From positions 1,035-65,034 of the forward strand of contig BJHT01000005.1 in the NCBI GenBank assembly GCA_014193395.1: a stretch of 64,000 nucleotides of DNA, written 5' to 3'. Positions 1 to 64,000 of the stretch are shown one piece after another. A program made the position numbers and the translations under genes. The stretch is from Verrucomicrobiota bacterium (GTDB lineage: Bacteria; Verrucomicrobiota; Verrucomicrobiia; Limisphaerales; BJHT01). Below the pieces are notes generated by a model, which searched no databases, was not told the DNA's origin, and saw only the letters and a list, made by a program, of their open reading frames with translations. Numbering within the stretch: position 1 is the stretch's first letter; each line of letters opens with the position of its first letter.

Positions 1-7
1 AGGTCAC

Positions 8-30
8 GGACGCGCGCAGCGCGTCCTTAC
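8..30 (-). repeat. REP-like unit (GTAA + 8-bp hairpin); partner probably outside the window
   Basis: ggacgcgc-gca-gcgcgtcc perfect stem followed by ttac (GTAA on minus). Confidence 0.5.
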
Positions 31-88
31 CAGCTCAAGCGTTGCGGCGAATGCCGCTCGGGCACGGGCCGTCCGGGACTGACCACTT

Positions 89-1492
89 ATGCTGGCATTC
101 CATGATTCTTCTGGCGCGCGTTCTTTGCTCAATCGCCGCGCGTTTCTGCGCGTTGGCGGGCTGGGGCTGGGCGGGTTGACGTTGAGCGATCTGTTCGCGG
201 CGAAGGCGCTGGCGCGCGCGCGGCGGCTGCCGTTGAAGGACAAGTCGGTGATTTTTCTCTTCATGCACGGCGGGCCGTCGCAGTTCGAGACGTTCGATCC
301 GAAGATGGACGCGCCGCGCGAAATCCGCAGCGCGACGGGCGAGATTCCCACGACAATCCCCGGCATCCGGTTCGGGAGCACGATGGAGAAATTGGCGCGG
401 CTGGCGCACAAGTTCAGCACGGTGCGGTCGTTTGCCACGGGCGATGCGAATCACGACATCAAGCCGATCGTGAGCCGCGAGACGCAGCGGGCGAACCTGG
501 GGTCCCTCTATTCGCGCATCGCCGGGCCGCTGCGGTCGGACACGGGGATGCCGACGAATGTGGCGTTGTTTCCGCGCGCGGTGCAGCCGGCGGCGGGGCC
601 GGCGATCACGCAGTTCGGCGACTTCAGCGCGACGGGGGATTTGGGGACGGCGTATGCGCCGTTCGTCCCGGGCGCGGGTGGCGGCTTGCAGCAGGACATG
701 AAGCTGAATCTGCCGACGGACCGGCTGAACGACCGGCGCGCGCTGCTGGCGGGGATCGATCAGTGGAAGCGCTGGGTGGACACGAGCGGCGTGGTCGAGG
801 GGTTGAGCGCGTTTCAGGAGCAAGCGTTCGAGGCGCTGATGGGCGGGGTGTCCGACGCGTTCGATATTTCCAAGGAAGACCCGCGCTTGGTCGCGCGCTA
901 CGACACAGCGCCGCTGGTGCCGCCGGACCGGATCAATCCGAAGTGGAATAATCGCAAGCATTACGCGGATCACGGCGCGACGCTGGGCAAGCTGCTGCTG
1001 ATGGCGCGGCGGCTGTGCGAGCGCGGCGCGGGCTTTGTCACGGTGAACACGAGCTTCGTCTGGGACATGCACGCGGACGCGAACAACGCGACGATCACAG
1101 AGGGCATGGGGTATGTCGGCACGCCGTTCGACCATGCGGTGGCGGCGTTCATCGAGGACGTCGAGGCGCGCGGGCTGCGCGACAAGATTCTGCTCGTGTG
1201 TTGCGGCGAGATGGGCCGCACGCCGCGCATCAACAAGAACGGCGGGCGGGATCACTGGGGCGGCCTCGCGCCGTTGCTGCTCTACGGCGGCGGCCTGCGG
1301 ATGGGCGCGGTGATCGGGCAATCCACGCGCGACGGCGGCGAACCGGCCGAGGATCGCGTGACGATGGCGGACCTGATGGCGACGATCATGCACACGATCC
1401 TGGACGTGGGCGAAGTGCGGCTGACGGACGGGCTGCCGAACAACCTGCTCGAGCTGGTCACGCGCGGGGGACCGATCAAGGGGCTGGTGTGA
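89..1492 (+). CDS. DUF1501 domain-containing protein (PVC-type, Tat-like N-terminus)
   Basis: NRRAFLRVG; KSVIFLFMHGGPSQFETFDPK; GEMGRTPRIN..GGRDHW motifs typical of DUF1501. Confidence 0.9.
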   Translation: MLAFHDSSGARSLLNRRAFLRVGGLGLGGLTLSDLFAAKALARARRLPLKDKSVIFLFMHGGPSQFETFDPKMDAPREIRSATGEIPTTIPGIRFGSTMEKLARLAHKFSTVRSFATGDANHDIKPIVSRETQRANLGSLYSRIAGPLRSDTGMPTNVALFPRAVQPAAGPAITQFGDFSATGDLGTAYAPFVPGAGGGLQQDMKLNLPTDRLNDRRALLAGIDQWKRWVDTSGVVEGLSAFQEQAFEALMGGVSDAFDISKEDPRLVARYDTAPLVPPDRINPKWNNRKHYADHGATLGKLLLMARRLCERGAGFVTVNTSFVWDMHADANNATITEGMGYVGTPFDHAVAAFIEDVEARGLRDKILLVCCGEMGRTPRINKNGGRDHWGGLAPLLLYGGGLRMGAVIGQSTRDGGEPAEDRVTMADLMATIMHTILDVGEVRLTDGLPNNLLELVTRGGPIKGLV

Positions 1493-1560
1493 GGGGCGCG
1501 CTGGGGTGTCGGGGTGAGAGAGTGTGAGTGTGAGGGAGGAGCGGCAAAGACCGCAAACCA

Positions 1561-2424
1561 TCACGCTTGCTGACGGGCGCGTTCCATCGCCGCGGCGATT
1601 TCGCGTTCCATCACGGGCAAGGGATTGAGCCAGGTCAGCGGGTCGCTGACGGCGGTGACGCGGTTCGTTTTGGGATCCCAATGCACCGGGCCGAAACGCG
1701 CGGGCGCAGGCCGGTCGCGCAGCAGGTGGCCCATCGCGTCGTCCTTGTTGAAATGCCAGAACTCGAAGGGGAAATGGATGAAGCCGTGAGCCTCGACCAT
1801 GGCGGTGATTTCCAGGCGATTGCGGAGCGCGTCGGGTGTGATGAACGGCGAGCGCATGGGCGTGTTCTCGCTCATCTCCAGATAGGGAAATCCGCGCCAG
1901 ACCTCGGAGCCGTCGTCGCGGCGGAACACGGAAACGTCGATGGCTGACCCGGACATGTGCGTGCCGATCTTGGGGATGTTGGCGACGAGCACGAGCGCGC
2001 GGCGCGCGACCATCTCGACCGGCGGCAGGGTGCCGCCATTTTCCCAGATGCACTTGCGGACGATGGCATCGAAAACCTCAGGCTTGCGCACCAACTGGCC
2101 CTGCATCTCGAGCGACCGAAAGGCGTCCTCGATTTTCAAAATCCACCCGCGCGCATTCATGTCGCGGCCCACGTTCACCACGTCACGCACCAGGCTTTCG
2201 CGCATGTAAAACACGCGGTCGAGTCCACCGGCGATCTTGGTCGTGGAGAAAAGCATCTCGACGCCGGCGGCACGCGCGGCGTCCGGCAGCGAGGCGAAAC
2301 CTTCCCCACACTCGCGCACCTCGAAGGGCAGGATTCTCTGCACAAAGTCATAACCGAGCTGCATCTGCTCGGCCCAGTAGGCGCGGCGCGCGGCTTCGTC
2401 GTGGGGGATTTGAGTGGTGTTCAT
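1561..2424 (-). CDS. M15 family D-Ala-D-Ala dipeptidase-like metallopeptidase (VanX/DdpX-like)
   Basis: IEDAFRS..MQ, THMSGSAID (SxHxxGxAxD-like) and EFWHF zinc-ligand motifs; no signal peptide. Confidence 0.8.
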   Translation of the reverse strand: MNTTQIPHDEAARRAYWAEQMQLGYDFVQRILPFEVRECGEGFASLPDAARAAGVEMLFSTTKIAGGLDRVFYMRESLVRDVVNVGRDMNARGWILKIEDAFRSLEMQGQLVRKPEVFDAIVRKCIWENGGTLPPVEMVARRALVLVANIPKIGTHMSGSAIDVSVFRRDDGSEVWRGFPYLEMSENTPMRSPFITPDALRNRLEITAMVEAHGFIHFPFEFWHFNKDDAMGHLLRDRPAPARFGPVHWDPKTNRVTAVSDPLTWLNPLPVMEREIAAAMERARQQA

Positions 2425-2469
2425 AGGGTGGGTTTTTGGGAAATAAGCAACAGACTGCTTGAAAACCCG

Positions 2470-2541
2470 GTTTGGAGTTCCGCGTTTACGCGGCTCGGGC
2501 CTCGTGCGACAAGCGGGCCGCGCAAACGCGGAACTCCAAAC
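2470..2541. repeat. GGAG-type REP doublet (inverted pair)
   Basis: gtttggagttccgcgtttacgcggc (2470-2494) vs gccgcgcaaacgcggaactccaaac (2517-2541); each arm has its own ccgcg..cgcgg hairpin. Confidence 0.85.
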
Positions 2542-2596
2542 TCAGTCCACCGCAGCTCAAAGGATTTTTCCAAACGGTTCATAGATTGCTTTGGTG

Positions 2597-3688
2597 TCAC
2601 GGCTTCAACTTCAGCTCCACCAGATAGATGGCCGTAATAGCCTTCCCCGCCGCATCCTTCTCATGACTTGAATAGTAGGAAACGAGAGCGCGCGTAGGAG
2701 AGAGGGTTACGAAGCCGGGATAGGAGTTGTCGCCTTCGCTGGGGAATTCGGCGAACTCTTGTAACCCATCACCCACGAGCCAGCAGAGCGAGGTCTTCGG
2801 GCCGCGGTCGGTCGTGGTCTTGCGCCCGCCGACGATGGTGTGTTCGCCCCAGCGCGCGAGCAGGGGACCGCCGATGTGGCGGTCGAGGTCTTTGCGATCC
2901 CATTCGAGGTAGGGCGGGCGGGAGCGGTAGAGACGCGCGTTTTTGCGTCCGCCGTGCCGACCGACGGCGAGGACAGAACCGTCTTTCTCGAAGAGGAACG
3001 CGGTCTCGTCACCGGCGGACTCCGCGAAGAAGGCACGCTTTTTCCAGATCAGGCCGTCGTCGCTTTCGAGCATGAGCGCCTGAACCTTTTCACCTTCGCC
3101 CCGGGCATTGATGTCGAAGTCAGGGTAGCGACGACCGCAGAGATAAGCTCGGTCGCCGAAAGTTGCCGCACGCCAGATGTAATGACCGAAGGTGCCTTCG
3201 AGCAGCACGGGGCTATTCCACGCGGTGCCGTCATCGGACCACGCGGCGTAGCCGAGATGCTTGTTTACGTCCCATTCCGTCCGCGGGAGAGGTTTCCCGC
3301 CGGTCCACCAAGTGCCGGAGTAAACGAAGAGCCGGTCGCGGAAGATGAGAAAGTGCGGATCGCGCGTGTCGCGGTCCTTCACGGCGAAACGATGCGCCGG
3401 CTCCCAAGTGGCGCCTTCGTCCTTGCTGCGGAGAATGATCACCGAGGCGGTCGAAAAGACGCCGTGGCCGTCCGGGCAACTGCGGAAGGTGAGGTAGAGA
3501 TGGCCTCGAAACCGGCAGAGGTCGGTGAAGGCGTTGTGCTCGCCATTGTGAAAGGCGCGCCGCACTGGACTGACAGTGACCTGCGGGGGCGGGGCGGCGA
3601 CGGCAGTCAGGGCCACAGCCGCGAAAACCAGCAGCGCCGAAGAGAGCCGCACCAAGGAAGCAATGGAGAGCATACGCATAGGATTCAT
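2597..3688 (-). CDS. Secreted BNR/Asp-box beta-propeller (exo-sialidase-like) protein
   Basis: Signal peptide after MNPMRML; Asp-boxes SKDEGATW, SDDGTAW, SDDGLIW; GDNSYPG. Start 3688 preferred over 3793, which lies inside a repeat. Confidence 0.75.
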   Translation of the reverse strand: MNPMRMLSIASLVRLSSALLVFAAVALTAVAAPPPQVTVSPVRRAFHNGEHNAFTDLCRFRGHLYLTFRSCPDGHGVFSTASVIILRSKDEGATWEPAHRFAVKDRDTRDPHFLIFRDRLFVYSGTWWTGGKPLPRTEWDVNKHLGYAAWSDDGTAWNSPVLLEGTFGHYIWRAATFGDRAYLCGRRYPDFDINARGEGEKVQALMLESDDGLIWKKRAFFAESAGDETAFLFEKDGSVLAVGRHGGRKNARLYRSRPPYLEWDRKDLDRHIGGPLLARWGEHTIVGGRKTTTDRGPKTSLCWLVGDGLQEFAEFPSEGDNSYPGFVTLSPTRALVSYYSSHEKDAAGKAITAIYLVELKLKP

Positions 3689-3759
3689 GGGGTGAGTCTG
3701 ACTCAAGGTTGCTTTGGTGTCATGCCAATACACTCGCAGAGGAGGCGCATTCCAGGAGA

Positions 3760-3993
3760 TACCAATCTCTGCGAAAGTCCGTGCCGTACGCACCGGGACC
3801 TCTGGCTCCCTCTCCTCCGTTCGGAACGGAGGAGAGGGTTGGGGAGAGGAGGGACTTCGCCATGACGAGACCGCACCGAAGAGTGGGGCACCCCTCTCCC
3901 CGGCCGTCCCCCCGTTCGTGCCTCACGGGCCGAGCGAGATGGACGCGTTTCTCGTGTTGGCGACTCCGGCACGAACTTTTGCAGCGGTTGATA
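3760..3993. mobile_element. MITE-like element with 26-bp imperfect TIRs beginning and ending in TA, carrying internal CCCTCTCC hairpins
   Basis: taccaatctctgcgaaagtccgtgcc (3760-3785) vs revcomp of 3968-3993 tatcaaccgctgcaaaagttcgtgcc, 21/26; internal perfect 15-bp inverted repeat 3808-3838. Confidence 0.65.
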
Positions 3994-3994
3994 G

Positions 3995-5398
3995 CTACCG
4001 CGCAGGCTTGCCATCACCCACCAACTCGCGAATCCGCACCACCGCTTCATTTATCAGCCTCTCGCCCGCGTCCGCGGCCAGGAAGCTACACTCGGCTGCG
4101 CCGTAGCCGCCCTCTTTCACAGCCTGCGCGGTCGGAATGTACACCACGAACGGCGTGCCCCGTCCGTGATACGCAAGGCCAAGGATGAACGTGTTGGGAA
4201 TGGGTGACTTAGCAGTAAGATCAAGCTGGTGTTGGATGAAAGGTTCGCCGGGGATGGCCACCAAGGCAAGGTCCTGATTGATGACAACGGTCAGCAACCC
4301 AACATCGGTAGTCTGGGTGCCATTTCGGTGCGGGAGGGCCAGGAGACTCTCTTTCACCCGGAGGCTGGGACGGAGAGTATCGGACTGTGGCTTGAGAGTT
4401 GCGGCCACGCGCAGCGCACCTTTGGCCAGGGAAATACCGGCCTGTCGGGAGATATTGAAGCGATTTTCACCGCGGAGATTGTGCAGGTCATAGGGATCAA
4501 GGTCGCCCGACGCGCCTTGCAGAAACATGGCCATGCAGTCACTGCCGAGTTCCTGTTCGAGATAGTCCACCATGGCTCCGGGATAGTCTCGCGAGACTAC
4601 TCCGGCACCCATGAGCGCGACCGGGTGACACGCATACTGCACGGCGAAGGCGCGTGGCTTGCCCGACAAGTCATCGACCCGCAGCACGCCGACAGTCGGA
4701 TCGACGGGTTGGGTTGGCCGGCGGTCGGGGTTTTCCCACAACGGCAGGACACGGTCGGGTCGGACCAGCCGCCGGTTGTGGGCCATGTAGGCGCTCTCCA
4801 ACGATCCCTTCCCGGAGACCAGGCGCGCAGGGAAGAGACTCTTCATCGCCTTGCCGATGGCGGCGACCACCTTGTCCTCAGTCGCGGCATACCACGGGTC
4901 CGCCGAGAGACCGGGCCAATCGACGGCGACGCCCGGGCCTTTGGGGCTGCGCGTCCAGTCCGGCGCGGCGGGCGGCTTGATATAAAGTCCTCGTGGTGCC
5001 ATGGCGGCATGGGTGTGGGTGGCGCAGAGGATCACCTGATCGACGCCCCATCTGGCCTTCGCCTCGGCGATCACCTTCTGCGACGCAAAGACTATTAAAT
5101 CCAGCGAGACAATCGCCACGGACTGAGTCTCACTCTTGAGGATAAGCACGCGCGCATAGAGCGGGTCACGCAGGCGCAGCGGCTGGCCCAGGAGATTCAC
5201 CGCCTCCTGTTCCGTCGGAGTTATCTCAACCTTGGCAGTTCCGGCTAAGAAGGTAGGTGCCGAGGCGGGGGCGGCGGAAATACTGAGCACTGAAATCAGC
5301 GAGAATAGGATAATAGAAAGAGCGGTAACTGGTAGGTGTGTTGTCAGTTGAGACTTCATGCGGGTGTTGTGGTCACCGGTGTGCTCGGGATATGTCAT
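3995..5398 (-). CDS. Neutral/alkaline ceramidase N-terminal-like amidohydrolase, secreted
   Basis: ATHTHAA, YACHP, SRDYPG, FLQGASGD, IPGEPF, GGYGA motifs; start 5398 (MTY) or 5359. Confidence 0.75.
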   Translation of the reverse strand: MTYPEHTGDHNTRMKSQLTTHLPVTALSIILFSLISVLSISAAPASAPTFLAGTAKVEITPTEQEAVNLLGQPLRLRDPLYARVLILKSETQSVAIVSLDLIVFASQKVIAEAKARWGVDQVILCATHTHAAMAPRGLYIKPPAAPDWTRSPKGPGVAVDWPGLSADPWYAATEDKVVAAIGKAMKSLFPARLVSGKGSLESAYMAHNRRLVRPDRVLPLWENPDRRPTQPVDPTVGVLRVDDLSGKPRAFAVQYACHPVALMGAGVVSRDYPGAMVDYLEQELGSDCMAMFLQGASGDLDPYDLHNLRGENRFNISRQAGISLAKGALRVAATLKPQSDTLRPSLRVKESLLALPHRNGTQTTDVGLLTVVINQDLALVAIPGEPFIQHQLDLTAKSPIPNTFILGLAYHGRGTPFVVYIPTAQAVKEGGYGAAECSFLAADAGERLINEAVVRIRELVGDGKPAR

Positions 5399-5416
5399 AG
5401 GTGCTAGCGGAAACTT

Positions 5417-5572
5417 GGGTGGCACAGGCTACCAGCCTGTGCCGTCTGGCGACTCGCCGGACGGAATGGGTGTGACGATGTTTTGGCGCAAGCGCGCCGG
5501 ATCGTATGAACATCTCCCTCCATTCCACCGGGCCAGTGGCCCGGCGGCACAGGCGGGTCGCCCGTGCCACCC
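5417..5572. repeat. GTGG-type double-hairpin REP doublet
   Basis: gggtggcacaggctaccagcctgtgcc...ggaatgg vs ccattcc...ggcacaggcgggtcgcccgtgccaccc. Confidence 0.8.
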
Positions 5573-5612
5573 GCCGACTATGATATGTCTGCCCTGATAA
5601 GTCATAGCTGCC

Positions 5613-6965
5613 TCACTTCTTCAAAGCCGCGGCTGTCTCTTGATGCTGCGCCCACGAGGCCTGCTGCAATTCCCTGGCGACCTCGGCGGGAATAGCGGCG
5701 GGTGCGGCGAGTCCGATGGGACTGCGCCCGGTCAACACACTGTAAATCCCACAGGCGTAGAGATAGGAACCTCGAAGACCGGGGTGCATTTTATCCTGGG
5801 CAAAGAGACTCTCCATTCGCTCGGCAGATGGTTGAGCGCCGAAGTATTTCGTGTAGGCCGGACTGGCATCCACGATGGGGACCGTGAGTTCCCTGCCCAT
5901 GTCCAAGTGCAGGCGATGCTGTCGCTCGAACCCCGCCGGATAGTCTCTGAGAATCGAAGCCGTCCCGAACAGCAGCGTCCGGGCACCGCTGCTTTTGATC
6001 AGTTCATGAAACTGCCGTGCGTACGGTTGAAAGGCGGCGGACTCGACATAGTAAATGTCCTGCAACACCACGAAATCCCAGCCGCCGCCGGCAATCATCC
6101 CGCGCGCCGTATTGGTCCCGACCCCCAGCTCCCAATGACTGCGCAAGGTGGCACCGCCTTTGATGCAGCCGGTGATATGAATGGCCGGGGCACTCCGGTC
6201 CGACTCCGCGAGGTTTTCGATCAGGCGGTTGCTCACGAGGAGCGGGCATTGGCTGTTGCCGATCATCAGTACGCGCAGCGGTTTCTTCGGCACCGGGAGC
6301 AGCGTCTCGATGGCTTGCGCCACCTGCTTCGACTGCAAGGCCGTGCCCTCGGCGGTGTAATGCACGCCGCCGCCGTCCCACAGCGGCTTGGAATGCTTCG
6401 CGACCAGGGAGTAAAGATCGTTCACCGCGATGCCCGCTCGGGCGATGTGTTCGGCGGCAATCTGGTTGCGCTCGATCACGTTCCGGTCCGGCGCGCCGTC
6501 CTTTTGCTGGCAGGGCGTGGTGGTGGCCCAGACCAGTTTCGCTCCCGGCGCATAGCGTTGCAGGGTGGCGAGGACATCTGCGAAGCCGGATCGGAAACCC
6601 GCCACGCCGCCGTGCAGGCCGTAGTTGAAATGGACCACGGCGTAGGCGTTTTGCCGGAGCACCAGTTTGATCTCATCCAGCAACGCCGGATCGCCCACCG
6701 CCTTCGAGGTGCCCAGCACCGAAACGTAGGCGCGATCCTTGAGCGCGGCACCCACCTCGGCAGCGTAGCGGACGGTAATCGAATCGCCGATCAACAACAC
6801 CAGCGGCAGCACCGGACCGTTGGGCGGCCGGGTCTTGATGGTGATGGTACACCAGTCGTGCGCCTCGCGTGGGAGGGGGTAGTCGTAGCGGTCCTCGGCA
6901 GGGAAGGGTGCGGCGGCGGAAACAAACGTAAGCAACCCGACGAAAAGGAGCAGGCACCGGATCAT
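5613..6965 (-). CDS. Secreted tandem SGNH/GDSL hydrolase (two domains)
   Basis: LIGDSIT..NYGLHG..GVHY and IGNSQ..VVLQD..DKMHP; signal peptide from MIRCLLL (alternative start 7061). Confidence 0.85.
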   Translation of the reverse strand: MIRCLLLFVGLLTFVSAAAPFPAEDRYDYPLPREAHDWCTITIKTRPPNGPVLPLVLLIGDSITVRYAAEVGAALKDRAYVSVLGTSKAVGDPALLDEIKLVLRQNAYAVVHFNYGLHGGVAGFRSGFADVLATLQRYAPGAKLVWATTTPCQQKDGAPDRNVIERNQIAAEHIARAGIAVNDLYSLVAKHSKPLWDGGGVHYTAEGTALQSKQVAQAIETLLPVPKKPLRVLMIGNSQCPLLVSNRLIENLAESDRSAPAIHITGCIKGGATLRSHWELGVGTNTARGMIAGGGWDFVVLQDIYYVESAAFQPYARQFHELIKSSGARTLLFGTASILRDYPAGFERQHRLHLDMGRELTVPIVDASPAYTKYFGAQPSAERMESLFAQDKMHPGLRGSYLYACGIYSVLTGRSPIGLAAPAAIPAEVARELQQASWAQHQETAAALKK

Positions 6966-7117
6966 GGTTTGGATATTTTGAAGTTTCGGCAACTTGCCAC
7001 ATGACTGCGTTGGGTCAGCGGGTTGTCCGCGGAGAGTGTCCGTGATGGCATGATGCTTCAATTCCTACTTTTGCCCATTGGCAATCTTCGCGAATGCTGC
7101 GGGGTCGGCGGGTTGGC

Positions 7118-9211
7118 CTACTTCAGCACCTCCGCCAGCCATTCGTAGGCGGCCGTCCGCTCGGCTTCGGGGAAATCGTGCGGCGCGTCGGGGGTGGCGA
7201 GCCGCAGGCGCCCGGGCGCGTCAAACAGCGCATAGACTTCCGCGGCCTTTGCAAACGCCTTGCGCACGCCGCGGATGTCGAAGTTGCTGTCCCGAAGCGG
7301 CGAGTTGGAAAAGAAGCCACGCGGCGCAAGCGCTCCGAGGACTTCGTAAAAATCAAACGGCAGGTTGTCGGCATTGTTCCCGAACACGTCCCGAATCCGC
7401 GGCATGTAGCGGTCGCTGGTCCATCCGGCAACGCGCCCGCCGTAGTAATCGTGGAACGGAGTGAAACCGCAGCTCGAAACGACGGCCTTAAGCCGCTCGT
7501 CGAACACGGCGGTGAACAGCGAGTTGTGCCCGCCAAGGGAATGGCCGATCACGCCGAGACGGCGCGGGTCCACCTCGGGCAGCGATTCGAGCAGATCGAC
7601 CGCGCGAATATTATTCCAGATCGCCTTCATGGAGCCGCTGCCGTAATGCGCGCCCTGCTTCTTGAAATCATAGGGATACTCGCCGAAGGACGGATAATCG
7701 GGCACGAGGCAGACGAAGCCGCGCTCGGCCAGTTCGTGCGCGTAGTGCAGCGACGGCAGGCCGCCGAGGCCCGCCGGCTCGTTCTTCCCGATGCCGGTGG
7801 TCTGGTGGAGACAGAGCATGCCCGGAGCTTTGCCGCCATCCGCGAGGGCATCGGGAATCAGCAACCACGCCGGCACGCGGTCCCCGGTCTCGGGCGTGAA
7901 CCGCACCTTGCGCCGCCGGTATTTCTCCATGCACTCCTCGAACACAGTCTCGACGCCGAGCGGCACGCGGCGCGCGGCCTCGGGCAACGGCCCCATGGCC
8001 TGCTGCATCCCGGCGCGAATCTGCGCGACCCGCTCCGCCCACTCGGCCTTGGTTTTCACCGTCCGTGGCAGGCCATTTGCGTCCTCGAACTCGAGCAGCT
8101 GCGAACGATCCAGACAGCGCCCCCAGGGTCCCGGCTCGAACGACCCGACGGGAAACCCGGCCGCATACGAAATCACCCACTCCCCGTTCGGCGTGCGATA
8201 CCGAATCTGTTCGCCCCGTTCAAAATCCGTGGCCCCGACCCGTCGGCGCGCCGTCGGACCATCAGGCCGCAGATACTTCTCTGCCGCCGCCAAGACGATG
8301 TCCGTAGTGCCAAAGAAGTGACCGGCGGTCTTGTGAACCTTGCCGTCCACGTCGGCCTTCGTGATGTACTTCGCCTCCACGTCGAGCCCCACGCGCTTCA
8401 TCGCTTCCACCATTTCCACCGCGTCGGCGTAAGGGCAGACCGTGTCTTCGGCCCCGTGAATCACGACCACTTTGGCGCGCGCCCCGAGCTGTCTCATGGT
8501 GGCAAGATGGACGGGATGCCCGACAAACCGAAGCTCCTGCTCGTCGGCGGTAAGATAGTTCCGGCTGCGCGGATCACGGCTCCAGCGGGCATTGAGCGAA
8601 CTGCCGCCCGGGAGATTGAAAGCAATGTCATCCGAGAGCTTTTTCATCCCGCACATGTCCACCACGCAGGCGAAGGTGCGGGGCGCGAGCTTGTTCGCCA
8701 TCAGTGTCACATTGCCGCCGCCGGAACCGCCGGTGCAAAAAATCCGGTCGTCGGCAAACGGCCTGCCCTGCGCGGCGAGCCGGTCGCGCACCCACCACAA
8801 GGCGCGCAAGGCATCCAGCGCCTGCAGGTAGCCGAAATCATACGGCTCCGGCGCGTCAATCGAGTCCGCCTTGCCGCTCTGGAGGTAGTTCACGCAGACC
8901 GCGACCACGTTCAGCCGCTGCGCCAGCACCCGCGGATCGGCCGTCCCCACGCAATCGCTGCCGCCCCAATTGTGCAGCGTAAGCATGAGACCCGTCGCCG
9001 CATTCACGCCGTCCAGCGCGCCACCGGGATAATGCACCAGCACCCGCACGCGCCGCGGCCCAGGCCGTTGCGGCCACTCCTGCGCCGGTAACTCGGCCGC
9101 AGCATCCTTTGCGGGAAGCTCCGGCCATTCCGCCGCAGCGAGCGCCCCCGACGCGAGCAAGACCGAAAGACAGAAGGACAGTGACAAGGCGGAATAGCGT
9201 AGAAGTGTCAT
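7118..9211 (-). CDS. Secreted double alpha/beta-hydrolase (DUF2920-like + acetylxylan-esterase/Abhydrolase_7-like)
   Basis: Two nucleophile elbows GGSGGG and GHSLGG; signal peptide. Confidence 0.8.
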   Translation of the reverse strand: MTLLRYSALSLSFCLSVLLASGALAAAEWPELPAKDAAAELPAQEWPQRPGPRRVRVLVHYPGGALDGVNAATGLMLTLHNWGGSDCVGTADPRVLAQRLNVVAVCVNYLQSGKADSIDAPEPYDFGYLQALDALRALWWVRDRLAAQGRPFADDRIFCTGGSGGGNVTLMANKLAPRTFACVVDMCGMKKLSDDIAFNLPGGSSLNARWSRDPRSRNYLTADEQELRFVGHPVHLATMRQLGARAKVVVIHGAEDTVCPYADAVEMVEAMKRVGLDVEAKYITKADVDGKVHKTAGHFFGTTDIVLAAAEKYLRPDGPTARRRVGATDFERGEQIRYRTPNGEWVISYAAGFPVGSFEPGPWGRCLDRSQLLEFEDANGLPRTVKTKAEWAERVAQIRAGMQQAMGPLPEAARRVPLGVETVFEECMEKYRRRKVRFTPETGDRVPAWLLIPDALADGGKAPGMLCLHQTTGIGKNEPAGLGGLPSLHYAHELAERGFVCLVPDYPSFGEYPYDFKKQGAHYGSGSMKAIWNNIRAVDLLESLPEVDPRRLGVIGHSLGGHNSLFTAVFDERLKAVVSSCGFTPFHDYYGGRVAGWTSDRYMPRIRDVFGNNADNLPFDFYEVLGALAPRGFFSNSPLRDSNFDIRGVRKAFAKAAEVYALFDAPGRLRLATPDAPHDFPEAERTAAYEWLAEVLK

Positions 9212-9367
9212 GGTAAGGATGCCGGCACCGGCCGTGCAAAAGGCGCGACTTAGTCGTGACTGTTCATTCGAGCGGCTTCAGATGAACCACGGAGCGCGGG
9301 GGAGGGCAAGAGTGGCTGCAATACTTTGCCAGCCTCCGGAGTGAGTACGCGGAGGGTGCGCATCCCC

Positions 9368-9479
9368 CCTGCCCTCTCTGCGTCTCTTCCCATCTCTGCG
9401 GTGTAATCAGGAAACGCTCCGATCGTAGGGGCGCGGAGTGGAACACCGCAGAGATCGGAAGGGACGCAGAGAGGGCAGG
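9368..9479. repeat. CGCAGAG-family inverted repeat, copy 1
   Basis: cctgccctctctgcgtctcttcccatctctgcggtgt / acaccgcagagatcggaagggacgcagagagggcagg. Confidence 0.85.
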
Positions 9480-9599
9480 AGCCGATGGGAGCGCCCCACA
9501 ATCGCACGGCAGACGGCCACGCTCCTGAGATACCCCCGGCATGACTCCCGCATAGGTTATTGACTGCCCTAACCACCCGCCGTGCGCTGCAAACGTGCC

Positions 9600-12500
9600 T
9601 CATGGTCGTGGGACTTTCGCAGGCTTGCTGAAAGGGAACTCCTTGAAGGCCTCCGGCTGCAGGCCGATGCCCCGTTTGATGAGTTCGGGGTTGGTGGCGA
9701 AGAAGGTGTCAAAGTCCGCCTTAAACCCGGCGTCCATCATCCGATCCGGACTAAAACCCGATCTGTCCTTGGGATTACCGGCCACCCCCGGATCGCCGGC
9801 GAACTGGGGGTCGGCGAAGAGCGGTTCGAGAACGTGCCCGCCCAAGTGTTTGAGGGTCCTGGTTCCATCCAGCGCCCGCTGTTCCAGCGGAATGCAATCG
9901 CGCAGGAAGAAGGCGCTGTTCCGCACGAAGAATGACTCGAGCTCCCCGTCACAACACAGCACCCCGATGTTCAGTCTCGCCTTCTTGTCCAGCATGTCGG
10001 TGAAGATGCAGTTCTCCATGGTGGCTAGCTGCTTCTTTTGATTGCGATGCACAAACGCCATGATCATCGGCTCGGCGAAGACCGTGTTGCGGATGACCAG
10101 GTTCGGGCAGCGCCAGAAATACATGCCGCCGAATTTGTAGGTGTTGACACAGTTCTGGATCAGCAGGCCGTCGATGTGAAACGCCGTCACCGGATTCGCC
10201 GAGTACCCGCCGCGACCCTCGGAAAAACAGCGGGTGATCGCGATGTCCTTGCCCGAGTAGAGATGAAACTCGCCACAGTGCTGCAAGCTCCAGCCGTCGT
10301 TCGGGAAGAGATTGAAGTGGGCAAGGTAGAAGCCATCGAAACGCAGATGACTCTTGCCACCCACGACGAAAGCGGTGTGAAGGGCCATGTTGTTACCGTC
10401 GAGGTCCACCCGCTCTCCCGGCAGCGAACGGAAGGTGATGGGACTCCCCTCCTCGCCGGTGGCGCGAATACGGATGCGCTCGGAGTATTTCCCGCCAGCA
10501 ATGAGCACAGTATCGCCGACATTCACCCGCGTGGCGGCGTGATGAATGGTCTGCCACGCGTTTTGTCGGTCCAGGCCGCTGCTGGCATTGTTTCCGTTGG
10601 TTGCGACGTAATAAGTCGTGGGCGGAGGATTCTCTCTCAGCGTGGTGAAGGTGATAGGTGCGTCGGTCAGTTTGAGCGGCGTGGTTTCCACCTTGGGAAG
10701 CAGGTCCGCGGGCCGGTCGATGGACCGGAGCGCGAAGTAATAGCGCTGCCCCGGTTTCAATCCAGTCAGGCTGTAAATGCCAAAACAATTGACATTGAAG
10801 CTCGCCGAACGCTCGCACGCCGGCGTCTCGCCCCAGGCCAGTTGGCAGGTAGCGGGCAGCGAGGTCGTCCATTCCAGGTTGGCCGTGGTCGCACTGACGG
10901 AATGCACCACCGGTTTGCCAACCAGACTAAGTTCCGTGCGTCGCGCCCTGACTTCATGCCGCCCGATCGCGCTGCCCAACGGACCGCCCGCGGAAAACAA
11001 GCTGGCATTCTTCAGAGCTAAGACGCCCTCACTGACGGCGAACTCCGGCCTCAGCTCCTGCGAGTGCCGATCGTGTTTCGCCTGCACCTCAGTCAACGTG
11101 CGATTCCTACCACCGACTTCCCACGCCGTGGCTGCGTTACGGTAGCTATTGTAGTCCGAATAGATCACCGCGCCCGCGTCGGTGAGCTTCAGCGCCGCGC
11201 CGCGGGCATTGCCGAAGAGATTCCCGCGCAGGTCCACCTGTCCGCAATCCTTCAATGAGAGCGATGCCTCTTGGTCGCTGGTGAAGACGCAGTGCGATAG
11301 CATCAGTCCGGCGACGTCCACCGCAGCCAAGGCATTACCTTTCGCCGCCAATTCACAGTTATCGAAAGCAATCCCACTGCTCTTGCTCACCTCCACTCCG
11401 CCATCGAAATACAGCCGCTCGAATCGCAAACCCCGGCTGTTGCCCGCGCTCACGGCTCCGCGGATCAACACCCGCCCTTTGCCGCGGCCACGAATCGCCA
11501 CCGCCGCGTCCGCTCTCCCTGATATCGCAATGCCGAGATTCCCCACATACACGCCAGGTTCAAGGTCGAGCGTATCACCCGCACGGAGTTTGCCTACGGC
11601 GAGACTCAGGGTTTTCCACGCGCCGGCCACAGAGAGTCCGTCCGCCCGGTCGTCACCGTCAGGCTTCACATAGAAGATATTAGTCAAGTATGGGAACGGC
11701 CCCAGATCCTTCCCGTTGAGTCCCCTGCCCCGGTAGCGAGAAGTCGCTTGCAGGCGATAGTCGTGATGATCGGGATCAGCGAACTCCTGTTGCGGGACAA
11801 TCCCGGCGTCACTGCTAAGATCGATGTTGTCAATCAAGCTGGCCTGCGCCTTCGCGGCCCCGCGACCGAGGAGACTGTTCGTGACATTGATTACACTCCA
11901 CAAACCGGCTCCCACACAGTTCACCGCTGCGTGATGGTATTCGTAGCCCGTCTTGATCTTGATGTCCGCCGTCTCATTGCCCCACGCCAAATTGTTGGCC
12001 AGCAGGCTCCGGTTCTTTGGTTCGTTACCGCCGTCGTCCTTGTAGTTAGGGGCCGCACCGCCCGTGCCGTAGATGTTGATACCATACATGCCGTTGAGAA
12101 AGGCGGTCGAGTTACGGATGACATCGCGGCGGGCCGCGAAGACGGTGATGCCACCCATGTCACCATTTGCGAACGGCGACTTGTTGGCCCAGGAGACACA
12201 GTGCTCGATGAGATTGTCACCGCTGCCCGGCGGCCCCGAGTGCAGGCCGATGCCCCACGCGTTCAGATAGGCGTGGCAATGGCGGATGACACAGCCTTTG
12301 CCCGATACGAGATAGATGCCCCACACCCCACCCGCGGTTTCCTCGCGATAGTGCTGCAGTTCCATCGCACAGAAGCCCGTGACGGCGATGCCCTCGATCA
12401 CCACCCGTCGCGGGCGCAACAGCCGCACGCCGTGAGTCGGTAGCGTGGAGACACTGTACTTATGGGTCGTCGCGGGCTGTAAGTCGGAGGTGGAGACGTA

Positions 12501-13037
12501 GAGTTTCCCGGCGCGATGATCGTGGTGGAACGTGCCGGGAATGAAATCCAGTTCGGTGTAGTTCGGCATGCGCCGCAGAATGGTGAGAGTATCTATCTCA
12601 TTCACCGCGGGAACCTCGCCTTTGAAATCAAAGTCCGCGACCGAGACAAAACGGTGGCCGGCCAGCGGACGAAACACCGGTGCCGGCACATCGCCCCGCA
12701 GCAGCACCGTGCCCGCGATCTCAGCGCGAATGGTTGTCTCTTTGTCGAGGCTGCCGAGGTCACTGCGTTGGATTGTCTCATGGTATTCGCCCGGCCCGAT
12801 GGTGAGTGTGTCGCCGGGCTGTAGCGCGTTGACTCCATGTTGAATGGTCGCGAAGGCTGCGGCTCGCGAAGTTCCCGCGTTATTATCCCGGCCCTGCTTG
12901 GTGACGAAGTAGTCTGCCGCCGATGAGTGGGTAACTGCACCGGCCAGCGCCACCAGCAGCACCAAGGCCCGCTCCAGGCCGAAGGTGCAGAGGTTCGTCA
13001 ACCGTGCGGTAAGATCTGAAGTCGCTTTGGTATTCAC
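9600..13037 (-). CDS. Secreted right-handed parallel beta-helix protein (pectate-lyase-like) with FN3-like insert
   Basis: Three YxV..G.D...G...A(W/F).T....GDT..I..G.Y starts; DYRLQATS; FN3-like SATTANLEW..GLKPGQRYYF. Confidence 0.75.
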   Translation of the reverse strand: MNTKATSDLTARLTNLCTFGLERALVLLVALAGAVTHSSAADYFVTKQGRDNNAGTSRAAAFATIQHGVNALQPGDTLTIGPGEYHETIQRSDLGSLDKETTIRAEIAGTVLLRGDVPAPVFRPLAGHRFVSVADFDFKGEVPAVNEIDTLTILRRMPNYTELDFIPGTFHHDHRAGKLYVSTSDLQPATTHKYSVSTLPTHGVRLLRPRRVVIEGIAVTGFCAMELQHYREETAGGVWGIYLVSGKGCVIRHCHAYLNAWGIGLHSGPPGSGDNLIEHCVSWANKSPFANGDMGGITVFAARRDVIRNSTAFLNGMYGINIYGTGGAAPNYKDDGGNEPKNRSLLANNLAWGNETADIKIKTGYEYHHAAVNCVGAGLWSVINVTNSLLGRGAAKAQASLIDNIDLSSDAGIVPQQEFADPDHHDYRLQATSRYRGRGLNGKDLGPFPYLTNIFYVKPDGDDRADGLSVAGAWKTLSLAVGKLRAGDTLDLEPGVYVGNLGIAISGRADAAVAIRGRGKGRVLIRGAVSAGNSRGLRFERLYFDGGVEVSKSSGIAFDNCELAAKGNALAAVDVAGLMLSHCVFTSDQEASLSLKDCGQVDLRGNLFGNARGAALKLTDAGAVIYSDYNSYRNAATAWEVGGRNRTLTEVQAKHDRHSQELRPEFAVSEGVLALKNASLFSAGGPLGSAIGRHEVRARRTELSLVGKPVVHSVSATTANLEWTTSLPATCQLAWGETPACERSASFNVNCFGIYSLTGLKPGQRYYFALRSIDRPADLLPKVETTPLKLTDAPITFTTLRENPPPTTYYVATNGNNASSGLDRQNAWQTIHHAATRVNVGDTVLIAGGKYSERIRIRATGEEGSPITFRSLPGERVDLDGNNMALHTAFVVGGKSHLRFDGFYLAHFNLFPNDGWSLQHCGEFHLYSGKDIAITRCFSEGRGGYSANPVTAFHIDGLLIQNCVNTYKFGGMYFWRCPNLVIRNTVFAEPMIMAFVHRNQKKQLATMENCIFTDMLDKKARLNIGVLCCDGELESFFVRNSAFFLRDCIPLEQRALDGTRTLKHLGGHVLEPLFADPQFAGDPGVAGNPKDRSGFSPDRMMDAGFKADFDTFFATNPELIKRGIGLQPEAFKEFPFSKPAKVPRP

Positions 13038-13071
13038 GGTGGTTTCTTAGCTGCGGGTGGAGTTTAGGTAA

Positions 13072-14289
13072 CTAGCGCGGAGCCGTCGCCTTGTTGATTA
13101 ACTGGCGGAGTTTTGTTGCAGGACCTGGCTTGCCCGCGGTGATGTCCGCTTCGTTGGTGATGGCGAACAGTATCTCCCGCGCTCCAGCGCGTTCGCGGTC
13201 GTAGATGATGTAGAGCTTGCCCGCGTCTGTCTCGATGGCATCGGGATAAGACACCTGGCTGCGGTCATCTAACAAGAGCCGGTGCGGCCAGGTCTTACCC
13301 TCATCTTCCGATAGCATGGCGGTGAGATGGCTGCGTTGCGCGAGGAGCGAGCCTGTACGGGCGAAGCCCACATGATTCACCATCAGCAAGCGTCCCGACC
13401 GCAGGCGTCGCACATGAAACCGGGAGCCAGGCCCTTCAATGGATGAGCGCACGGGAGCACTCCAGGTGACGCCGCCGTCTTTCGAGGTCGTTTCTGCGAG
13501 ACCGTCCTTGATCCGCATGGGCATCCAGAGCGAGCCGTCGTTTCGCTCAATGATGATGTGTTCCATGCCGCCGCCGGTAGTCTTGCCATCCCAGTCGGCG
13601 TTGCGCCCCGGAGCGCCGCCGATCCAAGTGTAACTCCGACCCTGGTCACGAGACCGCACGATTCCCGCACCATGGGCACGGTCATACCAATGCGCCACGG
13701 GCAACAGCCAGGTGCCATCGCGCAGCACGGTCGGCTTGTTCAACATGATGCCGTCGCAGATACGGACCGGCCTGGTCCAGGTGGAGTCAGCGCGTCCGGG
13801 TTGCTCGCACGCCGTGAACCACACGCCCCAGCGACCGTCGTGGAGCTGCTTCGCCGCCTCGTTTTGCGTGTAGAACACCAGCAAGCGTTCGTCGGGTGTG
13901 GTCCAGAGACAGGAGTCGGAGGTGCGCACCGTGTTGGGTGGATCGATCACCAACACCGGCTCGGTCCAAGTGACCCCGTCATCGCCGCTCGTGACCACCA
14001 CGACATAGTTCTCCTTAGATTCGCCGCGTCCGCCGGAATACCAGGTCGCCCAGAGCCGCCCAGACTTTGCGTCCCGCGCCAGTCCCGGCACGCCCTGATA
14101 GAGACGGGCCGCCGACTGATACTCGGGGCCTGGATTCGTGTTGAGCGGCACGGGGGCGAGCGCTTCTTCCTTGATAGCCTCGGCCGCCCGTGTCGTGACT
14201 GGGATCACGAGTAAAAGCGCGGCAGTGAGAACTGTGATTGGGACGGACAGGCAGCGCACGGCAGCGAAGGAATTCGAGCTAGACCTCAT
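13072..14289 (-). CDS. BNR-repeat exo-alpha-sialidase-like protein
   Basis: Asp-boxes SGDDGVTW, SRDQGRSY, SKDGGVTW, SEDEGKTW; VSYPD; signal peptide. Confidence 0.85.
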   Translation of the reverse strand: MRSSSNSFAAVRCLSVPITVLTAALLLVIPVTTRAAEAIKEEALAPVPLNTNPGPEYQSAARLYQGVPGLARDAKSGRLWATWYSGGRGESKENYVVVVTSGDDGVTWTEPVLVIDPPNTVRTSDSCLWTTPDERLLVFYTQNEAAKQLHDGRWGVWFTACEQPGRADSTWTRPVRICDGIMLNKPTVLRDGTWLLPVAHWYDRAHGAGIVRSRDQGRSYTWIGGAPGRNADWDGKTTGGGMEHIIIERNDGSLWMPMRIKDGLAETTSKDGGVTWSAPVRSSIEGPGSRFHVRRLRSGRLLMVNHVGFARTGSLLAQRSHLTAMLSEDEGKTWPHRLLLDDRSQVSYPDAIETDAGKLYIIYDRERAGAREILFAITNEADITAGKPGPATKLRQLINKATAPR

Positions 14290-15866
14290 GGCTTGCCTTC
14301 GAGTTGCAAAGCCTCACGGAAGCTAGCGAGTGACTCGGCTTCCTTGCCTTGGGCGGCGTAAGCGTGGCCGTAAGCGCGGAGGAGCCTGACGCGCCAGGAG
14401 GTTGCCATGCCTGCCAGATTGCCATAGGTCTGGAGCAAGGCGAGGGCTTCATCGGGCTTCACTTGATTGGTGAGGATGCGGGCGATGGAAACGGTGGCAG
14501 TGAGTGGTTGCCAGCCATTGCCTTTGCCGGTGATAGCCAAGGCCTCACGATACGCGGCCAGCGCCTGAGTGTCGTCGTTCAGGTTATTGGTGTAGTTATC
14601 GGCAAGCGTGAGCCAGAGGGTTTCGTTGCGGGGAGTTAGTTTGAGAGCGGCCTTGAGGTCAGTCTCGGCATGGCTGCCATCTTTCAGGAAAGAATAGGTC
14701 TGGCCGCGCAGGTGGAGTGACTCGGCGGCTTGGCGGGATAGTTCCGCAGGCCAGGTGCTGAAGTCTTCGGTGGCAAACTGTTCGATGAGTTCCTTCCAGC
14801 GGCGCTCTTGTAACAGGGCCTGCATACGCTGGGGGACTAACTCCCGGGACGAGGTATAGTCACGGTAACGGACGGCAACGCTGGCCGCCTGCGAGTCACC
14901 GTGATGAAAATAGAGACGGTGCCGCAGGGTGAGACTTTTGCTGGCGGGCAGGGTGTAGTCGCCGGAGTGAGAGTTGCAGGCGGGGCAGTTGGTGCCGGCC
15001 GGGGAACAGATCACGGTTTTGTGGTCGTTGTAGTTGGCTTTGAAGTGATCGGTGCCGAAGCGGTTGGCGGTGATGAGTCCATAGGTTCGCGCGTGCCAGG
15101 GCGTGGGGAAACGGAGGTTCGCGGGATGATCGAACAGGGCAATGCCGACGGTCTTCCCGCTGGCGTCAGGGCCGGAGTAGTCGGCCCACTCGGCGCGTTT
15201 GCCCCACGCGGCTTCGTTGCGGTCGCCGCGACTGTTGAGGATCGTGCCGCTGCCTTTCTCACCTTTCTCGGACTCGACTTTCATGGTGTTCGCGACGCGC
15301 ACCAAGAGGCCGCCGTCGCGTTTGTCACCGAACCGCACGGGGGCGCCGGCGGGGGCGTGGAGAGTGACATCGTAGTCGAGCAGCAGTTCGCGGTTCGGCA
15401 ACGGCGTGAAGGCGAGACGCACCTGTTCGCGGAGGACGAGCTTGCCGTCGCCAAGCCATTGGTTCCAGAGGATGACTTCGCCGGATTTGCCGGAAGTCAT
15501 CTTTTCTATCTTTTCGAGACGGACTTCCGCCTTGTGTTTGGCGCGTTCCTTGCCGGGCGCCCACCAGAAGTTGAAACCGTTCACGTCGCTATGGGAGAAA
15601 CGGATGGAGCGATGATGGGGATGATCCTGCTCCTCGCCAGGCACGCCGGGTTTCATGGGGAAGTGTCGGGTGACACTCTCACCGTTTGGACCGATGACCG
15701 GGTAGAGAAATGGCCCGGCCCATTCCTGATGCCGCCATTCGGTGAAGAGTGTGCCGTCGATGGTGACGCGGATACGATCGGGGAGTTCGGTGATGGTGAC
15801 TTCGGCGGTGAGTCGGTGGGTGAATAGCTGGGTAAGGAGGATGACACTGAAGAGGAATTGTTTCAT
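14286..15866 (-). CDS. PmoA-family (DUF6807) domain fused to C-terminal TPR-like helical repeats
   Basis: DHPHHRS, WGKRAEWADYSG, DHPAN..PTPWHARTYGL; C-terminal AYGHAYAAQGKEAESLASFREAL; signal peptide from MKQFLF. Confidence 0.8.
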   Translation of the reverse strand: MKQFLFSVILLTQLFTHRLTAEVTITELPDRIRVTIDGTLFTEWRHQEWAGPFLYPVIGPNGESVTRHFPMKPGVPGEEQDHPHHRSIRFSHSDVNGFNFWWAPGKERAKHKAEVRLEKIEKMTSGKSGEVILWNQWLGDGKLVLREQVRLAFTPLPNRELLLDYDVTLHAPAGAPVRFGDKRDGGLLVRVANTMKVESEKGEKGSGTILNSRGDRNEAAWGKRAEWADYSGPDASGKTVGIALFDHPANLRFPTPWHARTYGLITANRFGTDHFKANYNDHKTVICSPAGTNCPACNSHSGDYTLPASKSLTLRHRLYFHHGDSQAASVAVRYRDYTSSRELVPQRMQALLQERRWKELIEQFATEDFSTWPAELSRQAAESLHLRGQTYSFLKDGSHAETDLKAALKLTPRNETLWLTLADNYTNNLNDDTQALAAYREALAITGKGNGWQPLTATVSIARILTNQVKPDEALALLQTYGNLAGMATSWRVRLLRAYGHAYAAQGKEAESLASFREALQLEGKP

Positions 15867-15886
15867 GGGTTGGGCAGGGGAAAATT

Positions 15887-16234
15887 CTAGTTCTGGGCGA
15901 AGGCTTCGATCAGGTACCACTCGCGGATGACGGCTTCCTCGACGCGGGGCAGGGTGCGGTAATGGGTCGCGCTCAATTCGGAACGCAGTGCGTTCCAATT
16001 TGGGAAGGCGTTATAGAAGAGCCGCATGTAACGCAGGTTCGAGGCATCAAACCTATCCCCGAATTCGGTCGTCAGTTGCCGGTCCAGGCGGTCGAGCAGC
16101 CCGTGTTCATACGCGGCGCGGATGACTTCCCGCAGATCGTGGAACAGCGTCTCGACGACCGGCACGTTGTTGGCGGCGGCGGGGGCTTGAGCCGCGGGCT
16201 TGCGTTGCGGCTTGGGCTTTGGTTTGGCGGGCAT
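15887..16234 (-). pseudogene. Truncated DUF1016/YhcG N-terminal fragment
   Basis: FDASNLRYMRLFY..F..ELSATHYR...REWYLIEA resembles the YhcG N-terminal domain; stops before any PD-(D/E)XK domain. Confidence 0.75.
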
Positions 16235-16361
16235 TGGAGGAGTCTAGGTTGTGCGGGGAGTGAGGCAAGGCGGCGTTCAATTCGCAGTTTGGAAGAGGCG
16301 CAACTCGCGGCCGGCTGCGGTACCGGGATGCGGAATGGGCAGTCCACGAATGCGCCTGTTC

Positions 16362-19004
16362 CTATTCCAGCAGCAGCATCCGGGTCTGCACGGCTTCTAG
16401 CTCCAGAGTTACTTCGCGCACATCTTTGCCAAGCACCACGCCGGTCATGGCGTCGCGCACGGTGGCGGGGCGGGGCAGGCGCAGGGTGCGTTTGCCGGCC
16501 TTGACGGCGTGGAGGGAGACGAAGCTGTCGCTGGCGTAGATGACGTCGTTTTCTTCGGACCAGATGTTGCAGCCGGCCTGGCGCGCGGTGGCGCGGAGCA
16601 GTTCGGCGGGCAGTGGAATGGCGCAGGACCAGAGGACGGCGTAATCGTCCGCGCCGCGCGGGCCGGGCTGGCCGTTGCCCGCGCCGCCGCGGCCGTTTTC
16701 GCGTAGGAAGAGGCCGGGGCGGTTGATGAAGAAGGAGGTGTTCGACCAACCCAGCGACGCGGCTTTGGCCTCGGCGACGGCTTTGTCGGCGGGGATGAGG
16801 GTCGGGCCGTAGGCATAGGTGTCGCCGTAGATATGACCGGCGGACAGTTCCCGGACGATAGGATGATTTTGTCCGCGCGGTTCCTGCACGATGACACGGC
16901 GCTGGGTGGTGCGCGGGACGAGTTCCATTTTCACACCGAGGAGGCGGGTGGCGGGTTCGGCAGTGAGATGCTGTCCGTCGGTGATGCCGGTGCCGGGACC
17001 GAAAATAGCGACGTGACCATCTCGCAATACTTTCTTGCGCAGCAAAGCCATCACGTCGTCATCCACGCGGAATAGGTTGGGGAAGAAGAATACCTTGTAG
17101 TTTGGGAAGTTATCTTTGCGCAGGTCGCTAAGGAGATAGATGCGGTAAGGAACGCCGCAGTGCGCGAGGCCCTGGATACGCTGCCAGATGACGGCGAGCG
17201 ACTGGAAACCGCTGGTGAAGTCCTCATACATCGGGCTGGTGTCATCGATGATGAAGGCGATGGCGTCGGTAGTCTCGCGGTGTGGCGCGGCGGCAACGCG
17301 GCCGAGCATGGGTATGATGCGGGCGATGACTTCCTGGATTTTAGGATCGTGAAAATAGGAGGAGCCGACATTGCACCAATAGGAGTGGAAATTGCGCGAG
17401 AGAGCCATGCCTTCGTTGCGGAGGAGGCCGGCTTCCAACTCGATGGGAGTGAGGAAGGCACCTTGATTTTCCGCGCCCTGACCTACCCACGAGCGGGCGT
17501 CATTTTCAGCGAGCAGAGTCTTGCCCCGGAGGACCATCGAGTCGGCGGGGCCTTCGGGTTCCCATGCGAAGCCGACGGTGCGCGCGTGGTAGTCGGCGGG
17601 CGTCCAGAGTGCGTCGAGCGTGGGATCGTCGAGGAGTTCGCCCTGATCCCACGAGCCGGAGAGTTGGAGGACGTTGGGGAAATCGCGCGGTTCGCCGACG
17701 CCATCGAACGCGGAGAGAATCTGCCAGCCCATCAGGGGTTGCTTGGCGACATCGGCGGCGACGAGGCGCGTGCGGCCGAGCGCGGCGGACTGTTCCTTGA
17801 GCGCGGTGGTGATGGTGCGGAGCCAGCGGAGGAACATCGCGCGCTCGAAGCGGCAGTAGTCGAGTTCGCGGGCGGCATCGACGGGTTCGATCCAATGGAA
17901 GAGGCCGCGGTCGCGCGTGCCGGAATTGGACTCGAGCCGGCCGGCACCGAAGGGCTTGCCACCGACGGTCGGTGTGCCGGTGGTGCGTTTCAGTTTCCAC
18001 TCTTGGTCGCGCGGGACGGCGACGGTGTCGAAGGTGACGTTGGTATTGCCCCACGCCTTGCGCAGTGCGGCTTCGTCGGGGTATTGGCGTTTCACCCAAA
18101 GGCGAAACTCCTGCTGATTGACCGCCGAGCAATCGAACATCTTGCCGGTGAGCGTGAGCGGCAGGAGGCCCTCGCCGTAGGGCAGCGCAAGATAGCCGAT
18201 GATGCGGTCACTCCACGGCTGCGCTTCGCAGTAGGAGACGACGTTGCGCAGCGAGCGGTTGAGGCCGTCGAGATACGAGGGCGAGGAGATGCTGGCGTGG
18301 CGGAGGCGGTTGCCTTCGTCGTCGGTCTGGACTTCGCCGGGGCGTTTTTTCGTCCACGCCAGCGGGGCGGAGACCGTGGCGCGAACATAGAAACGCGCGG
18401 TGGGACAGCGTTCGATAATGAAGCGGGCCTGGTTGGTGACGGAGCCGGTGACGGCGGGTTCGGCGGTCGGGAACACGCCGTCGTCGGGCCAGAAGGGCGA
18501 GTCGAAATAATCCGAGGGCGGATGGCGGATGTTGAGGAAAAAGACCGTCTCGCCGCTGCGGACGAATTCATTGATGCGCTCCTTCCACTTGTCGGTCATG
18601 GGCGCGATGTAGTCGTTGTAGGCGTGGAGCGGGAGGGGCTTGCCGTTTTGCAGGATGAAGGCGCGGCCGCGGTCGGTTTTCAGCAGCGGTGCGGGAGCGG
18701 CGTCGGCGGACGGGATGAGGGCGAGCAAGAGGGTGAGGAGGAGGGAGAGGGACGCTATAAGATGTGCAGGTAGGCGGAGGCGGCGCGAGATGGGAAGCGC
18801 CGCAACCCCCTGGGGAGCGCACGCCGCTGGCGTGCTGTTTTCGGCGGCTCGCCGAAAACCTCGTGCCACTAACTTCTCCCCGCCGAAGTGATGGCAGAAC
18901 GGGGAACGACGGTTTGGGCGGGCCGCCCAAACCGGCACGCGGGCCGCGTGCGCTCCCCATTCGGTTGCGGCGCTCGGAATCAACGGACGGTGGGCGTTTT
19001 GCAT
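16362..19004 (-). CDS. Secreted GH42/beta-galactosidase-like TIM-barrel protein
   Basis: FRLWVKRQYPDEAALRKAWG; class-I GATase-like trimerisation region GVPYRIYLLSDL..YKVFFFPN; start 19004 or 19028. Confidence 0.65.
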   Translation of the reverse strand: MQNAHRPLIPSAATEWGAHAARVPVWAARPNRRSPFCHHFGGEKLVARGFRRAAENSTPAACAPQGVAALPISRRLRLPAHLIASLSLLLTLLLALIPSADAAPAPLLKTDRGRAFILQNGKPLPLHAYNDYIAPMTDKWKERINEFVRSGETVFFLNIRHPPSDYFDSPFWPDDGVFPTAEPAVTGSVTNQARFIIERCPTARFYVRATVSAPLAWTKKRPGEVQTDDEGNRLRHASISSPSYLDGLNRSLRNVVSYCEAQPWSDRIIGYLALPYGEGLLPLTLTGKMFDCSAVNQQEFRLWVKRQYPDEAALRKAWGNTNVTFDTVAVPRDQEWKLKRTTGTPTVGGKPFGAGRLESNSGTRDRGLFHWIEPVDAARELDYCRFERAMFLRWLRTITTALKEQSAALGRTRLVAADVAKQPLMGWQILSAFDGVGEPRDFPNVLQLSGSWDQGELLDDPTLDALWTPADYHARTVGFAWEPEGPADSMVLRGKTLLAENDARSWVGQGAENQGAFLTPIELEAGLLRNEGMALSRNFHSYWCNVGSSYFHDPKIQEVIARIIPMLGRVAAAPHRETTDAIAFIIDDTSPMYEDFTSGFQSLAVIWQRIQGLAHCGVPYRIYLLSDLRKDNFPNYKVFFFPNLFRVDDDVMALLRKKVLRDGHVAIFGPGTGITDGQHLTAEPATRLLGVKMELVPRTTQRRVIVQEPRGQNHPIVRELSAGHIYGDTYAYGPTLIPADKAVAEAKAASLGWSNTSFFINRPGLFLRENGRGGAGNGQPGPRGADDYAVLWSCAIPLPAELLRATARQAGCNIWSEENDVIYASDSFVSLHAVKAGKRTLRLPRPATVRDAMTGVVLGKDVREVTLELEAVQTRMLLLE
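18796..18974. repeat. Nested palindromic element (agcgccgcaacc arms + GGAG REP doublet) inside the 5' coding region
   Basis: 12-bp perfect outer inverted repeat; inner tggggagcgcac...gtgcgctcccca (18811-18959) with four hairpins. Confidence 0.85.
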
Positions 19005-19042
19005 AGGAAACGGATAGCGGTACGGCATTGGCGAAGACAGCT

Positions 19043-22000
19043 TCAGAACGGTTTTCCACCAATCGTCTGCCCCCTGGCCTTGAGCGTGCCGAGTGCGCCG
19101 AGGGTGAGCTGGGCTTTGCCGCCGCGGATTTGCGCCACGCCGACGGTGCCTCCGAATTCGAGGTCGTCCTGCTTGAAACTGAACGGCGTGGCGCTGAGAA
19201 AAATCCAGTCGTCGCCTTTGGGCGTCTGCACGCGCAGGACGCGGCCCTCGGCGAGCGTGGTCACGTTCATGGGCGCCTCGGTTTTCAGGCGGGGAAGCAG
19301 CAGCGCGGTCACGACGGGCGCGCCGGTCATCGGCACGATGATGCCGTTCTGCGTGTAGGGAAACGTCACTTGCGCGCCGTCGGGACGCAGGGCTGCGCCG
19401 GCACGGCGAGAGATGGCTTCCTGCTTCAATGCGGGTTTTTGCGGTAGGGCGAAGAACACATCCATGTCCACGTCTTCGAGGCCGGTGACGCCGACGCTGC
19501 GTTCGTGCAGGTCGAGTTTGGCGGACGAGGTCCAGAGCCGCCAGATGGCCGAGGGGTCGGGCTGTTTCAAGGTGTCGCACAACACGGCGTAGTTGGGGCC
19601 GAGCGGGTCGGTGTCTTTCACGAAGAGAATCTGCCGGGTCCAGGCTTCCTTCACGCCGCTCACGTAGTCGGCGTGCGGTGCGGGGGCGAATCCATCGACA
19701 GTCATCATGTCCGAGGCCGCGGAGGCGGCGGTGACCATGCTGTGATCCTCGGCGGGCGCGCGGCCGTAGTAGCCGAAATCATCGCAGAGAATGCGGCCCT
19801 TGCCCCAGAAGGTGATCGAGCCGGAATCGTAGTCGTAATGCTGACGATGCTTGCCGACGATGAAGTGGAGCGCGGTCTCGCGCGGGCCGGGGAAGCCGGT
19901 GCGCAGGATCGCGCCGGTCTGCGGGAACAGCTCGCTGCCGTAGGCCGGGACCTCCTCGGGAAGCGTGGCGTCGAGCAAGAGGGCGCGATAACCCGTGAGC
20001 GACGGATAGCTGCCGCCGATGCCCGGCTCCGGGAAGGAGCGCTGCTGGCGGAACATCCACTGCATCTGCCGCGCGAACGCCGGATCCTTCTCGCGCCACA
20101 GGCGGGCAATGATTCCGAACTCGCCGGTCGGCTCGATCATGTAGGTGTTGCCGATGGGCGGGAGATGGCGGAAGCCGCCGAAGCGCGAATCCGGCGGCGT
20201 CGAGATTTTCGCGAGCCATTCCATGACTTTCTTCATCTTCGGATGGAAGAGGTCGCCGCCGAGGCCGGCGTTGTGGGCCATGAGCGAGACGCCGAGGAGC
20301 GCGTCGTAGGAGACGAGCGCGTAGTGCGGGGCCTCGAGCCAGCCGCCGTTGTCATCGGACCACGTTTCGAGTTCCTCGTGGGCCTCGCGCTGGGCATCGG
20401 CAATCCAAGCTTTGGCCTCCGGATGCGTGGGAAGAAAACAAGCGGCGGTGGCTTTGTAGCCGTAGTGGGAGGTCGTCATGTTCGGATTCGCCGCGTAGCC
20501 GCGCGCGGGCGACCAGACATCGGCGCGGTTCAACGTGTAGCCGATAAACGCCGCCTGCGCCTTGATGCGGCGGCGCACTTCGGGGGCGATGTGCCCGCCA
20601 TCCATCACCGCGTCCGCGAGCAGCAGGCTCACGGCGGTCCCCTGTCGCATGTGGGGCGCGAAGCCCGGCGTCGCGAGGCGGACCTGGTTGAAATAAGTGT
20701 CCACCACGGCCTGCACGCGCGCGGCGGCGAGGTCGGACAGATATTTTCCCAGCGCGGCGTCGCCCGTGACGAGATAGGCCTCGATGCTCGCGCTCATCGT
20801 GTGGTCGTAGAGCGGCGTGGTGGTGAGCTGCTGTTTTTTGATCTTCTGGCGCAGGGCCTCGGCGTCGGCGTTTTTGCGCAGGGCGGCGACATCGGCGGCG
20901 TTGAGAATCAGGCGCGGATGTTGGCCCGGCTCGTTGGTGACTTCGAACTGATAGTCCTTCATGAGATCGAGCGGGAAGTCGCCGTGCTTGATGAGCAAGT
21001 GCTGCGGCAACGGCGCCGAGTGGCGCTCGATCGTCTGCGGTGACTTGGTGACATCGGCGAGGCTGCGGTCGCGGTCGGGCGTGCCGAGCATCCAGAGCCG
21101 GCGGCCCCAGAGCAGCGGGAAGTCCGCGCCGAACCCGCCGCCCGCCGTGGTGAAATGCAGCATCGCGGGCGACTGCGGCAGCTTTGCTTCGAGGCGACTC
21201 ACATCGAGCCAGCTTCCGGCGCGGATGGCGCCGACCATGAGCAGGTCGGCGGTGGTTTCGCTGTAAAGGGAGAACCAGTTGCCCTGCCGCGCCCGATGAT
21301 TCCAATGCAGCCACGGCTCGAGCACAAAGGCAGGTTGTCCGTCCGCGGCGGGACCGAGCGGCCACGTTTCCTGCTGGCCGAAATTCGAGCCGGCGATGGC
21401 TTTCTGATTGCGATACAACATCCGCGTCGGCTGCCAACCCGGCGCGAGCGAGAGGTGCCAGACGGCGGCGGCGGGGACGTCGCACGTCTCGTCCACCAAC
21501 ACGACGGGTTCCCCGCGGACGATGCGAAACCGCAGCCGCCACGAGCCATTCTCACCGAAGCGATAGGTCGCGGTGGCCTCGAGAAACACCGGCCCCTGCG
21601 CGGTGATCTGCGCTTCGTGTGCCGTCGGGCGCGGGCCGGTTTTCATTTCGCCGCCGCCTGCCCACGCGCCCGAGCTGAGGCGCACGCCGGCGAACGGCCC
21701 GTCGCTCAGGGCCTGCGCGCCGCGATGAAGACGCAGGGCGATCTGGGGATTTCCGAGTTCGACGAGAGTTGCGGATTCGGTGACGCGCAGCTCGTTGTTC
21801 GGCGCGGGCGCGGGCGCGGCCGCGGCGCGCGTCACGAGGGAATAAGTGGCCTTGGTGAACTCCGGGACGTTGGCGAGGAAGGCCACGCTCGGCTTGGCGA
21901 TCGGCGATTGTTCGGCGGTGGCCCACTGGTGCGGCGCGGGCTGGCCGTCGGGGCCGAGCAGAGCGAGATCCTTGCGGCCCCAGACGGCGGCGTCCACGGG

Positions 22001-22144
22001 GTAGAAGACGAGTTCGTTGGTCCACGCGCGCTTGAGATGGTCCTCGAAGGAAAAGGTCGCGACCGCCTGCTGCGCGCGGGCAGCGCCCGGCAGCGTGAGG
22101 ATGAGGGCGAGCAGGGCGGCGTGGAGCGGGACGAGGATTCTCAT
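19043..22144 (-). CDS. Secreted heparinase II/III-like polysaccharide-lyase-fold protein, paralog A
   Basis: GGWLEAPHY; HYDYDSGSITFWGKGRILCDDFGY; signal peptide. Confidence 0.6.
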   Translation of the reverse strand: MRILVPLHAALLALILTLPGAARAQQAVATFSFEDHLKRAWTNELVFYPVDAAVWGRKDLALLGPDGQPAPHQWATAEQSPIAKPSVAFLANVPEFTKATYSLVTRAAAAPAPAPNNELRVTESATLVELGNPQIALRLHRGAQALSDGPFAGVRLSSGAWAGGGEMKTGPRPTAHEAQITAQGPVFLEATATYRFGENGSWRLRFRIVRGEPVVLVDETCDVPAAAVWHLSLAPGWQPTRMLYRNQKAIAGSNFGQQETWPLGPAADGQPAFVLEPWLHWNHRARQGNWFSLYSETTADLLMVGAIRAGSWLDVSRLEAKLPQSPAMLHFTTAGGGFGADFPLLWGRRLWMLGTPDRDRSLADVTKSPQTIERHSAPLPQHLLIKHGDFPLDLMKDYQFEVTNEPGQHPRLILNAADVAALRKNADAEALRQKIKKQQLTTTPLYDHTMSASIEAYLVTGDAALGKYLSDLAAARVQAVVDTYFNQVRLATPGFAPHMRQGTAVSLLLADAVMDGGHIAPEVRRRIKAQAAFIGYTLNRADVWSPARGYAANPNMTTSHYGYKATAACFLPTHPEAKAWIADAQREAHEELETWSDDNGGWLEAPHYALVSYDALLGVSLMAHNAGLGGDLFHPKMKKVMEWLAKISTPPDSRFGGFRHLPPIGNTYMIEPTGEFGIIARLWREKDPAFARQMQWMFRQQRSFPEPGIGGSYPSLTGYRALLLDATLPEEVPAYGSELFPQTGAILRTGFPGPRETALHFIVGKHRQHYDYDSGSITFWGKGRILCDDFGYYGRAPAEDHSMVTAASAASDMMTVDGFAPAPHADYVSGVKEAWTRQILFVKDTDPLGPNYAVLCDTLKQPDPSAIWRLWTSSAKLDLHERSVGVTGLEDVDMDVFFALPQKPALKQEAISRRAGAALRPDGAQVTFPYTQNGIIVPMTGAPVVTALLLPRLKTEAPMNVTTLAEGRVLRVQTPKGDDWIFLSATPFSFKQDDLEFGGTVGVAQIRGGKAQLTLGALGTLKARGQTIGGKPF

Positions 22145-22271
22145 ATTGCTGGGGCGTTCGGCTTGGGACGACAGACGAGCTTGCGCCGGTCGTCGTCGAG
22201 TTTGGTGATTGCGCTGCCGATAGTTTCAGTTGCCGGCCGATTTCTGGGGCGCGCCGGGAACGATTGAGCGG

Positions 22272-25200
22272 TCATTCCTTCGTGGCGGGATTGCCCGCGG
22301 TGAGTTCCTGGCCGCCCGCGCGGATTTTGCCGGCCGCGCCCAGGGTCAGCGTCGTCTTGCCGCCGCGGATGCGGACCGCGCCCGCGGTGCCCTGGAAGGA
22401 AATATTGCCGTCGGGGGTCGCGAAGGTTTCGGGCACCGGGGGCAACAGGGCCTTCGGGTCGAACTTTTGGGCATCGCCCGAGCAGACCCACCAGATCGCC
22501 TGCTCCCAGCCACGGGCCAACTGGTTGCCCAACGGTTCTCCGCGCAGGAGCGACTCGCGCACGTTCCACTGTTTGCCGGTGCCGTCCCGCACGGTCAGCT
22601 CGGTGAGCGTGGTGTCCCACCAGTTGGCGTTTTCGCCTTCGCCCGGAAGCACGACGAGACGAAGCAGGTCGCCCCGGGCCACGGCGGCGTTTTCGGCGCG
22701 CAGCACGAGATTCGTGCCGCCGTTGGCGAGCGCGCCCCGGGCCAGCACGGTCGAGCCGTGCCGCAGTTCGGCGAGAATGCCGTTGCCGCCGCCGTTGTTG
22801 CCGTCGTGCAGGCGGGCTTCCACGCTGACAGTTCCGGCCACGGGGCTTTGCCAGATGACGGTCACGGGATTTGTTGGCCCGGGATGCACGGCGATGGAAC
22901 CGGCGGGAATGGTGAGGGTGCGATCAACCATCGCGTTGGCGGTGGGGTTTACCGTGAGGGTCAGTTGCGGGTCGCCGGACATGGACAGGACGGTGATGCC
23001 GTCCTTGGTCGCGAGATCGCGCAACGGCTCGAGCGTTTTGCCGTCACCGACGGGCTTGGGCGGCGCGTCGGGCGCGACGAGGACGTAGTCGGTGCCGACA
23101 GCAGATTTCACCGCCGCGATGCGACCCTCGGCGAACCAAGACACGGCGGGCGGCGGCTCGGTTTTGAGCCGGGGATAAAGCAGCGCCACCACGGCACCGC
23201 GGCCCTTCAGCGTGGCGATCAGGGCGGTCTGCGAATTCGAGACCGGCTCGATGCTGCCGAGCCAGTTGCCGGTGCTGACGCGCAAAGTGGCTGGCTCCAG
23301 TTGCAGGCCGAGCGCGGCGGCGTTGGGGAAGAAGATGTCCATGTCCACGTCGTCCATGCCCGAGAGCGTGGTGCCGGTGGCGTTGAGCGTCACCGCGCCC
23401 GGCGTGGGCCACTTTTTCTTGTCGCCATCGCCCGCGATGCCGGTCGTGAGCCACAAGCGCCAGGTCGCGGCGGTGTCCGCCGCATGGGAGTCGCGCACGA
23501 GGAAGAAGGCCGGGCCGTTGGGATCGGCGTCCTTCACGAAACCGATCTGCCGCCGCCACGCATCCTTTTTCCCGCTGACGTAATCGAAGGCCGCGGCGGG
23601 CGCGAAGGCGTCGAGGTGCATGAGGCCGCCACCACCCGCGGCGCCCGAGGTAAGCATGCTGTGCCATTTGTCGGGATGGCGGCCGAGGTAGCCCCAGTCA
23701 TCAGCGAGCACGCGGCCCTTGCCGTAAATCATGATGCTGCCCGAATCGTGGTCGTAATGCTCATGATGCCGGCCGGCGATGAGGTGGAGATAAGTCTCGC
23801 GCGCGGAACCCATGCCGGCGCGCAGCACCGCGCCGTTCTGGGCGAAGGCCGTGCTGCCATAGGGCGCGGATTTGGGCGGCACGCCGTGGCGGGTGAGCAG
23901 GAAGCGGTAGCCGGACATGGTGGGAAAATCCCAGCCGGTGCCGAGATTGCCGAACGATCCGCCCTCCTCGTGCAATGCCTGCATGCGCGCGGCGAAGGCC
24001 GGGTCGCGATCCTTCCAGAGGCCCGCGACCACGCCGAACACGCCGGTCGGCTCGCCGTGATAGGTGTTGCCAATCGGCGGCTGATGCCGGAAGCCGCCGG
24101 TGCGCGAATCGCGCGGCGTGCTGATCGAGGCGAACCATTCGATCACCTTGCGCATGCGGTCGGCATGCACGTCGTCGCCGAAGCCGGCGTTGGCGGCCAT
24201 CAGAAACGAGCCGAGCATGAAATCGAACGAGGTCATCGCGTAATGCGGAGCCTCGAGCCAGCCGCCGTCTTCGGCCGACCATTCCCGCAGTTGCCGCCGG
24301 AGTTCGGTCAGGCCGCGTTCGCTCCATTCCTTCGCGCGCGGATGGGACGGGATCATGCAGCCGATCGCCGCCTGAAAGTTGGCCACCGTGGTGGTCATGT
24401 TGGGATTGGCGGAGAAGCCGCGGGCGGGCGACCAGAAGTCGTGGCTGTTGACCACGTATCCGAGGAAGGCGATCTGCGCGAGCAGGCGCCGGCGTTCCGC
24501 GGGTGACACGACGTCGGTGCCGAGAACGGCGTCGAGCAAGTTGAGCGTCGAGATGATCAACGTCTGTGTGTGCGGCGCGGCACCGATCATCACCTGCGAA
24601 TCCTGCGCGACATAACGGTCCACGCAGAACTGGAGGAACTCCGCGCCCTTGGCGGCCATGAGCTTGCCGAGCTGCGCATTGCCCGAGGCGATGAACTCCT
24701 GGATGGGCTCGTCGAGGTAATACTTGTTGATCGGCTGCTCGACCGTCCATTTCCGCAGCATGACGGGATTGGGGGTAAGCCGGGCCTTGAGCGCGGGCAG
24801 GTCCTGTTTGCGGAGATAGAGCCGCGGGTGGTTGTCGTGGTCCCCAGTCCAGTCGAGCACCATGTCCTTGACCTCATCGAGCGGGAAGATGCCGTGCTTG
24901 ATGAGCAACTGCTGTGCGGGCGGCGCAACGCGGCGATCCTTCAACAGCAGCGCGGCCGCGCTGGCCTGCTTGTCGATCGCGCCGAGCAACCAGTGCCGTG
25001 CGCCGCCGAGGACCGGCAGGTGCAGCGTGGTCACGCCCGCCTTGGTCGTGGCCGACACGCTGCCACCGGCCTGCCTCGCCTTGCCGCGCCACTCGTGGCC
25101 GGGCGTCACCCAGAGGCTCGGGCGCAGGACCCCGACCACGAGCATGTCCGACAAGGGATCGCGCGGCTGGGCGGGCACGCGGGACGCGGGTTTCGCCGGG

Positions 25201-26138
25201 GCGCTGTCGAGTTTGAGCTCGGCGAGCGGGTCGGTTTTGCGCCCATCGGCGGGACCGCCGGCGGGCGGCGTCAGCGGGCTGGGGGTGAAGAGGCCGAACC
25301 AGTTGCCCTGCCGCTCGGCGCTCCACCAGTGCAGCCAGGGCTCGAGCGTGTAGGCATGACCGGCGGCCGGCAGATTGGCGACGCTGACCATCCCGATGTT
25401 CGGATACATGCCGGCGCGGTAAAGGAGTTGCGTCGGGCGAAACGTCTCGCCGCCCAGCGTCACGCCAAACGTGCCGCCGCCCGGGGCATCAAAATCTTCG
25501 GCCACCAGAATCACCGGCTCGCCGCCTTTCATGCGGAAGCGCAGCGACCAGCGGCCGTCGTCGGCGAAAACAATCCGGCACACGAGGTCCGCGAACAGCG
25601 GCCCGCGCGCGGCAATTTCCGCCGAATAGCTCTTGATGGCGGGGGCCTCGGTGAGCGTGGAATCGCCGGTCCACGTGCCCGAGCCGAGGCGGATGCCCGC
25701 GAGGGGGCCTTCGCCGGCCTTGAGAGATTTGCGCAGGCGCAGTCCGAGGTGGGCGTTGACCAGCTCGAGAGTGTGCGGCGTTTCCGAAATGCGCGGTTCA
25801 TCGAGCGGTGCGGGCGGCGTGCCGGTCACGAGGGAATAACGGGCCGTCCCGAATTCCGGGACGCTGGCGTAAAATGCGACGCTGGCTTTTCCGTTCGGCG
25901 CTTGTTCGGCGGTGGCCCATTGGACCGGAGCGGTCCGGCCATCAGGGCCTTGCAGCGCGAGGTCCTTGCGACCCCAGACGGCGGCGTCCACGGGGAAGAA
26001 AACGAGTTCGTTGGTCCAGGAGTGCTTGAGGTGATCGGCGAAAGAAAATGTCGCGACGGCATTCTGCGCGCGGGCGGGGCTGGCCAGCGCGAGAAGGAGG
26101 CAGACCAGAAAGGCGAGGGAATGCGGATGGATTTTCAT
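22272..26138 (-). CDS. Secreted heparinase II/III-like protein, paralog B, with extra beta-sandwich insert
   Basis: Same motifs as paralog A (GGWLEAPHY, HYDHDSGSI..GKGRVLADDWGY); near-identical N-terminus. Confidence 0.6.
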   Translation of the reverse strand: MKIHPHSLAFLVCLLLALASPARAQNAVATFSFADHLKHSWTNELVFFPVDAAVWGRKDLALQGPDGRTAPVQWATAEQAPNGKASVAFYASVPEFGTARYSLVTGTPPAPLDEPRISETPHTLELVNAHLGLRLRKSLKAGEGPLAGIRLGSGTWTGDSTLTEAPAIKSYSAEIAARGPLFADLVCRIVFADDGRWSLRFRMKGGEPVILVAEDFDAPGGGTFGVTLGGETFRPTQLLYRAGMYPNIGMVSVANLPAAGHAYTLEPWLHWWSAERQGNWFGLFTPSPLTPPAGGPADGRKTDPLAELKLDSAPAKPASRVPAQPRDPLSDMLVVGVLRPSLWVTPGHEWRGKARQAGGSVSATTKAGVTTLHLPVLGGARHWLLGAIDKQASAAALLLKDRRVAPPAQQLLIKHGIFPLDEVKDMVLDWTGDHDNHPRLYLRKQDLPALKARLTPNPVMLRKWTVEQPINKYYLDEPIQEFIASGNAQLGKLMAAKGAEFLQFCVDRYVAQDSQVMIGAAPHTQTLIISTLNLLDAVLGTDVVSPAERRRLLAQIAFLGYVVNSHDFWSPARGFSANPNMTTTVANFQAAIGCMIPSHPRAKEWSERGLTELRRQLREWSAEDGGWLEAPHYAMTSFDFMLGSFLMAANAGFGDDVHADRMRKVIEWFASISTPRDSRTGGFRHQPPIGNTYHGEPTGVFGVVAGLWKDRDPAFAARMQALHEEGGSFGNLGTGWDFPTMSGYRFLLTRHGVPPKSAPYGSTAFAQNGAVLRAGMGSARETYLHLIAGRHHEHYDHDSGSIMIYGKGRVLADDWGYLGRHPDKWHSMLTSGAAGGGGLMHLDAFAPAAAFDYVSGKKDAWRRQIGFVKDADPNGPAFFLVRDSHAADTAATWRLWLTTGIAGDGDKKKWPTPGAVTLNATGTTLSGMDDVDMDIFFPNAAALGLQLEPATLRVSTGNWLGSIEPVSNSQTALIATLKGRGAVVALLYPRLKTEPPPAVSWFAEGRIAAVKSAVGTDYVLVAPDAPPKPVGDGKTLEPLRDLATKDGITVLSMSGDPQLTLTVNPTANAMVDRTLTIPAGSIAVHPGPTNPVTVIWQSPVAGTVSVEARLHDGNNGGGNGILAELRHGSTVLARGALANGGTNLVLRAENAAVARGDLLRLVVLPGEGENANWWDTTLTELTVRDGTGKQWNVRESLLRGEPLGNQLARGWEQAIWWVCSGDAQKFDPKALLPPVPETFATPDGNISFQGTAGAVRIRGGKTTLTLGAAGKIRAGGQELTAGNPATKE

Positions 26139-26166
26139 GTTGGGCTAAGAGGTCGGGAGCGGGAAG

Positions 26167-27186
26167 TCAGGGCTTCAACCACTCGTCGCGATGTTGCGCG
26201 ACAAAGGCGTCGTCGTGGAGATGCGGATAGGCGCGATAGACGCGGTCGATCTCGGCGAGCTGGCCGGGGCTGAGGGTTTCGTGTTCGTCGAGGCACCAGA
26301 GGCCTTCGAGCAGGCCCTGGCGGCGCAGCACTTCATGCAGGCCGGCGATGCAACCGCGGAAACCATTCGCGGCATCGAAGAAGGCGGCGTTGCTGTCGGT
26401 GACTTCGACGCCGAGGCGGAGGAGGTCGGGTGTGGCGTCGGCGCGGCGGCAGCGGTCGAGGAGTTCGACGGCGCGGCGGGTCCAGACGGACCAGTGACCG
26501 AGCAGCCCGCCGACGATGCGGCGCTCCTGGCCGGCGACGCGGTAGGGCGTGAGAAAATCGGCGACAATGTTGTCGTCGTTGCCCGTGTAGAGCGCGAGGT
26601 CGTCGCGGCCGGCTTCGATCACGGCGCGGACGACGTCGAGCGTTTGGTAGCGGTTGAACGGGGCGATCTTGATGGCGACGACGTTTTCAATTTCCGCAAA
26701 GCGTCGCCAGAACGCGTAGGGCAGCACGCGTCCGCCGACGCTGGGCTGGAGGTAAAAACCAACGACCGGGATGATTTCCGCGACGGCACGGCAGTGGGCG
26801 ACGAGGGCGTCTTCATCTGCGTCGCGCAACGCGCCGAGGCTGAGGAGCGCGGCGTGGTAGCCGAGTTCGCGCACGAGTTGCGCTTCGGCCACGGCTTGCG
26901 CAGTGCGGCCGCAGACGCCGGCGATGCGGACGAGCGGCTGGCGGGCGCGGGACATTTCCTCGGCGGCCAGCGCGAGAACGGGATGGAAGAGGCCGACCTT
27001 GGGATCGCGGATGGCGAATTGCGTGGTGTGAACGCCGACCGCGAGGCCGCCCACGCCCGCGGCGAGATAGTAGCGCGTGAGCGCGCGCTGGCGGCGCTCG
27101 TCGAGACGACGCGCGGCGGTGAGCGCGAGGGGATGGGCGGGGATGACGAGGCCGTGCTGGAGGCGGGAGCGCAGGTCGGGGGTCAT
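26167..27186 (-). CDS. Dihydrodipicolinate synthase/N-acetylneuraminate-lyase family aldolase
   Basis: VIPAHPLAL, GVHTTQF, FYLQP, Schiff-base AIKIAP, YTGNDD. Confidence 0.85.
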   Translation of the reverse strand: MTPDLRSRLQHGLVIPAHPLALTAARRLDERRQRALTRYYLAAGVGGLAVGVHTTQFAIRDPKVGLFHPVLALAAEEMSRARQPLVRIAGVCGRTAQAVAEAQLVRELGYHAALLSLGALRDADEDALVAHCRAVAEIIPVVGFYLQPSVGGRVLPYAFWRRFAEIENVVAIKIAPFNRYQTLDVVRAVIEAGRDDLALYTGNDDNIVADFLTPYRVAGQERRIVGGLLGHWSVWTRRAVELLDRCRRADATPDLLRLGVEVTDSNAAFFDAANGFRGCIAGLHEVLRRQGLLEGLWCLDEHETLSPGQLAEIDRVYRAYPHLHDDAFVAQHRDEWLKP

Positions 27187-27656
27187 AGTTTCATCGCGTA
27201 GTGAATCTGCCGGCCGGCCTCGACGAAGCCGCAGGACGGGTAAAGATGTTGGCCCACCGGATTGTTGACCATGGTCTCGATCATCGCGAAGGCCATGCCT
27301 TCGCGGCGGAAGTACTCGAGGGCGTGTTCGATGAGCTGGCGGCCGACGCCTTGACCGCGTGCGGCCTTGTCCACGGCGAGGTTGGGGATGCGCCCCTTGC
27401 GGCCCTCGCGGTCGAGGCGCGTGGAGATGTAACCGAGCACTTTCCCATCTTCCTCGGCGACCGCGACGAAAACGCCGGTGGGATTGGCTTCGCAGTCTTC
27501 GTCCACATGGCGCGCCTTGCGCCAGCGCCAGTCGTGGCCGCCGACGATGCCGAGCTGCCGCTCGACGTTTTGATCAATGGCAATGCCCTCGAAACCTTCG
27601 ACGGTGATGCGGCGGAGTTCGGGGAGGTCAGCGGGTTGATAGAGTCGGATTTGCAT
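27183..27656 (-). CDS. GNAT family N-acetyltransferase
   Basis: LAVDKAARGQGVGRQL acetyl-CoA motif; LYPSCGF. Confidence 0.9.
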   Translation of the reverse strand: MQIRLYQPADLPELRRITVEGFEGIAIDQNVERQLGIVGGHDWRWRKARHVDEDCEANPTGVFVAVAEEDGKVLGYISTRLDREGRKGRIPNLAVDKAARGQGVGRQLIEHALEYFRREGMAFAMIETMVNNPVGQHLYPSCGFVEAGRQIHYAMKL

Positions 27657-27706
27657 GGTCAGGGCGAAGGCTGGCGAAGTTGGATGGGATCAGATGGGAG
27701 AAATTG

Positions 27707-28078
27707 AACCACGGATAAACACGGATGAAACCGGCACGGCGATGTCCGTCGCCGAACGCGCGGTGTTTGGAGTGCGGGGACTTGTCACCGCTTTGTCGAG
27801 GCGACTTGTCGCCGTCGAACAGCGGGAGGCGCGGATTTGGAATGGGGCGTTCACGGCTCGCGCCAGCGGTGGCGCGCCGGCAAGAAGGGAGCCGGTCGGC
27901 AAGTTTGACGGCGACAAGTCGCCTGCGCAAAAGCGGTGACAAGTCACCGCACTCCAAAACGACCGGGCAGGCGCGCTGTGCGACATAGTCGTCGGCGACC
28001 CGGCTTGTGTTGCGGAACGGAAGGTCGGCGTCGCGCACCCTCTTTCCCATCCGTGTGCATCCGTGCACATCCGTGGTT
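27707..28078. repeat. Nested element: CACGGAT 10-bp-period inverted arms enclosing a GGAG REP doublet (27766-27958)
   Basis: aaccacggataaacacggatg / atccgtgtgcatccgtgcacatccgtggtt; inner tttggagtgcggggacttgtcaccgcttt / aaagcggtgacaagtcaccgcactccaaa. Confidence 0.9.
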
Positions 28079-28117
28079 TTCCAATTCCCATTCCCATTTT
28101 CATTTCGGAGTTCGCGA

Positions 28118-29146
28118 TCAGAAGCGGCCGTCGGTGGTTTCAAAATGCGTGGGCTTGCCAAGGGTCGCGCCGCCTTGGCGGACCCATTGGGCGGTGGCGT
28201 CGATCATTTCTTCGAGCGAGACAATGGGCGGGCCGAAGAGCGCGTAAGAGCGCGTCGCATCCCAGCTCCACACGGTCGCGCCTTCGTGCTCGGCGATGAT
28301 CGGCGCGCGCCCGAACAGATCGCCGAAGCGCTGCGCGAGCCAGCGGATGGACACGCGCTGGAGGCCGGTGACGTTCAACGCGAGCGGCGGCGTGGCGGCG
28401 TGCGCGAGGCACTGGATGGCGCGGGCGTTCGCATCGCCCTGCCAGATGACATTGGCCGCACCCATCGTGACATCGACGGGCTGGCCGCGGGCGACCTTGT
28501 TCGCCACGTCGCAGAGCACGCCGTAGCGGAGATCAATCGCGTAGCAGAGGCGGAAGAGGAGCGTGGGCGTGCCGTTCTGTTTGGCGAAATGGGTGAAGAC
28601 ACGCTCGCGGCCGACACACGAGTTGGCGTATTCGCCGGGCGGACCGAGCGCGTCATTTTCATGCGAGCCGGGGCCATCCGCGCGGACGAGGGGATAAACG
28701 CAGCCGGTGGAAAACACGACGATGCGCGAGCGGGCGAAGCGCTCGGCCACGATGGCGGGGACGAGCGTGTTCATCACCCACGTCAGTTCGGGCGCCTCGC
28801 TGGTGCCGAATTTTTGACCGGCCATGAAAATGACATTGGGCGCGTCGGGGAGCGCCTGGACGGCGGCGCGATCGAGCAGGTCGCACGCGATGGTTTGCAC
28901 GCCGTGGCGCTGGAGTTCCGCGGCGGCGGCGGCTGATGAAAAGCGCGAGACGGCGAAGACGCGCCGGTCGCGGCGGCCGATTTCATCAAGGCCGCGGCGC
29001 ACCATGCGGGCGAGCGTCGGACCCATCTTGCCGCCCGCGCCGAGAACCAGCACATCGCCGTCGAGCGCGCGGAGCGTGGCGAGCACGCCGGGCGTGGGGA
29101 GGCTGAGCTGGTCGTCGAGATCGGCGAGGGTCAGGAGCGGTTTCAT
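28118..29146 (-). CDS. NAD-dependent epimerase/dehydratase family protein
   Basis: GAGGKMG Rossmann motif; FSTGCVY; YANSC. Confidence 0.85.
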   Translation of the reverse strand: MKPLLTLADLDDQLSLPTPGVLATLRALDGDVLVLGAGGKMGPTLARMVRRGLDEIGRRDRRVFAVSRFSSAAAAAELQRHGVQTIACDLLDRAAVQALPDAPNVIFMAGQKFGTSEAPELTWVMNTLVPAIVAERFARSRIVVFSTGCVYPLVRADGPGSHENDALGPPGEYANSCVGRERVFTHFAKQNGTPTLLFRLCYAIDLRYGVLCDVANKVARGQPVDVTMGAANVIWQGDANARAIQCLAHAATPPLALNVTGLQRVSIRWLAQRFGDLFGRAPIIAEHEGATVWSWDATRSYALFGPPIVSLEEMIDATAQWVRQGGATLGKPTHFETTDGRF

Positions 29147-29188
29147 GCAGTGGCAGTCGTGTCGGTGATGGCGGTGATGGCGACGAGA

Positions 29189-30202
29189 TTACTTGGCCGC
29201 GCGCACGGGACGCAACGGCGGCAGCGCGATCAGCTTCTTTTCATCCGCCGCCTCACGCGCCCGCAGCACGACCTCGGTGATGTAGAAGCTGTCGTCCGCC
29301 GTGATGCGCGGGGGGCGGCCGCCGCGGAGGAATTTCACGAACTCGACGAAGATGTTCTCGGTAGTCTCAAACGGAATGCGTTCGGTCCCGGCCTCGGTGA
29401 CGAGCGTGATGGCGTCGTCGCCTTCATTCACTTCGACCACGCCCTTGGTGCCGGTGACCCGCAGGCGGTCATCGCCGTGCGTGGCAGCCTGGACGGGGCG
29501 CAGATAATCCAAACGGGCCGTGACGGACGCGCCGTTGGATAACTCCGCGAGGATCGACGCCTGATCCTCGGTCTCGCCGAATTCGGGCCGGCCACTGCGC
29601 CCATGGAACGCCGCGACGTGCGTGAAATCGAGGCCCGTGACCCAGCGGATGATGTCGAGCGAATGAATGCCGATGTAAGGGATCGTGCCGCCGAGCCGCG
29701 CGCGGCTCTGCAGCCACGCGGGTCGCTCGCCCCATTTGTAAGACTTCTGCGTCGCCACCTGCGAGACCGTGCCGATGCCACCGCGCTGGATGATTTCGCG
29801 GACGCGCGCGTATTTGGGCTGATGACGCAGTTCGAGGAGCATGGTGAGCTGCGACTTGGATTTCGCGAACGCGGCGCGCAGACGCTCGAGATCGGCCAGC
29901 GTGGTGACGAGGGGCTTTTCGGAAATGATGTGAACGCCGCGTTCGAGCAGCGCGAGCAACTGCTCGAGGCGCATCCCGCTCTCGTCGGCGACGCAGCAGA
30001 CATCGGGCAACGTATGTTCGAGGACGTGTCGCCATTCCGCGTAGGCCTGCGCGGCGTGGGACTGCGGGAGGCGTTTCAGGAAGGCCTCGGCGGCTTTGAG
30101 ATTGTTGTCGGACACCGCGACAACCTCGACATCGCCGAGCAGCTTCGCCCCCGCGACGATGGCGGTGACGTGGCCTTTGAGTCCGAGCAATGCGAGTTTC
30201 AT
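29189..30202 (-). CDS. Gfo/Idh/MocA family oxidoreductase
   Basis: HIISEKP; GGTIPYIGIHSLD; GTKG. Confidence 0.85.
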   Translation of the reverse strand: MKLALLGLKGHVTAIVAGAKLLGDVEVVAVSDNNLKAAEAFLKRLPQSHAAQAYAEWRHVLEHTLPDVCCVADESGMRLEQLLALLERGVHIISEKPLVTTLADLERLRAAFAKSKSQLTMLLELRHQPKYARVREIIQRGGIGTVSQVATQKSYKWGERPAWLQSRARLGGTIPYIGIHSLDIIRWVTGLDFTHVAAFHGRSGRPEFGETEDQASILAELSNGASVTARLDYLRPVQAATHGDDRLRVTGTKGVVEVNEGDDAITLVTEAGTERIPFETTENIFVEFVKFLRGGRPPRITADDSFYITEVVLRAREAADEKKLIALPPLRPVRAAK

Positions 30203-30298
30203 CGGTGGGTGACAGGTTTCATGCGGCGGTTTTTGTGGTGCGATGGATAAGACACGGACGCGCGTTGGTTTTCAACCGCGCGACGGGCGGGGGAAAAT

Positions 30299-30324
30299 GG
30301 CAGAAAAATAGGGGGCAGAAAAAT
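30299..30324 (+). repeat. Solo arm of GRC-N5-AAT class (ggcagaaaaat x2, 15-bp period)
   Basis: ggcagaaaaat at 30299 and 30314. Confidence 0.6.
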
Positions 30325-30500
30325 GGCGTGGGGAGCGGGTTGTTCGTCCGCGGGGACCGGCGTGAGTTCTTCGGGCTGTCTGGAAACGTCGGCCCGCGCA
30401 ACAACCACCGGGCACCCAAGCCCCCGCCTCCGGCGGCTACCGCGACCGGGCCAACGCGTGTTTGCCAACCTGAATCTGACCCCCAATCCCCGAAGCGGAA

Positions 30501-30579
30501 TGGGCAAAGGAATGGAGGCAAAGGAATGAAGACAAGAAGTCGCCACGTCCCCATTCCTTTGCCTCCATTCCTTTGCCCA
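30501..30579. repeat. Perfect 28-bp inverted repeat of the GRC-N5-AAT class (ggcaaaggaatg x2, 14-bp period)
   Basis: tgggcaaaggaatggaggcaaaggaatg / cattcctttgcctccattcctttgccca; 23-bp spacer. Confidence 0.9.
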
Positions 30580-30637
30580 CAATTCCGCTGCCCCATTCCC
30601 GTGCGCCCATCGGCAGCGCGCCGCGGGGGTTTTTCCA

Positions 30638-30762
30638 GAGCGCGGCTATGTGCGGAGCGCCAGCCGCAGCAAGTGGTCCGCACTGGACGCCGCGGAATCC
30701 AACGGGTGCCCGCGAGGTTCCGGGGCCGCTGCGGCTGGTCCTCGGCGGACACAGCCGCGCTC
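30638..30762. repeat. GGAG-type REP doublet
   Basis: gagcgcggct...cagccgcagc / gctgcggctg...agccgcgctc. Confidence 0.75.
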
Positions 30763-30775
30763 CTCGGGTTGCGGC

Positions 30776-31549
30776 TCACGCGTGCATCACCTGGCCGCCG
30801 CCGAGGTTGAGGGTCTGGCCGGTGATGTTTTGCGCGTGATCGGAGGCGAGGAAGACCGCCATGGCGGCCATTTCCGCCGGCGTCTGCCAGCGGCCGAGCG
30901 GGGACACTTTGCGGATTTTTTCCTCGGCCCAGGTCGCGTAGTCCTGCCGCTCGGCGGGCGCGAGGCGCGCCTGACCGGCCTGCCAGACGGATTGATTCAA
31001 CTCGGTTTTTACCATGCCCGGCGAGAGCGCGTTCACGCGGATGCCGTGGGGCGCGAGGTCTTTGGCGGCGCACTGCATGAAGTTGATGAGTCCCGCCTTG
31101 GCCGCACTGTAGGGCGGGTCGGTCTGCGAGCCGATCTGGCCGGCGACGGAGACGAGAAACAGAAGCGAACCTTTCCGTCGCGTGATGAGTTTCGGGGCGA
31201 AGGCGTGCGCCACATTCACCGCGCCGAGGAGATTGATCTCCAACACGCGCGGCCAGTCGCCCGGCTCGAGATTCCAGAAGGGAAAACCGAATTTCCCCGA
31301 GCCAACACCGACCGAATAAACAACGTGATCAACCTCACCGAGCCCCGCGGCGAACGCGCGCACCTGCTCATACGAGGTGACATCGCCCGTCACGATGGTC
31401 GTGCCCGCGGACGGCGTGGCGGGGTCGGGCTTGCGGTCGAAGCCGTGGACGCGGCAGCCCTCGGCGACAAACTCGTCCGCGATCGCCCGCCCGATGCCGC
31501 GCGCTGCGCCGAACACGGCGACCGTTTGATTGGCGAGATTCAGTTGCAT
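30776..31549 (-). CDS. SDR family oxidoreductase
   Basis: GAARGIG, YSAAK, IRVNALSPG. Confidence 0.92.
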   Translation of the reverse strand: MQLNLANQTVAVFGAARGIGRAIADEFVAEGCRVHGFDRKPDPATPSAGTTIVTGDVTSYEQVRAFAAGLGEVDHVVYSVGVGSGKFGFPFWNLEPGDWPRVLEINLLGAVNVAHAFAPKLITRRKGSLLFLVSVAGQIGSQTDPPYSAAKAGLINFMQCAAKDLAPHGIRVNALSPGMVKTELNQSVWQAGQARLAPAERQDYATWAEEKIRKVSPLGRWQTPAEMAAMAVFLASDHAQNITGQTLNLGGGQVMHA

Positions 31550-31604
31550 GGCGCGGGACTGTCACAGTCGCGCGGCAGGCAGGCAAGGCGCGCGGCGTTG
31601 ACGC

Positions 31605-31789
31605 CCCTTGTAGGAGTCGAGGTAACGAGACTCTAACCTCCTTCCGCGAACGGTCCGCCCAGACGCACCCCACGCCCGTCTTGAAACCAGGTTCCGGTCC
31701 CACGCGCCTTACCCAAGTCAGTCTTCGAGACTCAGTCCGCCGCTCGCACAGAAAAGGTCAGAGTCTCGTTACCTCGACTCCTACAAGGG
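31605..31789. repeat. GTAG-type REP doublet with perfect 30-bp arms
   Basis: cccttgtaggagtcgaggtaacgagactct / agagtctcgttacctcgactcctacaaggg. Confidence 0.9.
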
Positions 31790-31892
31790 TGGGCGGGGAG
31801 CGCGGTGCGAACGGAATGCGGTGGTGACTTTGGCGAGAGGCCCCGGGAAGATCGGCAGCACTCGATTCCACTGTTGCTCCGCTTTCCAACAC

Positions 31893-31970
31893 ATGAACTG
31901 CCGCGCCTTCCTCGCCACGCTGCCCGTGCTGACCGCGCTCATGGCGGCGCGCCAGGCGCTCGCCGCGTAG
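31893..31970 (+). pseudogene. Orphan signal-peptide-only ORF (25 aa)
   Basis: MNCRAFLATLPVLTALMAARQALAA*; degenerate twin-arginine motif, ends at an AxA site. Confidence 0.45.
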
Positions 31971-32052
31971 GGGGATAAACGGAACGCGTAACCATCCGAA
32001 CTCCACTGGAAATAACCGCCCCGCCACCATCCCCTGCCCTGCCGAAAAAACC

Positions 32053-33366
32053 ATGAGCGCCATCTCCCCATCGCAACCAGTTCACGCCCGGATTTCCGGC
32101 GCATCGTGGGCCATCCTCGCCCTGATGGTCGTGTCGGTGGCGATCAACTACATCGACCGCACGAGCCTCTCGACAGCCGCGCCGTTGCTGGTGCGCGAGC
32201 CGGAGATGGAGATTTCGGCTGCGAAGCTGGGCGTGCTGCTGTCCGCGTTTTTCTGGACCTACTCGTTTCTGCAACTCGCTTCCGGCTGGCTGGTGGATCG
32301 CTACGGCGTGCGCTGGGTGATGGCGATCGGCTTCATCGTCTGGTCGCTGGCCACGGCGGCGACGGGTTTGGTGTACGGGTTCTCCGCGTTGCTCGCGCTG
32401 CGCCTGCTGCTCGGGGCCGGCGAATCCGTGGCGTATCCGTGTTACTCAAAAATCATCGCCGGCAATTTCGCCGAGCATCAGCGCGGACTCGCGAACTCGC
32501 TGATCGACGCGGGCACCAAATTCGGCCCGGCGCTGGGCATTCTCGGCGGCGGAATACTCATGGATCGCTACGGCTGGCGGCCGGTCTTCCTCGTGCTGGG
32601 ACTGGGCAGCCTGCTGTGGCTGCCGGCGTGGTTTAAGTGGATGCCGAGCGGCCACGCGGCGACGCAGACGACCCCGAGCGGCGGCCCCGGCTTCGCGGAA
32701 ATCTGCGCGCAACGGCAGGCGTGGGCGACGTTCATCGGGCACTTCAGCGGCAATTATCTCTGGTATTTTCTGATCACCTGGCTGCCCTCCTATCTGGTGA
32801 AAGAGCGCGGTTTCACCATGTCCCACATGGCTTACGTCGGCGCGCTGGCGTTTTGCGTGACGGGCATCTCGACCATCATCACGGGCACGATCGCGGACCG
32901 GGCGATCACACGCGGCGCGACGCCCACGCGGGTGCGCAAGACCTGCGTGATCCTCGGCCTCGGGCTGGCGACCTCGGTGGTGACGGTGACGATGGTGGAA
33001 GGCACGCAGGCGTCGATGGCGTGCCTGATGTTTGCGTGCATCGCGCACGGAATCTTCGCCTCCAGCCACTGGGCGATTGCGCAGACCATCGCGGGGCCGG
33101 TGGCGGCGGGGAAATGGACGGGGATGCAGAACTGTCTCGCCAACATGGCGGGCGTGGCGGCCCCGGCGATCACGGGCTTCGTGGTGGACCGCACCGGCCA
33201 GTTTTTCTGGGCCTTCGCCGTGTGCTCGGCGGTGGTGCTGACCGGTGCCGCGGCTTACGCGTTCCTGCTGGGGCCGGTGGTGCAACGGGTGTGGGCGTCG
33301 CAGGAGAGCAGCGAGCCGCGGCGTTTCGAGGCCGGAAACGAACAAACGGAAAATGGCAAATTATGA
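32053..33366 (+). CDS. MFS transporter (ACS/sugar-acid type)
   Basis: INYIDRT, GWLVDRYG, LRLLLGAGES; many hydrophobic segments. Confidence 0.9.
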   Translation: MSAISPSQPVHARISGASWAILALMVVSVAINYIDRTSLSTAAPLLVREPEMEISAAKLGVLLSAFFWTYSFLQLASGWLVDRYGVRWVMAIGFIVWSLATAATGLVYGFSALLALRLLLGAGESVAYPCYSKIIAGNFAEHQRGLANSLIDAGTKFGPALGILGGGILMDRYGWRPVFLVLGLGSLLWLPAWFKWMPSGHAATQTTPSGGPGFAEICAQRQAWATFIGHFSGNYLWYFLITWLPSYLVKERGFTMSHMAYVGALAFCVTGISTIITGTIADRAITRGATPTRVRKTCVILGLGLATSVVTVTMVEGTQASMACLMFACIAHGIFASSHWAIAQTIAGPVAAGKWTGMQNCLANMAGVAAPAITGFVVDRTGQFFWAFAVCSAVVLTGAAAYAFLLGPVVQRVWASQESSEPRRFEAGNEQTENGKL

Positions 33367-33389
33367 ACCGAAAATGGGCGGGGGAGGTA

Positions 33390-33528
33390 AACCACGAAAA
33401 ACACGAAAGACACGAAAACAAAGAGCGTCGGCGTGTCTGATTCCGCTCCACACATCGCGCCTGCTCGAAACAAAATCTCGATACCGAGAAGCTTTCCCCT
33501 TTTCGTGTCGTTCGTGTCTTTCGTGGTT
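33390..33528. repeat. CACGAAA 9-bp-period triple-repeat inverted element
   Basis: aaccacgaaaaacacgaaagacacgaaaa / ttttcgtgtcgttcgtgtctttcgtggtt, 27/29; 81-bp spacer. Confidence 0.9.
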
Positions 33529-33548
33529 CCAACTCCGTTTTTGAAAAA

Positions 33549-34232
33549 ATGAAAATTACAACCCACTCCAAGTCCCCGTCCGCGGCAGTCGTCGCCTCAA
33601 CGTTTCGACGCCGCTTTCTGAATTTCGCTTTTGTTTTCGGTCTCGCCGCCGTCTTCGCCGCCGTGGCGATCGGCCGTGCCCAGGAGGCCAAGTTGCTCCT
33701 GCACGAGCGTCCGCTGCCGGCGATTGCCGCGCCGGATTTCAAGGGGCCGCTCGACGCGAGCTTCAGCGTCGCCAAAGGGAAATGGACGCCGCAGGACGGC
33801 GTGCTGCGCGTGCTCGATCTCCCGGAGGAAAAGCACATCCCGGTCCTGCATCACAACGTCGGGCTGGCGGCCGCGGTGATCGAAGTGGAGTTCCTGATCG
33901 AGGGTCCCGGCAGTTTCCTGGTGGGTTGCGATGCGGACAAACACGTCGGCCGCGTGGTCGTGACGCCGACGGCCCTGGGCATCGCGGAAGATTCCGTGAA
34001 GCCCTCGCACACCATCGCGCGGCTGCCGCTGCCAGTGAAACCCGGCGAGTGGCATCGCCTGCGCGTGGAGTGGAAGGGCGACCAGATGGCGGCGAATCTC
34101 GACGGCCACGAACTGCGCGCCCAGCACGCGTTCCTCGCCACGCCCAAGGCCCGGAGCTGGCTGGCCGCCGGCAAATCCGTCCAGGTGCGCAATCTCAAGA
34201 TCAGTGGCGAAAAGACACCCGCGAAACCGTAG
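33549..34232 (+). CDS. Secreted concanavalin-like (DUF1080/LamG-like) beta-sandwich protein
   Basis: Signal peptide; GKW...DGVL; PGEWHRLRVEWKGDQMAANLDG; VRNLKI. Confidence 0.55.
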   Translation: MKITTHSKSPSAAVVASTFRRRFLNFAFVFGLAAVFAAVAIGRAQEAKLLLHERPLPAIAAPDFKGPLDASFSVAKGKWTPQDGVLRVLDLPEEKHIPVLHHNVGLAAAVIEVEFLIEGPGSFLVGCDADKHVGRVVVTPTALGIAEDSVKPSHTIARLPLPVKPGEWHRLRVEWKGDQMAANLDGHELRAQHAFLATPKARSWLAAGKSVQVRNLKISGEKTPAKP

Positions 34233-34242
34233 GCGGAGGTTT

Positions 34243-34273
34243 CACCAAGAACCGACACGGATGGACACGGATA
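34243..34273 (+). repeat. Solo/degenerate CACGGAT arm
   Basis: caccaagaac-cgacacggat-ggacacggat, 10-bp period. Confidence 0.55.
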
Positions 34274-34447
34274 GGGCCGAGGATTCGTACCATCCAGTGT
34301 TCGCCGGCCGAGTGACGGACTGGAGGCTGGTTTCCTCCCGTTTTTATCGCGTCGTGCCGGAGGCGCGAAGCGGAGTTAGCCGCGGGCTGAGCACCACTGG
34401 CTGCCAGCCTGCGCTTCGGCGAAAAGCGCCACGCCCCGCGCTTCTTT

Positions 34448-35536
34448 TCACTTCCCCTTCAGCGGCAGCGCCACGACGGCCTTGCGCCGGTGGGATTCGT
34501 AGATCGCGGAAAACATCTCGACCACGGCGCGCCCGTCTTCGCCGGTCACCAGCGGCGGGCGGGCCTCGCGGATGGCGCATAGAAAATCCTGAATTTGCAG
34601 CGCGTGATAATGCGCGACGGCGTCGATGACTCCGAAGTGCGCGCGGTCGGTGGCCTGAAATTCCGACAGCAGATGCTCCTCACCGGGGATGGTCCAGAGG
34701 TCGTTGAGGGGCGGCTCGGCGATTTTGGAAACGCCCGCGATGAAGGTCGCACCGCGGTCGGTCTCGACGCCGACGGACGCGCCGTTCGCCCCGTGGATAT
34801 GAACTTTGGTGAAGATCCCCGGCCGCTGCGACAAGCTGGTGACAATCGAGCCGAGGCCGCCGTTGCGGAAGGTGAGCGTCGCCACCGCGGTGTCATCCAC
34901 CTCGATGGAGGGATGATTCAGATTGCTCCAGCGGCCGCTGATTTCCGCCACGTCGCCCATGAACCAGCGCAGCAGATCGAGCTGATGCGGGGACTGATTG
35001 ACCAGCACGCCGCCGCCTTCGGTCGCCCATTTTCCGCGCCACGGATCGGACTCGTAATAGGCCTGGTCGCGCCAGCTAAACATCTGAAACACGCCGAGCA
35101 CCGGACGGCCAATCTTCCCGGCGGCGATGGCGGCCTTCATGCGCAGCACCGGCTCGTAGAAACGCCGCTGGCTCATCACGCCGAGGGTCACGCCGGATTT
35201 TTGCGCCGCACCGAGCATCGCATCGCAGTCGGCGAGGCTCGCGGCCATCGGTTTCTCCACCATCACATGCAGTCCTGCCTGTGCGGCCAGCACGGCGCTC
35301 TCGGCGTGCAGCGGGTGCGGCGTGCAGATGAACACGGCCTCCGCGCCGGATTCCCGGAGCATCGTCGGCGGGTCGCGAAAGGCGCGTCCGCCATGCCGTG
35401 CGGCGAAAGCTTCCGCGCGGTCGAGACTCGGATCGCACACCGCGACCAGCTTCGACTCGGGCAACGCCGCCAGTGCGGCCGCGTGGAGGCCGCCGACTTT
35501 TCCGCAACCCACCAGTGCGGTGCGAACGGGTTTCAT
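34448..35536 (-). CDS. Gfo/Idh/MocA family oxidoreductase
   Basis: GCGKVG, HVMVEKP, GGGVLVNQSPHQLD. Confidence 0.92.
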   Translation of the reverse strand: MKPVRTALVGCGKVGGLHAAALAALPESKLVAVCDPSLDRAEAFAARHGGRAFRDPPTMLRESGAEAVFICTPHPLHAESAVLAAQAGLHVMVEKPMAASLADCDAMLGAAQKSGVTLGVMSQRRFYEPVLRMKAAIAAGKIGRPVLGVFQMFSWRDQAYYESDPWRGKWATEGGGVLVNQSPHQLDLLRWFMGDVAEISGRWSNLNHPSIEVDDTAVATLTFRNGGLGSIVTSLSQRPGIFTKVHIHGANGASVGVETDRGATFIAGVSKIAEPPLNDLWTIPGEEHLLSEFQATDRAHFGVIDAVAHYHALQIQDFLCAIREARPPLVTGEDGRAVVEMFSAIYESHRRKAVVALPLKGK

Positions 35537-36450
35537 CTTTGTGGAGCGGGAAGGTCGCCGAAGTAGCGGTCCACCATGCGATGCAGATAGGCCAGTGACT
35601 CCGCCATTTCCTCCATGCCGTTCATGCCGTCCTCGATGCTAATCCACCCGCGATAGTGGTTTTTCGCGAGCAAGGTGAAGATCGCGGGATAGTCATTCAG
35701 GCCCTTGCCCACGACGCCGTGTTTCAGTTTGGGCGAATAGCCGAGCGTGCCGTCGCTTTGACGCAGTTCGTCGAGCGTCGCGCCCGCGGTGAGTGAGCGG
35801 TCGCTCGCGTGCATGCTCACCACGCGGTCCTGCACGGCCACGAGCCAATCGAGGGGATCGTCGCCGGCGACGATGGCGTTCGAGGGATCGTACTGCACCC
35901 CGAAATGGATGCGGTCGGGAATGGCGGCGAGAATTTTCAGGAACACGTCTTTCTTCTGCGCGAACTCGGGGAATTTCCAGAAGCCGTCTTTGTAATGATT
36001 TTCGATCCCGAGAATCACATCGCACTCGCGGGCCACCGGCAGCAACTCGTGGATGCACTCGACCACCCATTCAATGCCGTCCTCGATGCGAACCTCCGGC
36101 CGCCGCTGCCCGCTGAGCACGCGACACACCGCGCGCGGGCCGCCCAGACGCCGGGTGACGTGGATCATCTTGGCCTCGTGCTCGACGGCCCGCTGACGCG
36201 CTGCGCGCTCCGGTTGCGTGAAGTCCGGCGAGCAGCAGAGCATCGGCATCGCAAAGCCAGCGGCATGAATGGCCTCGCCGACCGAGTCGATGTAGCCATC
36301 CTCAAGGCTGGTGAAAAAGCCCTCATACATTTCCAGACCGTCCGCCTCCAGCGTTCGGGCCATGGCGATCCAGTCGAACACGGACATCGTCCGTTCGCCG
36401 GCGATTTTCTCGAGATAGCATTTGGGAAAGGCGGAGATTTTCGGTTTCAT
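35533..36450 (-). CDS. Sugar phosphate isomerase/epimerase (AP_endonuc_2 TIM barrel)
   Basis: GIENHYKD, YDPSN, MHASD, GWISIE metal ligands. Confidence 0.85.
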   Translation of the reverse strand: MKPKISAFPKCYLEKIAGERTMSVFDWIAMARTLEADGLEMYEGFFTSLEDGYIDSVGEAIHAAGFAMPMLCCSPDFTQPERAARQRAVEHEAKMIHVTRRLGGPRAVCRVLSGQRRPEVRIEDGIEWVVECIHELLPVARECDVILGIENHYKDGFWKFPEFAQKKDVFLKILAAIPDRIHFGVQYDPSNAIVAGDDPLDWLVAVQDRVVSMHASDRSLTAGATLDELRQSDGTLGYSPKLKHGVVGKGLNDYPAIFTLLAKNHYRGWISIEDGMNGMEEMAESLAYLHRMVDRYFGDLPAPQR

Positions 36451-36528
36451 GAAAGCGACGGCATCCTGCCGATGGCGCCGGTGAGGGCAAGGGGGTTCCC
36501 GCCACGCGGGGCGGTGCGCGGTGGCCGC

Positions 36529-36552
36529 GGAGTGCGGCCGTCCCCGGCCGCA
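36529..36552 (+). repeat. Solo GGAG REP hairpin
   Basis: ggag-tgcggccg-tccc-cggccgca. Confidence 0.55.
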
Positions 36553-36702
36553 GCAACGTCCGCACGCACGGGCGCTGTTGGATCACCCGACGTCCCGCTG
36601 CGCGCCAACTTTCTGCCGCCATTGCCAACGCTAATCATGCGGTTCCACACCCACCCACCTCAAATTTTGGAGCCGTAATTCCGCCACGGACCGCTGAGTT
36701 TT

Positions 36703-36761
36703 GGCTGACGAATGGGGACTGACGAATCGGGGCCGAGTTCGCCGGTCCCCATTCGTCAGTC
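36703..36761. repeat. GRC-N5-AAT class inverted element (gactgacgaat), partly degenerate
   Basis: ggctgacgaatggggactgacgaat / gtccccattcgtcagtc. Confidence 0.7.
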
Positions 36762-36872
36762 ACAATTCCAGGCCGGTTCTGGAAAGGCCGTTTCGGCACC
36801 GTCGCGGAACGACAATGGAAACGAAGCTACGGTGATGGAGATTGAGAGTCGGCCTGCTCGCCGCCAGCACCG

Positions 36873-36982
36873 CTCTGCGGTCTTTCCCAACTCTGCGGTG
36901 TTCTGTGTTTGCTTCCGGGCGACCGGCCGCGGCGGGAGGGGAGGCTGATCAGAACACCGCAGAGATTGGAAGGAACGCAGAG
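36873..36982. repeat. CGCAGAG-family inverted repeat, copy 2
   Basis: ctctgcggtctttcccaactctgcggtgttctg / cagaacaccgcagagattggaaggaacgcagag. Confidence 0.8.
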
Positions 36983-37102
36983 GGAGGTGGGCAAAATCCG
37001 ACGTCCTCGGTGAAGGATCACAACCAGTTGCACGCCCCGCACCCACAGCTTTCCGGAAAAAACGCGCTGAACTGCGCACCGGCCAAAAGAGGCTTTTAGA
37101 AT

Positions 37103-37188
37103 TGGTGGTAGGAGCTGGATTCGAACCAGCGAAGGCGTAAGCCAGCAGATTTACAGTCTGCCCCCGTTGGCCACTTGGGTATCCTACC
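37103..37188 (-). tRNA. tRNA-Tyr (GTA), CCA encoded
   Basis: ggtaggatacccaagtggccaacgggggcagactGTAaatctgctggcttacgccttcgctggttcgaatccagctcctaccacca; long variable arm. Confidence 0.97.
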
Positions 37189-37273
37189 GATCACCGGCCC
37201 GGCGATGAAGGCGCAGACTAGGCCAGACGTGCATCGCCTTGTCAAACGTCCTCTCGCTCCCTAGCGTCCCGCC

Positions 37274-38614
37274 ATGTTTGATTCACTTTCCGGCAAGCTC
37301 CAGAACGTTTTCCGCAACCTCCGCGGCCTTGGAAAAATCTCCGAAAGCAACGTCAGCGACTCCCTCCGCGAGGTCCGCATGGCCCTCCTCGATGCCGACG
37401 TCAATTTCAAGGTCGCCCGCGATTTCATCGAGACCGTCAAGACCAAGGCCATCGGCGAACACGTCGTCCAGAGCATCCAGCCCGGCCAGCAGATCATCAA
37501 AATCATCCACGACGAACTCGTCGCCCTCCTCGGTGCCACCCACGCCGGCCTGACGCTCAGCGGCAACCCCGCCTGCCTCATGATGGTCGGCCTCCACGGC
37601 TCCGGTAAAACCACCTCCAGCGGCAAGCTCGCCCGTCTCCTCCTCAAGCAAGGCCGCACGCCCCTGCTCGTCGCCGCCGACGTCTATCGCCCCGCCGCCA
37701 TGGACCAGCTCGAGACCCTCGGCAAGCAACTCGAAATCCCCGTCTTCACCCTCAAGGGCGAAACCGACGTCCTCAAAATTGCCCGCCAGGCCCTCGACAC
37801 CGCCCGCGCCACCAACCGCAACACCCTCCTCTTCGACACCGCCGGCCGCCTCCAGATCGACGAACCCCTCGTCCAGGAACTCGTCCGCCTCCGCGACCTC
37901 ATCAAACCCCAGGAAATCCTCCTCGTCCTCGACGCCGCCACCGGCCAGGAAGCCGTCAACGTCGCTACCCATTTCGACAAGGCGCTCAACATCACCGGCG
38001 CCATCCTCACCAAGCTCGACGGCGACGCCCGCGGCGGTTCCGCCCTCAGTTTCAAATCCGTTACCGGCAAGCCCATCAAGTTCATCGGCACCGGCGAAAA
38101 ACTCGACGACTTCGAACCCTTCCACCCCGAGCGCATGGCCTCGCGCATCCTCGGCATGGGCGACGTCGTGAGCCTCGTCGAGCGCGCCACCGAAGCCATC
38201 AGCATGGACGACGCCCAGCGCATGGAAGAAAAGATGCGCAAAGGCGAGTTCACCCTCGATGACTTCCTCGAACAGCTCCGCCAGATGAAGAACATGGGTT
38301 CCCTCGAAAAACTCGTCGGCATGTTGCCCGGCGTCGGCGACCAGATGAAAGGCATCGACTTCAACAAGAGCGAACGGGAATTCCGCCGCATGGAAGGCAT
38401 GATCTGCGCCATGACCCGCGGCGAGCGCGCCAAGCCCGCCATCCTCAACGCCAAGCGCCGCATCCGCATCGCCAAAGGCAGCGGCGTCACCGTCGCCGAA
38501 CTCAACAACCTCCTCAACCGCTTCAATCAAATGCAGCAGATGATGAAGAAGATGGGCAAGTTCTCGAAAATGATGGCCAAGATGGGCGGTGCCATGCCGG
38601 GGATGATGCGGTGA
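37274..38614 (+). CDS. ffh: Signal recognition particle protein Ffh
   Basis: GLHGSGKTT, DVYRPAA, DTAGR, TKLDGDARGG, RILGMGD, Met-rich M domain. Confidence 0.98.
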   Translation: MFDSLSGKLQNVFRNLRGLGKISESNVSDSLREVRMALLDADVNFKVARDFIETVKTKAIGEHVVQSIQPGQQIIKIIHDELVALLGATHAGLTLSGNPACLMMVGLHGSGKTTSSGKLARLLLKQGRTPLLVAADVYRPAAMDQLETLGKQLEIPVFTLKGETDVLKIARQALDTARATNRNTLLFDTAGRLQIDEPLVQELVRLRDLIKPQEILLVLDAATGQEAVNVATHFDKALNITGAILTKLDGDARGGSALSFKSVTGKPIKFIGTGEKLDDFEPFHPERMASRILGMGDVVSLVERATEAISMDDAQRMEEKMRKGEFTLDDFLEQLRQMKNMGSLEKLVGMLPGVGDQMKGIDFNKSEREFRRMEGMICAMTRGERAKPAILNAKRRIRIAKGSGVTVAELNNLLNRFNQMQQMMKKMGKFSKMMAKMGGAMPGMMR

Positions 38615-38660
38615 GAAGGGGCGGACGCAATCATTGCATTCGCAGACACTCCCAGTTAGC

Positions 38661-38768
38661 ACCACTAACCGGCACTAACTGGCACTAATAAAATGCTCGG
38701 AGCGACTTAATTTCGTGGATGCGGCTCAGCCCGGTTCTCTTTAGTGCGGGTTAGTGCCGGTTAGTGGT
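38661..38768. repeat. CACTAAC 10-bp-period triple-repeat inverted element
   Basis: accactaaccggcactaactggcactaa / ttagtgcgggttagtgccggttagtggt, 26/28; 52-bp spacer. Confidence 0.9.
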
Positions 38769-38998
38769 TTCCAGTCCCTACCTCAGAATTTCCGCCTAAC
38801 TCAGTCAGTATCCGGCTGCTGTTGTTGCGCCATCCCGGTTTGCGTCAATTTCCATCCGTGACGGCGATCCGATTTGCCCGTGGTCTGCGGGCTTCTTCAC
38901 CAACGCCTTGCTGCAGAAGCGGGCCGCGACCGGTGGTCCTGAACTTCGATGAAAACAATTTCCAATTCGATGTGGGCTGCCAGCATCGCGGCTTGAAA

Positions 38999-41470
38999 AT
39001 GCAAACAAAGCTCGGGAGCAGAAACGTGGGGCGCCCCAGTCAGTGGGCGGTACAGCTATTGGTTGGGATTGCGTTGTGGCTGGCGCGCGCAGCGGACCTG
39101 ACAGCCGAAACGCTGAAGTTTGAGCCAGAGCGCAAGGGGGTCGCTGCGGTGATCGACCCGGCGGCATCCGGCAAAAGGGCGGTGGCCATCAATGTCGAGG
39201 CGGAGTCAGGGAAGGTGGTGCTCGGCATGGTGAAGAAGCCGCTGGCTCCGGGGTTGTATCGCTTCACTCCGCGGGTGCGATGGCATCTGCCGGCGGATTA
39301 TGATCAGTCGCGGCTCCGACTGACACTTAACTTTGTCGTGGAGGGCAAGCTGGTCACACAGATACCGATGCTGTGGCCACACTTCAATTCGCGTCCCGGA
39401 GTTTACACGGAGTTTCCCATGCAACTCTCCTTCACCAGACCCACCACACCGACCATTGAGCTAGCGTGGTCTGTCGCCGCCGTGCCCGCCGGAGAGCGCC
39501 CGCGGCTCGTGCGGCCGATGAAGGGGCCGTCCATTGATGAGACTGGCACTAAGTCGCCTCCGAAGATCAAAGGTTCACCGGACCTCGGCGATCTGGTGGG
39601 TGAGCTTCAGGCCGATGTGGCGGTGTCACTGGCGGGCATTACTTACCCGGCCGTGCTGGCGGACCAACTCACCATCACTCCTGAGACTACCACCCTCTCG
39701 GTCGAGAAGGTCTGGCCTGAGAAGGTCCATGTTTATCCCGGAGAAGCCAACCCCGTAGAAGTAACTCTTCGTAACTACCAAAGCCGTCCCGAGACGGCGC
39801 TGGTGCGGCTGGAAATCCGCACTGGACTCGCCGAAATCTCGGCACCGCAGGAAACGCAAGTCACCGTTCCCGCCGGCGGCACGGCACAGCATAGCTTCCA
39901 GTGGAAATCAGGGAAACGAGAGTACGGGCACGAGGCGCATGTCACGATCGTGGCGGGCGGCAAGACCGTGCATGAGGCGGCGGAGTATTTCTCGGTCGGC
40001 GCTCCCATCTGGAAGACAGCCGTGCAAGGCAGTGGCTTTCTTACTTGGTTCGGGCGGGAGTTCCAGTTTCCCGAGCATGTGGAATCCAACCGTCGCGCCT
40101 ATATCAACGTGGAGGAGGCCTTTAGCTGGCAGCCGAGCAGTTGGACTGACCTGAATCCCACCGGGGAAGACTGGTGGACCGGACAGGGCAACGCCCACAA
40201 CAGTCTCAAGGGTCTGCGTCAGTGGATGGGTCTGAGTCACTCCAATGGGATCAAACTGATCACCTACTCCTGGCCCAGCGCCAGCGGCCCGGCGGGGATC
40301 GAGTGGGGACGGAGGCATCCGGACTTGGTCACTCATGCCCAGATCGGTCTGGCGAGTGAGTTTCACGATGTCGAGGACCTCCGGCTCTATGACCTGCTGC
40401 ATACAAACCTGATCTACAAAGGCTACCAATACGGGGTGTGGCACGGGTTTGGCATCAATCGCGGCTATCTCAAGACCATTGATCTGGGAGCCGAAGAAAT
40501 CATCAAATCCGCGCGCAACTTCGGCTGGGATGGCGTGCGGTTCGACTCACCCCCCGGCTGGAGTGCGATGGGTGCGGAGGATGTGCATGAGGAATTCAAG
40601 CGGATGAAAGTCGCCGATAAGATCGCCGGACTCCTGCCGGAGTTCATGGGGGTGAAGACGGGCGACTGGGATGACCTGGCCATCTCGACCCGCAACGTGC
40701 GCTGGCTGCGGCATAGGTTTCAAACCGAAGTCGGCAAACCTTTCGCCATCTCCTATAACTACGGTGTGGACGTGGGTGCCGACGGAAAGGCAGGACGGCC
40801 GCTGGACTTCTTCCGCGAGTGCTGCAAGGACGGTGGCCAAATCATGCACGAGGCGATCCGGCTCTCGGGAAGCTGGGAGTCCTATCGTAAGACGGTTCTT
40901 CAGCAGGCCGAGGTGGCGCGGCAGAATGGCGGCTTCCACACTGTCTTCCACCCTGACCGGGCGGCGGACTGGGGCCGCAACTTCTCGGCGATCTTCACCT
41001 TTGCCTCCGGTTCCCATCCGTATGGGAACTACGGCTGGGGACCGAAGCTGGTCGGGGCATACAGTCAGTTGATGACCCGCTACGGTGAGTACTGCTGGGA
41101 TCTCGCGCTCACACCAATTCCGGCCGATAAGTCGGGAGTTACCGTCCAAAGTCAGTCACCGCTGCTGTGGCAAGACTATGTTCGGCAGCGCACCATGTCG
41201 GATGGATCAATCCAGACCGTCGCGCATCTGATTACCCCGCCACCTATGGATGCCGTGGTCCCCGGCGGCAAGCTCGGCGCTTTCGCACCGTGGCAAAAGG
41301 ACGTGATGGTGAAAAGGAAAGGCACGACCAAGCCGTCCGTCTGGCTGCTAAGCGCGGAGCCGTCAACCCGCGCTGAACTGCTGACCGTGCGACAGGACGG
41401 TGATGCTTTCGCCGTGACCGTGCCCGAGCATCGGCTCTGGAGCATGCTGGTTTGGACGGAGGCGAAGTAG
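38999..41470 (+). CDS. Secreted GH66-like (dextranase-type TIM barrel) hypothetical protein
   Basis: Signal peptide; VYPGE..V.V beta-domain; YINVEEAFSW; FGWDGVRFDS; start 38999 preferred over TTG 38822. Confidence 0.45.
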   Translation: MQTKLGSRNVGRPSQWAVQLLVGIALWLARAADLTAETLKFEPERKGVAAVIDPAASGKRAVAINVEAESGKVVLGMVKKPLAPGLYRFTPRVRWHLPADYDQSRLRLTLNFVVEGKLVTQIPMLWPHFNSRPGVYTEFPMQLSFTRPTTPTIELAWSVAAVPAGERPRLVRPMKGPSIDETGTKSPPKIKGSPDLGDLVGELQADVAVSLAGITYPAVLADQLTITPETTTLSVEKVWPEKVHVYPGEANPVEVTLRNYQSRPETALVRLEIRTGLAEISAPQETQVTVPAGGTAQHSFQWKSGKREYGHEAHVTIVAGGKTVHEAAEYFSVGAPIWKTAVQGSGFLTWFGREFQFPEHVESNRRAYINVEEAFSWQPSSWTDLNPTGEDWWTGQGNAHNSLKGLRQWMGLSHSNGIKLITYSWPSASGPAGIEWGRRHPDLVTHAQIGLASEFHDVEDLRLYDLLHTNLIYKGYQYGVWHGFGINRGYLKTIDLGAEEIIKSARNFGWDGVRFDSPPGWSAMGAEDVHEEFKRMKVADKIAGLLPEFMGVKTGDWDDLAISTRNVRWLRHRFQTEVGKPFAISYNYGVDVGADGKAGRPLDFFRECCKDGGQIMHEAIRLSGSWESYRKTVLQQAEVARQNGGFHTVFHPDRAADWGRNFSAIFTFASGSHPYGNYGWGPKLVGAYSQLMTRYGEYCWDLALTPIPADKSGVTVQSQSPLLWQDYVRQRTMSDGSIQTVAHLITPPPMDAVVPGGKLGAFAPWQKDVMVKRKGTTKPSVWLLSAEPSTRAELLTVRQDGDAFAVTVPEHRLWSMLVWTEAK

Positions 41471-41473
41471 AAA

Positions 41474-43222
41474 GTGCCAATCATGAAACTGAACCTCATA
41501 CGGACCGCGGTGTTGGGCTTTGCGCTAGCCCGATTGATACTCGATGTGAACCCGGCCGTGGCGGCGGAGGCGGGTAAGGAGGCATGGGTTTGGAAGCCTT
41601 CGCTCCTGCCCAAGGCGCTCGTCCTTGAAGGTCTCTGGACAGACTACTTTCGCGTGACTCCCGCCTTGCACGATGCGGGAATTCGTTACCACCAGAGTTA
41701 TGTCTCGCGCAGTCCGTATTTTGGTGGCTACACGCGGTTCTATCATCTGCCGGCGATCGATGAGTTGAAGAGTTACTCGGTCATCGTCATCGCCAATCTG
41801 GATGCACCCTCGCTCAATGCGGAGAGATTGAAGGCCTATCGCGAGTTTGTCGCGCAGGGCGGTGGGCTTGTGGTGCTGGGAGGTTACTGGGCCTTTAGTC
41901 GCGGAGCTTACGCCGGGACGCCGCTGGAAGAGATGCTGCCGGCGACCTTTGCACCGGAACATCGTATTCCAGAGACTCCCGAAGGTCTGCCGCTGCATCC
42001 CGGTGCGCAGGCGACTTGGAAGCCACCGATCGAGTTGAAGTCCAAGCCGGTGGCTTTCTATGTGCAGACTCTCACTCCCAAGCCGGATAGCACGGTGCAA
42101 TGGCTCGCGGGAGACAAGCCCGCACTCGTATCGGGAAGCTTCGGCAAGGGTCGGGTGGTGGCCTGTGCTTTGACTGCCAATGGGGAGACACCGGCGGGAG
42201 TTATGCCGTTCTGGGACTGGCCGGAGTGGCCGAAGCTACTGGGTCAGGCATTGGACTGGGCGGCGGGCGCGCGCCCGACGGTTCGTCCCGCAACGGGCGC
42301 GGTGAAGCCACATCTGACCGACGACGAGATGAGTGCGCTGACTTTGGGCGGGGTAGTTACTCCTGACATGGTCCGCCGCATTAGTGAGCGTCCGAATTCG
42401 GAGACAGTCGAGGCATTGTTCCAGCATGTCATGCGTCCAGAGGGTGGCGGCAAGGTGGATCTCGCGATGGTTGTGCCAACTTTGTTGCCATTTGTCCGAG
42501 TGGAATGGGGCGTGAAACTCAAAGAGTCACTCAAACAGTTCAGTCCCGATCTCAAGAGCCGGCAGGCCGCGCTGATTCTGCTGGGCGCCTCGCGTGATCC
42601 CGGGGCTTACCCGTTGCTCGTGCAAGCGCTGCAGAGTGAGGAGACTAGGGAGGCGGCGATGAATGGTCTGGGTCGGTTGGGCAGGGCGGAGGCGGTGCCA
42701 CTTATCCTTAAGTTGCTAAGCCGGGCGGAGGCGGCGTGCAAGGTCGCCGCCAGTGCGGACACTCCCGGCCCCAGCGTTTTCGCGTCCGATCAGGGGAGCA
42801 CGATTGTGGAGGCGGCGATTGCACTCTACCGGCTCGGCGAGCCGGAGGCCGTGCCGCGGATGCTGGAAGTCTATGCGCAGGTGCATTTACTCACTCGGAT
42901 TTTTGAGAATGCGGTAAAACGGAGAGTCTCGGACACGGACCCGCAAGGGATCGGAATTCTGAAGCGCCTGCATCAAGGTTTGGAGAAGCTGGTGCTGATG
43001 CGGGAGAAACTCCGCGCCGAGGCCGGGCCGCTGCCCGAGACACAGCGCGCCGCCTTTCTCAAAGCGGCGGCGGAGGCGAAGGACCCGGTGGCCGTGGAAT
43101 GGCTGTGTCTCGCAATGGAACAGTCCGCCGGGTCACTGCCCGCGACTACTTGGGAGCCACTCATCATGGCGCGCGACGGAATTATCGCGCGGATGAGCCG
43201 GGCACTTGCAGGTGGCAGGTAG
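41474..43222 (+). CDS. GATase1-like (DUF1355-type) domain + HEAT-like repeats, secreted
   Basis: YSVIVIAN, FVAQGGGLVVLGG, GTPLEEMLP, FGKGRV; helical AAMNGLGRLGRAEAVPLI repeats. Confidence 0.7.
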   Translation: MPIMKLNLIRTAVLGFALARLILDVNPAVAAEAGKEAWVWKPSLLPKALVLEGLWTDYFRVTPALHDAGIRYHQSYVSRSPYFGGYTRFYHLPAIDELKSYSVIVIANLDAPSLNAERLKAYREFVAQGGGLVVLGGYWAFSRGAYAGTPLEEMLPATFAPEHRIPETPEGLPLHPGAQATWKPPIELKSKPVAFYVQTLTPKPDSTVQWLAGDKPALVSGSFGKGRVVACALTANGETPAGVMPFWDWPEWPKLLGQALDWAAGARPTVRPATGAVKPHLTDDEMSALTLGGVVTPDMVRRISERPNSETVEALFQHVMRPEGGGKVDLAMVVPTLLPFVRVEWGVKLKESLKQFSPDLKSRQAALILLGASRDPGAYPLLVQALQSEETREAAMNGLGRLGRAEAVPLILKLLSRAEAACKVAASADTPGPSVFASDQGSTIVEAAIALYRLGEPEAVPRMLEVYAQVHLLTRIFENAVKRRVSDTDPQGIGILKRLHQGLEKLVLMREKLRAEAGPLPETQRAAFLKAAAEAKDPVAVEWLCLAMEQSAGSLPATTWEPLIMARDGIIARMSRALAGGR

Positions 43223-43294
43223 AAAGGCAAGGGAGCGACAAAACTCTGACGCTCCGTAAGCAGGATACCCGCTACGCGCGCGTTCGTCGGCGCT

Positions 43295-43393
43295 CTCTCT
43301 GGTTTCTTCCGATTGCTGCGGTGTTTTGAGAAAACGCACTGAGGGTGGGGGCGTGGAGTGGAACACCGCAAGAGATCGGAAGAAACGCAGAGA
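43295..43393. repeat. CGCAGAG-family inverted repeat, copy 3
   Basis: ctctctggtttcttccgattgctgcggtgtt / gaacaccgcaagagatcggaagaaacgcagaga; spacer homologous to copy 1. Confidence 0.8.
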
Positions 43394-43469
43394 AGGGAAG
43401 GGAAAACCAACCGCGGTCGCCGGCAGGCGTCAGCACATTCGAAGCGATGCACGCGAGGCGGCCGAGTCG

Positions 43470-43494
43470 GGCAGGGGAATTTGGGCCAAGGAAT
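43470..43494 (+). repeat. Solo GRC-N5-AAT arm
   Basis: ggcaggggaat / ggccaaggaat, 14-bp period. Confidence 0.5.
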
Positions 43495-43507
43495 GGGAGG
43501 GAACGAT

Positions 43508-43528
43508 GTGGGGACGGGCCGTCCCCAC
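43508..43528 (-). terminator. GC-rich hairpin just after the giant gene stop (terminator or GTGG REP)
   Basis: gtggggacgg-g-ccgtccccac; no clear U-tract. Confidence 0.4.
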
Positions 43529-43533
43529 CCCAC

Positions 43534-46500
43534 TCAGAGTTTGACCACCCGGTAGAAGCGGCGGCGCATCGACGGGGACGAAGGATCGGTGAAGGTGGAC
43601 TGGCCGTTGAGGTTGTTGGTCACGGTGGCCACCACGGTCCAGGTCACGAAGTCGGTCGTGGCTTCAATGCGGTAGTTGCCGAGCGGCAGGCCCTGAAGGT
43701 TGAGCTGGAATGGCCCGGTGCGGGTGGCGGTGAGGGGCGCGAGGGCGGCGACGTTCGGGGTGCCGTTCAGGCGGGCGACGTGGTTGCGGGGGACGCCGTC
43801 GAAGTGCGTGAAGTCGCCGCCGAGGAAGACCTTGCCATCCAGGCCGAGTGTCACCGAGTAAACGATGCCGTCGGCACCGGCACCGGGGTCGAAGGTCAGG
43901 TCCACCAGGCCATCGGGAGTCAACCGGGCGATGCGCGACCGGGGCACGCCGGTGACGCGGCTGAAGTCGCCGGCGACGATGATCTGACCGTTGGGCTGGA
44001 GCACCGCCGTGAGGACCGAGCCGTCAATCGATGGGGCAAAGCCGGTGTCCAATGCACCGTTGGTTTCGAAGCGGGCAACGAAGCTGCGGACGGCGAGATT
44101 GGTGATCGGGAAGGGCGACGGCGGCAGCGACTGCCCGAAGACACCCACCGCGATGATCCGGCCATCGAAGGGTTGGATCGTCACCCCCAGCGCGGCCGCA
44201 TCCAGCACGGTGCCGGGGTTGAAGTTGGTGTCGAGCGAGCCGTTGGCGTTCAGCCGGGCGAGGTAGTTGCGGTTGGTGCCGTTGTAGCGGGTGAACGCGC
44301 CGGCGATGACGATCTTCCCGTCCGGCTGCACCGCGATGTCGAACACGGACTGATCGGCGGCGGCGAGGAACCGGTTCGGCCCGTTGGAGGCCCCGAAGGT
44401 CGTGTCGAACGAGCCGCTGGAGTTGAGCCGCGCGATGTTGGTCAGCGCGTAGCGGTTGGTGATCGCGACGGAATTGCTCACCACGACGTTGGTGACCACC
44501 ATGCTGAACATGCCGCCAATAAGCACCTTGCCGTCGGGCTGCCGCGCCAGGGCGATCACGGGGCCGCCCGCGCCGGTGTTCGGGGTGAAGCTCGTGTCGA
44601 GCGAGCCATCCGCGTTCAGGCGGGCGACGTGATTACGGATGTAGCCGGTCTGGGAGACGTAGGTGAAGTCGCCGCCGATGAGCACCTTGCCGTCGGCCTG
44701 GAGGACCATCGCGCGCACGGCGTCGTTCGGTCCGGCTCCGGGGTTGAAGGTGGCATCCAGCGAGCCATCGCTGTTCAACCGGGCGATGTTGTTCAGCACC
44801 GGGTAATTCGTGACCGGGACGCCGCCGACCACCACGACGTTGGTGAAGACGACGCGGAAGGAACCGCCGACGAGCAGTTTTCCATCCGGCTGCGCGACGA
44901 CCGAGAAGACCGAGCCGTTGGTGATCCACGTCGTGGGATCGAAGCGGTAGTCGTTCCCCGACGGCGTGTCGTTGTCGAGGATGCTGACGGTCGCATTGCT
45001 GAACGCGCCCAGTTTCGCCCCGGTGGTCGGGTCAATGATGCGGAGGGTGACCGTGAAGGTTTCGGTCGGTTCGATCAGGCGGTCGTCGATGATCGGGACC
45101 ACGATGAAGCTCGCGAGCACGCCCGGCGCGAAGACGAGCGTGCCGCTGGCCGCAACATAATCGGAGCCGCCGATGGCGGTGCCATCCACCGTTTGATAAG
45201 TGAGGCTGACGGTCCCGGCGGCTCCGGAGGTGCGCACGACGGTGAGCACGGCATTGGTCGCGTCTTCGAGCACGATGTACGCGGCGGCGGTGAAGGCGAA
45301 GGTGCCGGCGTTGTCGGAAATGGTGAGGGTCGCCGTCGTGATCGGCCCGAGGGTGACGCCCGCGCTGGGCAGCGAAAGGATGAGCGGCACGGTCTCAGAA
45401 CCCTCGACGACATTGTCGAGCACGACGGTCACATTGAAAACATTGGTGAGAATGCCGGGGCCGAAGACGACCGGACCGTTGGTGGCCACGTAATCCGCGC
45501 CCGCGGTGGCGGTGCCGACGCCGGTGGAGACATTCACGGACACGGCGCGATTCGTGGCCCCGAGGCGCACGAGGGAGATGTTCGCGATGCCGGCGGCCTC
45601 GCTCACCGCGTAGTTGGCGAGCGCAAAGCCGACCTGCGCGTCGTTGTCGAGGATGGTCACGGTGGCGTTGCTGAGCGCGCCAAGGAAGGCGAGGCCGGCG
45701 GGCTGCGGGTTGCTCAACTGCACGGTGAAGGTCTCGTCGCTCTCGGGCAACGCATCATCGCTGATGACCACGCTGAAGGACTTGGAGGTATCACCGGCGT
45801 CGAAACGCAAAACACCGTTGGTCGCCTGATAGTCGCTCGAACTCAGCGCCGTACCGTCCATCGTCTGGAAAACCACCGAGTTCGTTCCCGTCAAAGAGCC
45901 CGTCCGTAACACGGTGATGATCGCCGAACCGGCGGCCTCGCCGACCGAGAAGTTCGCCGCCGAGAAGAGGAAGCCGCTGTCGTTGTCGAGAATGGTCAAC
46001 ACGGCGGTGTTGGTGACGCCCAACTGCACGCTGTTGGTCGGGAACGGATTGAGCAGGCGCAGATTCACGGTGCGACTGCCATCCACGCGGGTGTTGCCGA
46101 GGACCGGCACGGGGACGTCGCGGAAGATTTCGCCGGGGCCAAACGCAAATGAATTGGTGAAGCCGGTGTAGTCGATGCCGTTGGTGCCCGATCCGTCGCG
46201 GGTGGCGACCTGGAAGGTGACCGCCGAGTTCGTGTTGCCAGTCCGCACGACGAGCACATGGCCGTTGCCCGCGTCCTCGTCCACGGCGAAGCGGTTGGTG
46301 CTGAAGGCGAGGACGACGTCATTGTCCACGATGGTGAGAACCGCACTGGACAAGGCTCCGAGCGCCGAGCCGAGGCTCGGGTTGGAGAGCGTCAGGCGGA
46401 TCTGTTCGTCCACCTCGAGCAGCGAATCGTCAATGATGGGCACCAGGAAGTTCGTGGTCTGCACCTTCGGAACATTGCCCGGACCGGCGTCAGGGAACAC

Positions 46501-49500
46501 GAGCGAACCGTTGGTGACGAGGTAGTCAAGGCCCGCGACCGCAGTGATGTCCGAGACCGCGAAGGCCACCGTAGCCCGCCCGGCATTCAAGCCCGTGCGG
46601 CGGACGGTGATGACGGCGTTGGTCTCGCCTTCGCCGACGCGGAAGGCGTCCGATGTAAATTCGAAACGTCCGCCGAAGACCACGTCGTCCACGATGGTGA
46701 GCGTCGCTGCCGCCAGCCCGAGCGCCGCGCCGCCGGTCGGATTCGCGAGCGTTAGGCTCAGCGGTTCGTCGCCTTCGATCAATTGATCGGCGAAAATCGG
46801 CACGGTGAAGGTCTTCACGATTTCGCCATCGGCGAACGCCAGCGTGCCCTGCGTGAGGAGGAAGTCCACATTCGGCCCGCCGACCACGCCGCCGATGGCG
46901 CCGTTGGGCACCGCGACCGTGGCGTAATTCACCGAGACCGCGCCCGAACGGCCGAGCGTGCGCACGACCGTGATGGTCGCGGACCCGCCGGTCTCGAGCA
47001 CCGAGAACGCGTTGGTGGCGAAGCCGAGCGTGCCGCTGCCGCCGTCGTTATCAATGATGACGAGGGTCGCGTTGGTGAACTGGCCCGGAGCGGCGAAGCT
47101 GCCGAATGCGGCGGGAATGGACAGCGTGAGGGGAATCGTCTCGTTGCCCTCGACCAAGCCGTCGTCGGTGATCGACACGGTGAAGGTGGCGTTGCTCTGG
47201 CCGCTGGTGAACGAGACCGTGGTCACAACCGCCGTGAAATCGGTCCCGGCGAGGGCGGTGCCGTTGGTGCCGGTGGCGACATCGACGGTCAGGTTTTCGA
47301 CCACGCCGCCGGTGCGAACGACGGTGATGACGGCGTTGCCGACGTTCTCGGCGACGTTGTAAACCGCGGCGCTGAAGCTCACGAGGCAGTCCTTTTCCTG
47401 AATCGAAACCGTGGTGTCCGTAATGGCGTCGAGGACCGCGCCGCCGCCCGCACTGCTCAGGTTCAGCACAATGGTCTGGTCGGGCCGGATGAGGTGGTCG
47501 TCGAGCAGCCGGATCGCAAAATCGGCGGTGGCCTGGCCCTCGGCGAAGACGAGGATGTTGGTGGTGAGCGGGACGTAATTAATGTTCGGAACCGCCGTCC
47601 CGCCGGTGACGTTCAGCGCGACGGTGACCTGGCCGAACGTGCCGCCCGAGCGGGTGACGGTGACCACCGCGTTCGAGGCGCTCTCGCTGACCTGATAGAG
47701 CGGCGCGCTGAACGCCAGCGTGCCGCTGCCGACATTGTCGCCGCCGAACAGCCGCGCGAGGTAGTTGTTCGTCGCACCGTTGAACCGGGTGAAAGCGCCG
47801 CCCAGCAGAATTTTCCCGTCGCCCTGCAGGGCGAGGGAGGTGACGAGATTGTTCGCACCCAAGCCCACATTTAGCGACGCGTCGAGCGAACCATCCGCAT
47901 TCAGGCGGGCGATGCGGCTGCGACCGATGCTGTTCACGTTCGCAAAAGAACCGCCGAGGAGCACCTTGCCATCCGGCTGCACGGCGACGGCGGAGACGGA
48001 ATCATCCGCACCGGTGCCGGCGAAGAACGTGGTGTCGAGCGAGCCGTCGGCATTGAGCCGCACGACGCCGCCCATGTTGGTCTGGAGGCCCGGCCCGCCG
48101 GCAGCGAGGAACTGGCCACCGACGAGCACCTTGCCATCCGTCTGAATCGCGACGGAGTACACCGAGCCGGTGATCGACAGGCCGAACGGAACGAAGCTCG
48201 CATCGAGCGAGCCGTCGGTGTTGAGGCGGGCGAGGTGATTCCAATTGCTCAGGCTGTTCACCGAGGTGAAGTCGCCGCCGATGATGACCTTGCCATCGTT
48301 CTGAATCGCGACCGCGCGCACCGGTCCGTCGGGACCGACCTGCGGATCGAAGCTGGCATCAACGCCGCCGGTGGCTGTCAGGCGCGCCACGAAACTGCGA
48401 TTGGTGGTGTTCACGGTCGTGAAGGTGCCGCCAATCACGACGCGGCCGTCGGCCTGCACGGCGACGGCGTAAACGCCATTGTTGGGACCGGCCAGCGAGT
48501 TCGTGAACGAGGCATCGACCGCGCCGTTGACATCCAGCCGTGCGACGTGGTTCAGCGCGCGTCCGCCGATGGAATTGAAGAAGCCGGCCACGACCACCTG
48601 GCCCGCGTAGAAGCCGTTGGTGTGCGGTGCAACCGCGCGAATCGAGGCCACGCCGGACGCGAACGAAACCGCCCCCGCGTTGAAGCTTTGGTCCAGCGTG
48701 CCATCGTCATTCACCCGCGCCACGCGGGAACGAGTGATGCCGTCGAAGGAATTGAACTCACCGCCGATGATCAACTGCCCGTTCCCTTGCAGGCCGAGCG
48801 AGTAAACGATCGCGTCCGGCCCGAGGCCGTTGGTGTAGGAGGAATCAATCGATCCGGCCGCGCCTTCGTCGTCGGCGATCCGCACCAGCGCGTTGGTCAG
48901 GCCCGGGACCGCGCCGACGAAGCCAGAGAGGCGGACCTGGAAGAAACGCGAGCCGTCCAGAATCGCATTGTCGAGGAGCGGCACCGCGAAGGTCTGCGTG
49001 GTCTGGCCGTTGGTGAACGTCAGCACGCCGTTCGTCGCCGTGTAGTGGCTACCCGCGAACGCGGTGGCATCAGCAGTGTTGAAGCTCACCGACACAGGCC
49101 CGGTGATGCCATTGGTCCGCACGACGGTGACGGTGGCGTTAGTGCCGTTCTCGACGGCGGCGAACACCGTCTGCGCAAACCCGAGCGCGCCCGGCAGGGC
49201 GTCCTCGTTGGTGATCGTGATGAAGGCACGCCCCGGCGTGCCAACGCTCGCGCCACCCGTGACATTCGTCAGCACGACCTCGAGCGCCCGCGAGCCGTCC
49301 ACGAGTGCGTTGTTGAGCAACGGCACCGCAATGAAGCGGCTGCTCCCGTCGAGATTCCCCCACACCAGAATGCCGCTCACAGGGACGTAGTCGTTGGTGG
49401 TCGCAACGGTTTCGTTGGTCGTCGGCGTCGCGCCGGCGAGCGTCGTGAAAAACACCGTCACCGCGTTGGTCAGGCCGCCGATGCGCCGGACTTCAAGCAC

Positions 49501-52500
49501 CGCGTTGCCCGCCGCTTCGCTCACCACGTAGTTCGTGGCCGTGAAGACCAGGCTGCCGAAGCTCAACTGGTTGTTGTTCACGATGGTCAGGATCGAACGG
49601 TTGGTCGCGCCGAGCACCGCACCGCCGCTCGGGTTGGAGAGGACCAGATTCACGAATTCATTCGTCTCGACCAGCGCGTCCAGAATGACGGGCACCAGGA
49701 AACTCTTCACCGTTTCCCCGTCGGCGAACGAGATCACGCCCGACGAGCTGGTGTAATCCAGACCCGCCAGCGCCGAGCCGTCCGCCGTCGCATACTGCAC
49801 CGAGACCAAGCCCAACGAACCGCCGCTGCGCACCAGCGTGATGACCGCGTCGCCCACTGCTTCGTCCACCACGAAATTGGTGCTCGCGAAGTTCAGCGCG
49901 CCCGCCGAGTTGAGGCTCTCGATGATCGTCAGCGTGGCGTTGGTCAGCGTACCCAGCGTGACGAAATTGGTCGGCACCGCGTTGCTCAACACGAGGCCGA
50001 CAGTCAGGTTCCCCAGCACCAGCCCATCGTCGAACACTCCCACCGCCACAGTCATCTCGTTGGTCCCCGCCGGGAAGGTCACAACCTGGGTGGTCGGCTG
50101 ATAGTTCACCCCGGCCACCGCGGTGCCGTTGGTGGTCGTCGCAAAATTCACCGACACCGCGCCCACCAGGCCGCCACTGCGCACCAGCGTGATCAGCGCG
50201 TTGGTCGTGCTCTCGCCGACGCTGTAGCTCGCCGTGGCGAAACTGATCAGGCTGTCGTCATCCAGAATCGTCAGCACTGCCGTCGGCGGCACTTCCAGCG
50301 CGGCCCCGCCGGTCACGCTGGTCAACGCCAAGCCCACGGTCCGGTCGCCCCGGTTGGTGAAATCATTGAACACCGGCACCAGGAAGCTGCCCACCGTCAC
50401 GCCGGGCGCGAAGGTCAGCACGCCGTTGGTGGCCCGATAGTCCACGCCCGCCACCGCGGTGCCGTTGGTCGTCGTCGCGTAGCCCACCGTCACCACACCG
50501 CTCAGGCCGCCCGCGCGCACCACGGTGATCACCGCGTTGGTCCCGCTCTCCGTCACCGCATAAGCCGGCGCGGAGAAGGCCAGCACGCCCGCCCCGAGAT
50601 TCTCGCCGCCGTGGAGGCGCACGAAGTGATTGGCCGTCGTCCCGTTGAAATTGGTGAACGCCCCGCCCGCCAGAATCTTCCCGTCAAACTGCAACGCCAG
50701 CGCCGCGATGTAGTCATTCGCCCCGGAGCCGAAGTTGCAGGTCACATCCACCGTGCCGTTGGCTTCCAGGCGGACGATCCGGTTTTCCGGCAGACCATTG
50801 AACGTGGTGAACGCCCCGCCCACCACCACGCGGCCGTCGGGCTGCACCGCCAGCGCGCTCACGTAGTCATTGCGCGCCACGAACGGATTAAAGCCGCCAT
50901 CGAGCACTCCGTTCGCGTCGAGCCGCACGAGGTTCGTATGCACCACCCCGTTGGTCGCCACGAACGCGCCGCCGACCAGCAGCCGGCCGTCGCGTTGCAG
51001 CACCAGCGTGTACACCGCGCCATTGGTAATCCAGCCGCCGCCGAGGAACGTGCTGTCAAACGAGCCGTCCGCATTCAACCGCGCCAATCGGCTGCTCGCG
51101 AATCCGTCCACCGTGGTGAACTCGCCGCCGATAATCGCGCGGCCATCTGGTTGCAACACCAGCGCGCGCACCGCGCCGTTCGGGCCGAGGCCGCGCGAGA
51201 AGCCCGTGTCCAGCGAACCGTCCGCATTCAGGCGCGCGATGAAATTGCGGTTGGTCCCGCTGACCCGCGTGAACAGGCCGCCCAGCACGACGCGGCCGTC
51301 ATTCTGCACCGCCACCGCGTTCACGAGGTTGTTCACGCTCGCGACGAAATTCGTGTCCACCGTGCCGTCTGTGTTGACCCGCGCCACGTTGGTCCGCGCG
51401 GCCCCGCCCACCGACGTGAAGAGACCGCCGAAGACGGCCTTGCCCGTGAAGAAGCCGTTGGTGATGACCAGCGAAACCGAGCGCACCGACGCGTTGGAAC
51501 CGGTGAAGCCAATCGCGCCGACATCGAACCCAGCGTCGAGCGAGCCGTCGGCATTCAGCCGCACCACGTTGGCGCGGTTGGTGCCGTTGAAGGCCGTGAA
51601 ATCGCCCGCCACGTAGGCCTGGCTGTTGGTCGTGACCGCGAGGGAATAGACCGTGCCATTGAAGCCGGTGCCCAGCGCATACAGGCCGTCCACCGACCCG
51701 GCCGGGCCTTCGTCGTCGCCGATTCGCACCAGGGAATTGGTCAGGCCCGGGACCGCGCCGCCGGCGAAACCCGAGAGCACGACGCCGAAGAAGCGCGTGC
51801 CATCCTGCAGCGCGTTGTCGAGCACCGGCACGGTGAAGGTCTGATTCGTCGCGCCATTCGTGAAGACCAGGAAGCCGTTGGTCGCGAGATAATCGCGGCC
51901 ATTCACCGCCGTGCCGTCCACCGTGGCGAAGCTGACCCCGACGATGCCGTTGATTCCGTTGGTGCGCACCACCGTGATCAGCGCGTTGGTGGCGTTCTCC
52001 GTCACGTTGAACACCACCTGCTCAAATCCGAGCGCGCCCGCCAGGAAATCATCGTTGGTGATGGTGATGATCGTGCTGCCCGGCGTGCCGATGGACGCGC
52101 CGCCGACCACGTTGCGCAACACCACTTCCACCGTGCGATCCGCGTCGGCGAGGTTGTTGTTCGTAATCGCGACGCGGATGAAACGGCTGCCGCCGTCGAG
52201 ATTGCCCCAGAGCAGGTTCCCGCTCACCGGCCCGTAATCATTGGTCGTCGCCGTGCCGTTCGTGGTGGTCGTGTAGAACACCGCGATGCCGTTGGTGCGG
52301 CCGCCGATGCGCTGCACTTCCAAAAGCACTTCGCCCGCCGCCTCGCTCACCACGTAATTCGTCGCGGAGAAAACCAGCGTGCCGAAGATCAACTGGTTGT
52401 TGTTCACGATCGTCACCACCGCCCGGTTGGTCGCCCCGAGCAGCGCGCCGCCGGCCGGGTTGGTGAGGGACAGGTTCAAGAACTCATTCGGCTCGATGAG

Positions 52501-55500
52501 CGCATCGAGAATCACGGGCACCACGAACGTCTTCGCCGTTTCCCCGTCAGCGAACGACAACACGCCCGAGACGCCGGTGAAGTCGAGGCCCGTCTGCGCC
52601 GTGCCGTCCGCCGTCGCATACTGCACGGAGATCGAACCGAGCGAACCAGCGCTGCGGACCACCGTGATCACCGCGTTGCCCACCGTTTCGTCCACCACGA
52701 AATTCGCGCTCGCGAAGTTCAGCACCCCCGCGGCGTTGCGGCTCTCGATGATCGTCAGCATCGCGTTCGTCACCGCGCCCAGCGTGACAAAATTCGTCGG
52801 CACCGCGTTGCTCAGCGACAGGCCAACCGTGAGGTTGCCCAGCACCAGGCCGTCATCCAGCACGCCGACCGCCACGGTCACCACGTTGCTTCCAGCGGGG
52901 AAGGTCACCACCTGGTTGGTCGGCACGAAGTTCACTCCGGCCACCGCGGTGCCGTTGGTGGTCGTCGCAAAATTCACCGACACCGCGCCCACGAGGCCGC
53001 CGCTGCGCGTGAGCGTGATCACCGCGTTGGTCGCGCCTTCGCCGACGCTGTAATTGGCCGACACGAAACTGATTGCGCTGTCGTCCTCGAGGATCGTCAC
53101 CACCGCGGTCGTCGGCACGGCCAACGCGGCCCCGCCGGTCACGCCGCTCAACGCCACCTCCACCGTCCGGTTGCTCGTCACCGAGCGATTGTCGATCAGC
53201 GGCAACACGATGTTGGTGGTCATCACGCCGGGCGCCAGCGTCAGCACGCCGGAGACGGCCTGATAATCCACGCCCGCCACCGCGGTGCCGTTGGTGGTCG
53301 TCGCATACGTCACCGTCACCACATTGCTCAGCCCGCCGGTCCGCACCACCGTGAGCACCGCATTGGTCGCGTTCTCCGAGACCGTGTAGCCGGCTGCGCC
53401 AAACAGGAGCAAGCCCGCGCCCCGGTTCTCGCCGCCCGTGAGCCGCGCATAGTGATTGACCGCGACGCCGTTGAAATTGGTGAACGCGCCGCCGATGAGG
53501 ATCTCGCCATCCGGCTGCACGGCCACGGCCGCGAGATAGTCGTTCGCGCCGCCGCCGAAGTTGATGCTGTAGTCCACCGCGCCATCCGGCTGCAACCGGA
53601 CGATCCGGTTTTCCGGCAGGCCGTTGAACATGGTAAATGCGCCGCCCACCACGATCCGGCCGTTCCGTTGCAAGGCCAGCGCGCCCACGAATTCGTTGGG
53701 GCCGGTGCCGGGATTGAAGCTCAGGTCGACCGTGCCGTCGCCGTTCAACCGCATCAGATTCGTGTGCGCCACGCCGTTCGTCGCAACGAACGCGCCGCCG
53801 ACCAGGATGCGTCCGTCCGGCTGCCGCAGCAACGCCTGCACGGAACCACTCGCCACCCAACTGCTGCCCGCGAACGTCGGGTCGAGCGTCCCGTCCGCAT
53901 TCAGCCGCGCAATCCGGCTGGCCGGCGCGCCGGCGAAGGAAGTGAACTCACCCGCGATGAGCAGCTTGCCGTCGGGTTGCAGCGCCAGCGCGCGCACAGC
54001 GCCGTCCGGCCCGGTCCCGTTCGCGAAGCCCGCGTCCAGCGAGCCATCCAGATTCAAGCGCGCGACAAAGTTCTGGCTGATGCCGTTCACCCGAGTAAAC
54101 AGGCCGCCCAGCACCACCCGGCCGTCCGGCTGCACGAGTACCGCGTTGACCAGATTGTCCGTGCCCGCCACGAAATTTGTGTCCACCGAGCCGTTCGGAT
54201 TTACCCGCGCCACGTTGGTCCGTCCGACGCCGCCGAGCGAAGTGAAGACCCCGCCGAACACCACCTTGCTCGCGGTAAACCCGTCCGGCGGATATTCCGC
54301 CACCGAGCGCACCGCCGCGTTGGAACCGGTAAAGCCGACCGCGCCGAGGTTGAACCCGCCATCCAGCGAACCGTCCGGCAGCAACCGCACCAAGCCCGCG
54401 CGGTTGGAGCCATTGAACGCCGTGAAGTCGCCGCCGACATACGCCAGATTGTTCGTCGTCACCGCCAGCGCATAGACCGTCGCGTTGAAGCCGCTTCCCA
54501 GCAGATACGAAAGATCGACCGACCCGGCCGAGCCTTCGTCATCGGCGATCCGCACCGACGCATTGGTCAGGCCGCCCGTCGCGCCGCCGGTGAACCCGGA
54601 GAGCCGCACGCCGAAGAACCGCGTGCCGTCCTGGTTCGCATTGTCCAGCAGCACCACCGCAAACGTCTGCGTGGTCTGACCGTTGGTGAACGTGAGCACG
54701 TTGTTGGTGGCCACGTAATCAATCCCCGCTCGCGCCGAGGCATCCACCGTGGTGAAGGTGGCCGTCACAATTCCGAAGGAACCATTGGTCCGCACGACCG
54801 TCAGCAGCACCGTGCCGTTGGTCTCGGAAGCGCCCGTGACCAACTGGCTGAACCCGAGCGCGCCGGGATTGGTGAGGTCATCGTTGGTGATCGTGATGAG
54901 CGTCCGACCGGGCGCCGCGATGTCCGCGCCACCGGTTGCGTTGGACAACTCGACTTCCACGGTGCGGTCGCCGTCCGCGAACGGGTTGTTGAAGATCGGC
55001 ACGCGGATGAAGCGATCGCCGCCCTGCAAATGCGCCCAGCTCAAGAGGCCGTTGGTTGCCGCGAAATCCGCCGTCGGCGCGGTCCCGTTGGTCGTGGTCG
55101 TGTAGAACACCGACACGGCATTGGTGGTTCCGCCGATGCGCTGCACCGTCACCACCGCTTCGCCCGCGGCCTCGCTCACGAAGTAATTCGTCGCGGTAAA
55201 GACCAGGTTGCCGAACACCAGCAGATTGTTGTTCACAATCGTGAGAATCGCCTGGCTGGCCGCACCCAGCACCGTGCCGCCGCTGGGATTCAACAGCGTC
55301 AAGTGCAGGAACTCATTGGTTTCCGCCAACTGGTCCAAAATCACCGGAACCAAAAAGCTCTTGGCCAGCTCGCCGTCCGCAAACGACACCACGCCAGTCA
55401 CGCTCCCGTAGTCCAAGCCCGCCAGCGCCGTGCCGTCGGTGGTCACAAATTGCACCGACACCAAGCCGAGCGAACCGCCGCTGCGCACCACGGTGATCAC

Positions 55501-58500
55501 CGCGTTGCCCACCGCTTCATCGACCACAAAATTGGTGCTCGCGAAGTTCAGCACGCCCGCGCTGTTGAGACTCTCAACAATGGTCAGCGTCGCGTTCGTC
55601 ACCACGTCGAGCCCGACGATGTTGGTCGGTCCCGCGTTGCTCAGCACCAAGCCGACGGTCAGGTTTCCGACGATCAGGCCGTCGTCGAGCACGCTCACCG
55701 CGACGGTCACCGTGTTGGTTCCCGGCGGGAAGACCACGAACCGGTTGGTCGGCAGATAATTCACTCCGGCCACCGCGGTGCCGTTGGTCGTCGTCGAAAA
55801 ATTCACCGTCGCCAGGCCCACCGCGCCGCCGCTGCGCACCAGCGTGATCACGGCGTTGGTTGTGCTCTCGTCCACGCTGTAGGTCGCCGACGCGAAGCTG
55901 ATCAGGCTGTCGTCCTCGAGGATCGCCAGCACCGCCACCGGCGGCACCTCGAACGCCGCGCCACCAGTCACGGCGGTCAAGGCCAGCCCGACCGTGCGAT
56001 CGCCGCGGTTGGTCGAATCATTCAGCACCGGCACCAGGAAGCTCGCCGCCGCCACGCCGGGCGCGAAGTTCAGCACGCCGTTGGTCGCCACGTAGTCCAC
56101 GCCCGCGACGGCCGTCCCGTTGTTCGTGGTCGTGAAGCTCGCCGTCACCGGGTTCGCCAGCCCGCCGTTGCGCAGCACCGTGATCACCGCGTTGGTCGCG
56201 CCCTCCGACACCAGGAACACCGGCGTCGCAAACGCCAGCACGCCCGACCCGAGGTTCTCACCGCCGAAAAGCCGCACGAAATGTCCCACCGTCGTCCCGT
56301 TGAAATCGGTGAACGCCCCGCCCGCCAGCAGCCGCCCGTCCGGCTGCACCGCCACCGCCGCCAGATAATCACTCGCGCCCGCACCGAAGTTGATGCTCAC
56401 GTCCACCGTGCCGTTGGTTGTCAGCCGCACGATGCGGTTCTCCGCCAAGCCATTGAACGTCGTGAACGCGCCCCCGACCACCGCGCGCCCGTTGCCCTGC
56501 AACGCCAGCGCGCTTACGTAATCGTTCCGCTCCACGAACGGATTATAGGCGTCCTCGATCACGCCGCTGGCGGTCAATCGCACGAGGTTCGTATGCACCA
56601 CGCCGTTGGTCGCGACGAATGCGCCGCCCGCCAAAATCCGCCCGTCGCGCTGCAGCGCCAGCGCGTACACCGCGCCGTTCGTCAGCCATTTGCCCCCTTG
56701 GAATGTGGCGTCCAGCGACCCGTCCGTATTGAGCCGCGCCAGCCGGCTGGCGGCCACGCCGTTCACCGCCGTGAACTCGCCGCCGATGATCGTCTTGCCA
56801 TCCGGCTGCAGCACCAGCGCCCGCACCGCGCCGTTCGGCCCGAGGCCCGTCGCAAAGCCCGCGTCCAGCGTGCCGTCGAGATTGAGCCGCGCCACGAAGT
56901 TCCGCGTGACTCCATTCACCACCGTGAACTGCCCGCCCAGCACCACGCGGCCGTCGTTCTGCACCGCCGCCGCGTTCACCAGGTTGTTCACGTTCGCCAC
57001 GAAATTCGTGTCCAGCGTCCCGTTCGCGTTGAGCCGCGCCACGTTCGTCCGCGCCACGCCGCCCACCGTGTTGAACAAACCGCCGAACACCACCCGCCCG
57101 TCCGCCACGCCGTTCGTGCCCGCCAGCGCCACCGCCCGCACCGCCGCGTTCGTCCCCGACCGCACGATCGCCGGCACCGCGAACCCCGCGTCCACCGCGC
57201 CGTCCGCCGTCAGCCGCACCAAAGGCGGATGGTTGGTCCCGTTGAAGGTCGTGTAGTCGCCGCCGACATACGCCAGATTGTTCGTCGTCACCGCCAGCGC
57301 ATAGACCGTCCCGTTGAAGCCGCTCCCCAGCAGATACGACGCATCCACCGAACCCGCCGCGCCTTCGTCATCGCCAATTCGCACCAGCGCCCCGGTCAAG
57401 CCCGGCAGCGCGCCGCCCGCGAGACCGAAGAGCTGCACCGCGAGGAACCGCGGGCCGTCCTGCACCACGTTGTTGGTCAGCGGCACGCTGAAGGTCGCGT
57501 TCGTCGCGCCGTTGGTGAACACGAGGAAACCATTCGTCGCCACGTAATCGCGCCCCGCCACCGCCGTCACATCGAGCGTCGCAAAGCTCGCGCCCACGAT
57601 CCCCAGCGTTCCATTCGTGCGCGTCACCGTGATCAGCGCGTTGGTCGCGTTCTCCGTCACGTTGAACACCAGCTCGCTAAACCCGAGCGTCCCCGCCAGA
57701 AAATCATCGTTCGTGATCGTGATGAACGTGCTCCCCGGCGTCCCGATCGACGCGCCGCCGACCGCATTGCGCAGCACCACTTCCACCGTGCGATCCGCGT
57801 CCGCGAAATTGTTGTTCGTCACTGCCACCCGAATGAACTGGCTGCCCCCATCCTGATCGGCCCAGAACAAATTCCCGCTCACCGGCCCGTAATCATTGGT
57901 CGTCGCCGTGCCATTGGTCGTCGTCGTGTAGAACACCGCGACCGCACTGCTGCGCCCGCCGAGCCGCTGCACTTCGAGGATCACCTCGCCCGCTGCCTCG
58001 CTCACGACATAGTTCGTCGAAGAGAAAACGAGGCCGCCGAAAACCAACTGGTCATCATTCAGAATCTGCACCACCGCGCTGTCCTGGAAGCCCAGCCCCG
58101 CCCCGCCGGTGGGATTGGACACGGTCACGGTGAAGCTCAGATTCGTCGTGGACAGGCCATCCGAAAGGATCACGACTGGGAACGTCTTGGCCGGCTCGCT
58201 GTCGGCAAAGGCCAGCGTGCCGCTTGTCGCCACGTAGTTCACGCCCGCCAGGGCCGTGCCGTCGCCCGTGCTGAAATCCACCGTCACCACGCCCGCGTTG
58301 CCGTTGGTGCGAATCACCGTGATCGTCGCCACCGCGATGCTCTCGGACACATCGAACGTCGGCTGGCTGAAGCCCACGAGGCCGCGTCCGAATTCATTGT
58401 CCACAATGGTGAGCGTGGCGTTGGTCTGGCCGGTCAGGGTGATGGGCGTGCGCGCCGTCACGTTGGTCGCGCCGAACAGCGCCAGGTTGATCGTGCGGTT

Positions 58501-61500
58501 CGCATTGGTCAGCAGGTCATCAATGATCCCGACGGCGAACGTTTTGCCGCCCGTCTCGCCATTCGCCCACGTCAGCACGCCCGCCGCGTTGGTGTAGTTC
58601 GCGTTGCCCACCGGTCCCGCGCCCGGATACAGAATCGCCGTGCCGCCGGTGCTGGTGAGATACTGCACCGACACCGAGCCGGCGGAACCGCCGAGGCGCT
58701 CGACGGTGATGAAAGCCCGCGCGCCGGGCACATTTTCAATCACGGAAAACGTGGGCGAACTGAAATTCAGAACCGTGTCGTCATCGAGGATCGTGACGGT
58801 CGCCACAGCCGGCTGGCCCAGCACGGCCCCGCCCGTGCTGCCCAACGTCACCGTGAAGCTCCGGTCGCCGTCGCTGACGAGATTGTTCGTCACCGGCACC
58901 AGGATCGTGCGGAACAGCTCGGCGTCGCGGAAGACCAGCGGGCCGCTCGTCGCGGTGTAATCGACGCCGTTGGTCGCGGTCCCGTTGGCCGTGGCAAACG
59001 TCAGCGTCGCCGCCCCGGCGGCACCGTGAACGCGGCGCACGACCAGCGTGGCGTTGGTCGCGTTTTCCGAAACGGTGAAGCCCACGCTTAAGAACTGGAA
59101 CTCTCCCGGTCCGAAGTTGTCGCCGCCGAGCAGGCGCGCGAGATGGTTGCGAGGCAGGCCGTCAATCTGCGTGAACGCCCCGGCCACGTTGATCTGCTGG
59201 TCGGCCTGGATCGCCAGTGCGAACACGGGGGCGTTGGCGCCCAGCCCGAAATTCATGGTGGGGTCCACCGCGCCGCTCGTAGTCAGGCGGGTGAGATATT
59301 GGCGGCCGAGGTTGTTGAAATTGGTGAACGAGCCGCCGACGAGGATGCGGTTGTCCGGGGCCGGCAGAAGGGCCAGCGCGAGCACGTCTTCATTCGCGCC
59401 GGTGCCGGGATTAAAAGAGCGGTCAGGCGTGCCGTCCGCATTCAAGCGTGCAATGTGATTCCAGTTCGTGCCACTGATGTTGGTGAAGGAACCGCCGACG
59501 AGCACCTTGCCATCGGGCTGCACCGTGATCGCCCGCACCGTGGCGTTCGCGCCGTTGGTGCCGGGGTCAAAGGTCAAATCCAGCGTGCCATTCGCGTTGA
59601 AGCGGGCGAGCCGCGCCCGATTGGTGTTGTTGACCAGCGTGAAGTCACCACCGATCAGCACCCGGCCATCCGGCTGCACGGCGACCGCGTACACCTGCCC
59701 GTTCACACCCGCGCCGACGTTGAAATTCGGATCGACCACGCCGTTGGTGGTGAGCACGACAAAGTTGGCACGCCCGACGCCATTGAACGTGGTGAACGAA
59801 CCGCCCACCGCCAGGCGACCGTCCGTGCGCACCGCGACGGCGAACACCGGATTGTCCGGCCCCGAGCCGATGTTGAAGGTGGAATCCAGCGAGCCTTCCG
59901 CATTGAGCCGCGCGAGGTAACTGCGGTTGGCCCCGTTGAAGGCGGTAAACCTACCGCCCACCACGAGCTTCTGATCCGCCTGCAACGCGAGGGCCGTGAT
60001 TTCCCCGTTGGCCGCGGTGCCCGGCTGGAACTCCACATCGATCCGCCCATCGGGATTCAGCCGCGCAATGCGGTTGATCGCCGTCCCGCCGTAGCCGGTG
60101 AATTGCCCCGCGATGACCAGCTTCCCGCCCGCCGCCAGCAGCAGCGCGTTGATCGGCGCGTTGGCGCCGACCGAGGTGTCGAACCCGGTGTTCAGCGCGC
60201 CCGCGTCCGCCGCCAGCGATTCGTCGTCGAAGATGGTCAGCGTGGCGTTGGTGAAGCGGCCGGGGGTGGCCTTGTTGAAATTGGAGAGGATCACCGAGAG
60301 CGTCCGGTTTGGTCCGACCAGAAGGTTGTCGATGATCGAAATCAGCAGGTTGGTCGAGGTCTGCCCGTCTTCGAACAGCAACGTGCCGGACAAGGCGTTG
60401 GACAGCGTGGTGAAATTCGTCACCAACTGCGCCGTACCGGGAACAATCAGATATTCCACCGCGACCTGCTCAGCGTCGCCGCCCACGCGGTCAATGCGGA
60501 TGCTGGCCGTGCCGCCGTTTTCACTGATGAAATAACTCGCTGCCGAGAAGGTGAGCTGGCCGTAGGTGTTGGCATCGACAATCGACACCGTCGCGTTGCT
60601 GAGGTAGCCGAGCCGCGCGCCGCCCGCCACATTGGTCAGCCAGACCGTGAAGACTTCGGTCCCCTCGACCAAACGGTCCGCCGAAACGGGAATGGACACG
60701 GTCTGCGAATTCGTGGAGCCGGCCGGGAAAATCAGGTGCTGGTTCACCGGCGTGTAATCCAAGTTCGCCCGCGCCCGCCCGGGGGCCACCGGCCGAACGT
60801 CGCCGGTCTGCACATCGACCTCGACCTGGCCGACGCCGCCGCTCGTGCGCCGCACCACGACGCTGACGAAACCGTTGGTCTCGCTGACGCTGAAATTGTT
60901 GGTGGTGAAACTCAGGCTGCCGAAACTGCCGGGGCCGGAATCGTTGTCCTGGATGAGCAGGACCGCGTTGGCGAGGCCGAGCGTCGCGCCGCCGGTCGGG
61001 TTGGCAAGCGTGAGCAGGACGGACTCCTCAAACTCGGGCGCGACGTCGTTGATGATCGGCACCGTGAACGTGCCCTTGGTCTGTCCCGAGATGAACGTCA
61101 GCGTGCCGCTGCGCGAGAGATAATCCACACCGGCGGTCGCCGTGCCGGGGGCGGTGGCGTATTGCACCGACGCCACGCCGGTCGAACCGTTGGCGCGTTC
61201 GATGGTTATGGTGGCGTTGCCGACGGCTTCGCTGACCTCGAAAACCGGCCCGGCGAATCCAAACACGCCGGCCGTAAAATCATCGTCGATGATCGTCACC
61301 AGCGCGCGGCGCTGAAAACCGGGCGCGGGTTGCGTGGTGGGCGCGGGCGTGCCGGAACGCGGGTTGGAGAGGACGACCTCGAAGGTGCGGTTCCCGTCCA
61401 CGAGCGCGTTGTTCAAAATCGGAACGGCGAAGGTCTTGTTGGTCGCCAGCGATTCCTGATCGTTCCACGACAGCGTGCCCGTGACGGCTTGATAATCGAC

Positions 61501-63954
61501 ACCCGCCACCGCCGTGCGGTCGCTGGTCGCATAATCCACCACGAGCGGCAACAGGTTTCCGCCCGTGCGGCGCGCGGTCACGATCACCACGCCGCCGGCG
61601 GCATTTTCATTGACCGAAAAGCTGGCCGCGACGAACTCGACATTGCCGGGACGATTCAGCGGCGGCGGCGGATTGCCGCCGATGAGCCGCGCCACGTTCT
61701 GCCGTTGCAGCACGTCGCTCGGGCTCGGTCCGCCGCCGACGGTGTCGAAGCTGCCGCCCACAACGACGTTCGTGTCCGGATGCAACGCCACCGACAGCAC
61801 CAGGCCGTTGGGGCCTTGCGAAGTCTGGTTGTAGTAGGAATCCAAGAAGCTCGTGTCCAACGTCCCGTCCGCATTCAACCTCGCCAAGTTGTTCCGCACC
61901 ACGCCGTCGAACGCCGAGAACTGCCCGGCAATCAGGATCGCCCCATTCGCCTGGATCACGATGTCGAACACCGATCCCTCCACCGCCGCGCCTGGATCAA
62001 ACGTGGCATCCAGCGTCCCGTTCGGATTCACGCGGACGATGGACCGGCGGCTCGCGCCATCAAACGCATTGAACGAACCGCCCAGCAAACTCGCGCCGTT
62101 CGCCTGCACCGCGATCGCAAATACAATCCCGTCAATCCCCGCCACCGGCGCAAACGTTCCGTCCACCGTACCATCCGCATTCAGTCGCACGATGCCGTTG
62201 GCCGCGACACCGTTGAACGTGGAGAACGCGCCGCCCACGAGAATCTTGGACGGCCCACCGCCGGCCCCCGGCACAATCGCCACCGCGAGCAGCGAGCCAT
62301 CCGACCCCAACCCCGCATCGAAAGTCACATCGACGGAACCGTTGGCATTCAAACGCGCCACCTGCCGGCGCGTCTCGCCGCCCGCCGCGGTGAAATCACC
62401 TACGACCACCACTTTGCCATCGGGCTGCAGCGCCATCGCCGCCACCGTTCCGTTCAGGCCCTGGCCCGGATCGAACGAAACGTCCGGCAACCCCGTCGCC
62501 AGCAGCCGCGCCACACCGTTGCGCGGGAGGCCATTGATCGCCGCAAATCCGCCCGCCACCAAGATTCTGCCGTCCGGCTGAATCGCGACCGCCGCGACCG
62601 AGCCGTCCGCGCCATCCTGCGGTGCAAAGCTCGGGTCCAAGAAACCGGTCGCATCCAGCCGCGCCAACCGGTTGCGCACGACACCGTTCACGGCCGTGAA
62701 ATCGCCGACCAACACGGTTTTCCCGAAGTTGGGATCGCCGACCACGCTGTTCACCGCGACCGCGCGCACCGTGTTGTTCGCCCCGGGCGTCGGGTTGAAC
62801 GCAGCCACGGGATTGAAGGCGACATCCGCCGCGCCGGCCGGCTGGTCATTGAAATCAATCGTGATCGCCACTGTGCTGGCATTGGGATTGATCAGCGCGC
62901 CGCCGGTGGCGTTGGTCAGGCCGAGCAGGATGACCTCGTTCAATTCCACCAAACCGTCGGCGAGGATGTTGATCGAGATCACCTTGTCCGTGAGATCATT
63001 GGTCGCCCACGAAACCGTGTTGTTGGTGGAGGCAAACGTGTAGTCCAGACCCACGCCCAGCAACGCGTTCGAACTCGAGTTGTTGGTGCTGTTCAACGGC
63101 ACGAGATCGACTGTGACCGCACCAAGCGCCGAGCACAGCCGGCCAATGGTTACGTTGACCACGCTGCCTTCCGGCGCGAGGGACCGGCTGACGGAGCGAA
63201 TGAACAGGGTGCCCGCCAGCGAATCGTTGTCGAAGATCGTGACCGTGGCGTTGCTGATCGCGCCGATGCTGGCACCGAAGGCATTGGTGAGAAAAACCGA
63301 GAACGACTCGTTGCCCTCGACCACGCAGTCATCAATCAGCGGGACCAGAAATGTGGCGAAGGTCTGGCCGTTGGTGAATAGCAGCGTCGTCGCGGTCTGC
63401 ACGAAATCGCTGCCCGCCGTCGCCGTCCCGCTGCGTGTGGCGACCAGCACCGAGGCGGCCCCGGCATTGCCACCGGATCGCTCGAGCGTGATCACGGCGT
63501 TGGGATCGCTCTCGTTGACCACGTAATTCGCCGACGTGAAGGAGATGAGCGTGTCGTTGTCGTAGATCGTCACCACGACATTGGTCCGTCCGAAGACGCC
63601 GCCGACCACGTTGAAGAGATTGACCTCGAAAGTCTCGTGCGCCTCGACGACGGCATCTTCCAAAATGGGCACCACGATGGTCTTGAAAGTCTCCCCGTTG
63701 GTGAACGTGAGCGTGCCGGACACCGCCGTGTAATCCAAGCCGGCCGTCGCGGTCAGGTCAGCCGAAGCATAACTGACCCGCGCCAGGCCGGTCGCCGGCG
63801 AGCGCGTCACCACCAGTGTCACGTTGGTCCCGTTCTCGTTCACCGAGGGACTCCCCGGCACAAAACCGATGGTCTGCGCCTGCGCAAGGAACCCCCCCAG
63901 CAAAAAGGCCGCCACCACCCAAACCAGATAGAACCGTCGCTCGTTCAAAGTCAT
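43534..63954 (-). CDS. Giant (~6800 aa) secreted Calx-beta / delta-60 repeat surface protein
   Basis: Signal peptide; many Calx-beta repeats (F....Y.V.E..G...ITV.R..G..DGTA.AG.DY..I.DD); seven clusters of delta-60 blades (QPDG(K/R)...GG.F..IARLN.DG.LD); C-terminal ..RFYRV domain. Start 63954/63972/63987. Confidence 0.93.
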   Translation of the reverse strand: MTLNERRFYLVWVVAAFLLGGFLAQAQTIGFVPGSPSVNENGTNVTLVVTRSPATGLARVSYASADLTATAGLDYTAVSGTLTFTNGETFKTIVVPILEDAVVEAHETFEVNLFNVVGGVFGRTNVVVTIYDNDTLISFTSANYVVNESDPNAVITLERSGGNAGAASVLVATRSGTATAGSDFVQTATTLLFTNGQTFATFLVPLIDDCVVEGNESFSVFLTNAFGASIGAISNATVTIFDNDSLAGTLFIRSVSRSLAPEGSVVNVTIGRLCSALGAVTVDLVPLNSTNNSSSNALLGVGLDYTFASTNNTVSWATNDLTDKVISINILADGLVELNEVILLGLTNATGGALINPNASTVAITIDFNDQPAGAADVAFNPVAAFNPTPGANNTVRAVAVNSVVGDPNFGKTVLVGDFTAVNGVVRNRLARLDATGFLDPSFAPQDGADGSVAAVAIQPDGRILVAGGFAAINGLPRNGVARLLATGLPDVSFDPGQGLNGTVAAMALQPDGKVVVVGDFTAAGGETRRQVARLNANGSVDVTFDAGLGSDGSLLAVAIVPGAGGGPSKILVGGAFSTFNGVAANGIVRLNADGTVDGTFAPVAGIDGIVFAIAVQANGASLLGGSFNAFDGASRRSIVRVNPNGTLDATFDPGAAVEGSVFDIVIQANGAILIAGQFSAFDGVVRNNLARLNADGTLDTSFLDSYYNQTSQGPNGLVLSVALHPDTNVVVGGSFDTVGGGPSPSDVLQRQNVARLIGGNPPPPLNRPGNVEFVAASFSVNENAAGGVVIVTARRTGGNLLPLVVDYATSDRTAVAGVDYQAVTGTLSWNDQESLATNKTFAVPILNNALVDGNRTFEVVLSNPRSGTPAPTTQPAPGFQRRALVTIIDDDFTAGVFGFAGPVFEVSEAVGNATITIERANGSTGVASVQYATAPGTATAGVDYLSRSGTLTFISGQTKGTFTVPIINDVAPEFEESVLLTLANPTGGATLGLANAVLLIQDNDSGPGSFGSLSFTTNNFSVSETNGFVSVVVRRTSGGVGQVEVDVQTGDVRPVAPGRARANLDYTPVNQHLIFPAGSTNSQTVSIPVSADRLVEGTEVFTVWLTNVAGGARLGYLSNATVSIVDANTYGQLTFSAASYFISENGGTASIRIDRVGGDAEQVAVEYLIVPGTAQLVTNFTTLSNALSGTLLFEDGQTSTNLLISIIDNLLVGPNRTLSVILSNFNKATPGRFTNATLTIFDDESLAADAGALNTGFDTSVGANAPINALLLAAGGKLVIAGQFTGYGGTAINRIARLNPDGRIDVEFQPGTAANGEITALALQADQKLVVGGRFTAFNGANRSYLARLNAEGSLDSTFNIGSGPDNPVFAVAVRTDGRLAVGGSFTTFNGVGRANFVVLTTNGVVDPNFNVGAGVNGQVYAVAVQPDGRVLIGGDFTLVNNTNRARLARFNANGTLDLTFDPGTNGANATVRAITVQPDGKVLVGGSFTNISGTNWNHIARLNADGTPDRSFNPGTGANEDVLALALLPAPDNRILVGGSFTNFNNLGRQYLTRLTTSGAVDPTMNFGLGANAPVFALAIQADQQINVAGAFTQIDGLPRNHLARLLGGDNFGPGEFQFLSVGFTVSENATNATLVVRRVHGAAGAATLTFATANGTATNGVDYTATSGPLVFRDAELFRTILVPVTNNLVSDGDRSFTVTLGSTGGAVLGQPAVATVTILDDDTVLNFSSPTFSVIENVPGARAFITVERLGGSAGSVSVQYLTSTGGTAILYPGAGPVGNANYTNAAGVLTWANGETGGKTFAVGIIDDLLTNANRTINLALFGATNVTARTPITLTGQTNATLTIVDNEFGRGLVGFSQPTFDVSESIAVATITVIRTNGNAGVVTVDFSTGDGTALAGVNYVATSGTLAFADSEPAKTFPVVILSDGLSTTNLSFTVTVSNPTGGAGLGFQDSAVVQILNDDQLVFGGLVFSSTNYVVSEAAGEVILEVQRLGGRSSAVAVFYTTTTNGTATTNDYGPVSGNLFWADQDGGSQFIRVAVTNNNFADADRTVEVVLRNAVGGASIGTPGSTFITITNDDFLAGTLGFSELVFNVTENATNALITVTRTNGTLGIVGASFATLDVTAVAGRDYVATNGFLVFTNGATNATFSVPLTNNVVQDGPRFLAVQLFGLAGGALPGLTGALVRIGDDEGAAGSVDASYLLGSGFNGTVYALAVTTNNLAYVGGDYTTFNGTNHPPLVRLTADGAVDAGFAVPAIVRSGTNAAVRAVALAGTNGVADGRVVFGGLFNTVGGVARTNVARLNANGTLDTNFVANVNNLVNAAAVQNDGRVVLGGQFTVVNGVTRNFVARLNLDGTLDAGFATGLGPNGAVRALVLQPDGKTIIGGEFTAVNGVAASRLARLNTDGSLDATFQGGKWLTNGAVYALALQRDGRILAGGAFVATNGVVHTNLVRLTASGVIEDAYNPFVERNDYVSALALQGNGRAVVGGAFTTFNGLAENRIVRLTTNGTVDVSINFGAGASDYLAAVAVQPDGRLLAGGAFTDFNGTTVGHFVRLFGGENLGSGVLAFATPVFLVSEGATNAVITVLRNGGLANPVTASFTTTNNGTAVAGVDYVATNGVLNFAPGVAAASFLVPVLNDSTNRGDRTVGLALTAVTGGAAFEVPPVAVLAILEDDSLISFASATYSVDESTTNAVITLVRSGGAVGLATVNFSTTTNGTAVAGVNYLPTNRFVVFPPGTNTVTVAVSVLDDGLIVGNLTVGLVLSNAGPTNIVGLDVVTNATLTIVESLNSAGVLNFASTNFVVDEAVGNAVITVVRSGGSLGLVSVQFVTTDGTALAGLDYGSVTGVVSFADGELAKSFLVPVILDQLAETNEFLHLTLLNPSGGTVLGAASQAILTIVNNNLLVFGNLVFTATNYFVSEAAGEAVVTVQRIGGTTNAVSVFYTTTTNGTAPTADFAATNGLLSWAHLQGGDRFIRVPIFNNPFADGDRTVEVELSNATGGADIAAPGRTLITITNDDLTNPGALGFSQLVTGASETNGTVLLTVVRTNGSFGIVTATFTTVDASARAGIDYVATNNVLTFTNGQTTQTFAVVLLDNANQDGTRFFGVRLSGFTGGATGGLTNASVRIADDEGSAGSVDLSYLLGSGFNATVYALAVTTNNLAYVGGDFTAFNGSNRAGLVRLLPDGSLDGGFNLGAVGFTGSNAAVRSVAEYPPDGFTASKVVFGGVFTSLGGVGRTNVARVNPNGSVDTNFVAGTDNLVNAVLVQPDGRVVLGGLFTRVNGISQNFVARLNLDGSLDAGFANGTGPDGAVRALALQPDGKLLIAGEFTSFAGAPASRIARLNADGTLDPTFAGSSWVASGSVQALLRQPDGRILVGGAFVATNGVAHTNLMRLNGDGTVDLSFNPGTGPNEFVGALALQRNGRIVVGGAFTMFNGLPENRIVRLQPDGAVDYSINFGGGANDYLAAVAVQPDGEILIGGAFTNFNGVAVNHYARLTGGENRGAGLLLFGAAGYTVSENATNAVLTVVRTGGLSNVVTVTYATTTNGTAVAGVDYQAVSGVLTLAPGVMTTNIVLPLIDNRSVTSNRTVEVALSGVTGGAALAVPTTAVVTILEDDSAISFVSANYSVGEGATNAVITLTRSGGLVGAVSVNFATTTNGTAVAGVNFVPTNQVVTFPAGSNVVTVAVGVLDDGLVLGNLTVGLSLSNAVPTNFVTLGAVTNAMLTIIESRNAAGVLNFASANFVVDETVGNAVITVVRSAGSLGSISVQYATADGTAQTGLDFTGVSGVLSFADGETAKTFVVPVILDALIEPNEFLNLSLTNPAGGALLGATNRAVVTIVNNNQLIFGTLVFSATNYVVSEAAGEVLLEVQRIGGRTNGIAVFYTTTTNGTATTNDYGPVSGNLLWGNLDGGSRFIRVAITNNNLADADRTVEVVLRNVVGGASIGTPGSTIITITNDDFLAGALGFEQVVFNVTENATNALITVVRTNGINGIVGVSFATVDGTAVNGRDYLATNGFLVFTNGATNQTFTVPVLDNALQDGTRFFGVVLSGFAGGAVPGLTNSLVRIGDDEGPAGSVDGLYALGTGFNGTVYSLAVTTNSQAYVAGDFTAFNGTNRANVVRLNADGSLDAGFDVGAIGFTGSNASVRSVSLVITNGFFTGKAVFGGLFTSVGGAARTNVARVNTDGTVDTNFVASVNNLVNAVAVQNDGRVVLGGLFTRVSGTNRNFIARLNADGSLDTGFSRGLGPNGAVRALVLQPDGRAIIGGEFTTVDGFASSRLARLNADGSFDSTFLGGGWITNGAVYTLVLQRDGRLLVGGAFVATNGVVHTNLVRLDANGVLDGGFNPFVARNDYVSALAVQPDGRVVVGGAFTTFNGLPENRIVRLEANGTVDVTCNFGSGANDYIAALALQFDGKILAGGAFTNFNGTTANHFVRLHGGENLGAGVLAFSAPAYAVTESGTNAVITVVRAGGLSGVVTVGYATTTNGTAVAGVDYRATNGVLTFAPGVTVGSFLVPVFNDFTNRGDRTVGLALTSVTGGAALEVPPTAVLTILDDDSLISFATASYSVGESTTNALITLVRSGGLVGAVSVNFATTTNGTAVAGVNYQPTTQVVTFPAGTNEMTVAVGVFDDGLVLGNLTVGLVLSNAVPTNFVTLGTLTNATLTIIESLNSAGALNFASTNFVVDEAVGDAVITLVRSGGSLGLVSVQYATADGSALAGLDYTSSSGVISFADGETVKSFLVPVILDALVETNEFVNLVLSNPSGGAVLGATNRSILTIVNNNQLSFGSLVFTATNYVVSEAAGNAVLEVRRIGGLTNAVTVFFTTLAGATPTTNETVATTNDYVPVSGILVWGNLDGSSRFIAVPLLNNALVDGSRALEVVLTNVTGGASVGTPGRAFITITNEDALPGALGFAQTVFAAVENGTNATVTVVRTNGITGPVSVSFNTADATAFAGSHYTATNGVLTFTNGQTTQTFAVPLLDNAILDGSRFFQVRLSGFVGAVPGLTNALVRIADDEGAAGSIDSSYTNGLGPDAIVYSLGLQGNGQLIIGGEFNSFDGITRSRVARVNDDGTLDQSFNAGAVSFASGVASIRAVAPHTNGFYAGQVVVAGFFNSIGGRALNHVARLDVNGAVDASFTNSLAGPNNGVYAVAVQADGRVVIGGTFTTVNTTNRSFVARLTATGGVDASFDPQVGPDGPVRAVAIQNDGKVIIGGDFTSVNSLSNWNHLARLNTDGSLDASFVPFGLSITGSVYSVAIQTDGKVLVGGQFLAAGGPGLQTNMGGVVRLNADGSLDTTFFAGTGADDSVSAVAVQPDGKVLLGGSFANVNSIGRSRIARLNADGSLDASLNVGLGANNLVTSLALQGDGKILLGGAFTRFNGATNNYLARLFGGDNVGSGTLAFSAPLYQVSESASNAVVTVTRSGGTFGQVTVALNVTGGTAVPNINYVPLTTNILVFAEGQATADFAIRLLDDHLIRPDQTIVLNLSSAGGGAVLDAITDTTVSIQEKDCLVSFSAAVYNVAENVGNAVITVVRTGGVVENLTVDVATGTNGTALAGTDFTAVVTTVSFTSGQSNATFTVSITDDGLVEGNETIPLTLSIPAAFGSFAAPGQFTNATLVIIDNDGGSGTLGFATNAFSVLETGGSATITVVRTLGRSGAVSVNYATVAVPNGAIGGVVGGPNVDFLLTQGTLAFADGEIVKTFTVPIFADQLIEGDEPLSLTLANPTGGAALGLAAATLTIVDDVVFGGRFEFTSDAFRVGEGETNAVITVRRTGLNAGRATVAFAVSDITAVAGLDYLVTNGSLVFPDAGPGNVPKVQTTNFLVPIIDDSLLEVDEQIRLTLSNPSLGSALGALSSAVLTIVDNDVVLAFSTNRFAVDEDAGNGHVLVVRTGNTNSAVTFQVATRDGSGTNGIDYTGFTNSFAFGPGEIFRDVPVPVLGNTRVDGSRTVNLRLLNPFPTNSVQLGVTNTAVLTILDNDSGFLFSAANFSVGEAAGSAIITVLRTGSLTGTNSVVFQTMDGTALSSSDYQATNGVLRFDAGDTSKSFSVVISDDALPESDETFTVQLSNPQPAGLAFLGALSNATVTILDNDAQVGFALANYAVSEAAGIANISLVRLGATNRAVSVNVSTGVGTATAGADYVATNGPVVFGPGILTNVFNVTVVLDNVVEGSETVPLILSLPSAGVTLGPITTATLTISDNAGTFAFTAAAYIVLEDATNAVLTVVRTSGAAGTVSLTYQTVDGTAIGGSDYVAASGTLVFAPGVLASFIVVPIIDDRLIEPTETFTVTLRIIDPTTGAKLGAFSNATVSILDNDTPSGNDYRFDPTTWITNGSVFSVVAQPDGKLLVGGSFRVVFTNVVVVGGVPVTNYPVLNNIARLNSDGSLDATFNPGAGPNDAVRAMVLQADGKVLIGGDFTYVSQTGYIRNHVARLNADGSLDTSFTPNTGAGGPVIALARQPDGKVLIGGMFSMVVTNVVVSNSVAITNRYALTNIARLNSSGSFDTTFGASNGPNRFLAAADQSVFDIAVQPDGKIVIAGAFTRYNGTNRNYLARLNANGSLDTNFNPGTVLDAAALGVTIQPFDGRIIAVGVFGQSLPPSPFPITNLAVRSFVARFETNGALDTGFAPSIDGSVLTAVLQPNGQIIVAGDFSRVTGVPRSRIARLTPDGLVDLTFDPGAGADGIVYSVTLGLDGKVFLGGDFTHFDGVPRNHVARLNGTPNVAALAPLTATRTGPFQLNLQGLPLGNYRIEATTDFVTWTVVATVTNNLNGQSTFTDPSSPSMRRRFYRVVKL

Positions 63955-64000
63955 GCTATGCCCGCCGATCATCGCGTTTTTTCGCACAGTGTCACCTACA

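Follow-up and report, generated by a model that had tools for sequence, protein, structure and literature searches.

The window analysed here is a stretch of 64,000 nucleotides from a Verrucomicrobiota genome of 7.9 Mb with a GC content of 0.642 (GCA_014193395.1, BJHT01000005.1:1035-65034). Pfam matches and our own gene calls delineate on its reverse strand a run of co-directional genes for glycan and sugar breakdown, which includes SDR, GFO/IDH/MocA, epimerase, GNAT, DHDPS-like, heparinase-like and BNR members as well as DUF6807-TPR, beta-helix, S9 peptidase, GDSL, M15 and other members. From 31870 to 14286 the run is syntenic with the congeneric genome G003 at about 90% nucleotide identity. 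The open reading frames (ORFs) in question are located in the gaps of this run, and the initial annotation had described them as 'bridges' that span most co-directional intergenic gaps and are positioned for translational coupling across palindromic elements. We scored as a bridge any ORF with an ATG or GTG start between -4 and +15 nt from the upstream stop and an end no more than 40 nt from the next start. The gaps considered were co-directional, with a minimum length of 60 nt in the window (n = 10) and a length of 60-700 nt genome-wide (n = 1707). The coordinates of ORFs (a), (c), (d), (f), (g), (h) and (i) were confirmed (Table 1). The palindromic elements are equally real, with inverted repeats of 28-72 nt in six gaps, and the gap sequences of the window recur in tens to hundreds of copies genome-wide.

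Table 1. Features of the window; positions are counted from its first letter, and starts and ends are given relative to the neighbouring reading frames.
Feature	Coordinates	Strand	Size	Gap and repeats	Start	End
Gene run	1561..31549	-	about 18 genes			
ORF (a)	2421..2582	-	53 aa	strict bridge over 172-nt gap; hairpin repeat 2470-2541	ATG 14 nt past stop 2597-2599	ATGA overlap with ATG 2424
ORF (b)	3703..4050	-	115 aa		inside upstream gene	
ORF (c)	5429..5605	-	58 aa	bridge only if next gene starts at GTG 5425	7 nt past a stop	3 nt ahead of GTG 5425
ORF (d)	9250..9603	-	117 aa	388-nt gap; hairpin 9368-9479	ATGA overlap	38 nt ahead of ATG 9211
Palindromic element (e)	18796..18974		72-nt arms	in open in-frame extension of next gene		
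ORF (f)	22141..22275	-	44 aa	unique (non-repeated) 127-nt gap	ATGA overlap	ATGA overlap
ORF (g)	27690..28103	-	137 aa	461-nt gap; copy of largest checked repeat family at 27757-27963	14 nt past a stop	33 nt ahead of ATG 27656
ORF (h)	30219..30779	-	186 aa	573-nt gap; repeat copies (30453-30624, others)	GTGA overlap	then 7-codon relay 30222->30199
Mini-ORF (h2)	30199..30222	-	7 codons		ATGA overlap with ORF (h)	ATGA overlap with GFO gene start
ORF (i)	33374..33544	+	56 aa	182-nt gap; hairpin arms 33390-33418 and 33500-33528	7 nt past a stop	4 nt ahead of ATG 33549

Three of the proposed cases needed revision. ORF (b) begins 53 nt within the upstream gene (stop 3995-3997) and hence is no bridge by the initial annotation's own rule; the start ATG 3688 downstream of it is supported by an N-terminus that, by eye, resembles a signal peptide. 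The real start after ORF (c) is probably ATG 5359, 69 nt past the end of the ORF, because a signal-peptide-like stretch begins there as judged by eye. Element (e) had been described as read in frame, and the next gene is indeed open through it from ATG 19028, but it holds no separate ORF. Here, too, the position of a signal-peptide-like stretch (by eye), which directly follows the element, suggests that the gene probably starts at the distal edge of (e) and that the element lies upstream; in G003 all three frames of this region are open. Downstream of ORF (d), a signal peptide recognised by eye starts at 9211.

In the window, 7 of the 10 qualifying gaps were bridged compared with 1.75 expected from shuffles (P = 1.6e-5; P = 1.9e-4 against the genome-wide rate), which is the single highest value among 119 sliding sets of 10 gaps in the genome. 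Taken one by one, the shuffle probabilities were 0.25-0.33 for ORF (a), 0.035-0.05 for (d), 0.6-0.8 for (f) and 0.19-0.24 for (i). Genome-wide, about 270 of the 1707 gaps were bridged (15.8%), or 23.6% when relays, that is chains of up to 6 ORFs, were counted. The statement that bridges occur in most co-directional gaps is thus confined to the window, since about 84% of gaps in the genome carry no bridge and 76% remain uncrossed when relays are counted. On the other hand, the sense strand did exceed its antisense and dinucleotide-shuffled controls: the identical pipeline returned 14.0% for flank-swapped gaps, 12.5% for the antisense strand, 12.1% for the shuffled antisense and 11.1% for the shuffled sense strand. 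The same was observed in G003, where 130 of 635 gaps were bridged (20.5%) compared with 79 of 623 in antisense (Fisher 2e-4; control range 10.8-12.7%). Taken over the whole genome the excess is modest, and the window represents the upper tail.

Much of this background would be expected from the way the genome is built and annotated. Rare stop codons in DNA of 64% GC, in gaps about 0.02 per codon, would yield open gap frames, stop-poor repeats would leave frames open across gaps, and gene ends would supply free 'overlap' starts and stops. In addition, calling the first in-frame start forbids ATG, GTG and TTG upstream in that frame and would deplete TGA from the +1 frame there; this artefact of the start rule was visible up to about 90 nt from starts, where stop density differed between frames. 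Together, these four built-in effects are predicted to produce bridges in 11-12.5% of gaps. The consensus of family g, the largest family checked, has two of three frames free of stops in each orientation, and members of families a, d, e, h, g36a and g36b carry an open frame in nearly every copy and in any context, convergent and divergent gaps included. As to the gene ends, 37.4% of stops have the form RTGA and 43.7% of starts precede an A; in 638 of the 1707 gaps an RTG shares bases with the upstream stop, and RTGA stops and A-followed starts coincide in 16.6% of cases compared with 16.3% expected under independence. The ATGA and GTGA overlaps, initially read as signs of coupling, are therefore a default of gene ends; bridge ORFs end most often at an offset of -4 (87 instances), yet this has to be set against the share of all starts that precede an A.

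The repeats themselves are abundant. Of the intergenic DNA, 33% consists of REP-like palindromic sequences (413,084 of 1,253,185 nt repeated at least 6 times), with 47-264 loci per family and 199 copies of family g, and 15-20% of repeat copies fall inside called genes. They were present in 1231 of 2559 co-directional gaps (48%), 385 of 593 convergent gaps (65%) and 321 of 616 divergent gaps (52%), and in the latter two classes there are no co-directional neighbours that could be coupled. No preferred orientation with respect to transcription was found in families g (63 sense, 73 antisense), h (35 and 27), d (22 and 16) and a (11 and 13), nor among long repeat segments (2906 in the same and 2882 in the opposite orientation). 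Among 1113 gaps, the first repeated nucleotide lies at most 5 nt from the upstream stop in 25% and at most 15 nt from it in 39%, and 186 of 243 presence/absence events lack a flanking direct repeat. A search of the ATGA junctions for an insertion-site signature found none. The genome contains 9 matches to PF01797 (Y1 transposase, of either RAYT or IS200 type), 5 of them with E <=3e-20. The initial annotation had proposed that elements persist in operons only when ribosomes can cross them. As a rule, this is contradicted by their placement, as elements are as common or commoner in convergent and divergent gaps, and by the low rate of bridging in the 958 element-bearing gaps (13.4%) and in gaps of at least 60 nt here that measure less than 60 nt in the congener (5 of 37, by subtraction).

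With moderate confidence, we regard the gap-crossing ORFs as mainly a by-product of high GC content, stop-poor REP/BIME-like repeats, overlaps at gene ends and start calling. The margin over controls suggests that about two thirds of the bridges are incidental and that the other third may stem either from weak selection, in some operons, for letting ribosomes through or from positional sequence features outside our controls. The excess on the sense strand is 1.3-1.4 fold overall and reaches about 2.5-3 fold where gaps exceed 350 nt: among gaps of 351-700 nt, in which stop density is the same as in shuffles, 37 of 449 were bridged in sense, compared with 3.2% in antisense and 2.5-3.1% in shuffles. 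Relays followed the same trend, with an antisense value of 20.0% against the sense value given above and with 20.3% against 11.3% in long gaps. Among repeat segments of at least 250 nt, an open frame was found in 67.7% in sense and 44.3% in antisense (discordant 92 vs 26), and in 53.5% and 42.2%, respectively, after removal of those touching the longest start and the gene's own frame (47 vs 26, p = 0.019). Copies of family g were open in 122 of 132 cases in sense and in 100 of 132 in antisense. The sense strand of gaps is also C-rich and G-poor (0.327 vs 0.295), an RNA composition that favours Rho loading.

These strand-specific signals would be expected from a MIRU-like relay, in which repeat insertions in co-transcribed runs, as the present one would be, are better tolerated with the frame open from stop to start. 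Terminating ribosomes would then re-initiate, unwind hairpins, prevent Rho from binding the C-rich RNA and reach the next gene, irrespective of the peptide sequence. We consider such a relay possible but less probable than the by-product account. Consistent with it, 25 of 50 bridges were kept between two congeneric genomes compared with 11 of 40 antisense pseudo-bridges (p = 0.034), and 7 of 15 compared with 1 of 7 in restructured gaps. Although gap (g) has been restructured and has diverged by 22.6%, it carries a bridge in three genomes, of 141 aa in G002 and of 57 aa in G003, where the gap measures only 182 nt, and the mini-ORF ahead of the GFO gene is equally readable in G003, in which the counterpart of ORF (h) has 138 aa and stops 69 nt ahead of the start. 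Substitutions were even over the codon positions of bridges (127/128/120), as expected if only openness matters. However, besides the large majority of gaps that are crossed by neither bridge nor relay and the rarity of bridges in the gaps that are short in the congener, several results argue against a relay. Indels inside bridges were not enriched for multiples of three (39 of 137, compared with 125 of 552 elsewhere), and retention of any open frame was alike on both strands (62% vs 66%). The lengths of presence/absence events in co-directional gaps (n = 165) showed no significant departure from an even distribution modulo 3 (67/50/48). Across classes of same-strand run length, bridging was 15.8, 14.4, 15.1 and 20.7% in sense and 10.6, 12.4, 13.7 and 15.2% in antisense, which amounts to no clear rise with run length and a small one only in runs of more than 10 genes. 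Finally, since flank swapping retains most of the excess, little of it comes from phase matching of a gap to its own gene ends.

A further reading takes the bridge ORFs as real small protein genes, or the repeats as sequences translated within neighbouring proteins. ORFs (d), (g) and (h) are indeed long for non-coding DNA, the frame of element (e) continues into the next gene, and the copies inside called genes noted above would suit translated repeats, but we consider this reading very improbable. The dicodon log-odds of bridge ORFs are negative, with a median of about -0.3 to -0.4 per codon compared with +0.74 for called genes, and resemble those of antisense ORFs; the flanks of repeat-spanning ORFs scored above 5 in only 4.1%. 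Pfam searches found no family in ORF (a) or in the bridge ORFs generally, and the even spread of substitutions likewise speaks against coding. ORF (f) persists in G003 and differs there by 24 substitutions without any indel, yet its peptide is only about 61% identical (counted by eye), compared with 91-93% for the flanking proteins. For element (e), an extension of 80 residues before the signal-peptide-like stretch, delimited by eye, is unlikely to be a functional N-terminus. On sequence evidence, the bridge peptides are free of protein-level constraint and are not functional proteins.

Among known systems, the elements resemble REP/BIME/REPIN sequences in being short GC-rich palindromes with hundreds of copies and mosaic clusters, in lying close to stop codons and in presence/absence events that mostly lack target duplication; the Y1 transposase genes would be a likeness as well if they are of RAYT type. 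The preference for convergent gaps is a further likeness, according to the available part of PMC3733652, and the same part states that REPs at predicted N-termini are often non-coding, as we propose for element (e). It makes no mention of an excess of open frames on the sense strand such as that seen here. Our units also differ from REP/BIME/REPIN in being long (100-210 nt) and nested. Rickettsia palindromic elements are in-frame insertions in genes, and element (e) and the 'genic' copies are likewise palindromic repeats open in frame. Most copies here are intergenic, in contrast to the Rickettsia elements, which are named (RPE) in the available part of PMC3733652, and the single in-frame copy probably lies ahead of the real start. 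As far as sequence can tell, mini-ORF (h2) shares its architecture, with ATGA at both ends, with the short coupling upstream ORFs treated in the available part of PMC12548453. In contrast to the latter, it lies in a genome where overlaps of this kind come about by default.

A parallel to a relay is provided by MIRUs of the senX3-regX3 type. Like the elements here, they are repeated sequences that lie between co-directional genes in a GC-rich genome and are traversed by an ORF. Supply et al. 1997 is said to be the source for MIRU insertion at start codons and for the ensuing coupling, and reportedly describes the MIRU as placed such that its ORF reads in the direction of the flanking genes. The available part of PMC12548453 provides a printed precedent: MIRUs reportedly insert at start codons, the repeat ORF then couples at -4 nt, and, as here, the ORF overlaps or directly adjoins the stop and the start on either side, with ribosomes supposed to pass. 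Our elements differ in being hairpin palindromes, MIRU units being arranged head-to-tail, in lacking orientation bias relative to genes, in not being specific to operon gaps, and in bridging only 13-16% of gaps without a signature at ATGA junctions. They do share with MIRUs a bridging of the transcribed strand that is above chance, if modestly so. We put forward, as a tentative and rather unlikely proposal, that Limisphaerales-type Verrucomicrobiota harbour operon-invading arrays of REP-like hairpins that are filtered for an open sense frame, relay ribosomes and shield the transcript from Rho. If true, this would give the MIRU arrangement a palindromic counterpart of genome-wide extent, recognisable by a surplus of stop-free frames that is confined to the sense strand and outlasts the turnover of repeats between species.

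Our gene calls and Pfam matches outline a series of genes related to sugars and glycans on the minus strand, from 31549 down to 1561, whose larger gaps hold inverted repeats of 28-72 nt and whose gap sequences occur in tens to hundreds of copies genome-wide. The initial annotation had proposed that most co-directional gaps of the window are spanned by short ORFs running from the upstream stop to the next start, here called bridges. ORFs a, c, d, f, g, h and i, as well as h2, the 7-codon mini-ORF following h, were found exactly as described. The start of ORF b lies 53 nt within the upstream gene, and item e is not a separate ORF: the next gene's reading frame simply remains open through it. Directly after this element comes a signal-peptide-like stretch, assessed by eye as were all signal peptides, which places the real start of the gene probably at the distal edge of the element. 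ORF c does end next to GTG 5425, but a signal-peptide-like N-terminus begins only at ATG 5359; starts 9211, 3688 and 22144 are likewise backed by such N-termini.

Features of the window and transposase ORFs elsewhere in the genome
Feature	Location	Strand	Remark
ORF a	2421-2582	-	bridge-like ORF
ORF b	3703-4050	-	starts inside upstream gene
ORF c	5429-5605	-	bridge-like ORF
ORF d	9250-9603	-	bridge-like ORF
115-aa ORF	15887-16234	-	DUF1016-type, probably a gene fragment
Item e	18796-18974		in-frame extension of next gene
ORF f	22141-22275	-	bridge-like ORF
ORF g	27690-28103	-	bridge-like ORF
ORF h2	30199-30222	-	7-codon relay
ORF h	30219-30779	-	bridge-like ORF
ORF i	33374-33544	+	bridge-like ORF
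tRNA gene	37106-37188	-	only Rfam match in 1-44000
6817-aa giant ORF	43534-63987	-	reaches the window's end region
Full-length Y1 (IS200/RAYT-type) transposase ORFs (n=5)	G000:C219, C427, C42, C89, C301		151-200 aa; candidate mobilisers

For counting, we used a fixed rule: a bridge has its ATG or GTG between -4 and +15 nt relative to the upstream stop, and its end either lies no more than 40 nt before the longest possible start of the next gene or overlaps that start by up to 4 nt. Under this rule, bridges cross 7/10 of the co-directional gaps that measure 60 nt or more in 1-44000, or 6/10 if start 5359 is used. The former value has a P of 1.6e-5 against shuffles and ranks first among 119 sliding sets genome-wide, for a window singled out from a very large scan for its visible pattern. 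Our dicodon model called no bridge ORF, and ORF f, with an ATGA overlap on either side of its 127-nt gap, is reproduced in 60-80% of shuffles.

All genome-wide counts are based on this dicodon caller, trained by us and yielding 5638 genes (80% coding), together with two start definitions. Bridges occur in 15.8% of the 1707 co-directional gaps that measure 60-700 nt, meaning that the claim of bridges in most such gaps holds in the window but fails genome-wide. The upstream stop is overlapped by RTG in 638 of the 1707 gaps, 43.7% of starts are followed by A, giving TGA in the +1 frame, and the two co-occur exactly as independence predicts. In addition, choosing the first start of an ORF excludes ATG, GTG and TTG from that frame further upstream, and the +1 frame thereby loses TGA close to the start. 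Since these overlap defaults and the start-rule bias inflate naive comparisons, we passed all controls through the same start-calling step. Bridges were then found in 14.0% of gaps when real interiors were placed between the flanks of another gap, and in 12.5%, 12.1% and 11.1% of antisense, shuffled antisense and shuffled sense controls, respectively. In gaps of 351-700 nt, real sense strands reached 8.2% (37/449), compared with 5.7% after flank swapping, 2.5% for shuffled sense, 3.2% for antisense and 3.1% for shuffled antisense; when relays of up to six ORFs were allowed, the frequency was 23.6%, versus 20.0% on the antisense strand and 16-19% in shuffles. Judged against controls from the same pipeline, only a minority of gaps is therefore bridged, with a modest excess on the sense strand.

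In this GC-rich, repeat-rich genome, the controls put the default level of bridging at about 11-12.5% of gaps. Stops in gaps occur at only ~0.019-0.021 per codon. The consensus of family g, the largest repeat family checked (207 nt, 199 copies), is stop-free in two of three frames whichever way it is read, and six other families have an open frame in almost every copy and every context, convergent and divergent gaps included.

The proposal that elements persist in operons only if ribosomes can cross them is refuted as a rule, as 84% of co-directional gaps have no bridge and bridging reaches 13.4% among 958 element-bearing gaps. Where gaps are short in G003, a congener genome of ~90% nucleotide identity, but long here, 5/37 are bridged (determined by subtraction). 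Indels gave no signal of frame-keeping, multiples of three making up 39/137 inside bridges and 125/552 elsewhere, and any open frame was retained alike on both strands (62% versus 66%). We saw no clear rise in bridging with the length of same-strand gene runs. Furthermore, repeats are as common or commoner where no co-directional pair exists to couple: genome-wide, the share of gaps with at least 6-fold repeats is 48% for co-directional, 65% for convergent and 52% for divergent neighbours.

What remains is an excess on the sense strand that is moderate and reproducible. In the 2.71 Mb of G003, with independent gene calls, 130/635 gaps were bridged versus 79/623 on the antisense strand and 10.8-11.9% in shuffles; given the shared ancestry of the two genomes, this replicates the measurement and does not represent independent evolution. 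Across 268 orthologous gaps, 25/50 bridges were kept, compared with 11/40 pseudo-bridges, that is, bridge-like ORFs on the antisense strand (p=0.034). All three genomes of the genus in which the gap of ORF g is present have a bridge there; this gap is 22.6% diverged from that of the second congener, G002, and in G003 it measures only 182 nt and differs in content. The genomes likewise share ORF f and the 7-codon relay that precedes the GFO gene. Such conservation is what a genuine MIRU-like relay would predict in a subset of operons, this one included, a reading that we regard as the less likely one. On balance, the bridges appear to be mostly incidental, with a small probability left for other readings, and the pattern reported initially is real in the window and not general.

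Several sources of the excess were considered. Uncalled real genes were rejected, as the coding score per codon is about -0.3 to -0.4 for bridge ORFs and +0.74 for genes, and is negative for the non-repeat flanks of repeat-spanning ORFs as well. No bridge ORF had a Pfam match, and substitutions in 11 bridges kept in both genomes were distributed 127/128/120 over the three codon positions. Orientation bias of the repeats is absent in large families and long segments, which insert either way; some bias was seen in small families (g36b 15/32, g38 4/12, family i 7/1). Target-site duplication of the ATGA junction gave no signal, with indel boundaries from pairwise alignments being imprecise. With C at 0.327 and G at 0.295, gaps are skewed towards C on the sense strand, and this skew leads to ~10% fewer sense-strand stops in long repeat segments; as a full cause it was dismissed because skew-keeping shuffles fail to reproduce the excess. 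Repeat segments of at least 250 nt are open in 67.7% of cases on the sense and 44.3% on the antisense strand, a contrast due in part to the start-calling rule and to segments situated in an open upstream extension of the following gene. After removal of extension segments and the gene's own frame it was 53.5% versus 42.2% (p=0.019).

The surrounding genome is a 7.89-Mb draft of 730 contigs and 64.2% GC, in which 413,084 of 1,253,185 intergenic nt lie in at least 6-fold repeats. The Y1 transposase family has nine matches, five of them strong, and the five full-length ORFs are candidate mobilisers of the repeats. Comparison of 566 orthologous gaps with G003 revealed 243 presence/absence events of at least 60 nt, 186 of which had no flanking direct repeat. 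Based on inverted repeats, copy number, gap distribution, Y1 transposases and events mostly without direct repeats, we filed the elements as REP/BIME-like; none matched Rfam at the gathering threshold in 1-44000. Turnover of intergenic repeats is very fast between this genome and G003, whose flanking genes are ~90% identical. Among 1113 co-directional gaps, a repeat lies no more than 5 nt from the upstream stop in 25% and no more than 15 nt in 39%. Inside the glycan gene run, the 115-aa ORF matches only the N-terminal domain of DUF1016; its G003 counterpart is 72% identical, compared with 89-95% for neighbouring genes.

Public DNA runs containing this stretch are lake, river and drinking-water metagenomes, and none of the 22 is an RNA run. 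In four lake or river runs, contigs break at repeats and carry no information on the ORFs. Summed contig depth rises from ~10 to ~2000 at elements (27756-28123 and 30516-30699), and position 30266, inside ORF h, is A and not T in all four runs, with one contig each.

If the excess reflects selection, translating meaningless ORFs would be a general bacterial way to tolerate selfish repeats in operons, and the question would be testable in a lineage in which a third of intergenic DNA consists of repeats. If it reflects composition and annotation rules only, the case is a warning for GC-rich, repeat-rich genomes, where ATGA overlaps and gap-spanning ORFs are the default in 11-12% of gaps and, unless strand and shuffle controls have passed through the same start-calling rule, should be neither annotated as genes nor taken for coupling.

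A search of openly available full texts gave no mention of bridging ORFs in Verrucomicrobia or Planctomycetes repeats. According to a review, MIRUs appear to insert at start codons in such a way that the repeat's ORF couples at -4 nt (PMC12548453). Of four MIRU-type features compared, the elements described here have neither a location specific to co-directional gaps nor an orientation bias in the large families, and show no clear insertion signature at ATGA junctions; bridging above chance on the sense strand is the one feature they share. The elements fit the REP/BIME description in PMC3733652, which also cautions that a REP found at a predicted N-terminus frequently does not code.

Follow-up and report, generated by a model that had tools for sequence, protein, structure and literature searches.

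REP/REPIN-RAYT systems have a single-copy small nuclease gene between inverted repeats together with tens of gene-less intergenic doublets, and several paralogous enzyme/repeat pairs in one genome, with copies found mostly at gene 3' ends and conserved in place. The elements described here resemble them in all these respects; however, the enzyme is not a Y1 HUH transposase like RAYT but a PD-(D/E)XK protein of ~125 aa, the arms are phased heptamer arrays with neither the GTAG/CGTC tag nor a self-folding hairpin per arm, and the real RAYT-like genes of the source genome have other flanks. The arm type is not described in the sections consulted of the paper on GTAG/CGTC repeats (PMC3733652), and a literature search found no description of such phased-arm cassettes. 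The elements are also MITE-like, being small, non-coding and multi-copy, with inverted ends common to a gene-bearing relative, nested insertion and presence/absence polymorphism, but differ from MITEs derived from insertion sequences in having no recognised transposase and no established target-site duplication, ends built from sub-repeats, interiors far more diverged than the ends, and a gene-bearing form of only ~0.45 kb.

Three further systems offer partial parallels. The 23S rRNA intervening-sequence cassettes with four-helix-bundle ORFs (S23p, TIGR02436, Avd-like) also place a small ORF within stem-forming inverted repeats, and the four-helix-bundle genes of the source genome resemble the GxxExxY genes in having inverted tandem-repeat arms next to their start and stop codons, whereas the present elements lie between protein genes rather than in rRNA and their cargo is a predicted nuclease. 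Tn7 (TnsB sites), Mu, Tn402 and the IS607 family carry several direct repeats per end, inverted between ends, an arrangement that implies an oligomeric synaptic complex, and TnsA, which takes part in Tn7 cleavage, is itself a PD-(D/E)XK enzyme; in contrast, the present sites measure 7 bp, spaced by one helical turn, and not ~20 bp, there is no DDE/serine recombinase partner, and the elements are smaller by an order of magnitude. Integron attC sites are likewise imperfect palindromes at gene 3' ends whose own ends are conserved and whose centres vary, but two of the three families here lack R''/R' GTTRRRY cores, their copies are dispersed rather than arrayed, and structure-preserving covariation is not seen.

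The window, i.e. the whole 64,000-nucleotide stretch that was analysed, lies on contig C5 of a Verrucomicrobiota genome (G000, 7.9 Mb; assembly 95% complete, 730 contigs). An earlier note, made from the sequence alone, had described three paired elements and a solo arm in it, and all four are present where it had placed them (Table 1), the paired ones starting with (a/c)ACCAC and ending with GTGGTT(t)(t)CC. The 28-nt arms of the GGAT element (27707-27734 and 28051-28078; 79% complementary, 316 nt between) comprise a left arm of two to three AACCAC-GGAT.. units at a 10-bp period and a right arm ending in GTGGTT, and its interior contains an unrelated nested palindromic module of ~195 bp (27766-27959). 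The arm matches given for the other two were likewise reproduced: the GAAA element (33390-33418 and 33500-33528; 29 nt, 93% or 27/29, 81 nt between) has three CACGAAA units per arm at a 9-bp period, and the TAAC element (38661-38688 and 38741-38768; 28 nt, 93% or 26/28, 52 nt between), flanked by two co-directional genes, has three CACTAAC/T units per arm at a 10-bp period. AACCAC is the anchor that the families share, but GAAA elements do not end there: in this family the inverted repeat extends ~20-30 nt outside it, a feature that the note had not foreseen. Given this outer repeat, the GAAA copy in the window probably fills the entire 182-nt gap (~33367-33548) bounded by a stop codon (33366) and an ATG (33549).

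Table 1. Phased-arm elements and related palindromes in the window.
Feature	Position	Strand	Remarks
CGCAGAG (CTCTGCG)-type phased-arm palindrome, anchor CACCGCAGAG	9368..9479	.	related to window elements
GGAT-family gene-less element	27707..28078	.	AACCAC-GGAT arms
GGCAAAGGAATG-type palindrome, 13-bp period	30497..30579	.	
GAAA-family gene-less element	33390..33528	.	CACGAAA arms
Lone GGAT-type arm (…AACCGACACGGATGGACACGGATAGGG)	34243..34276	+	11 nt past stop codon, between convergent genes
CGCAGAG-type palindrome, second copy	36873..36982	.	
TAAC-family gene-less element	38661..38768	.	CACTAAC/T arms

The source genome was scanned for ACCAC followed by a 4-nt core, 2-4 nt, CAC and the identical core. 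This gave 231 matches, concentrated in the cores GAAA (72), TAAC (63) and GGAT (61) with only 6 for the next core, whilst the reversed genome gave 20 scattered matches; the pattern is thus far beyond chance, and the AACCAC anchor with CAC-NNNN units at a 9-10-bp period is common to only these three families. A census with the arm consensuses (≤6 mismatches) recovered 119 arms and 48 pairs for TAAC (mostly 109-110 bp), 117 arms and 44 pairs for GAAA (mostly 138 bp), and 123 arms for GGAT, with 15 pairs (123-487 bp) and 93 arms unpaired at the census threshold. Gene-less units occupy short intergenic spacers, mostly just 3' of genes, and between paralogous copies the arms are 88.5% and 86.2% identical as against 39.6% and 43.0% for the interiors.

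The earlier note had also mentioned, for other genomes, similar arms around small GxxExxY PD-(D/E)XK genes. Gene-bearing copies were first seen in the genomes G150 and G138, and the source genome holds one with GAAA arms (C257:8006-8479), whose AACCAC directly follows the neighbour's stop codon and whose 124-aa ORF matches TIGR04256 at 7e-41 and PF13366 at 4e-41. Members of this family (TIGR04256/PF13366) are ~125 aa long with a PD-(D/E)XK fold, their arms abut both start and stop codons, and arm-flanked genes occur in G000 and its congeners, throughout the phylum and also outside it in further phyla. Inverted phased arms scoring at least 4 flank 51/67 GxxExxY genes from ~50 genomes compared with 2/503 random G000 genes (45/67 and 0/503 at a score of at least 5), which bears out this link; the remaining 16 of the 67 lack phased arms by this test, and among them are genes with an inverted repeat that is not phased and genes whose two arms lie on the same side. 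Across 301 sampled genomes of the phylum, PF13366 was present in all 46 with at least eight AACCAC-N7-CAC-N7-CAC matches and in 121 of the 255 others (Fisher 1e-13; related genomes do not count as independent, but the 46 are spread over ~20 families). All nine PF13366 matches in the source genome lie on other contigs, so that the window is indeed free of such a gene as the note had said. For each window family a cognate gene was found in at least one genome of the genus: arms of CACGGAT/CACGGAA surround those for GGAT (G001:C211 and G002:C508), and those for TAAC are found in G003:C38 and G002:C102. No TAAC or GGAT cognate was found in the G000 assembly (95% complete, 730 contigs), and both families persist there with conserved arms.

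G26, E29, Y32, E39, D69 and K81 are invariant in 38 GxxExxY proteins, and the AF2 model (pLDDT 95.3) has its best fold matches in Cas4, lambda exonuclease and Hjc. The catalytic motif is intact, with an invariant D…E-x-K, and the protein is a predicted minimal PD-(D/E)XK nuclease. The protein tree divides into two clades (SH-aLRT 94), one with cores ending in GAAA, GGAA, GAAT, GGAT or TAAC and the other in AGAG, GGAG, GAAG, CAAG or AAAG, and the core labels require 25 changes on it against a minimum of 32 in 1000 shuffles, in agreement with the earlier idea that cores are matched to paralogous proteins. Amongst 79 relatives of the C257 protein (63-84% identity) from Verrucomicrobiota, Planctomycetota, Kiritimatiellota, Desulfobacterota, Acidobacteriota and Calditrichota, 61 have arms, nearly all CACGAAA, CACGGAA or CACGAAT with differing 2-3-nt linkers, and CACAGAG arms occur in a second-clade copy carried on a Bacteroides plasmid. 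The heptamer core hence tracks the protein phylogeny and is constant across phyla whilst linkers drift, although such co-variation would also follow from plain co-inheritance of linked DNA. Many genes of the second clade use the CGCAGAG core, and an arm of this type lies upstream of a two-domain GxxExxY ORF (G000:C90) and around genes in G001, G138 and G150; the GGCAAAGGAATG-type family lies directly upstream of ~275-aa proteins with an N-terminal PDDEXK_3 domain.

Orthologous sites occur in filled, empty and differently filled states, and elements differ in presence or absence between congeners. The GGAT window element is present at the G002 ortholog site and decayed in G003, the GAAA element is kept in a strain ~96.5% identical, and the TAAC element has an ortholog at G003:C16:100901-101008. 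Arm identity over 19 orthologous G000/G003 pairs is 91.2% (1038/1138) as against 79.2% (828/1046) for the interiors (p = 1e-15), the arm value being biased upward because pairs were chosen by arm similarity; at seven further sites where the pair is missing in G000, two have lost one unit, one is interrupted and four are absent or replaced. Where G000 carries the C257 cassette, G002 has an empty site with a 12-nt spacer and G003 another palindrome, and a GAAA copy on C690 of G000 is nested in the loop of a GGCAAAGGAATG-type repeat of which 14 uninterrupted paralogous copies exist. No target-site duplication could be fixed, and the ends implied by this nested copy and those of the gene-bearing copy conflict, lying 19-30 nt outside AACCAC in the former and exactly at AACCAC / GTGGTT in the latter. 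Further copies, gene-bearing versions and empty sites, for all of which the note had called, have been found.

We consider it reasonably probable (about 60%) that the window elements are gene-less, REPIN/MITE-like derivatives of a GxxExxY nuclease cassette, with arms serving as putative phased protein-binding sites; the gene-bearing versions, including that in G000, support the earlier proposal of non-autonomous relatives of such a system. The full cassette (~0.45 kb) consists of a left array of two to four heptamers (C-R-C-NNNN), one per helical turn, which starts from an (A)ACC(A/G)C anchor and runs into the ribosome-binding site and start codon, the ~125-aa ORF, and the same array inverted immediately past the stop codon. 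As judged from sequence, the arms would be binding sites for the encoded protein: nuclease protomers may read the heptamers along one face of the duplex, the inverted arrays would be brought together, and cleavage at or near the anchors would move the cassette. Acting in trans, the nuclease might also mobilise two-arm units without a gene, which would have multiplied to ~50-60 per family in G000; movement by the nuclease, its cleavage site, the transposition or recombination chemistry and action in trans are all inferred from sequence.

A different reading, which we regard as rather unlikely, is that the arms function chiefly at the RNA level: paired with each other, the 5' and 3' arrays would form a long stem that surrounds the small ORF and insulates, processes or silences the cassette transcript, whilst the protein would not read the arms and gene-less copies would be hairpins acting as terminators or mRNA stabilisers. 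Such a role would suit the position of the arms, which touch or overlap the start codon and begin within a few nt of the stop codon, their conservation in G000 where no cognate gene was found, and the placement of the gene-less TAAC copies, 43/45 of which are 3' to one or more genes (of the 45, 21 lie between convergent, 22 between tandem and 2 between divergent genes; background 17%, 68.5% and 14.5%). However, changes in one arm of an element are independent of those in the other (11 matched against 162 one-arm changes in TAAC, with per-position arm-to-arm identity at the chance expectation), which also counts in favour of the nuclease-cassette reading; compensatory changes are absent, and linker positions are often unpaired. 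Also against an RNA role, what is retained between phyla, in step with the protein clade, is the heptamer sequence itself and not only its pairing, a T-run past the right end occurs in only 17/46 TAAC and 2/34 GAAA copies, and an Rfam search gave no match.

Four-helix-bundle genes (TIGR02436, Avd-like), not foreseen by the earlier note, have inverted tandem-repeat arms abutting their start and stop codons in 19/30 cases (with a wider period window than in the GxxExxY test and no matched control). Their repeats are 6-9-bp units in up to nine copies, compared with heptamer plus linker at 9-10 bp in two to four copies for GxxExxY. This family, unrelated to GxxExxY, is a complication for the nuclease-cassette reading, since the grammar could then be due to some third factor common to both or to a role at the RNA level. 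The same layout favours the RNA reading: the family was originally named for 23S rRNA intervening sequences, which are excised by RNase III. It also suits a separate shared recombinase or transposase, encoded elsewhere, for which the arms are ends and both gene families merely cargo, as do the persistence of TAAC and GGAT in G000 with no cognate gene found and the nine Y1-transposase (RAYT-like) genes there. We nevertheless hold this improbable: the repeats around the Y1 genes are REP-like ones of another kind (0/9 with ACCAC arms), no transposase lies within any arm pair 0.6-6 kb apart in G000 or G003, the core follows the cargo-protein phylogeny even between phyla, and the two cargo families differ in repeat style. 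It is very improbable that the arms have nothing to do with mobility and are operator or nucleoid-protein sites of a host regulator (MraZ/AbrB-like or OmpR-like) that binds phased direct repeats. In favour of this, the G000 mraZ operator has the same architecture (five AGTGGG(A) boxes, 10-bp period, GTG core); against it, the boxes differ in sequence from the arms, G000 has only one MraZ gene, and operators would not be expected to show such copy numbers, a nested insertion, polymorphic sites or strict linkage to GxxExxY genes.

The GxxExxY nuclease cassette is a compact type found across Verrucomicrobiota and other phyla and is apparently undescribed. Its link to the phased arms gives a large protein family of unknown function a testable role.

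All three paired elements of the window and the solo arm were recovered by direct reading and an inverted-repeat scan as the earlier note had described them (see table), and all four items lie in intergenic DNA. Each arm opens with (A)ACCAC and continues with CAC plus a 4-nt core, three times over, at a period of 9 bp in GAAA arms and 10 bp in GGAT and TAAC arms, the families being named by their cores. The note had also proposed a genome scan, and in the assembly of this genome (G000; 7.9 Mb, 64% G+C, 730 contigs, with the window on contig C5) a consensus scan allowing up to 6 mismatches counted about 120 arms per family (TAAC 119, GAAA 117, GGAT 123), forming 48 TAAC, 44 GAAA and 15 GGAT pairs with modal lengths of 109-110 bp for TAAC and 138 bp for GAAA. 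The pattern ACCAC-core-linker-CAC-same core matched 231 times, 196 of these with exactly GAAA, TAAC or GGAT, and 20 times in the reversed genome. Among paralogous copies the arms were far more alike than the interiors between them (TAAC 88.5% vs. 39.6%; GAAA 86.2% vs. 43.0%), and GAAA copies carry an extra outer inverted repeat of about 20-30 nt. After most GGAT arms, as in the window copy, comes a palindromic module of ~195 bp that is unrelated to them. Each half of it holds two perfect 14-bp palindromes of the GGTGACTTGTCACC and GGCGACTTGTCGCC types; this module has dozens of copies in the congeners G002 and G003, is absent at the G003 orthologue of the window GGAT element, and interrupts a TAAC arm on G000 contig C4 with a ~30-nt target duplication. 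Head-to-tail arrays or clusters of elements were seen at G000:C337:6452-6949 (120-bp period) and on contigs C32 and C51 of a further genome, G150 (L126, L127), and three GAAA elements and one GGAT element lie inside 1.2 kb on G003:C31 (L047). Genes between neighbouring elements are ordinary: a GH42-like gene, a toxin-antitoxin pair and a 1159-aa ORF.

Repeat elements and other features located in the window
Feature	Window position	Strand	Description
CACCGCAGAG…CGCAGAG palindrome	9368-9479		
GGAT element	27707-28078		arms 28 nt, 79% complementary, 316 nt between (inverted-repeat scan)
~195-bp high-copy palindromic module	27766-27959		inside GGAT element
GGCAAAGGAATG palindrome	30497-30579		13-bp period
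REP-like pair	31605-31789		35-nt inverted arms beginning GTAG; family mostly 88 bp long
GAAA element	33390-33528		arms 29 nt, 27/29 complementary, 81 nt between (inverted-repeat scan)
Lone arm	34243-34276		
CACCGCAGAG…CGCAGAG palindrome	36873-36982		
tRNA gene	37106-37188	minus	sole above-threshold Rfam match in window
TAAC element	38661-38768		arms 28 nt, 26/28 complementary, 52 nt between (inverted-repeat scan)

In G150 and another further genome, G138, two arm pairs about 430 bp apart enclose a ~125-aa ORF that encodes a GxxExxY protein (TIGR04256, PF13366). The earlier note had mentioned such arms flanking small GxxExxY PD-(D/E)XK genes in other genomes and had found no such gene in the window; both statements hold, since gene-bearing copies exist, one of them in G000 itself, and all nine PF13366 matches in G000 lie on contigs other than that of the window. 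The best of the nine, C257:8086-8430, sits within a GAAA arm pair (8006-8479) and scores 139.2 bits against TIGR04256 (cut-off 35) and 140.6 bits against PF13366 (cut-off 22); the G150, G003 and long G000:C14 proteins likewise exceed the curated cut-offs of these models. On the left of the C257 cassette AACCAC follows immediately after the neighbour's stop codon and the last unit runs into the ribosome-binding region and GTG start, on the right the inverted arm follows the stop codon of the ORF, and each arm has only two units. In locus L167 of genome G283 the left arm lies within the reading frame, so that AACCAC-GAAA units encode the protein start MNHEIHEPHEK. Within the genus, cognate genes were found for GAAA in G000 and the congener G001, for TAAC in G002 and G003, and for GGAT in G001 and G002; G000 has no TAAC or GGAT cognate gene, and the TAAC locus of G003 holds other DNA in G000. 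Arm pairs 0.6-6 kb apart yielded no gene-bearing copy, either in G000 or in the set of G003 GAAA arms listed. The window-type elements are short, non-coding and multi-copy with terminal inverted repeats, features that they share with MITEs, and a parent with the same ends, that on C257, carries as its sole gene a predicted PD-(D/E)XK nuclease and not a recognised transposase. We put at about 90% the probability that the elements of the window are relatives of GxxExxY cassettes that lack the gene.

The assignment of the encoded protein to the PD-(D/E)XK nucleases rests on its catalytic residues and its fold, taken from a 38-sequence alignment and a predicted structure. All 38 proteins share G26, E29, Y32, E39, D69 and K81, and nearly all have E79; the AF2 model (pLDDT 95.3) had Cas4 SSO0001 (E 1.4e-4, TMq 0.60), lambda exonuclease and archaeal Hjc as its top Foldseek matches. 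Sequence and profile searches of the PDB found no solved relative, and PADLOC gave nothing meaningful (best match E 0.006 over a partial stretch). The entry for PF13366/TIGR04256 in a PD-(D/E)XK survey gives the function as 'unknown' (PMC3424549), and deposited records annotate members merely as 'GxxExxY protein'.

The association of arms with these genes was assessed on 60 further genes fetched from the phylum which, with the earlier loci, gave 67 testable GxxExxY genes. At 51 of the 67 each flank carried the same heptamer two or more times in phase, inverted between the flanks, compared with 2 of 503 random G000 genes, and at least five heptamer copies in all were found at 45 of 67 vs. none of 503; among the 16 negative genes, several carry an inverted repeat that is not phased or have the two arms on a single side. 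The pattern AACCAC-N7-CAC-N7-CAC had 157 matches in G000 vs. 7 for the reversed pattern, and in the 301 sampled genomes of the phylum dozens from other classes had 10-85 matches (control 0-3) with the cores GGAT, GAAT, AGAT, TAAT, AAAT and AGAG; the phased-arm grammar is phylum-wide. In the well-assembled G138 and G150 most matches are small palindromes with two arms, 60-125 bp in length, and some of these form tandem arrays. PF13366 was present in 46 of 46 genomes with at least eight pattern matches vs. 121 of the 255 others, related genomes among the 301 not being independent.

The main rival is that the arms act as an RNA stem, like intervening sequences, and on this the pattern of change within the arms bears. 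The heptamer cores hardly vary, and in each unit there are two linker positions that do. The arms of a given element change independently of each other: TAAC showed 11 matched changes vs. 162 one-arm changes, with arm-to-arm identity at variable positions equal to chance expectation. At a polymorphic TAAC linker position all four combinations occur, with no link to gene direction, and the orientation of the TAAC copies gave no signal relative to transcription. By crude gene calls, the neighbours of TAAC copies were convergent in 21 cases, co-directional in 22 and divergent in 2, against a background of 17%, 68.5% and 14.5%. A TT was seen after the right end of 17 of 46 TAAC and 2 of 34 GAAA copies, and a terminator consensus scan, which is blind to long-loop hairpins, showed no excess (16 vs. 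12.5 ± 4.1); Rfam searches of the elements returned nothing beyond sub-threshold miRNA-like hairpin matches. Of 85 G003 elements compared with G000, 58 lacked syntenic flanks on a single G000 contig and a further one had flanks of insufficient length; no recognisable pair was seen for seven, and 19 formed orthologous pairs. In these 19 the arms were 91.2% identical, a value somewhat inflated as the pairs were chosen by arm similarity, vs. 79.2% for the interiors (Fisher 1e-15) and about 90% for the mostly coding flanks. Among the seven pairless G000 sites, two had lost a repeat unit and the 195-bp module split one; at the other four the element was absent or other DNA stood in its place.

Next after the RNA stem comes a shared unseen enzyme that recognises the arms, and the match between core and protein bears on it. 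A tree of 50 GxxExxY proteins fell into two clades (SH-aLRT 94), clade A with the cores GAAA, GGAA, GAAT, GGAT, TAAC and AGAA, thus including all three window types, and clade B with AGAG, GGAG, GAAG, CAAG and AAAG plus ACAGGAT. Co-variation of core with protein phylogeny, which had been put forward as a check, was seen as 25 changes of core label on the tree vs. 32 or more in 1000 shuffles, a result that linked inheritance alone could explain. More telling for a coupling of core and protein is the conservation of arms across phyla: the best 80 relatives of the C257 protein among one-genome-per-species contigs span six phyla at 63-84% identity, and 61 of 79 testable ones retain arms, almost all CACGAAA, CACGGAA or CACGAAT, with freely differing linkers. 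Since the best match comes from a Limisphaerales MAG, the window organism is probably a verrucomicrobium of this order. Just one inverted CACGGAT unit accompanies a Treponema copy, and on a Bacteroides finegoldii plasmid a clade-B gene and its CACAGAG-type arms occupy the interval from radA to the following gene. Relatives occurred in 8 of 72,556 plasmid records, all eight predicted non-mobilizable, and none was found in phage records.

Among known systems REP/REPIN-RAYT is the nearest, and its arrangement is parallel. The arms described here differ in being direct sub-repeats from AACCAC, in that no arm folds on itself or carries a GTAG/CGTC-tagged REP unit, and in the fold of the enzyme, PD-(D/E)XK here; they thus lack both defining features of that system, the tag with its self-folding unit and the HUH enzyme. 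The GTAG-tagged family at 31605-31789 is a separate one. There are nine Y1-transposase matches each in G000 and G003, and a RAYT link was rejected as the 12 Y1_Tnp loci fetched from these 18 had no tandem ACCAC-type motifs; around each of the five G000 Y1 loci examined lie structured inverted repeats of its own, 36-60 nt long. The mraZ operator (G000:C23, L065 about 1140-1195) is alike in architecture, AGTGGG(A) occurring five times at 10-bp intervals upstream of mraZ, but was rejected since the boxes differ in sequence and place and G000 has one mraZ only. Integron attC sites were dismissed as the CACGAAA and CACGGAT cores lack AAC/GTT and the copies are dispersed over hundreds of contigs.

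Filled and empty sites in relatives, a comparison the earlier note had suggested, were found at the spacer after an E1-beta-like gene, which exists in three states: the GAAA cassette in G000 (C257), 12 nt in G002 (C615) and a palindrome with CAGGAGA/ACAGGGG arms in G003 (C46). A short operon spacer with three states suggests an insertion hot spot right after the stop codon. A GAAA copy on G000 contig C690 is nested in the loop of another palindromic repeat, 14 paralogous copies of which are uninterrupted, and implies ends 19-30 nt outside AACCAC. Neither the nested copy nor the C257/G002 site, with their old and diverged flanks, has a clear target-site duplication. Coding identity between G000 and G003 is ~90% and intergenic DNA is largely replaced; two G003 elements (L030, L055) are missing at matching G000 sites, where exact borders or duplications are unreadable because the surrounding spacer has been replaced. 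All four genomes of the genus carry the exact TAAC arm variant; it is missing from the genomes searched in 37 other genera of the order. In a metagenome comparison based on contigs from four runs, short unitigs ending at repeats, a ~96.5%-identical strain retains the GAAA element of the window and in one strain window 30277-30770 (494 nt, with the GGCAAAGGAATG palindrome) is swapped for 86 other nt. Beside a TAAC element on G003:C28 (L044 about 1690-3070) lies a 1.3-kb segment absent from G000, coding, as assigned from ORF translations only, for an AbrB-type antitoxin and a PIN-domain protein. In two different genera a CGCGGAT-armed GxxExxY cassette lies at one and the same position, upstream of a gltD-like gene (G138:C6:4269-4607 and G150:C20:78700-79041; L147, L150), and is therefore stably inherited there.

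Other small genes are armed in a similar way. At G000:C44:22881-23347 (L308) the gene of a four-helix-bundle protein (TIGR02436, with weak similarity to Avd) lies inside a 467-bp arm pair built of GTGTGAG units, and inverted tandem-repeat arms were found at 19 of 30 such genes from four genomes (L318-L347) in an uncontrolled count with a period window of 7-14. These arms have shorter and more numerous units of 6-9 bp, up to nine copies per side (e.g. GACAGGG ×8). Proteins of ~275 aa with a PDDEXK_3 domain have a whole palindrome of 13-14-bp period just upstream: the GGCAAAGGAATG family directly precedes a 274-aa protein that has its PDDEXK_3 domain at the N-terminus (G000:C14, L158 1072-1896, minus strand), and the sister families GACAGAAGAATGG, GGTAAAAGATGGG and GAATCTGCGG precede its paralogues. 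Since both gene types are also repeat-armed, the layout is a general feature of small-gene cassettes here. The CACCGCAGAG…CGCAGAG arm type precedes a 275-aa ORF (G000:C90, L317 318-1145, minus strand) made of two tandem GxxExxY domains (TIGR04256, 197 bits, two stretches).

The arms are probably phased binding sites for the encoded nuclease, which would move both the cassette and its derivatives. More tentatively, GxxExxY proteins may be the mobility enzymes of an as yet unrecognised class of minimal mobile element. In this reading a PD-(D/E)XK nuclease acting alone would assemble on inverted arrays of helically phased heptamers and would excise and reinsert the ~0.45-kb cassette and the gene-less two-arm derivatives, and the four-helix-bundle 'intervening-sequence' proteins would be a second module type of the same repeat-array logic. 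We found no description of the arm-GxxExxY association in the open literature; curators' notes (NCBIfam/InterPro) and subscription journals may hold remarks.

If the more tentative reading is true, the mechanism of transposition or homing would be a new one, and an explanation would be at hand for two large families of unknown function present in many bacterial phyla. GxxExxY genes are strictly coupled to phased arrays, both physically and in evolution, and this predicts for each paralogue a DNA substrate that can be read from the genome; the naturally diversified pairs of protein and 7-bp site are possible DNA-recognition modules. Cultured carriers, such as that of the Bacteroides finegoldii plasmid copy, make the idea directly testable. 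The cassette system accounts for a sizeable share of the intergenic palindromes in Verrucomicrobiota and relatives, which break assemblies and may shape operon expression.
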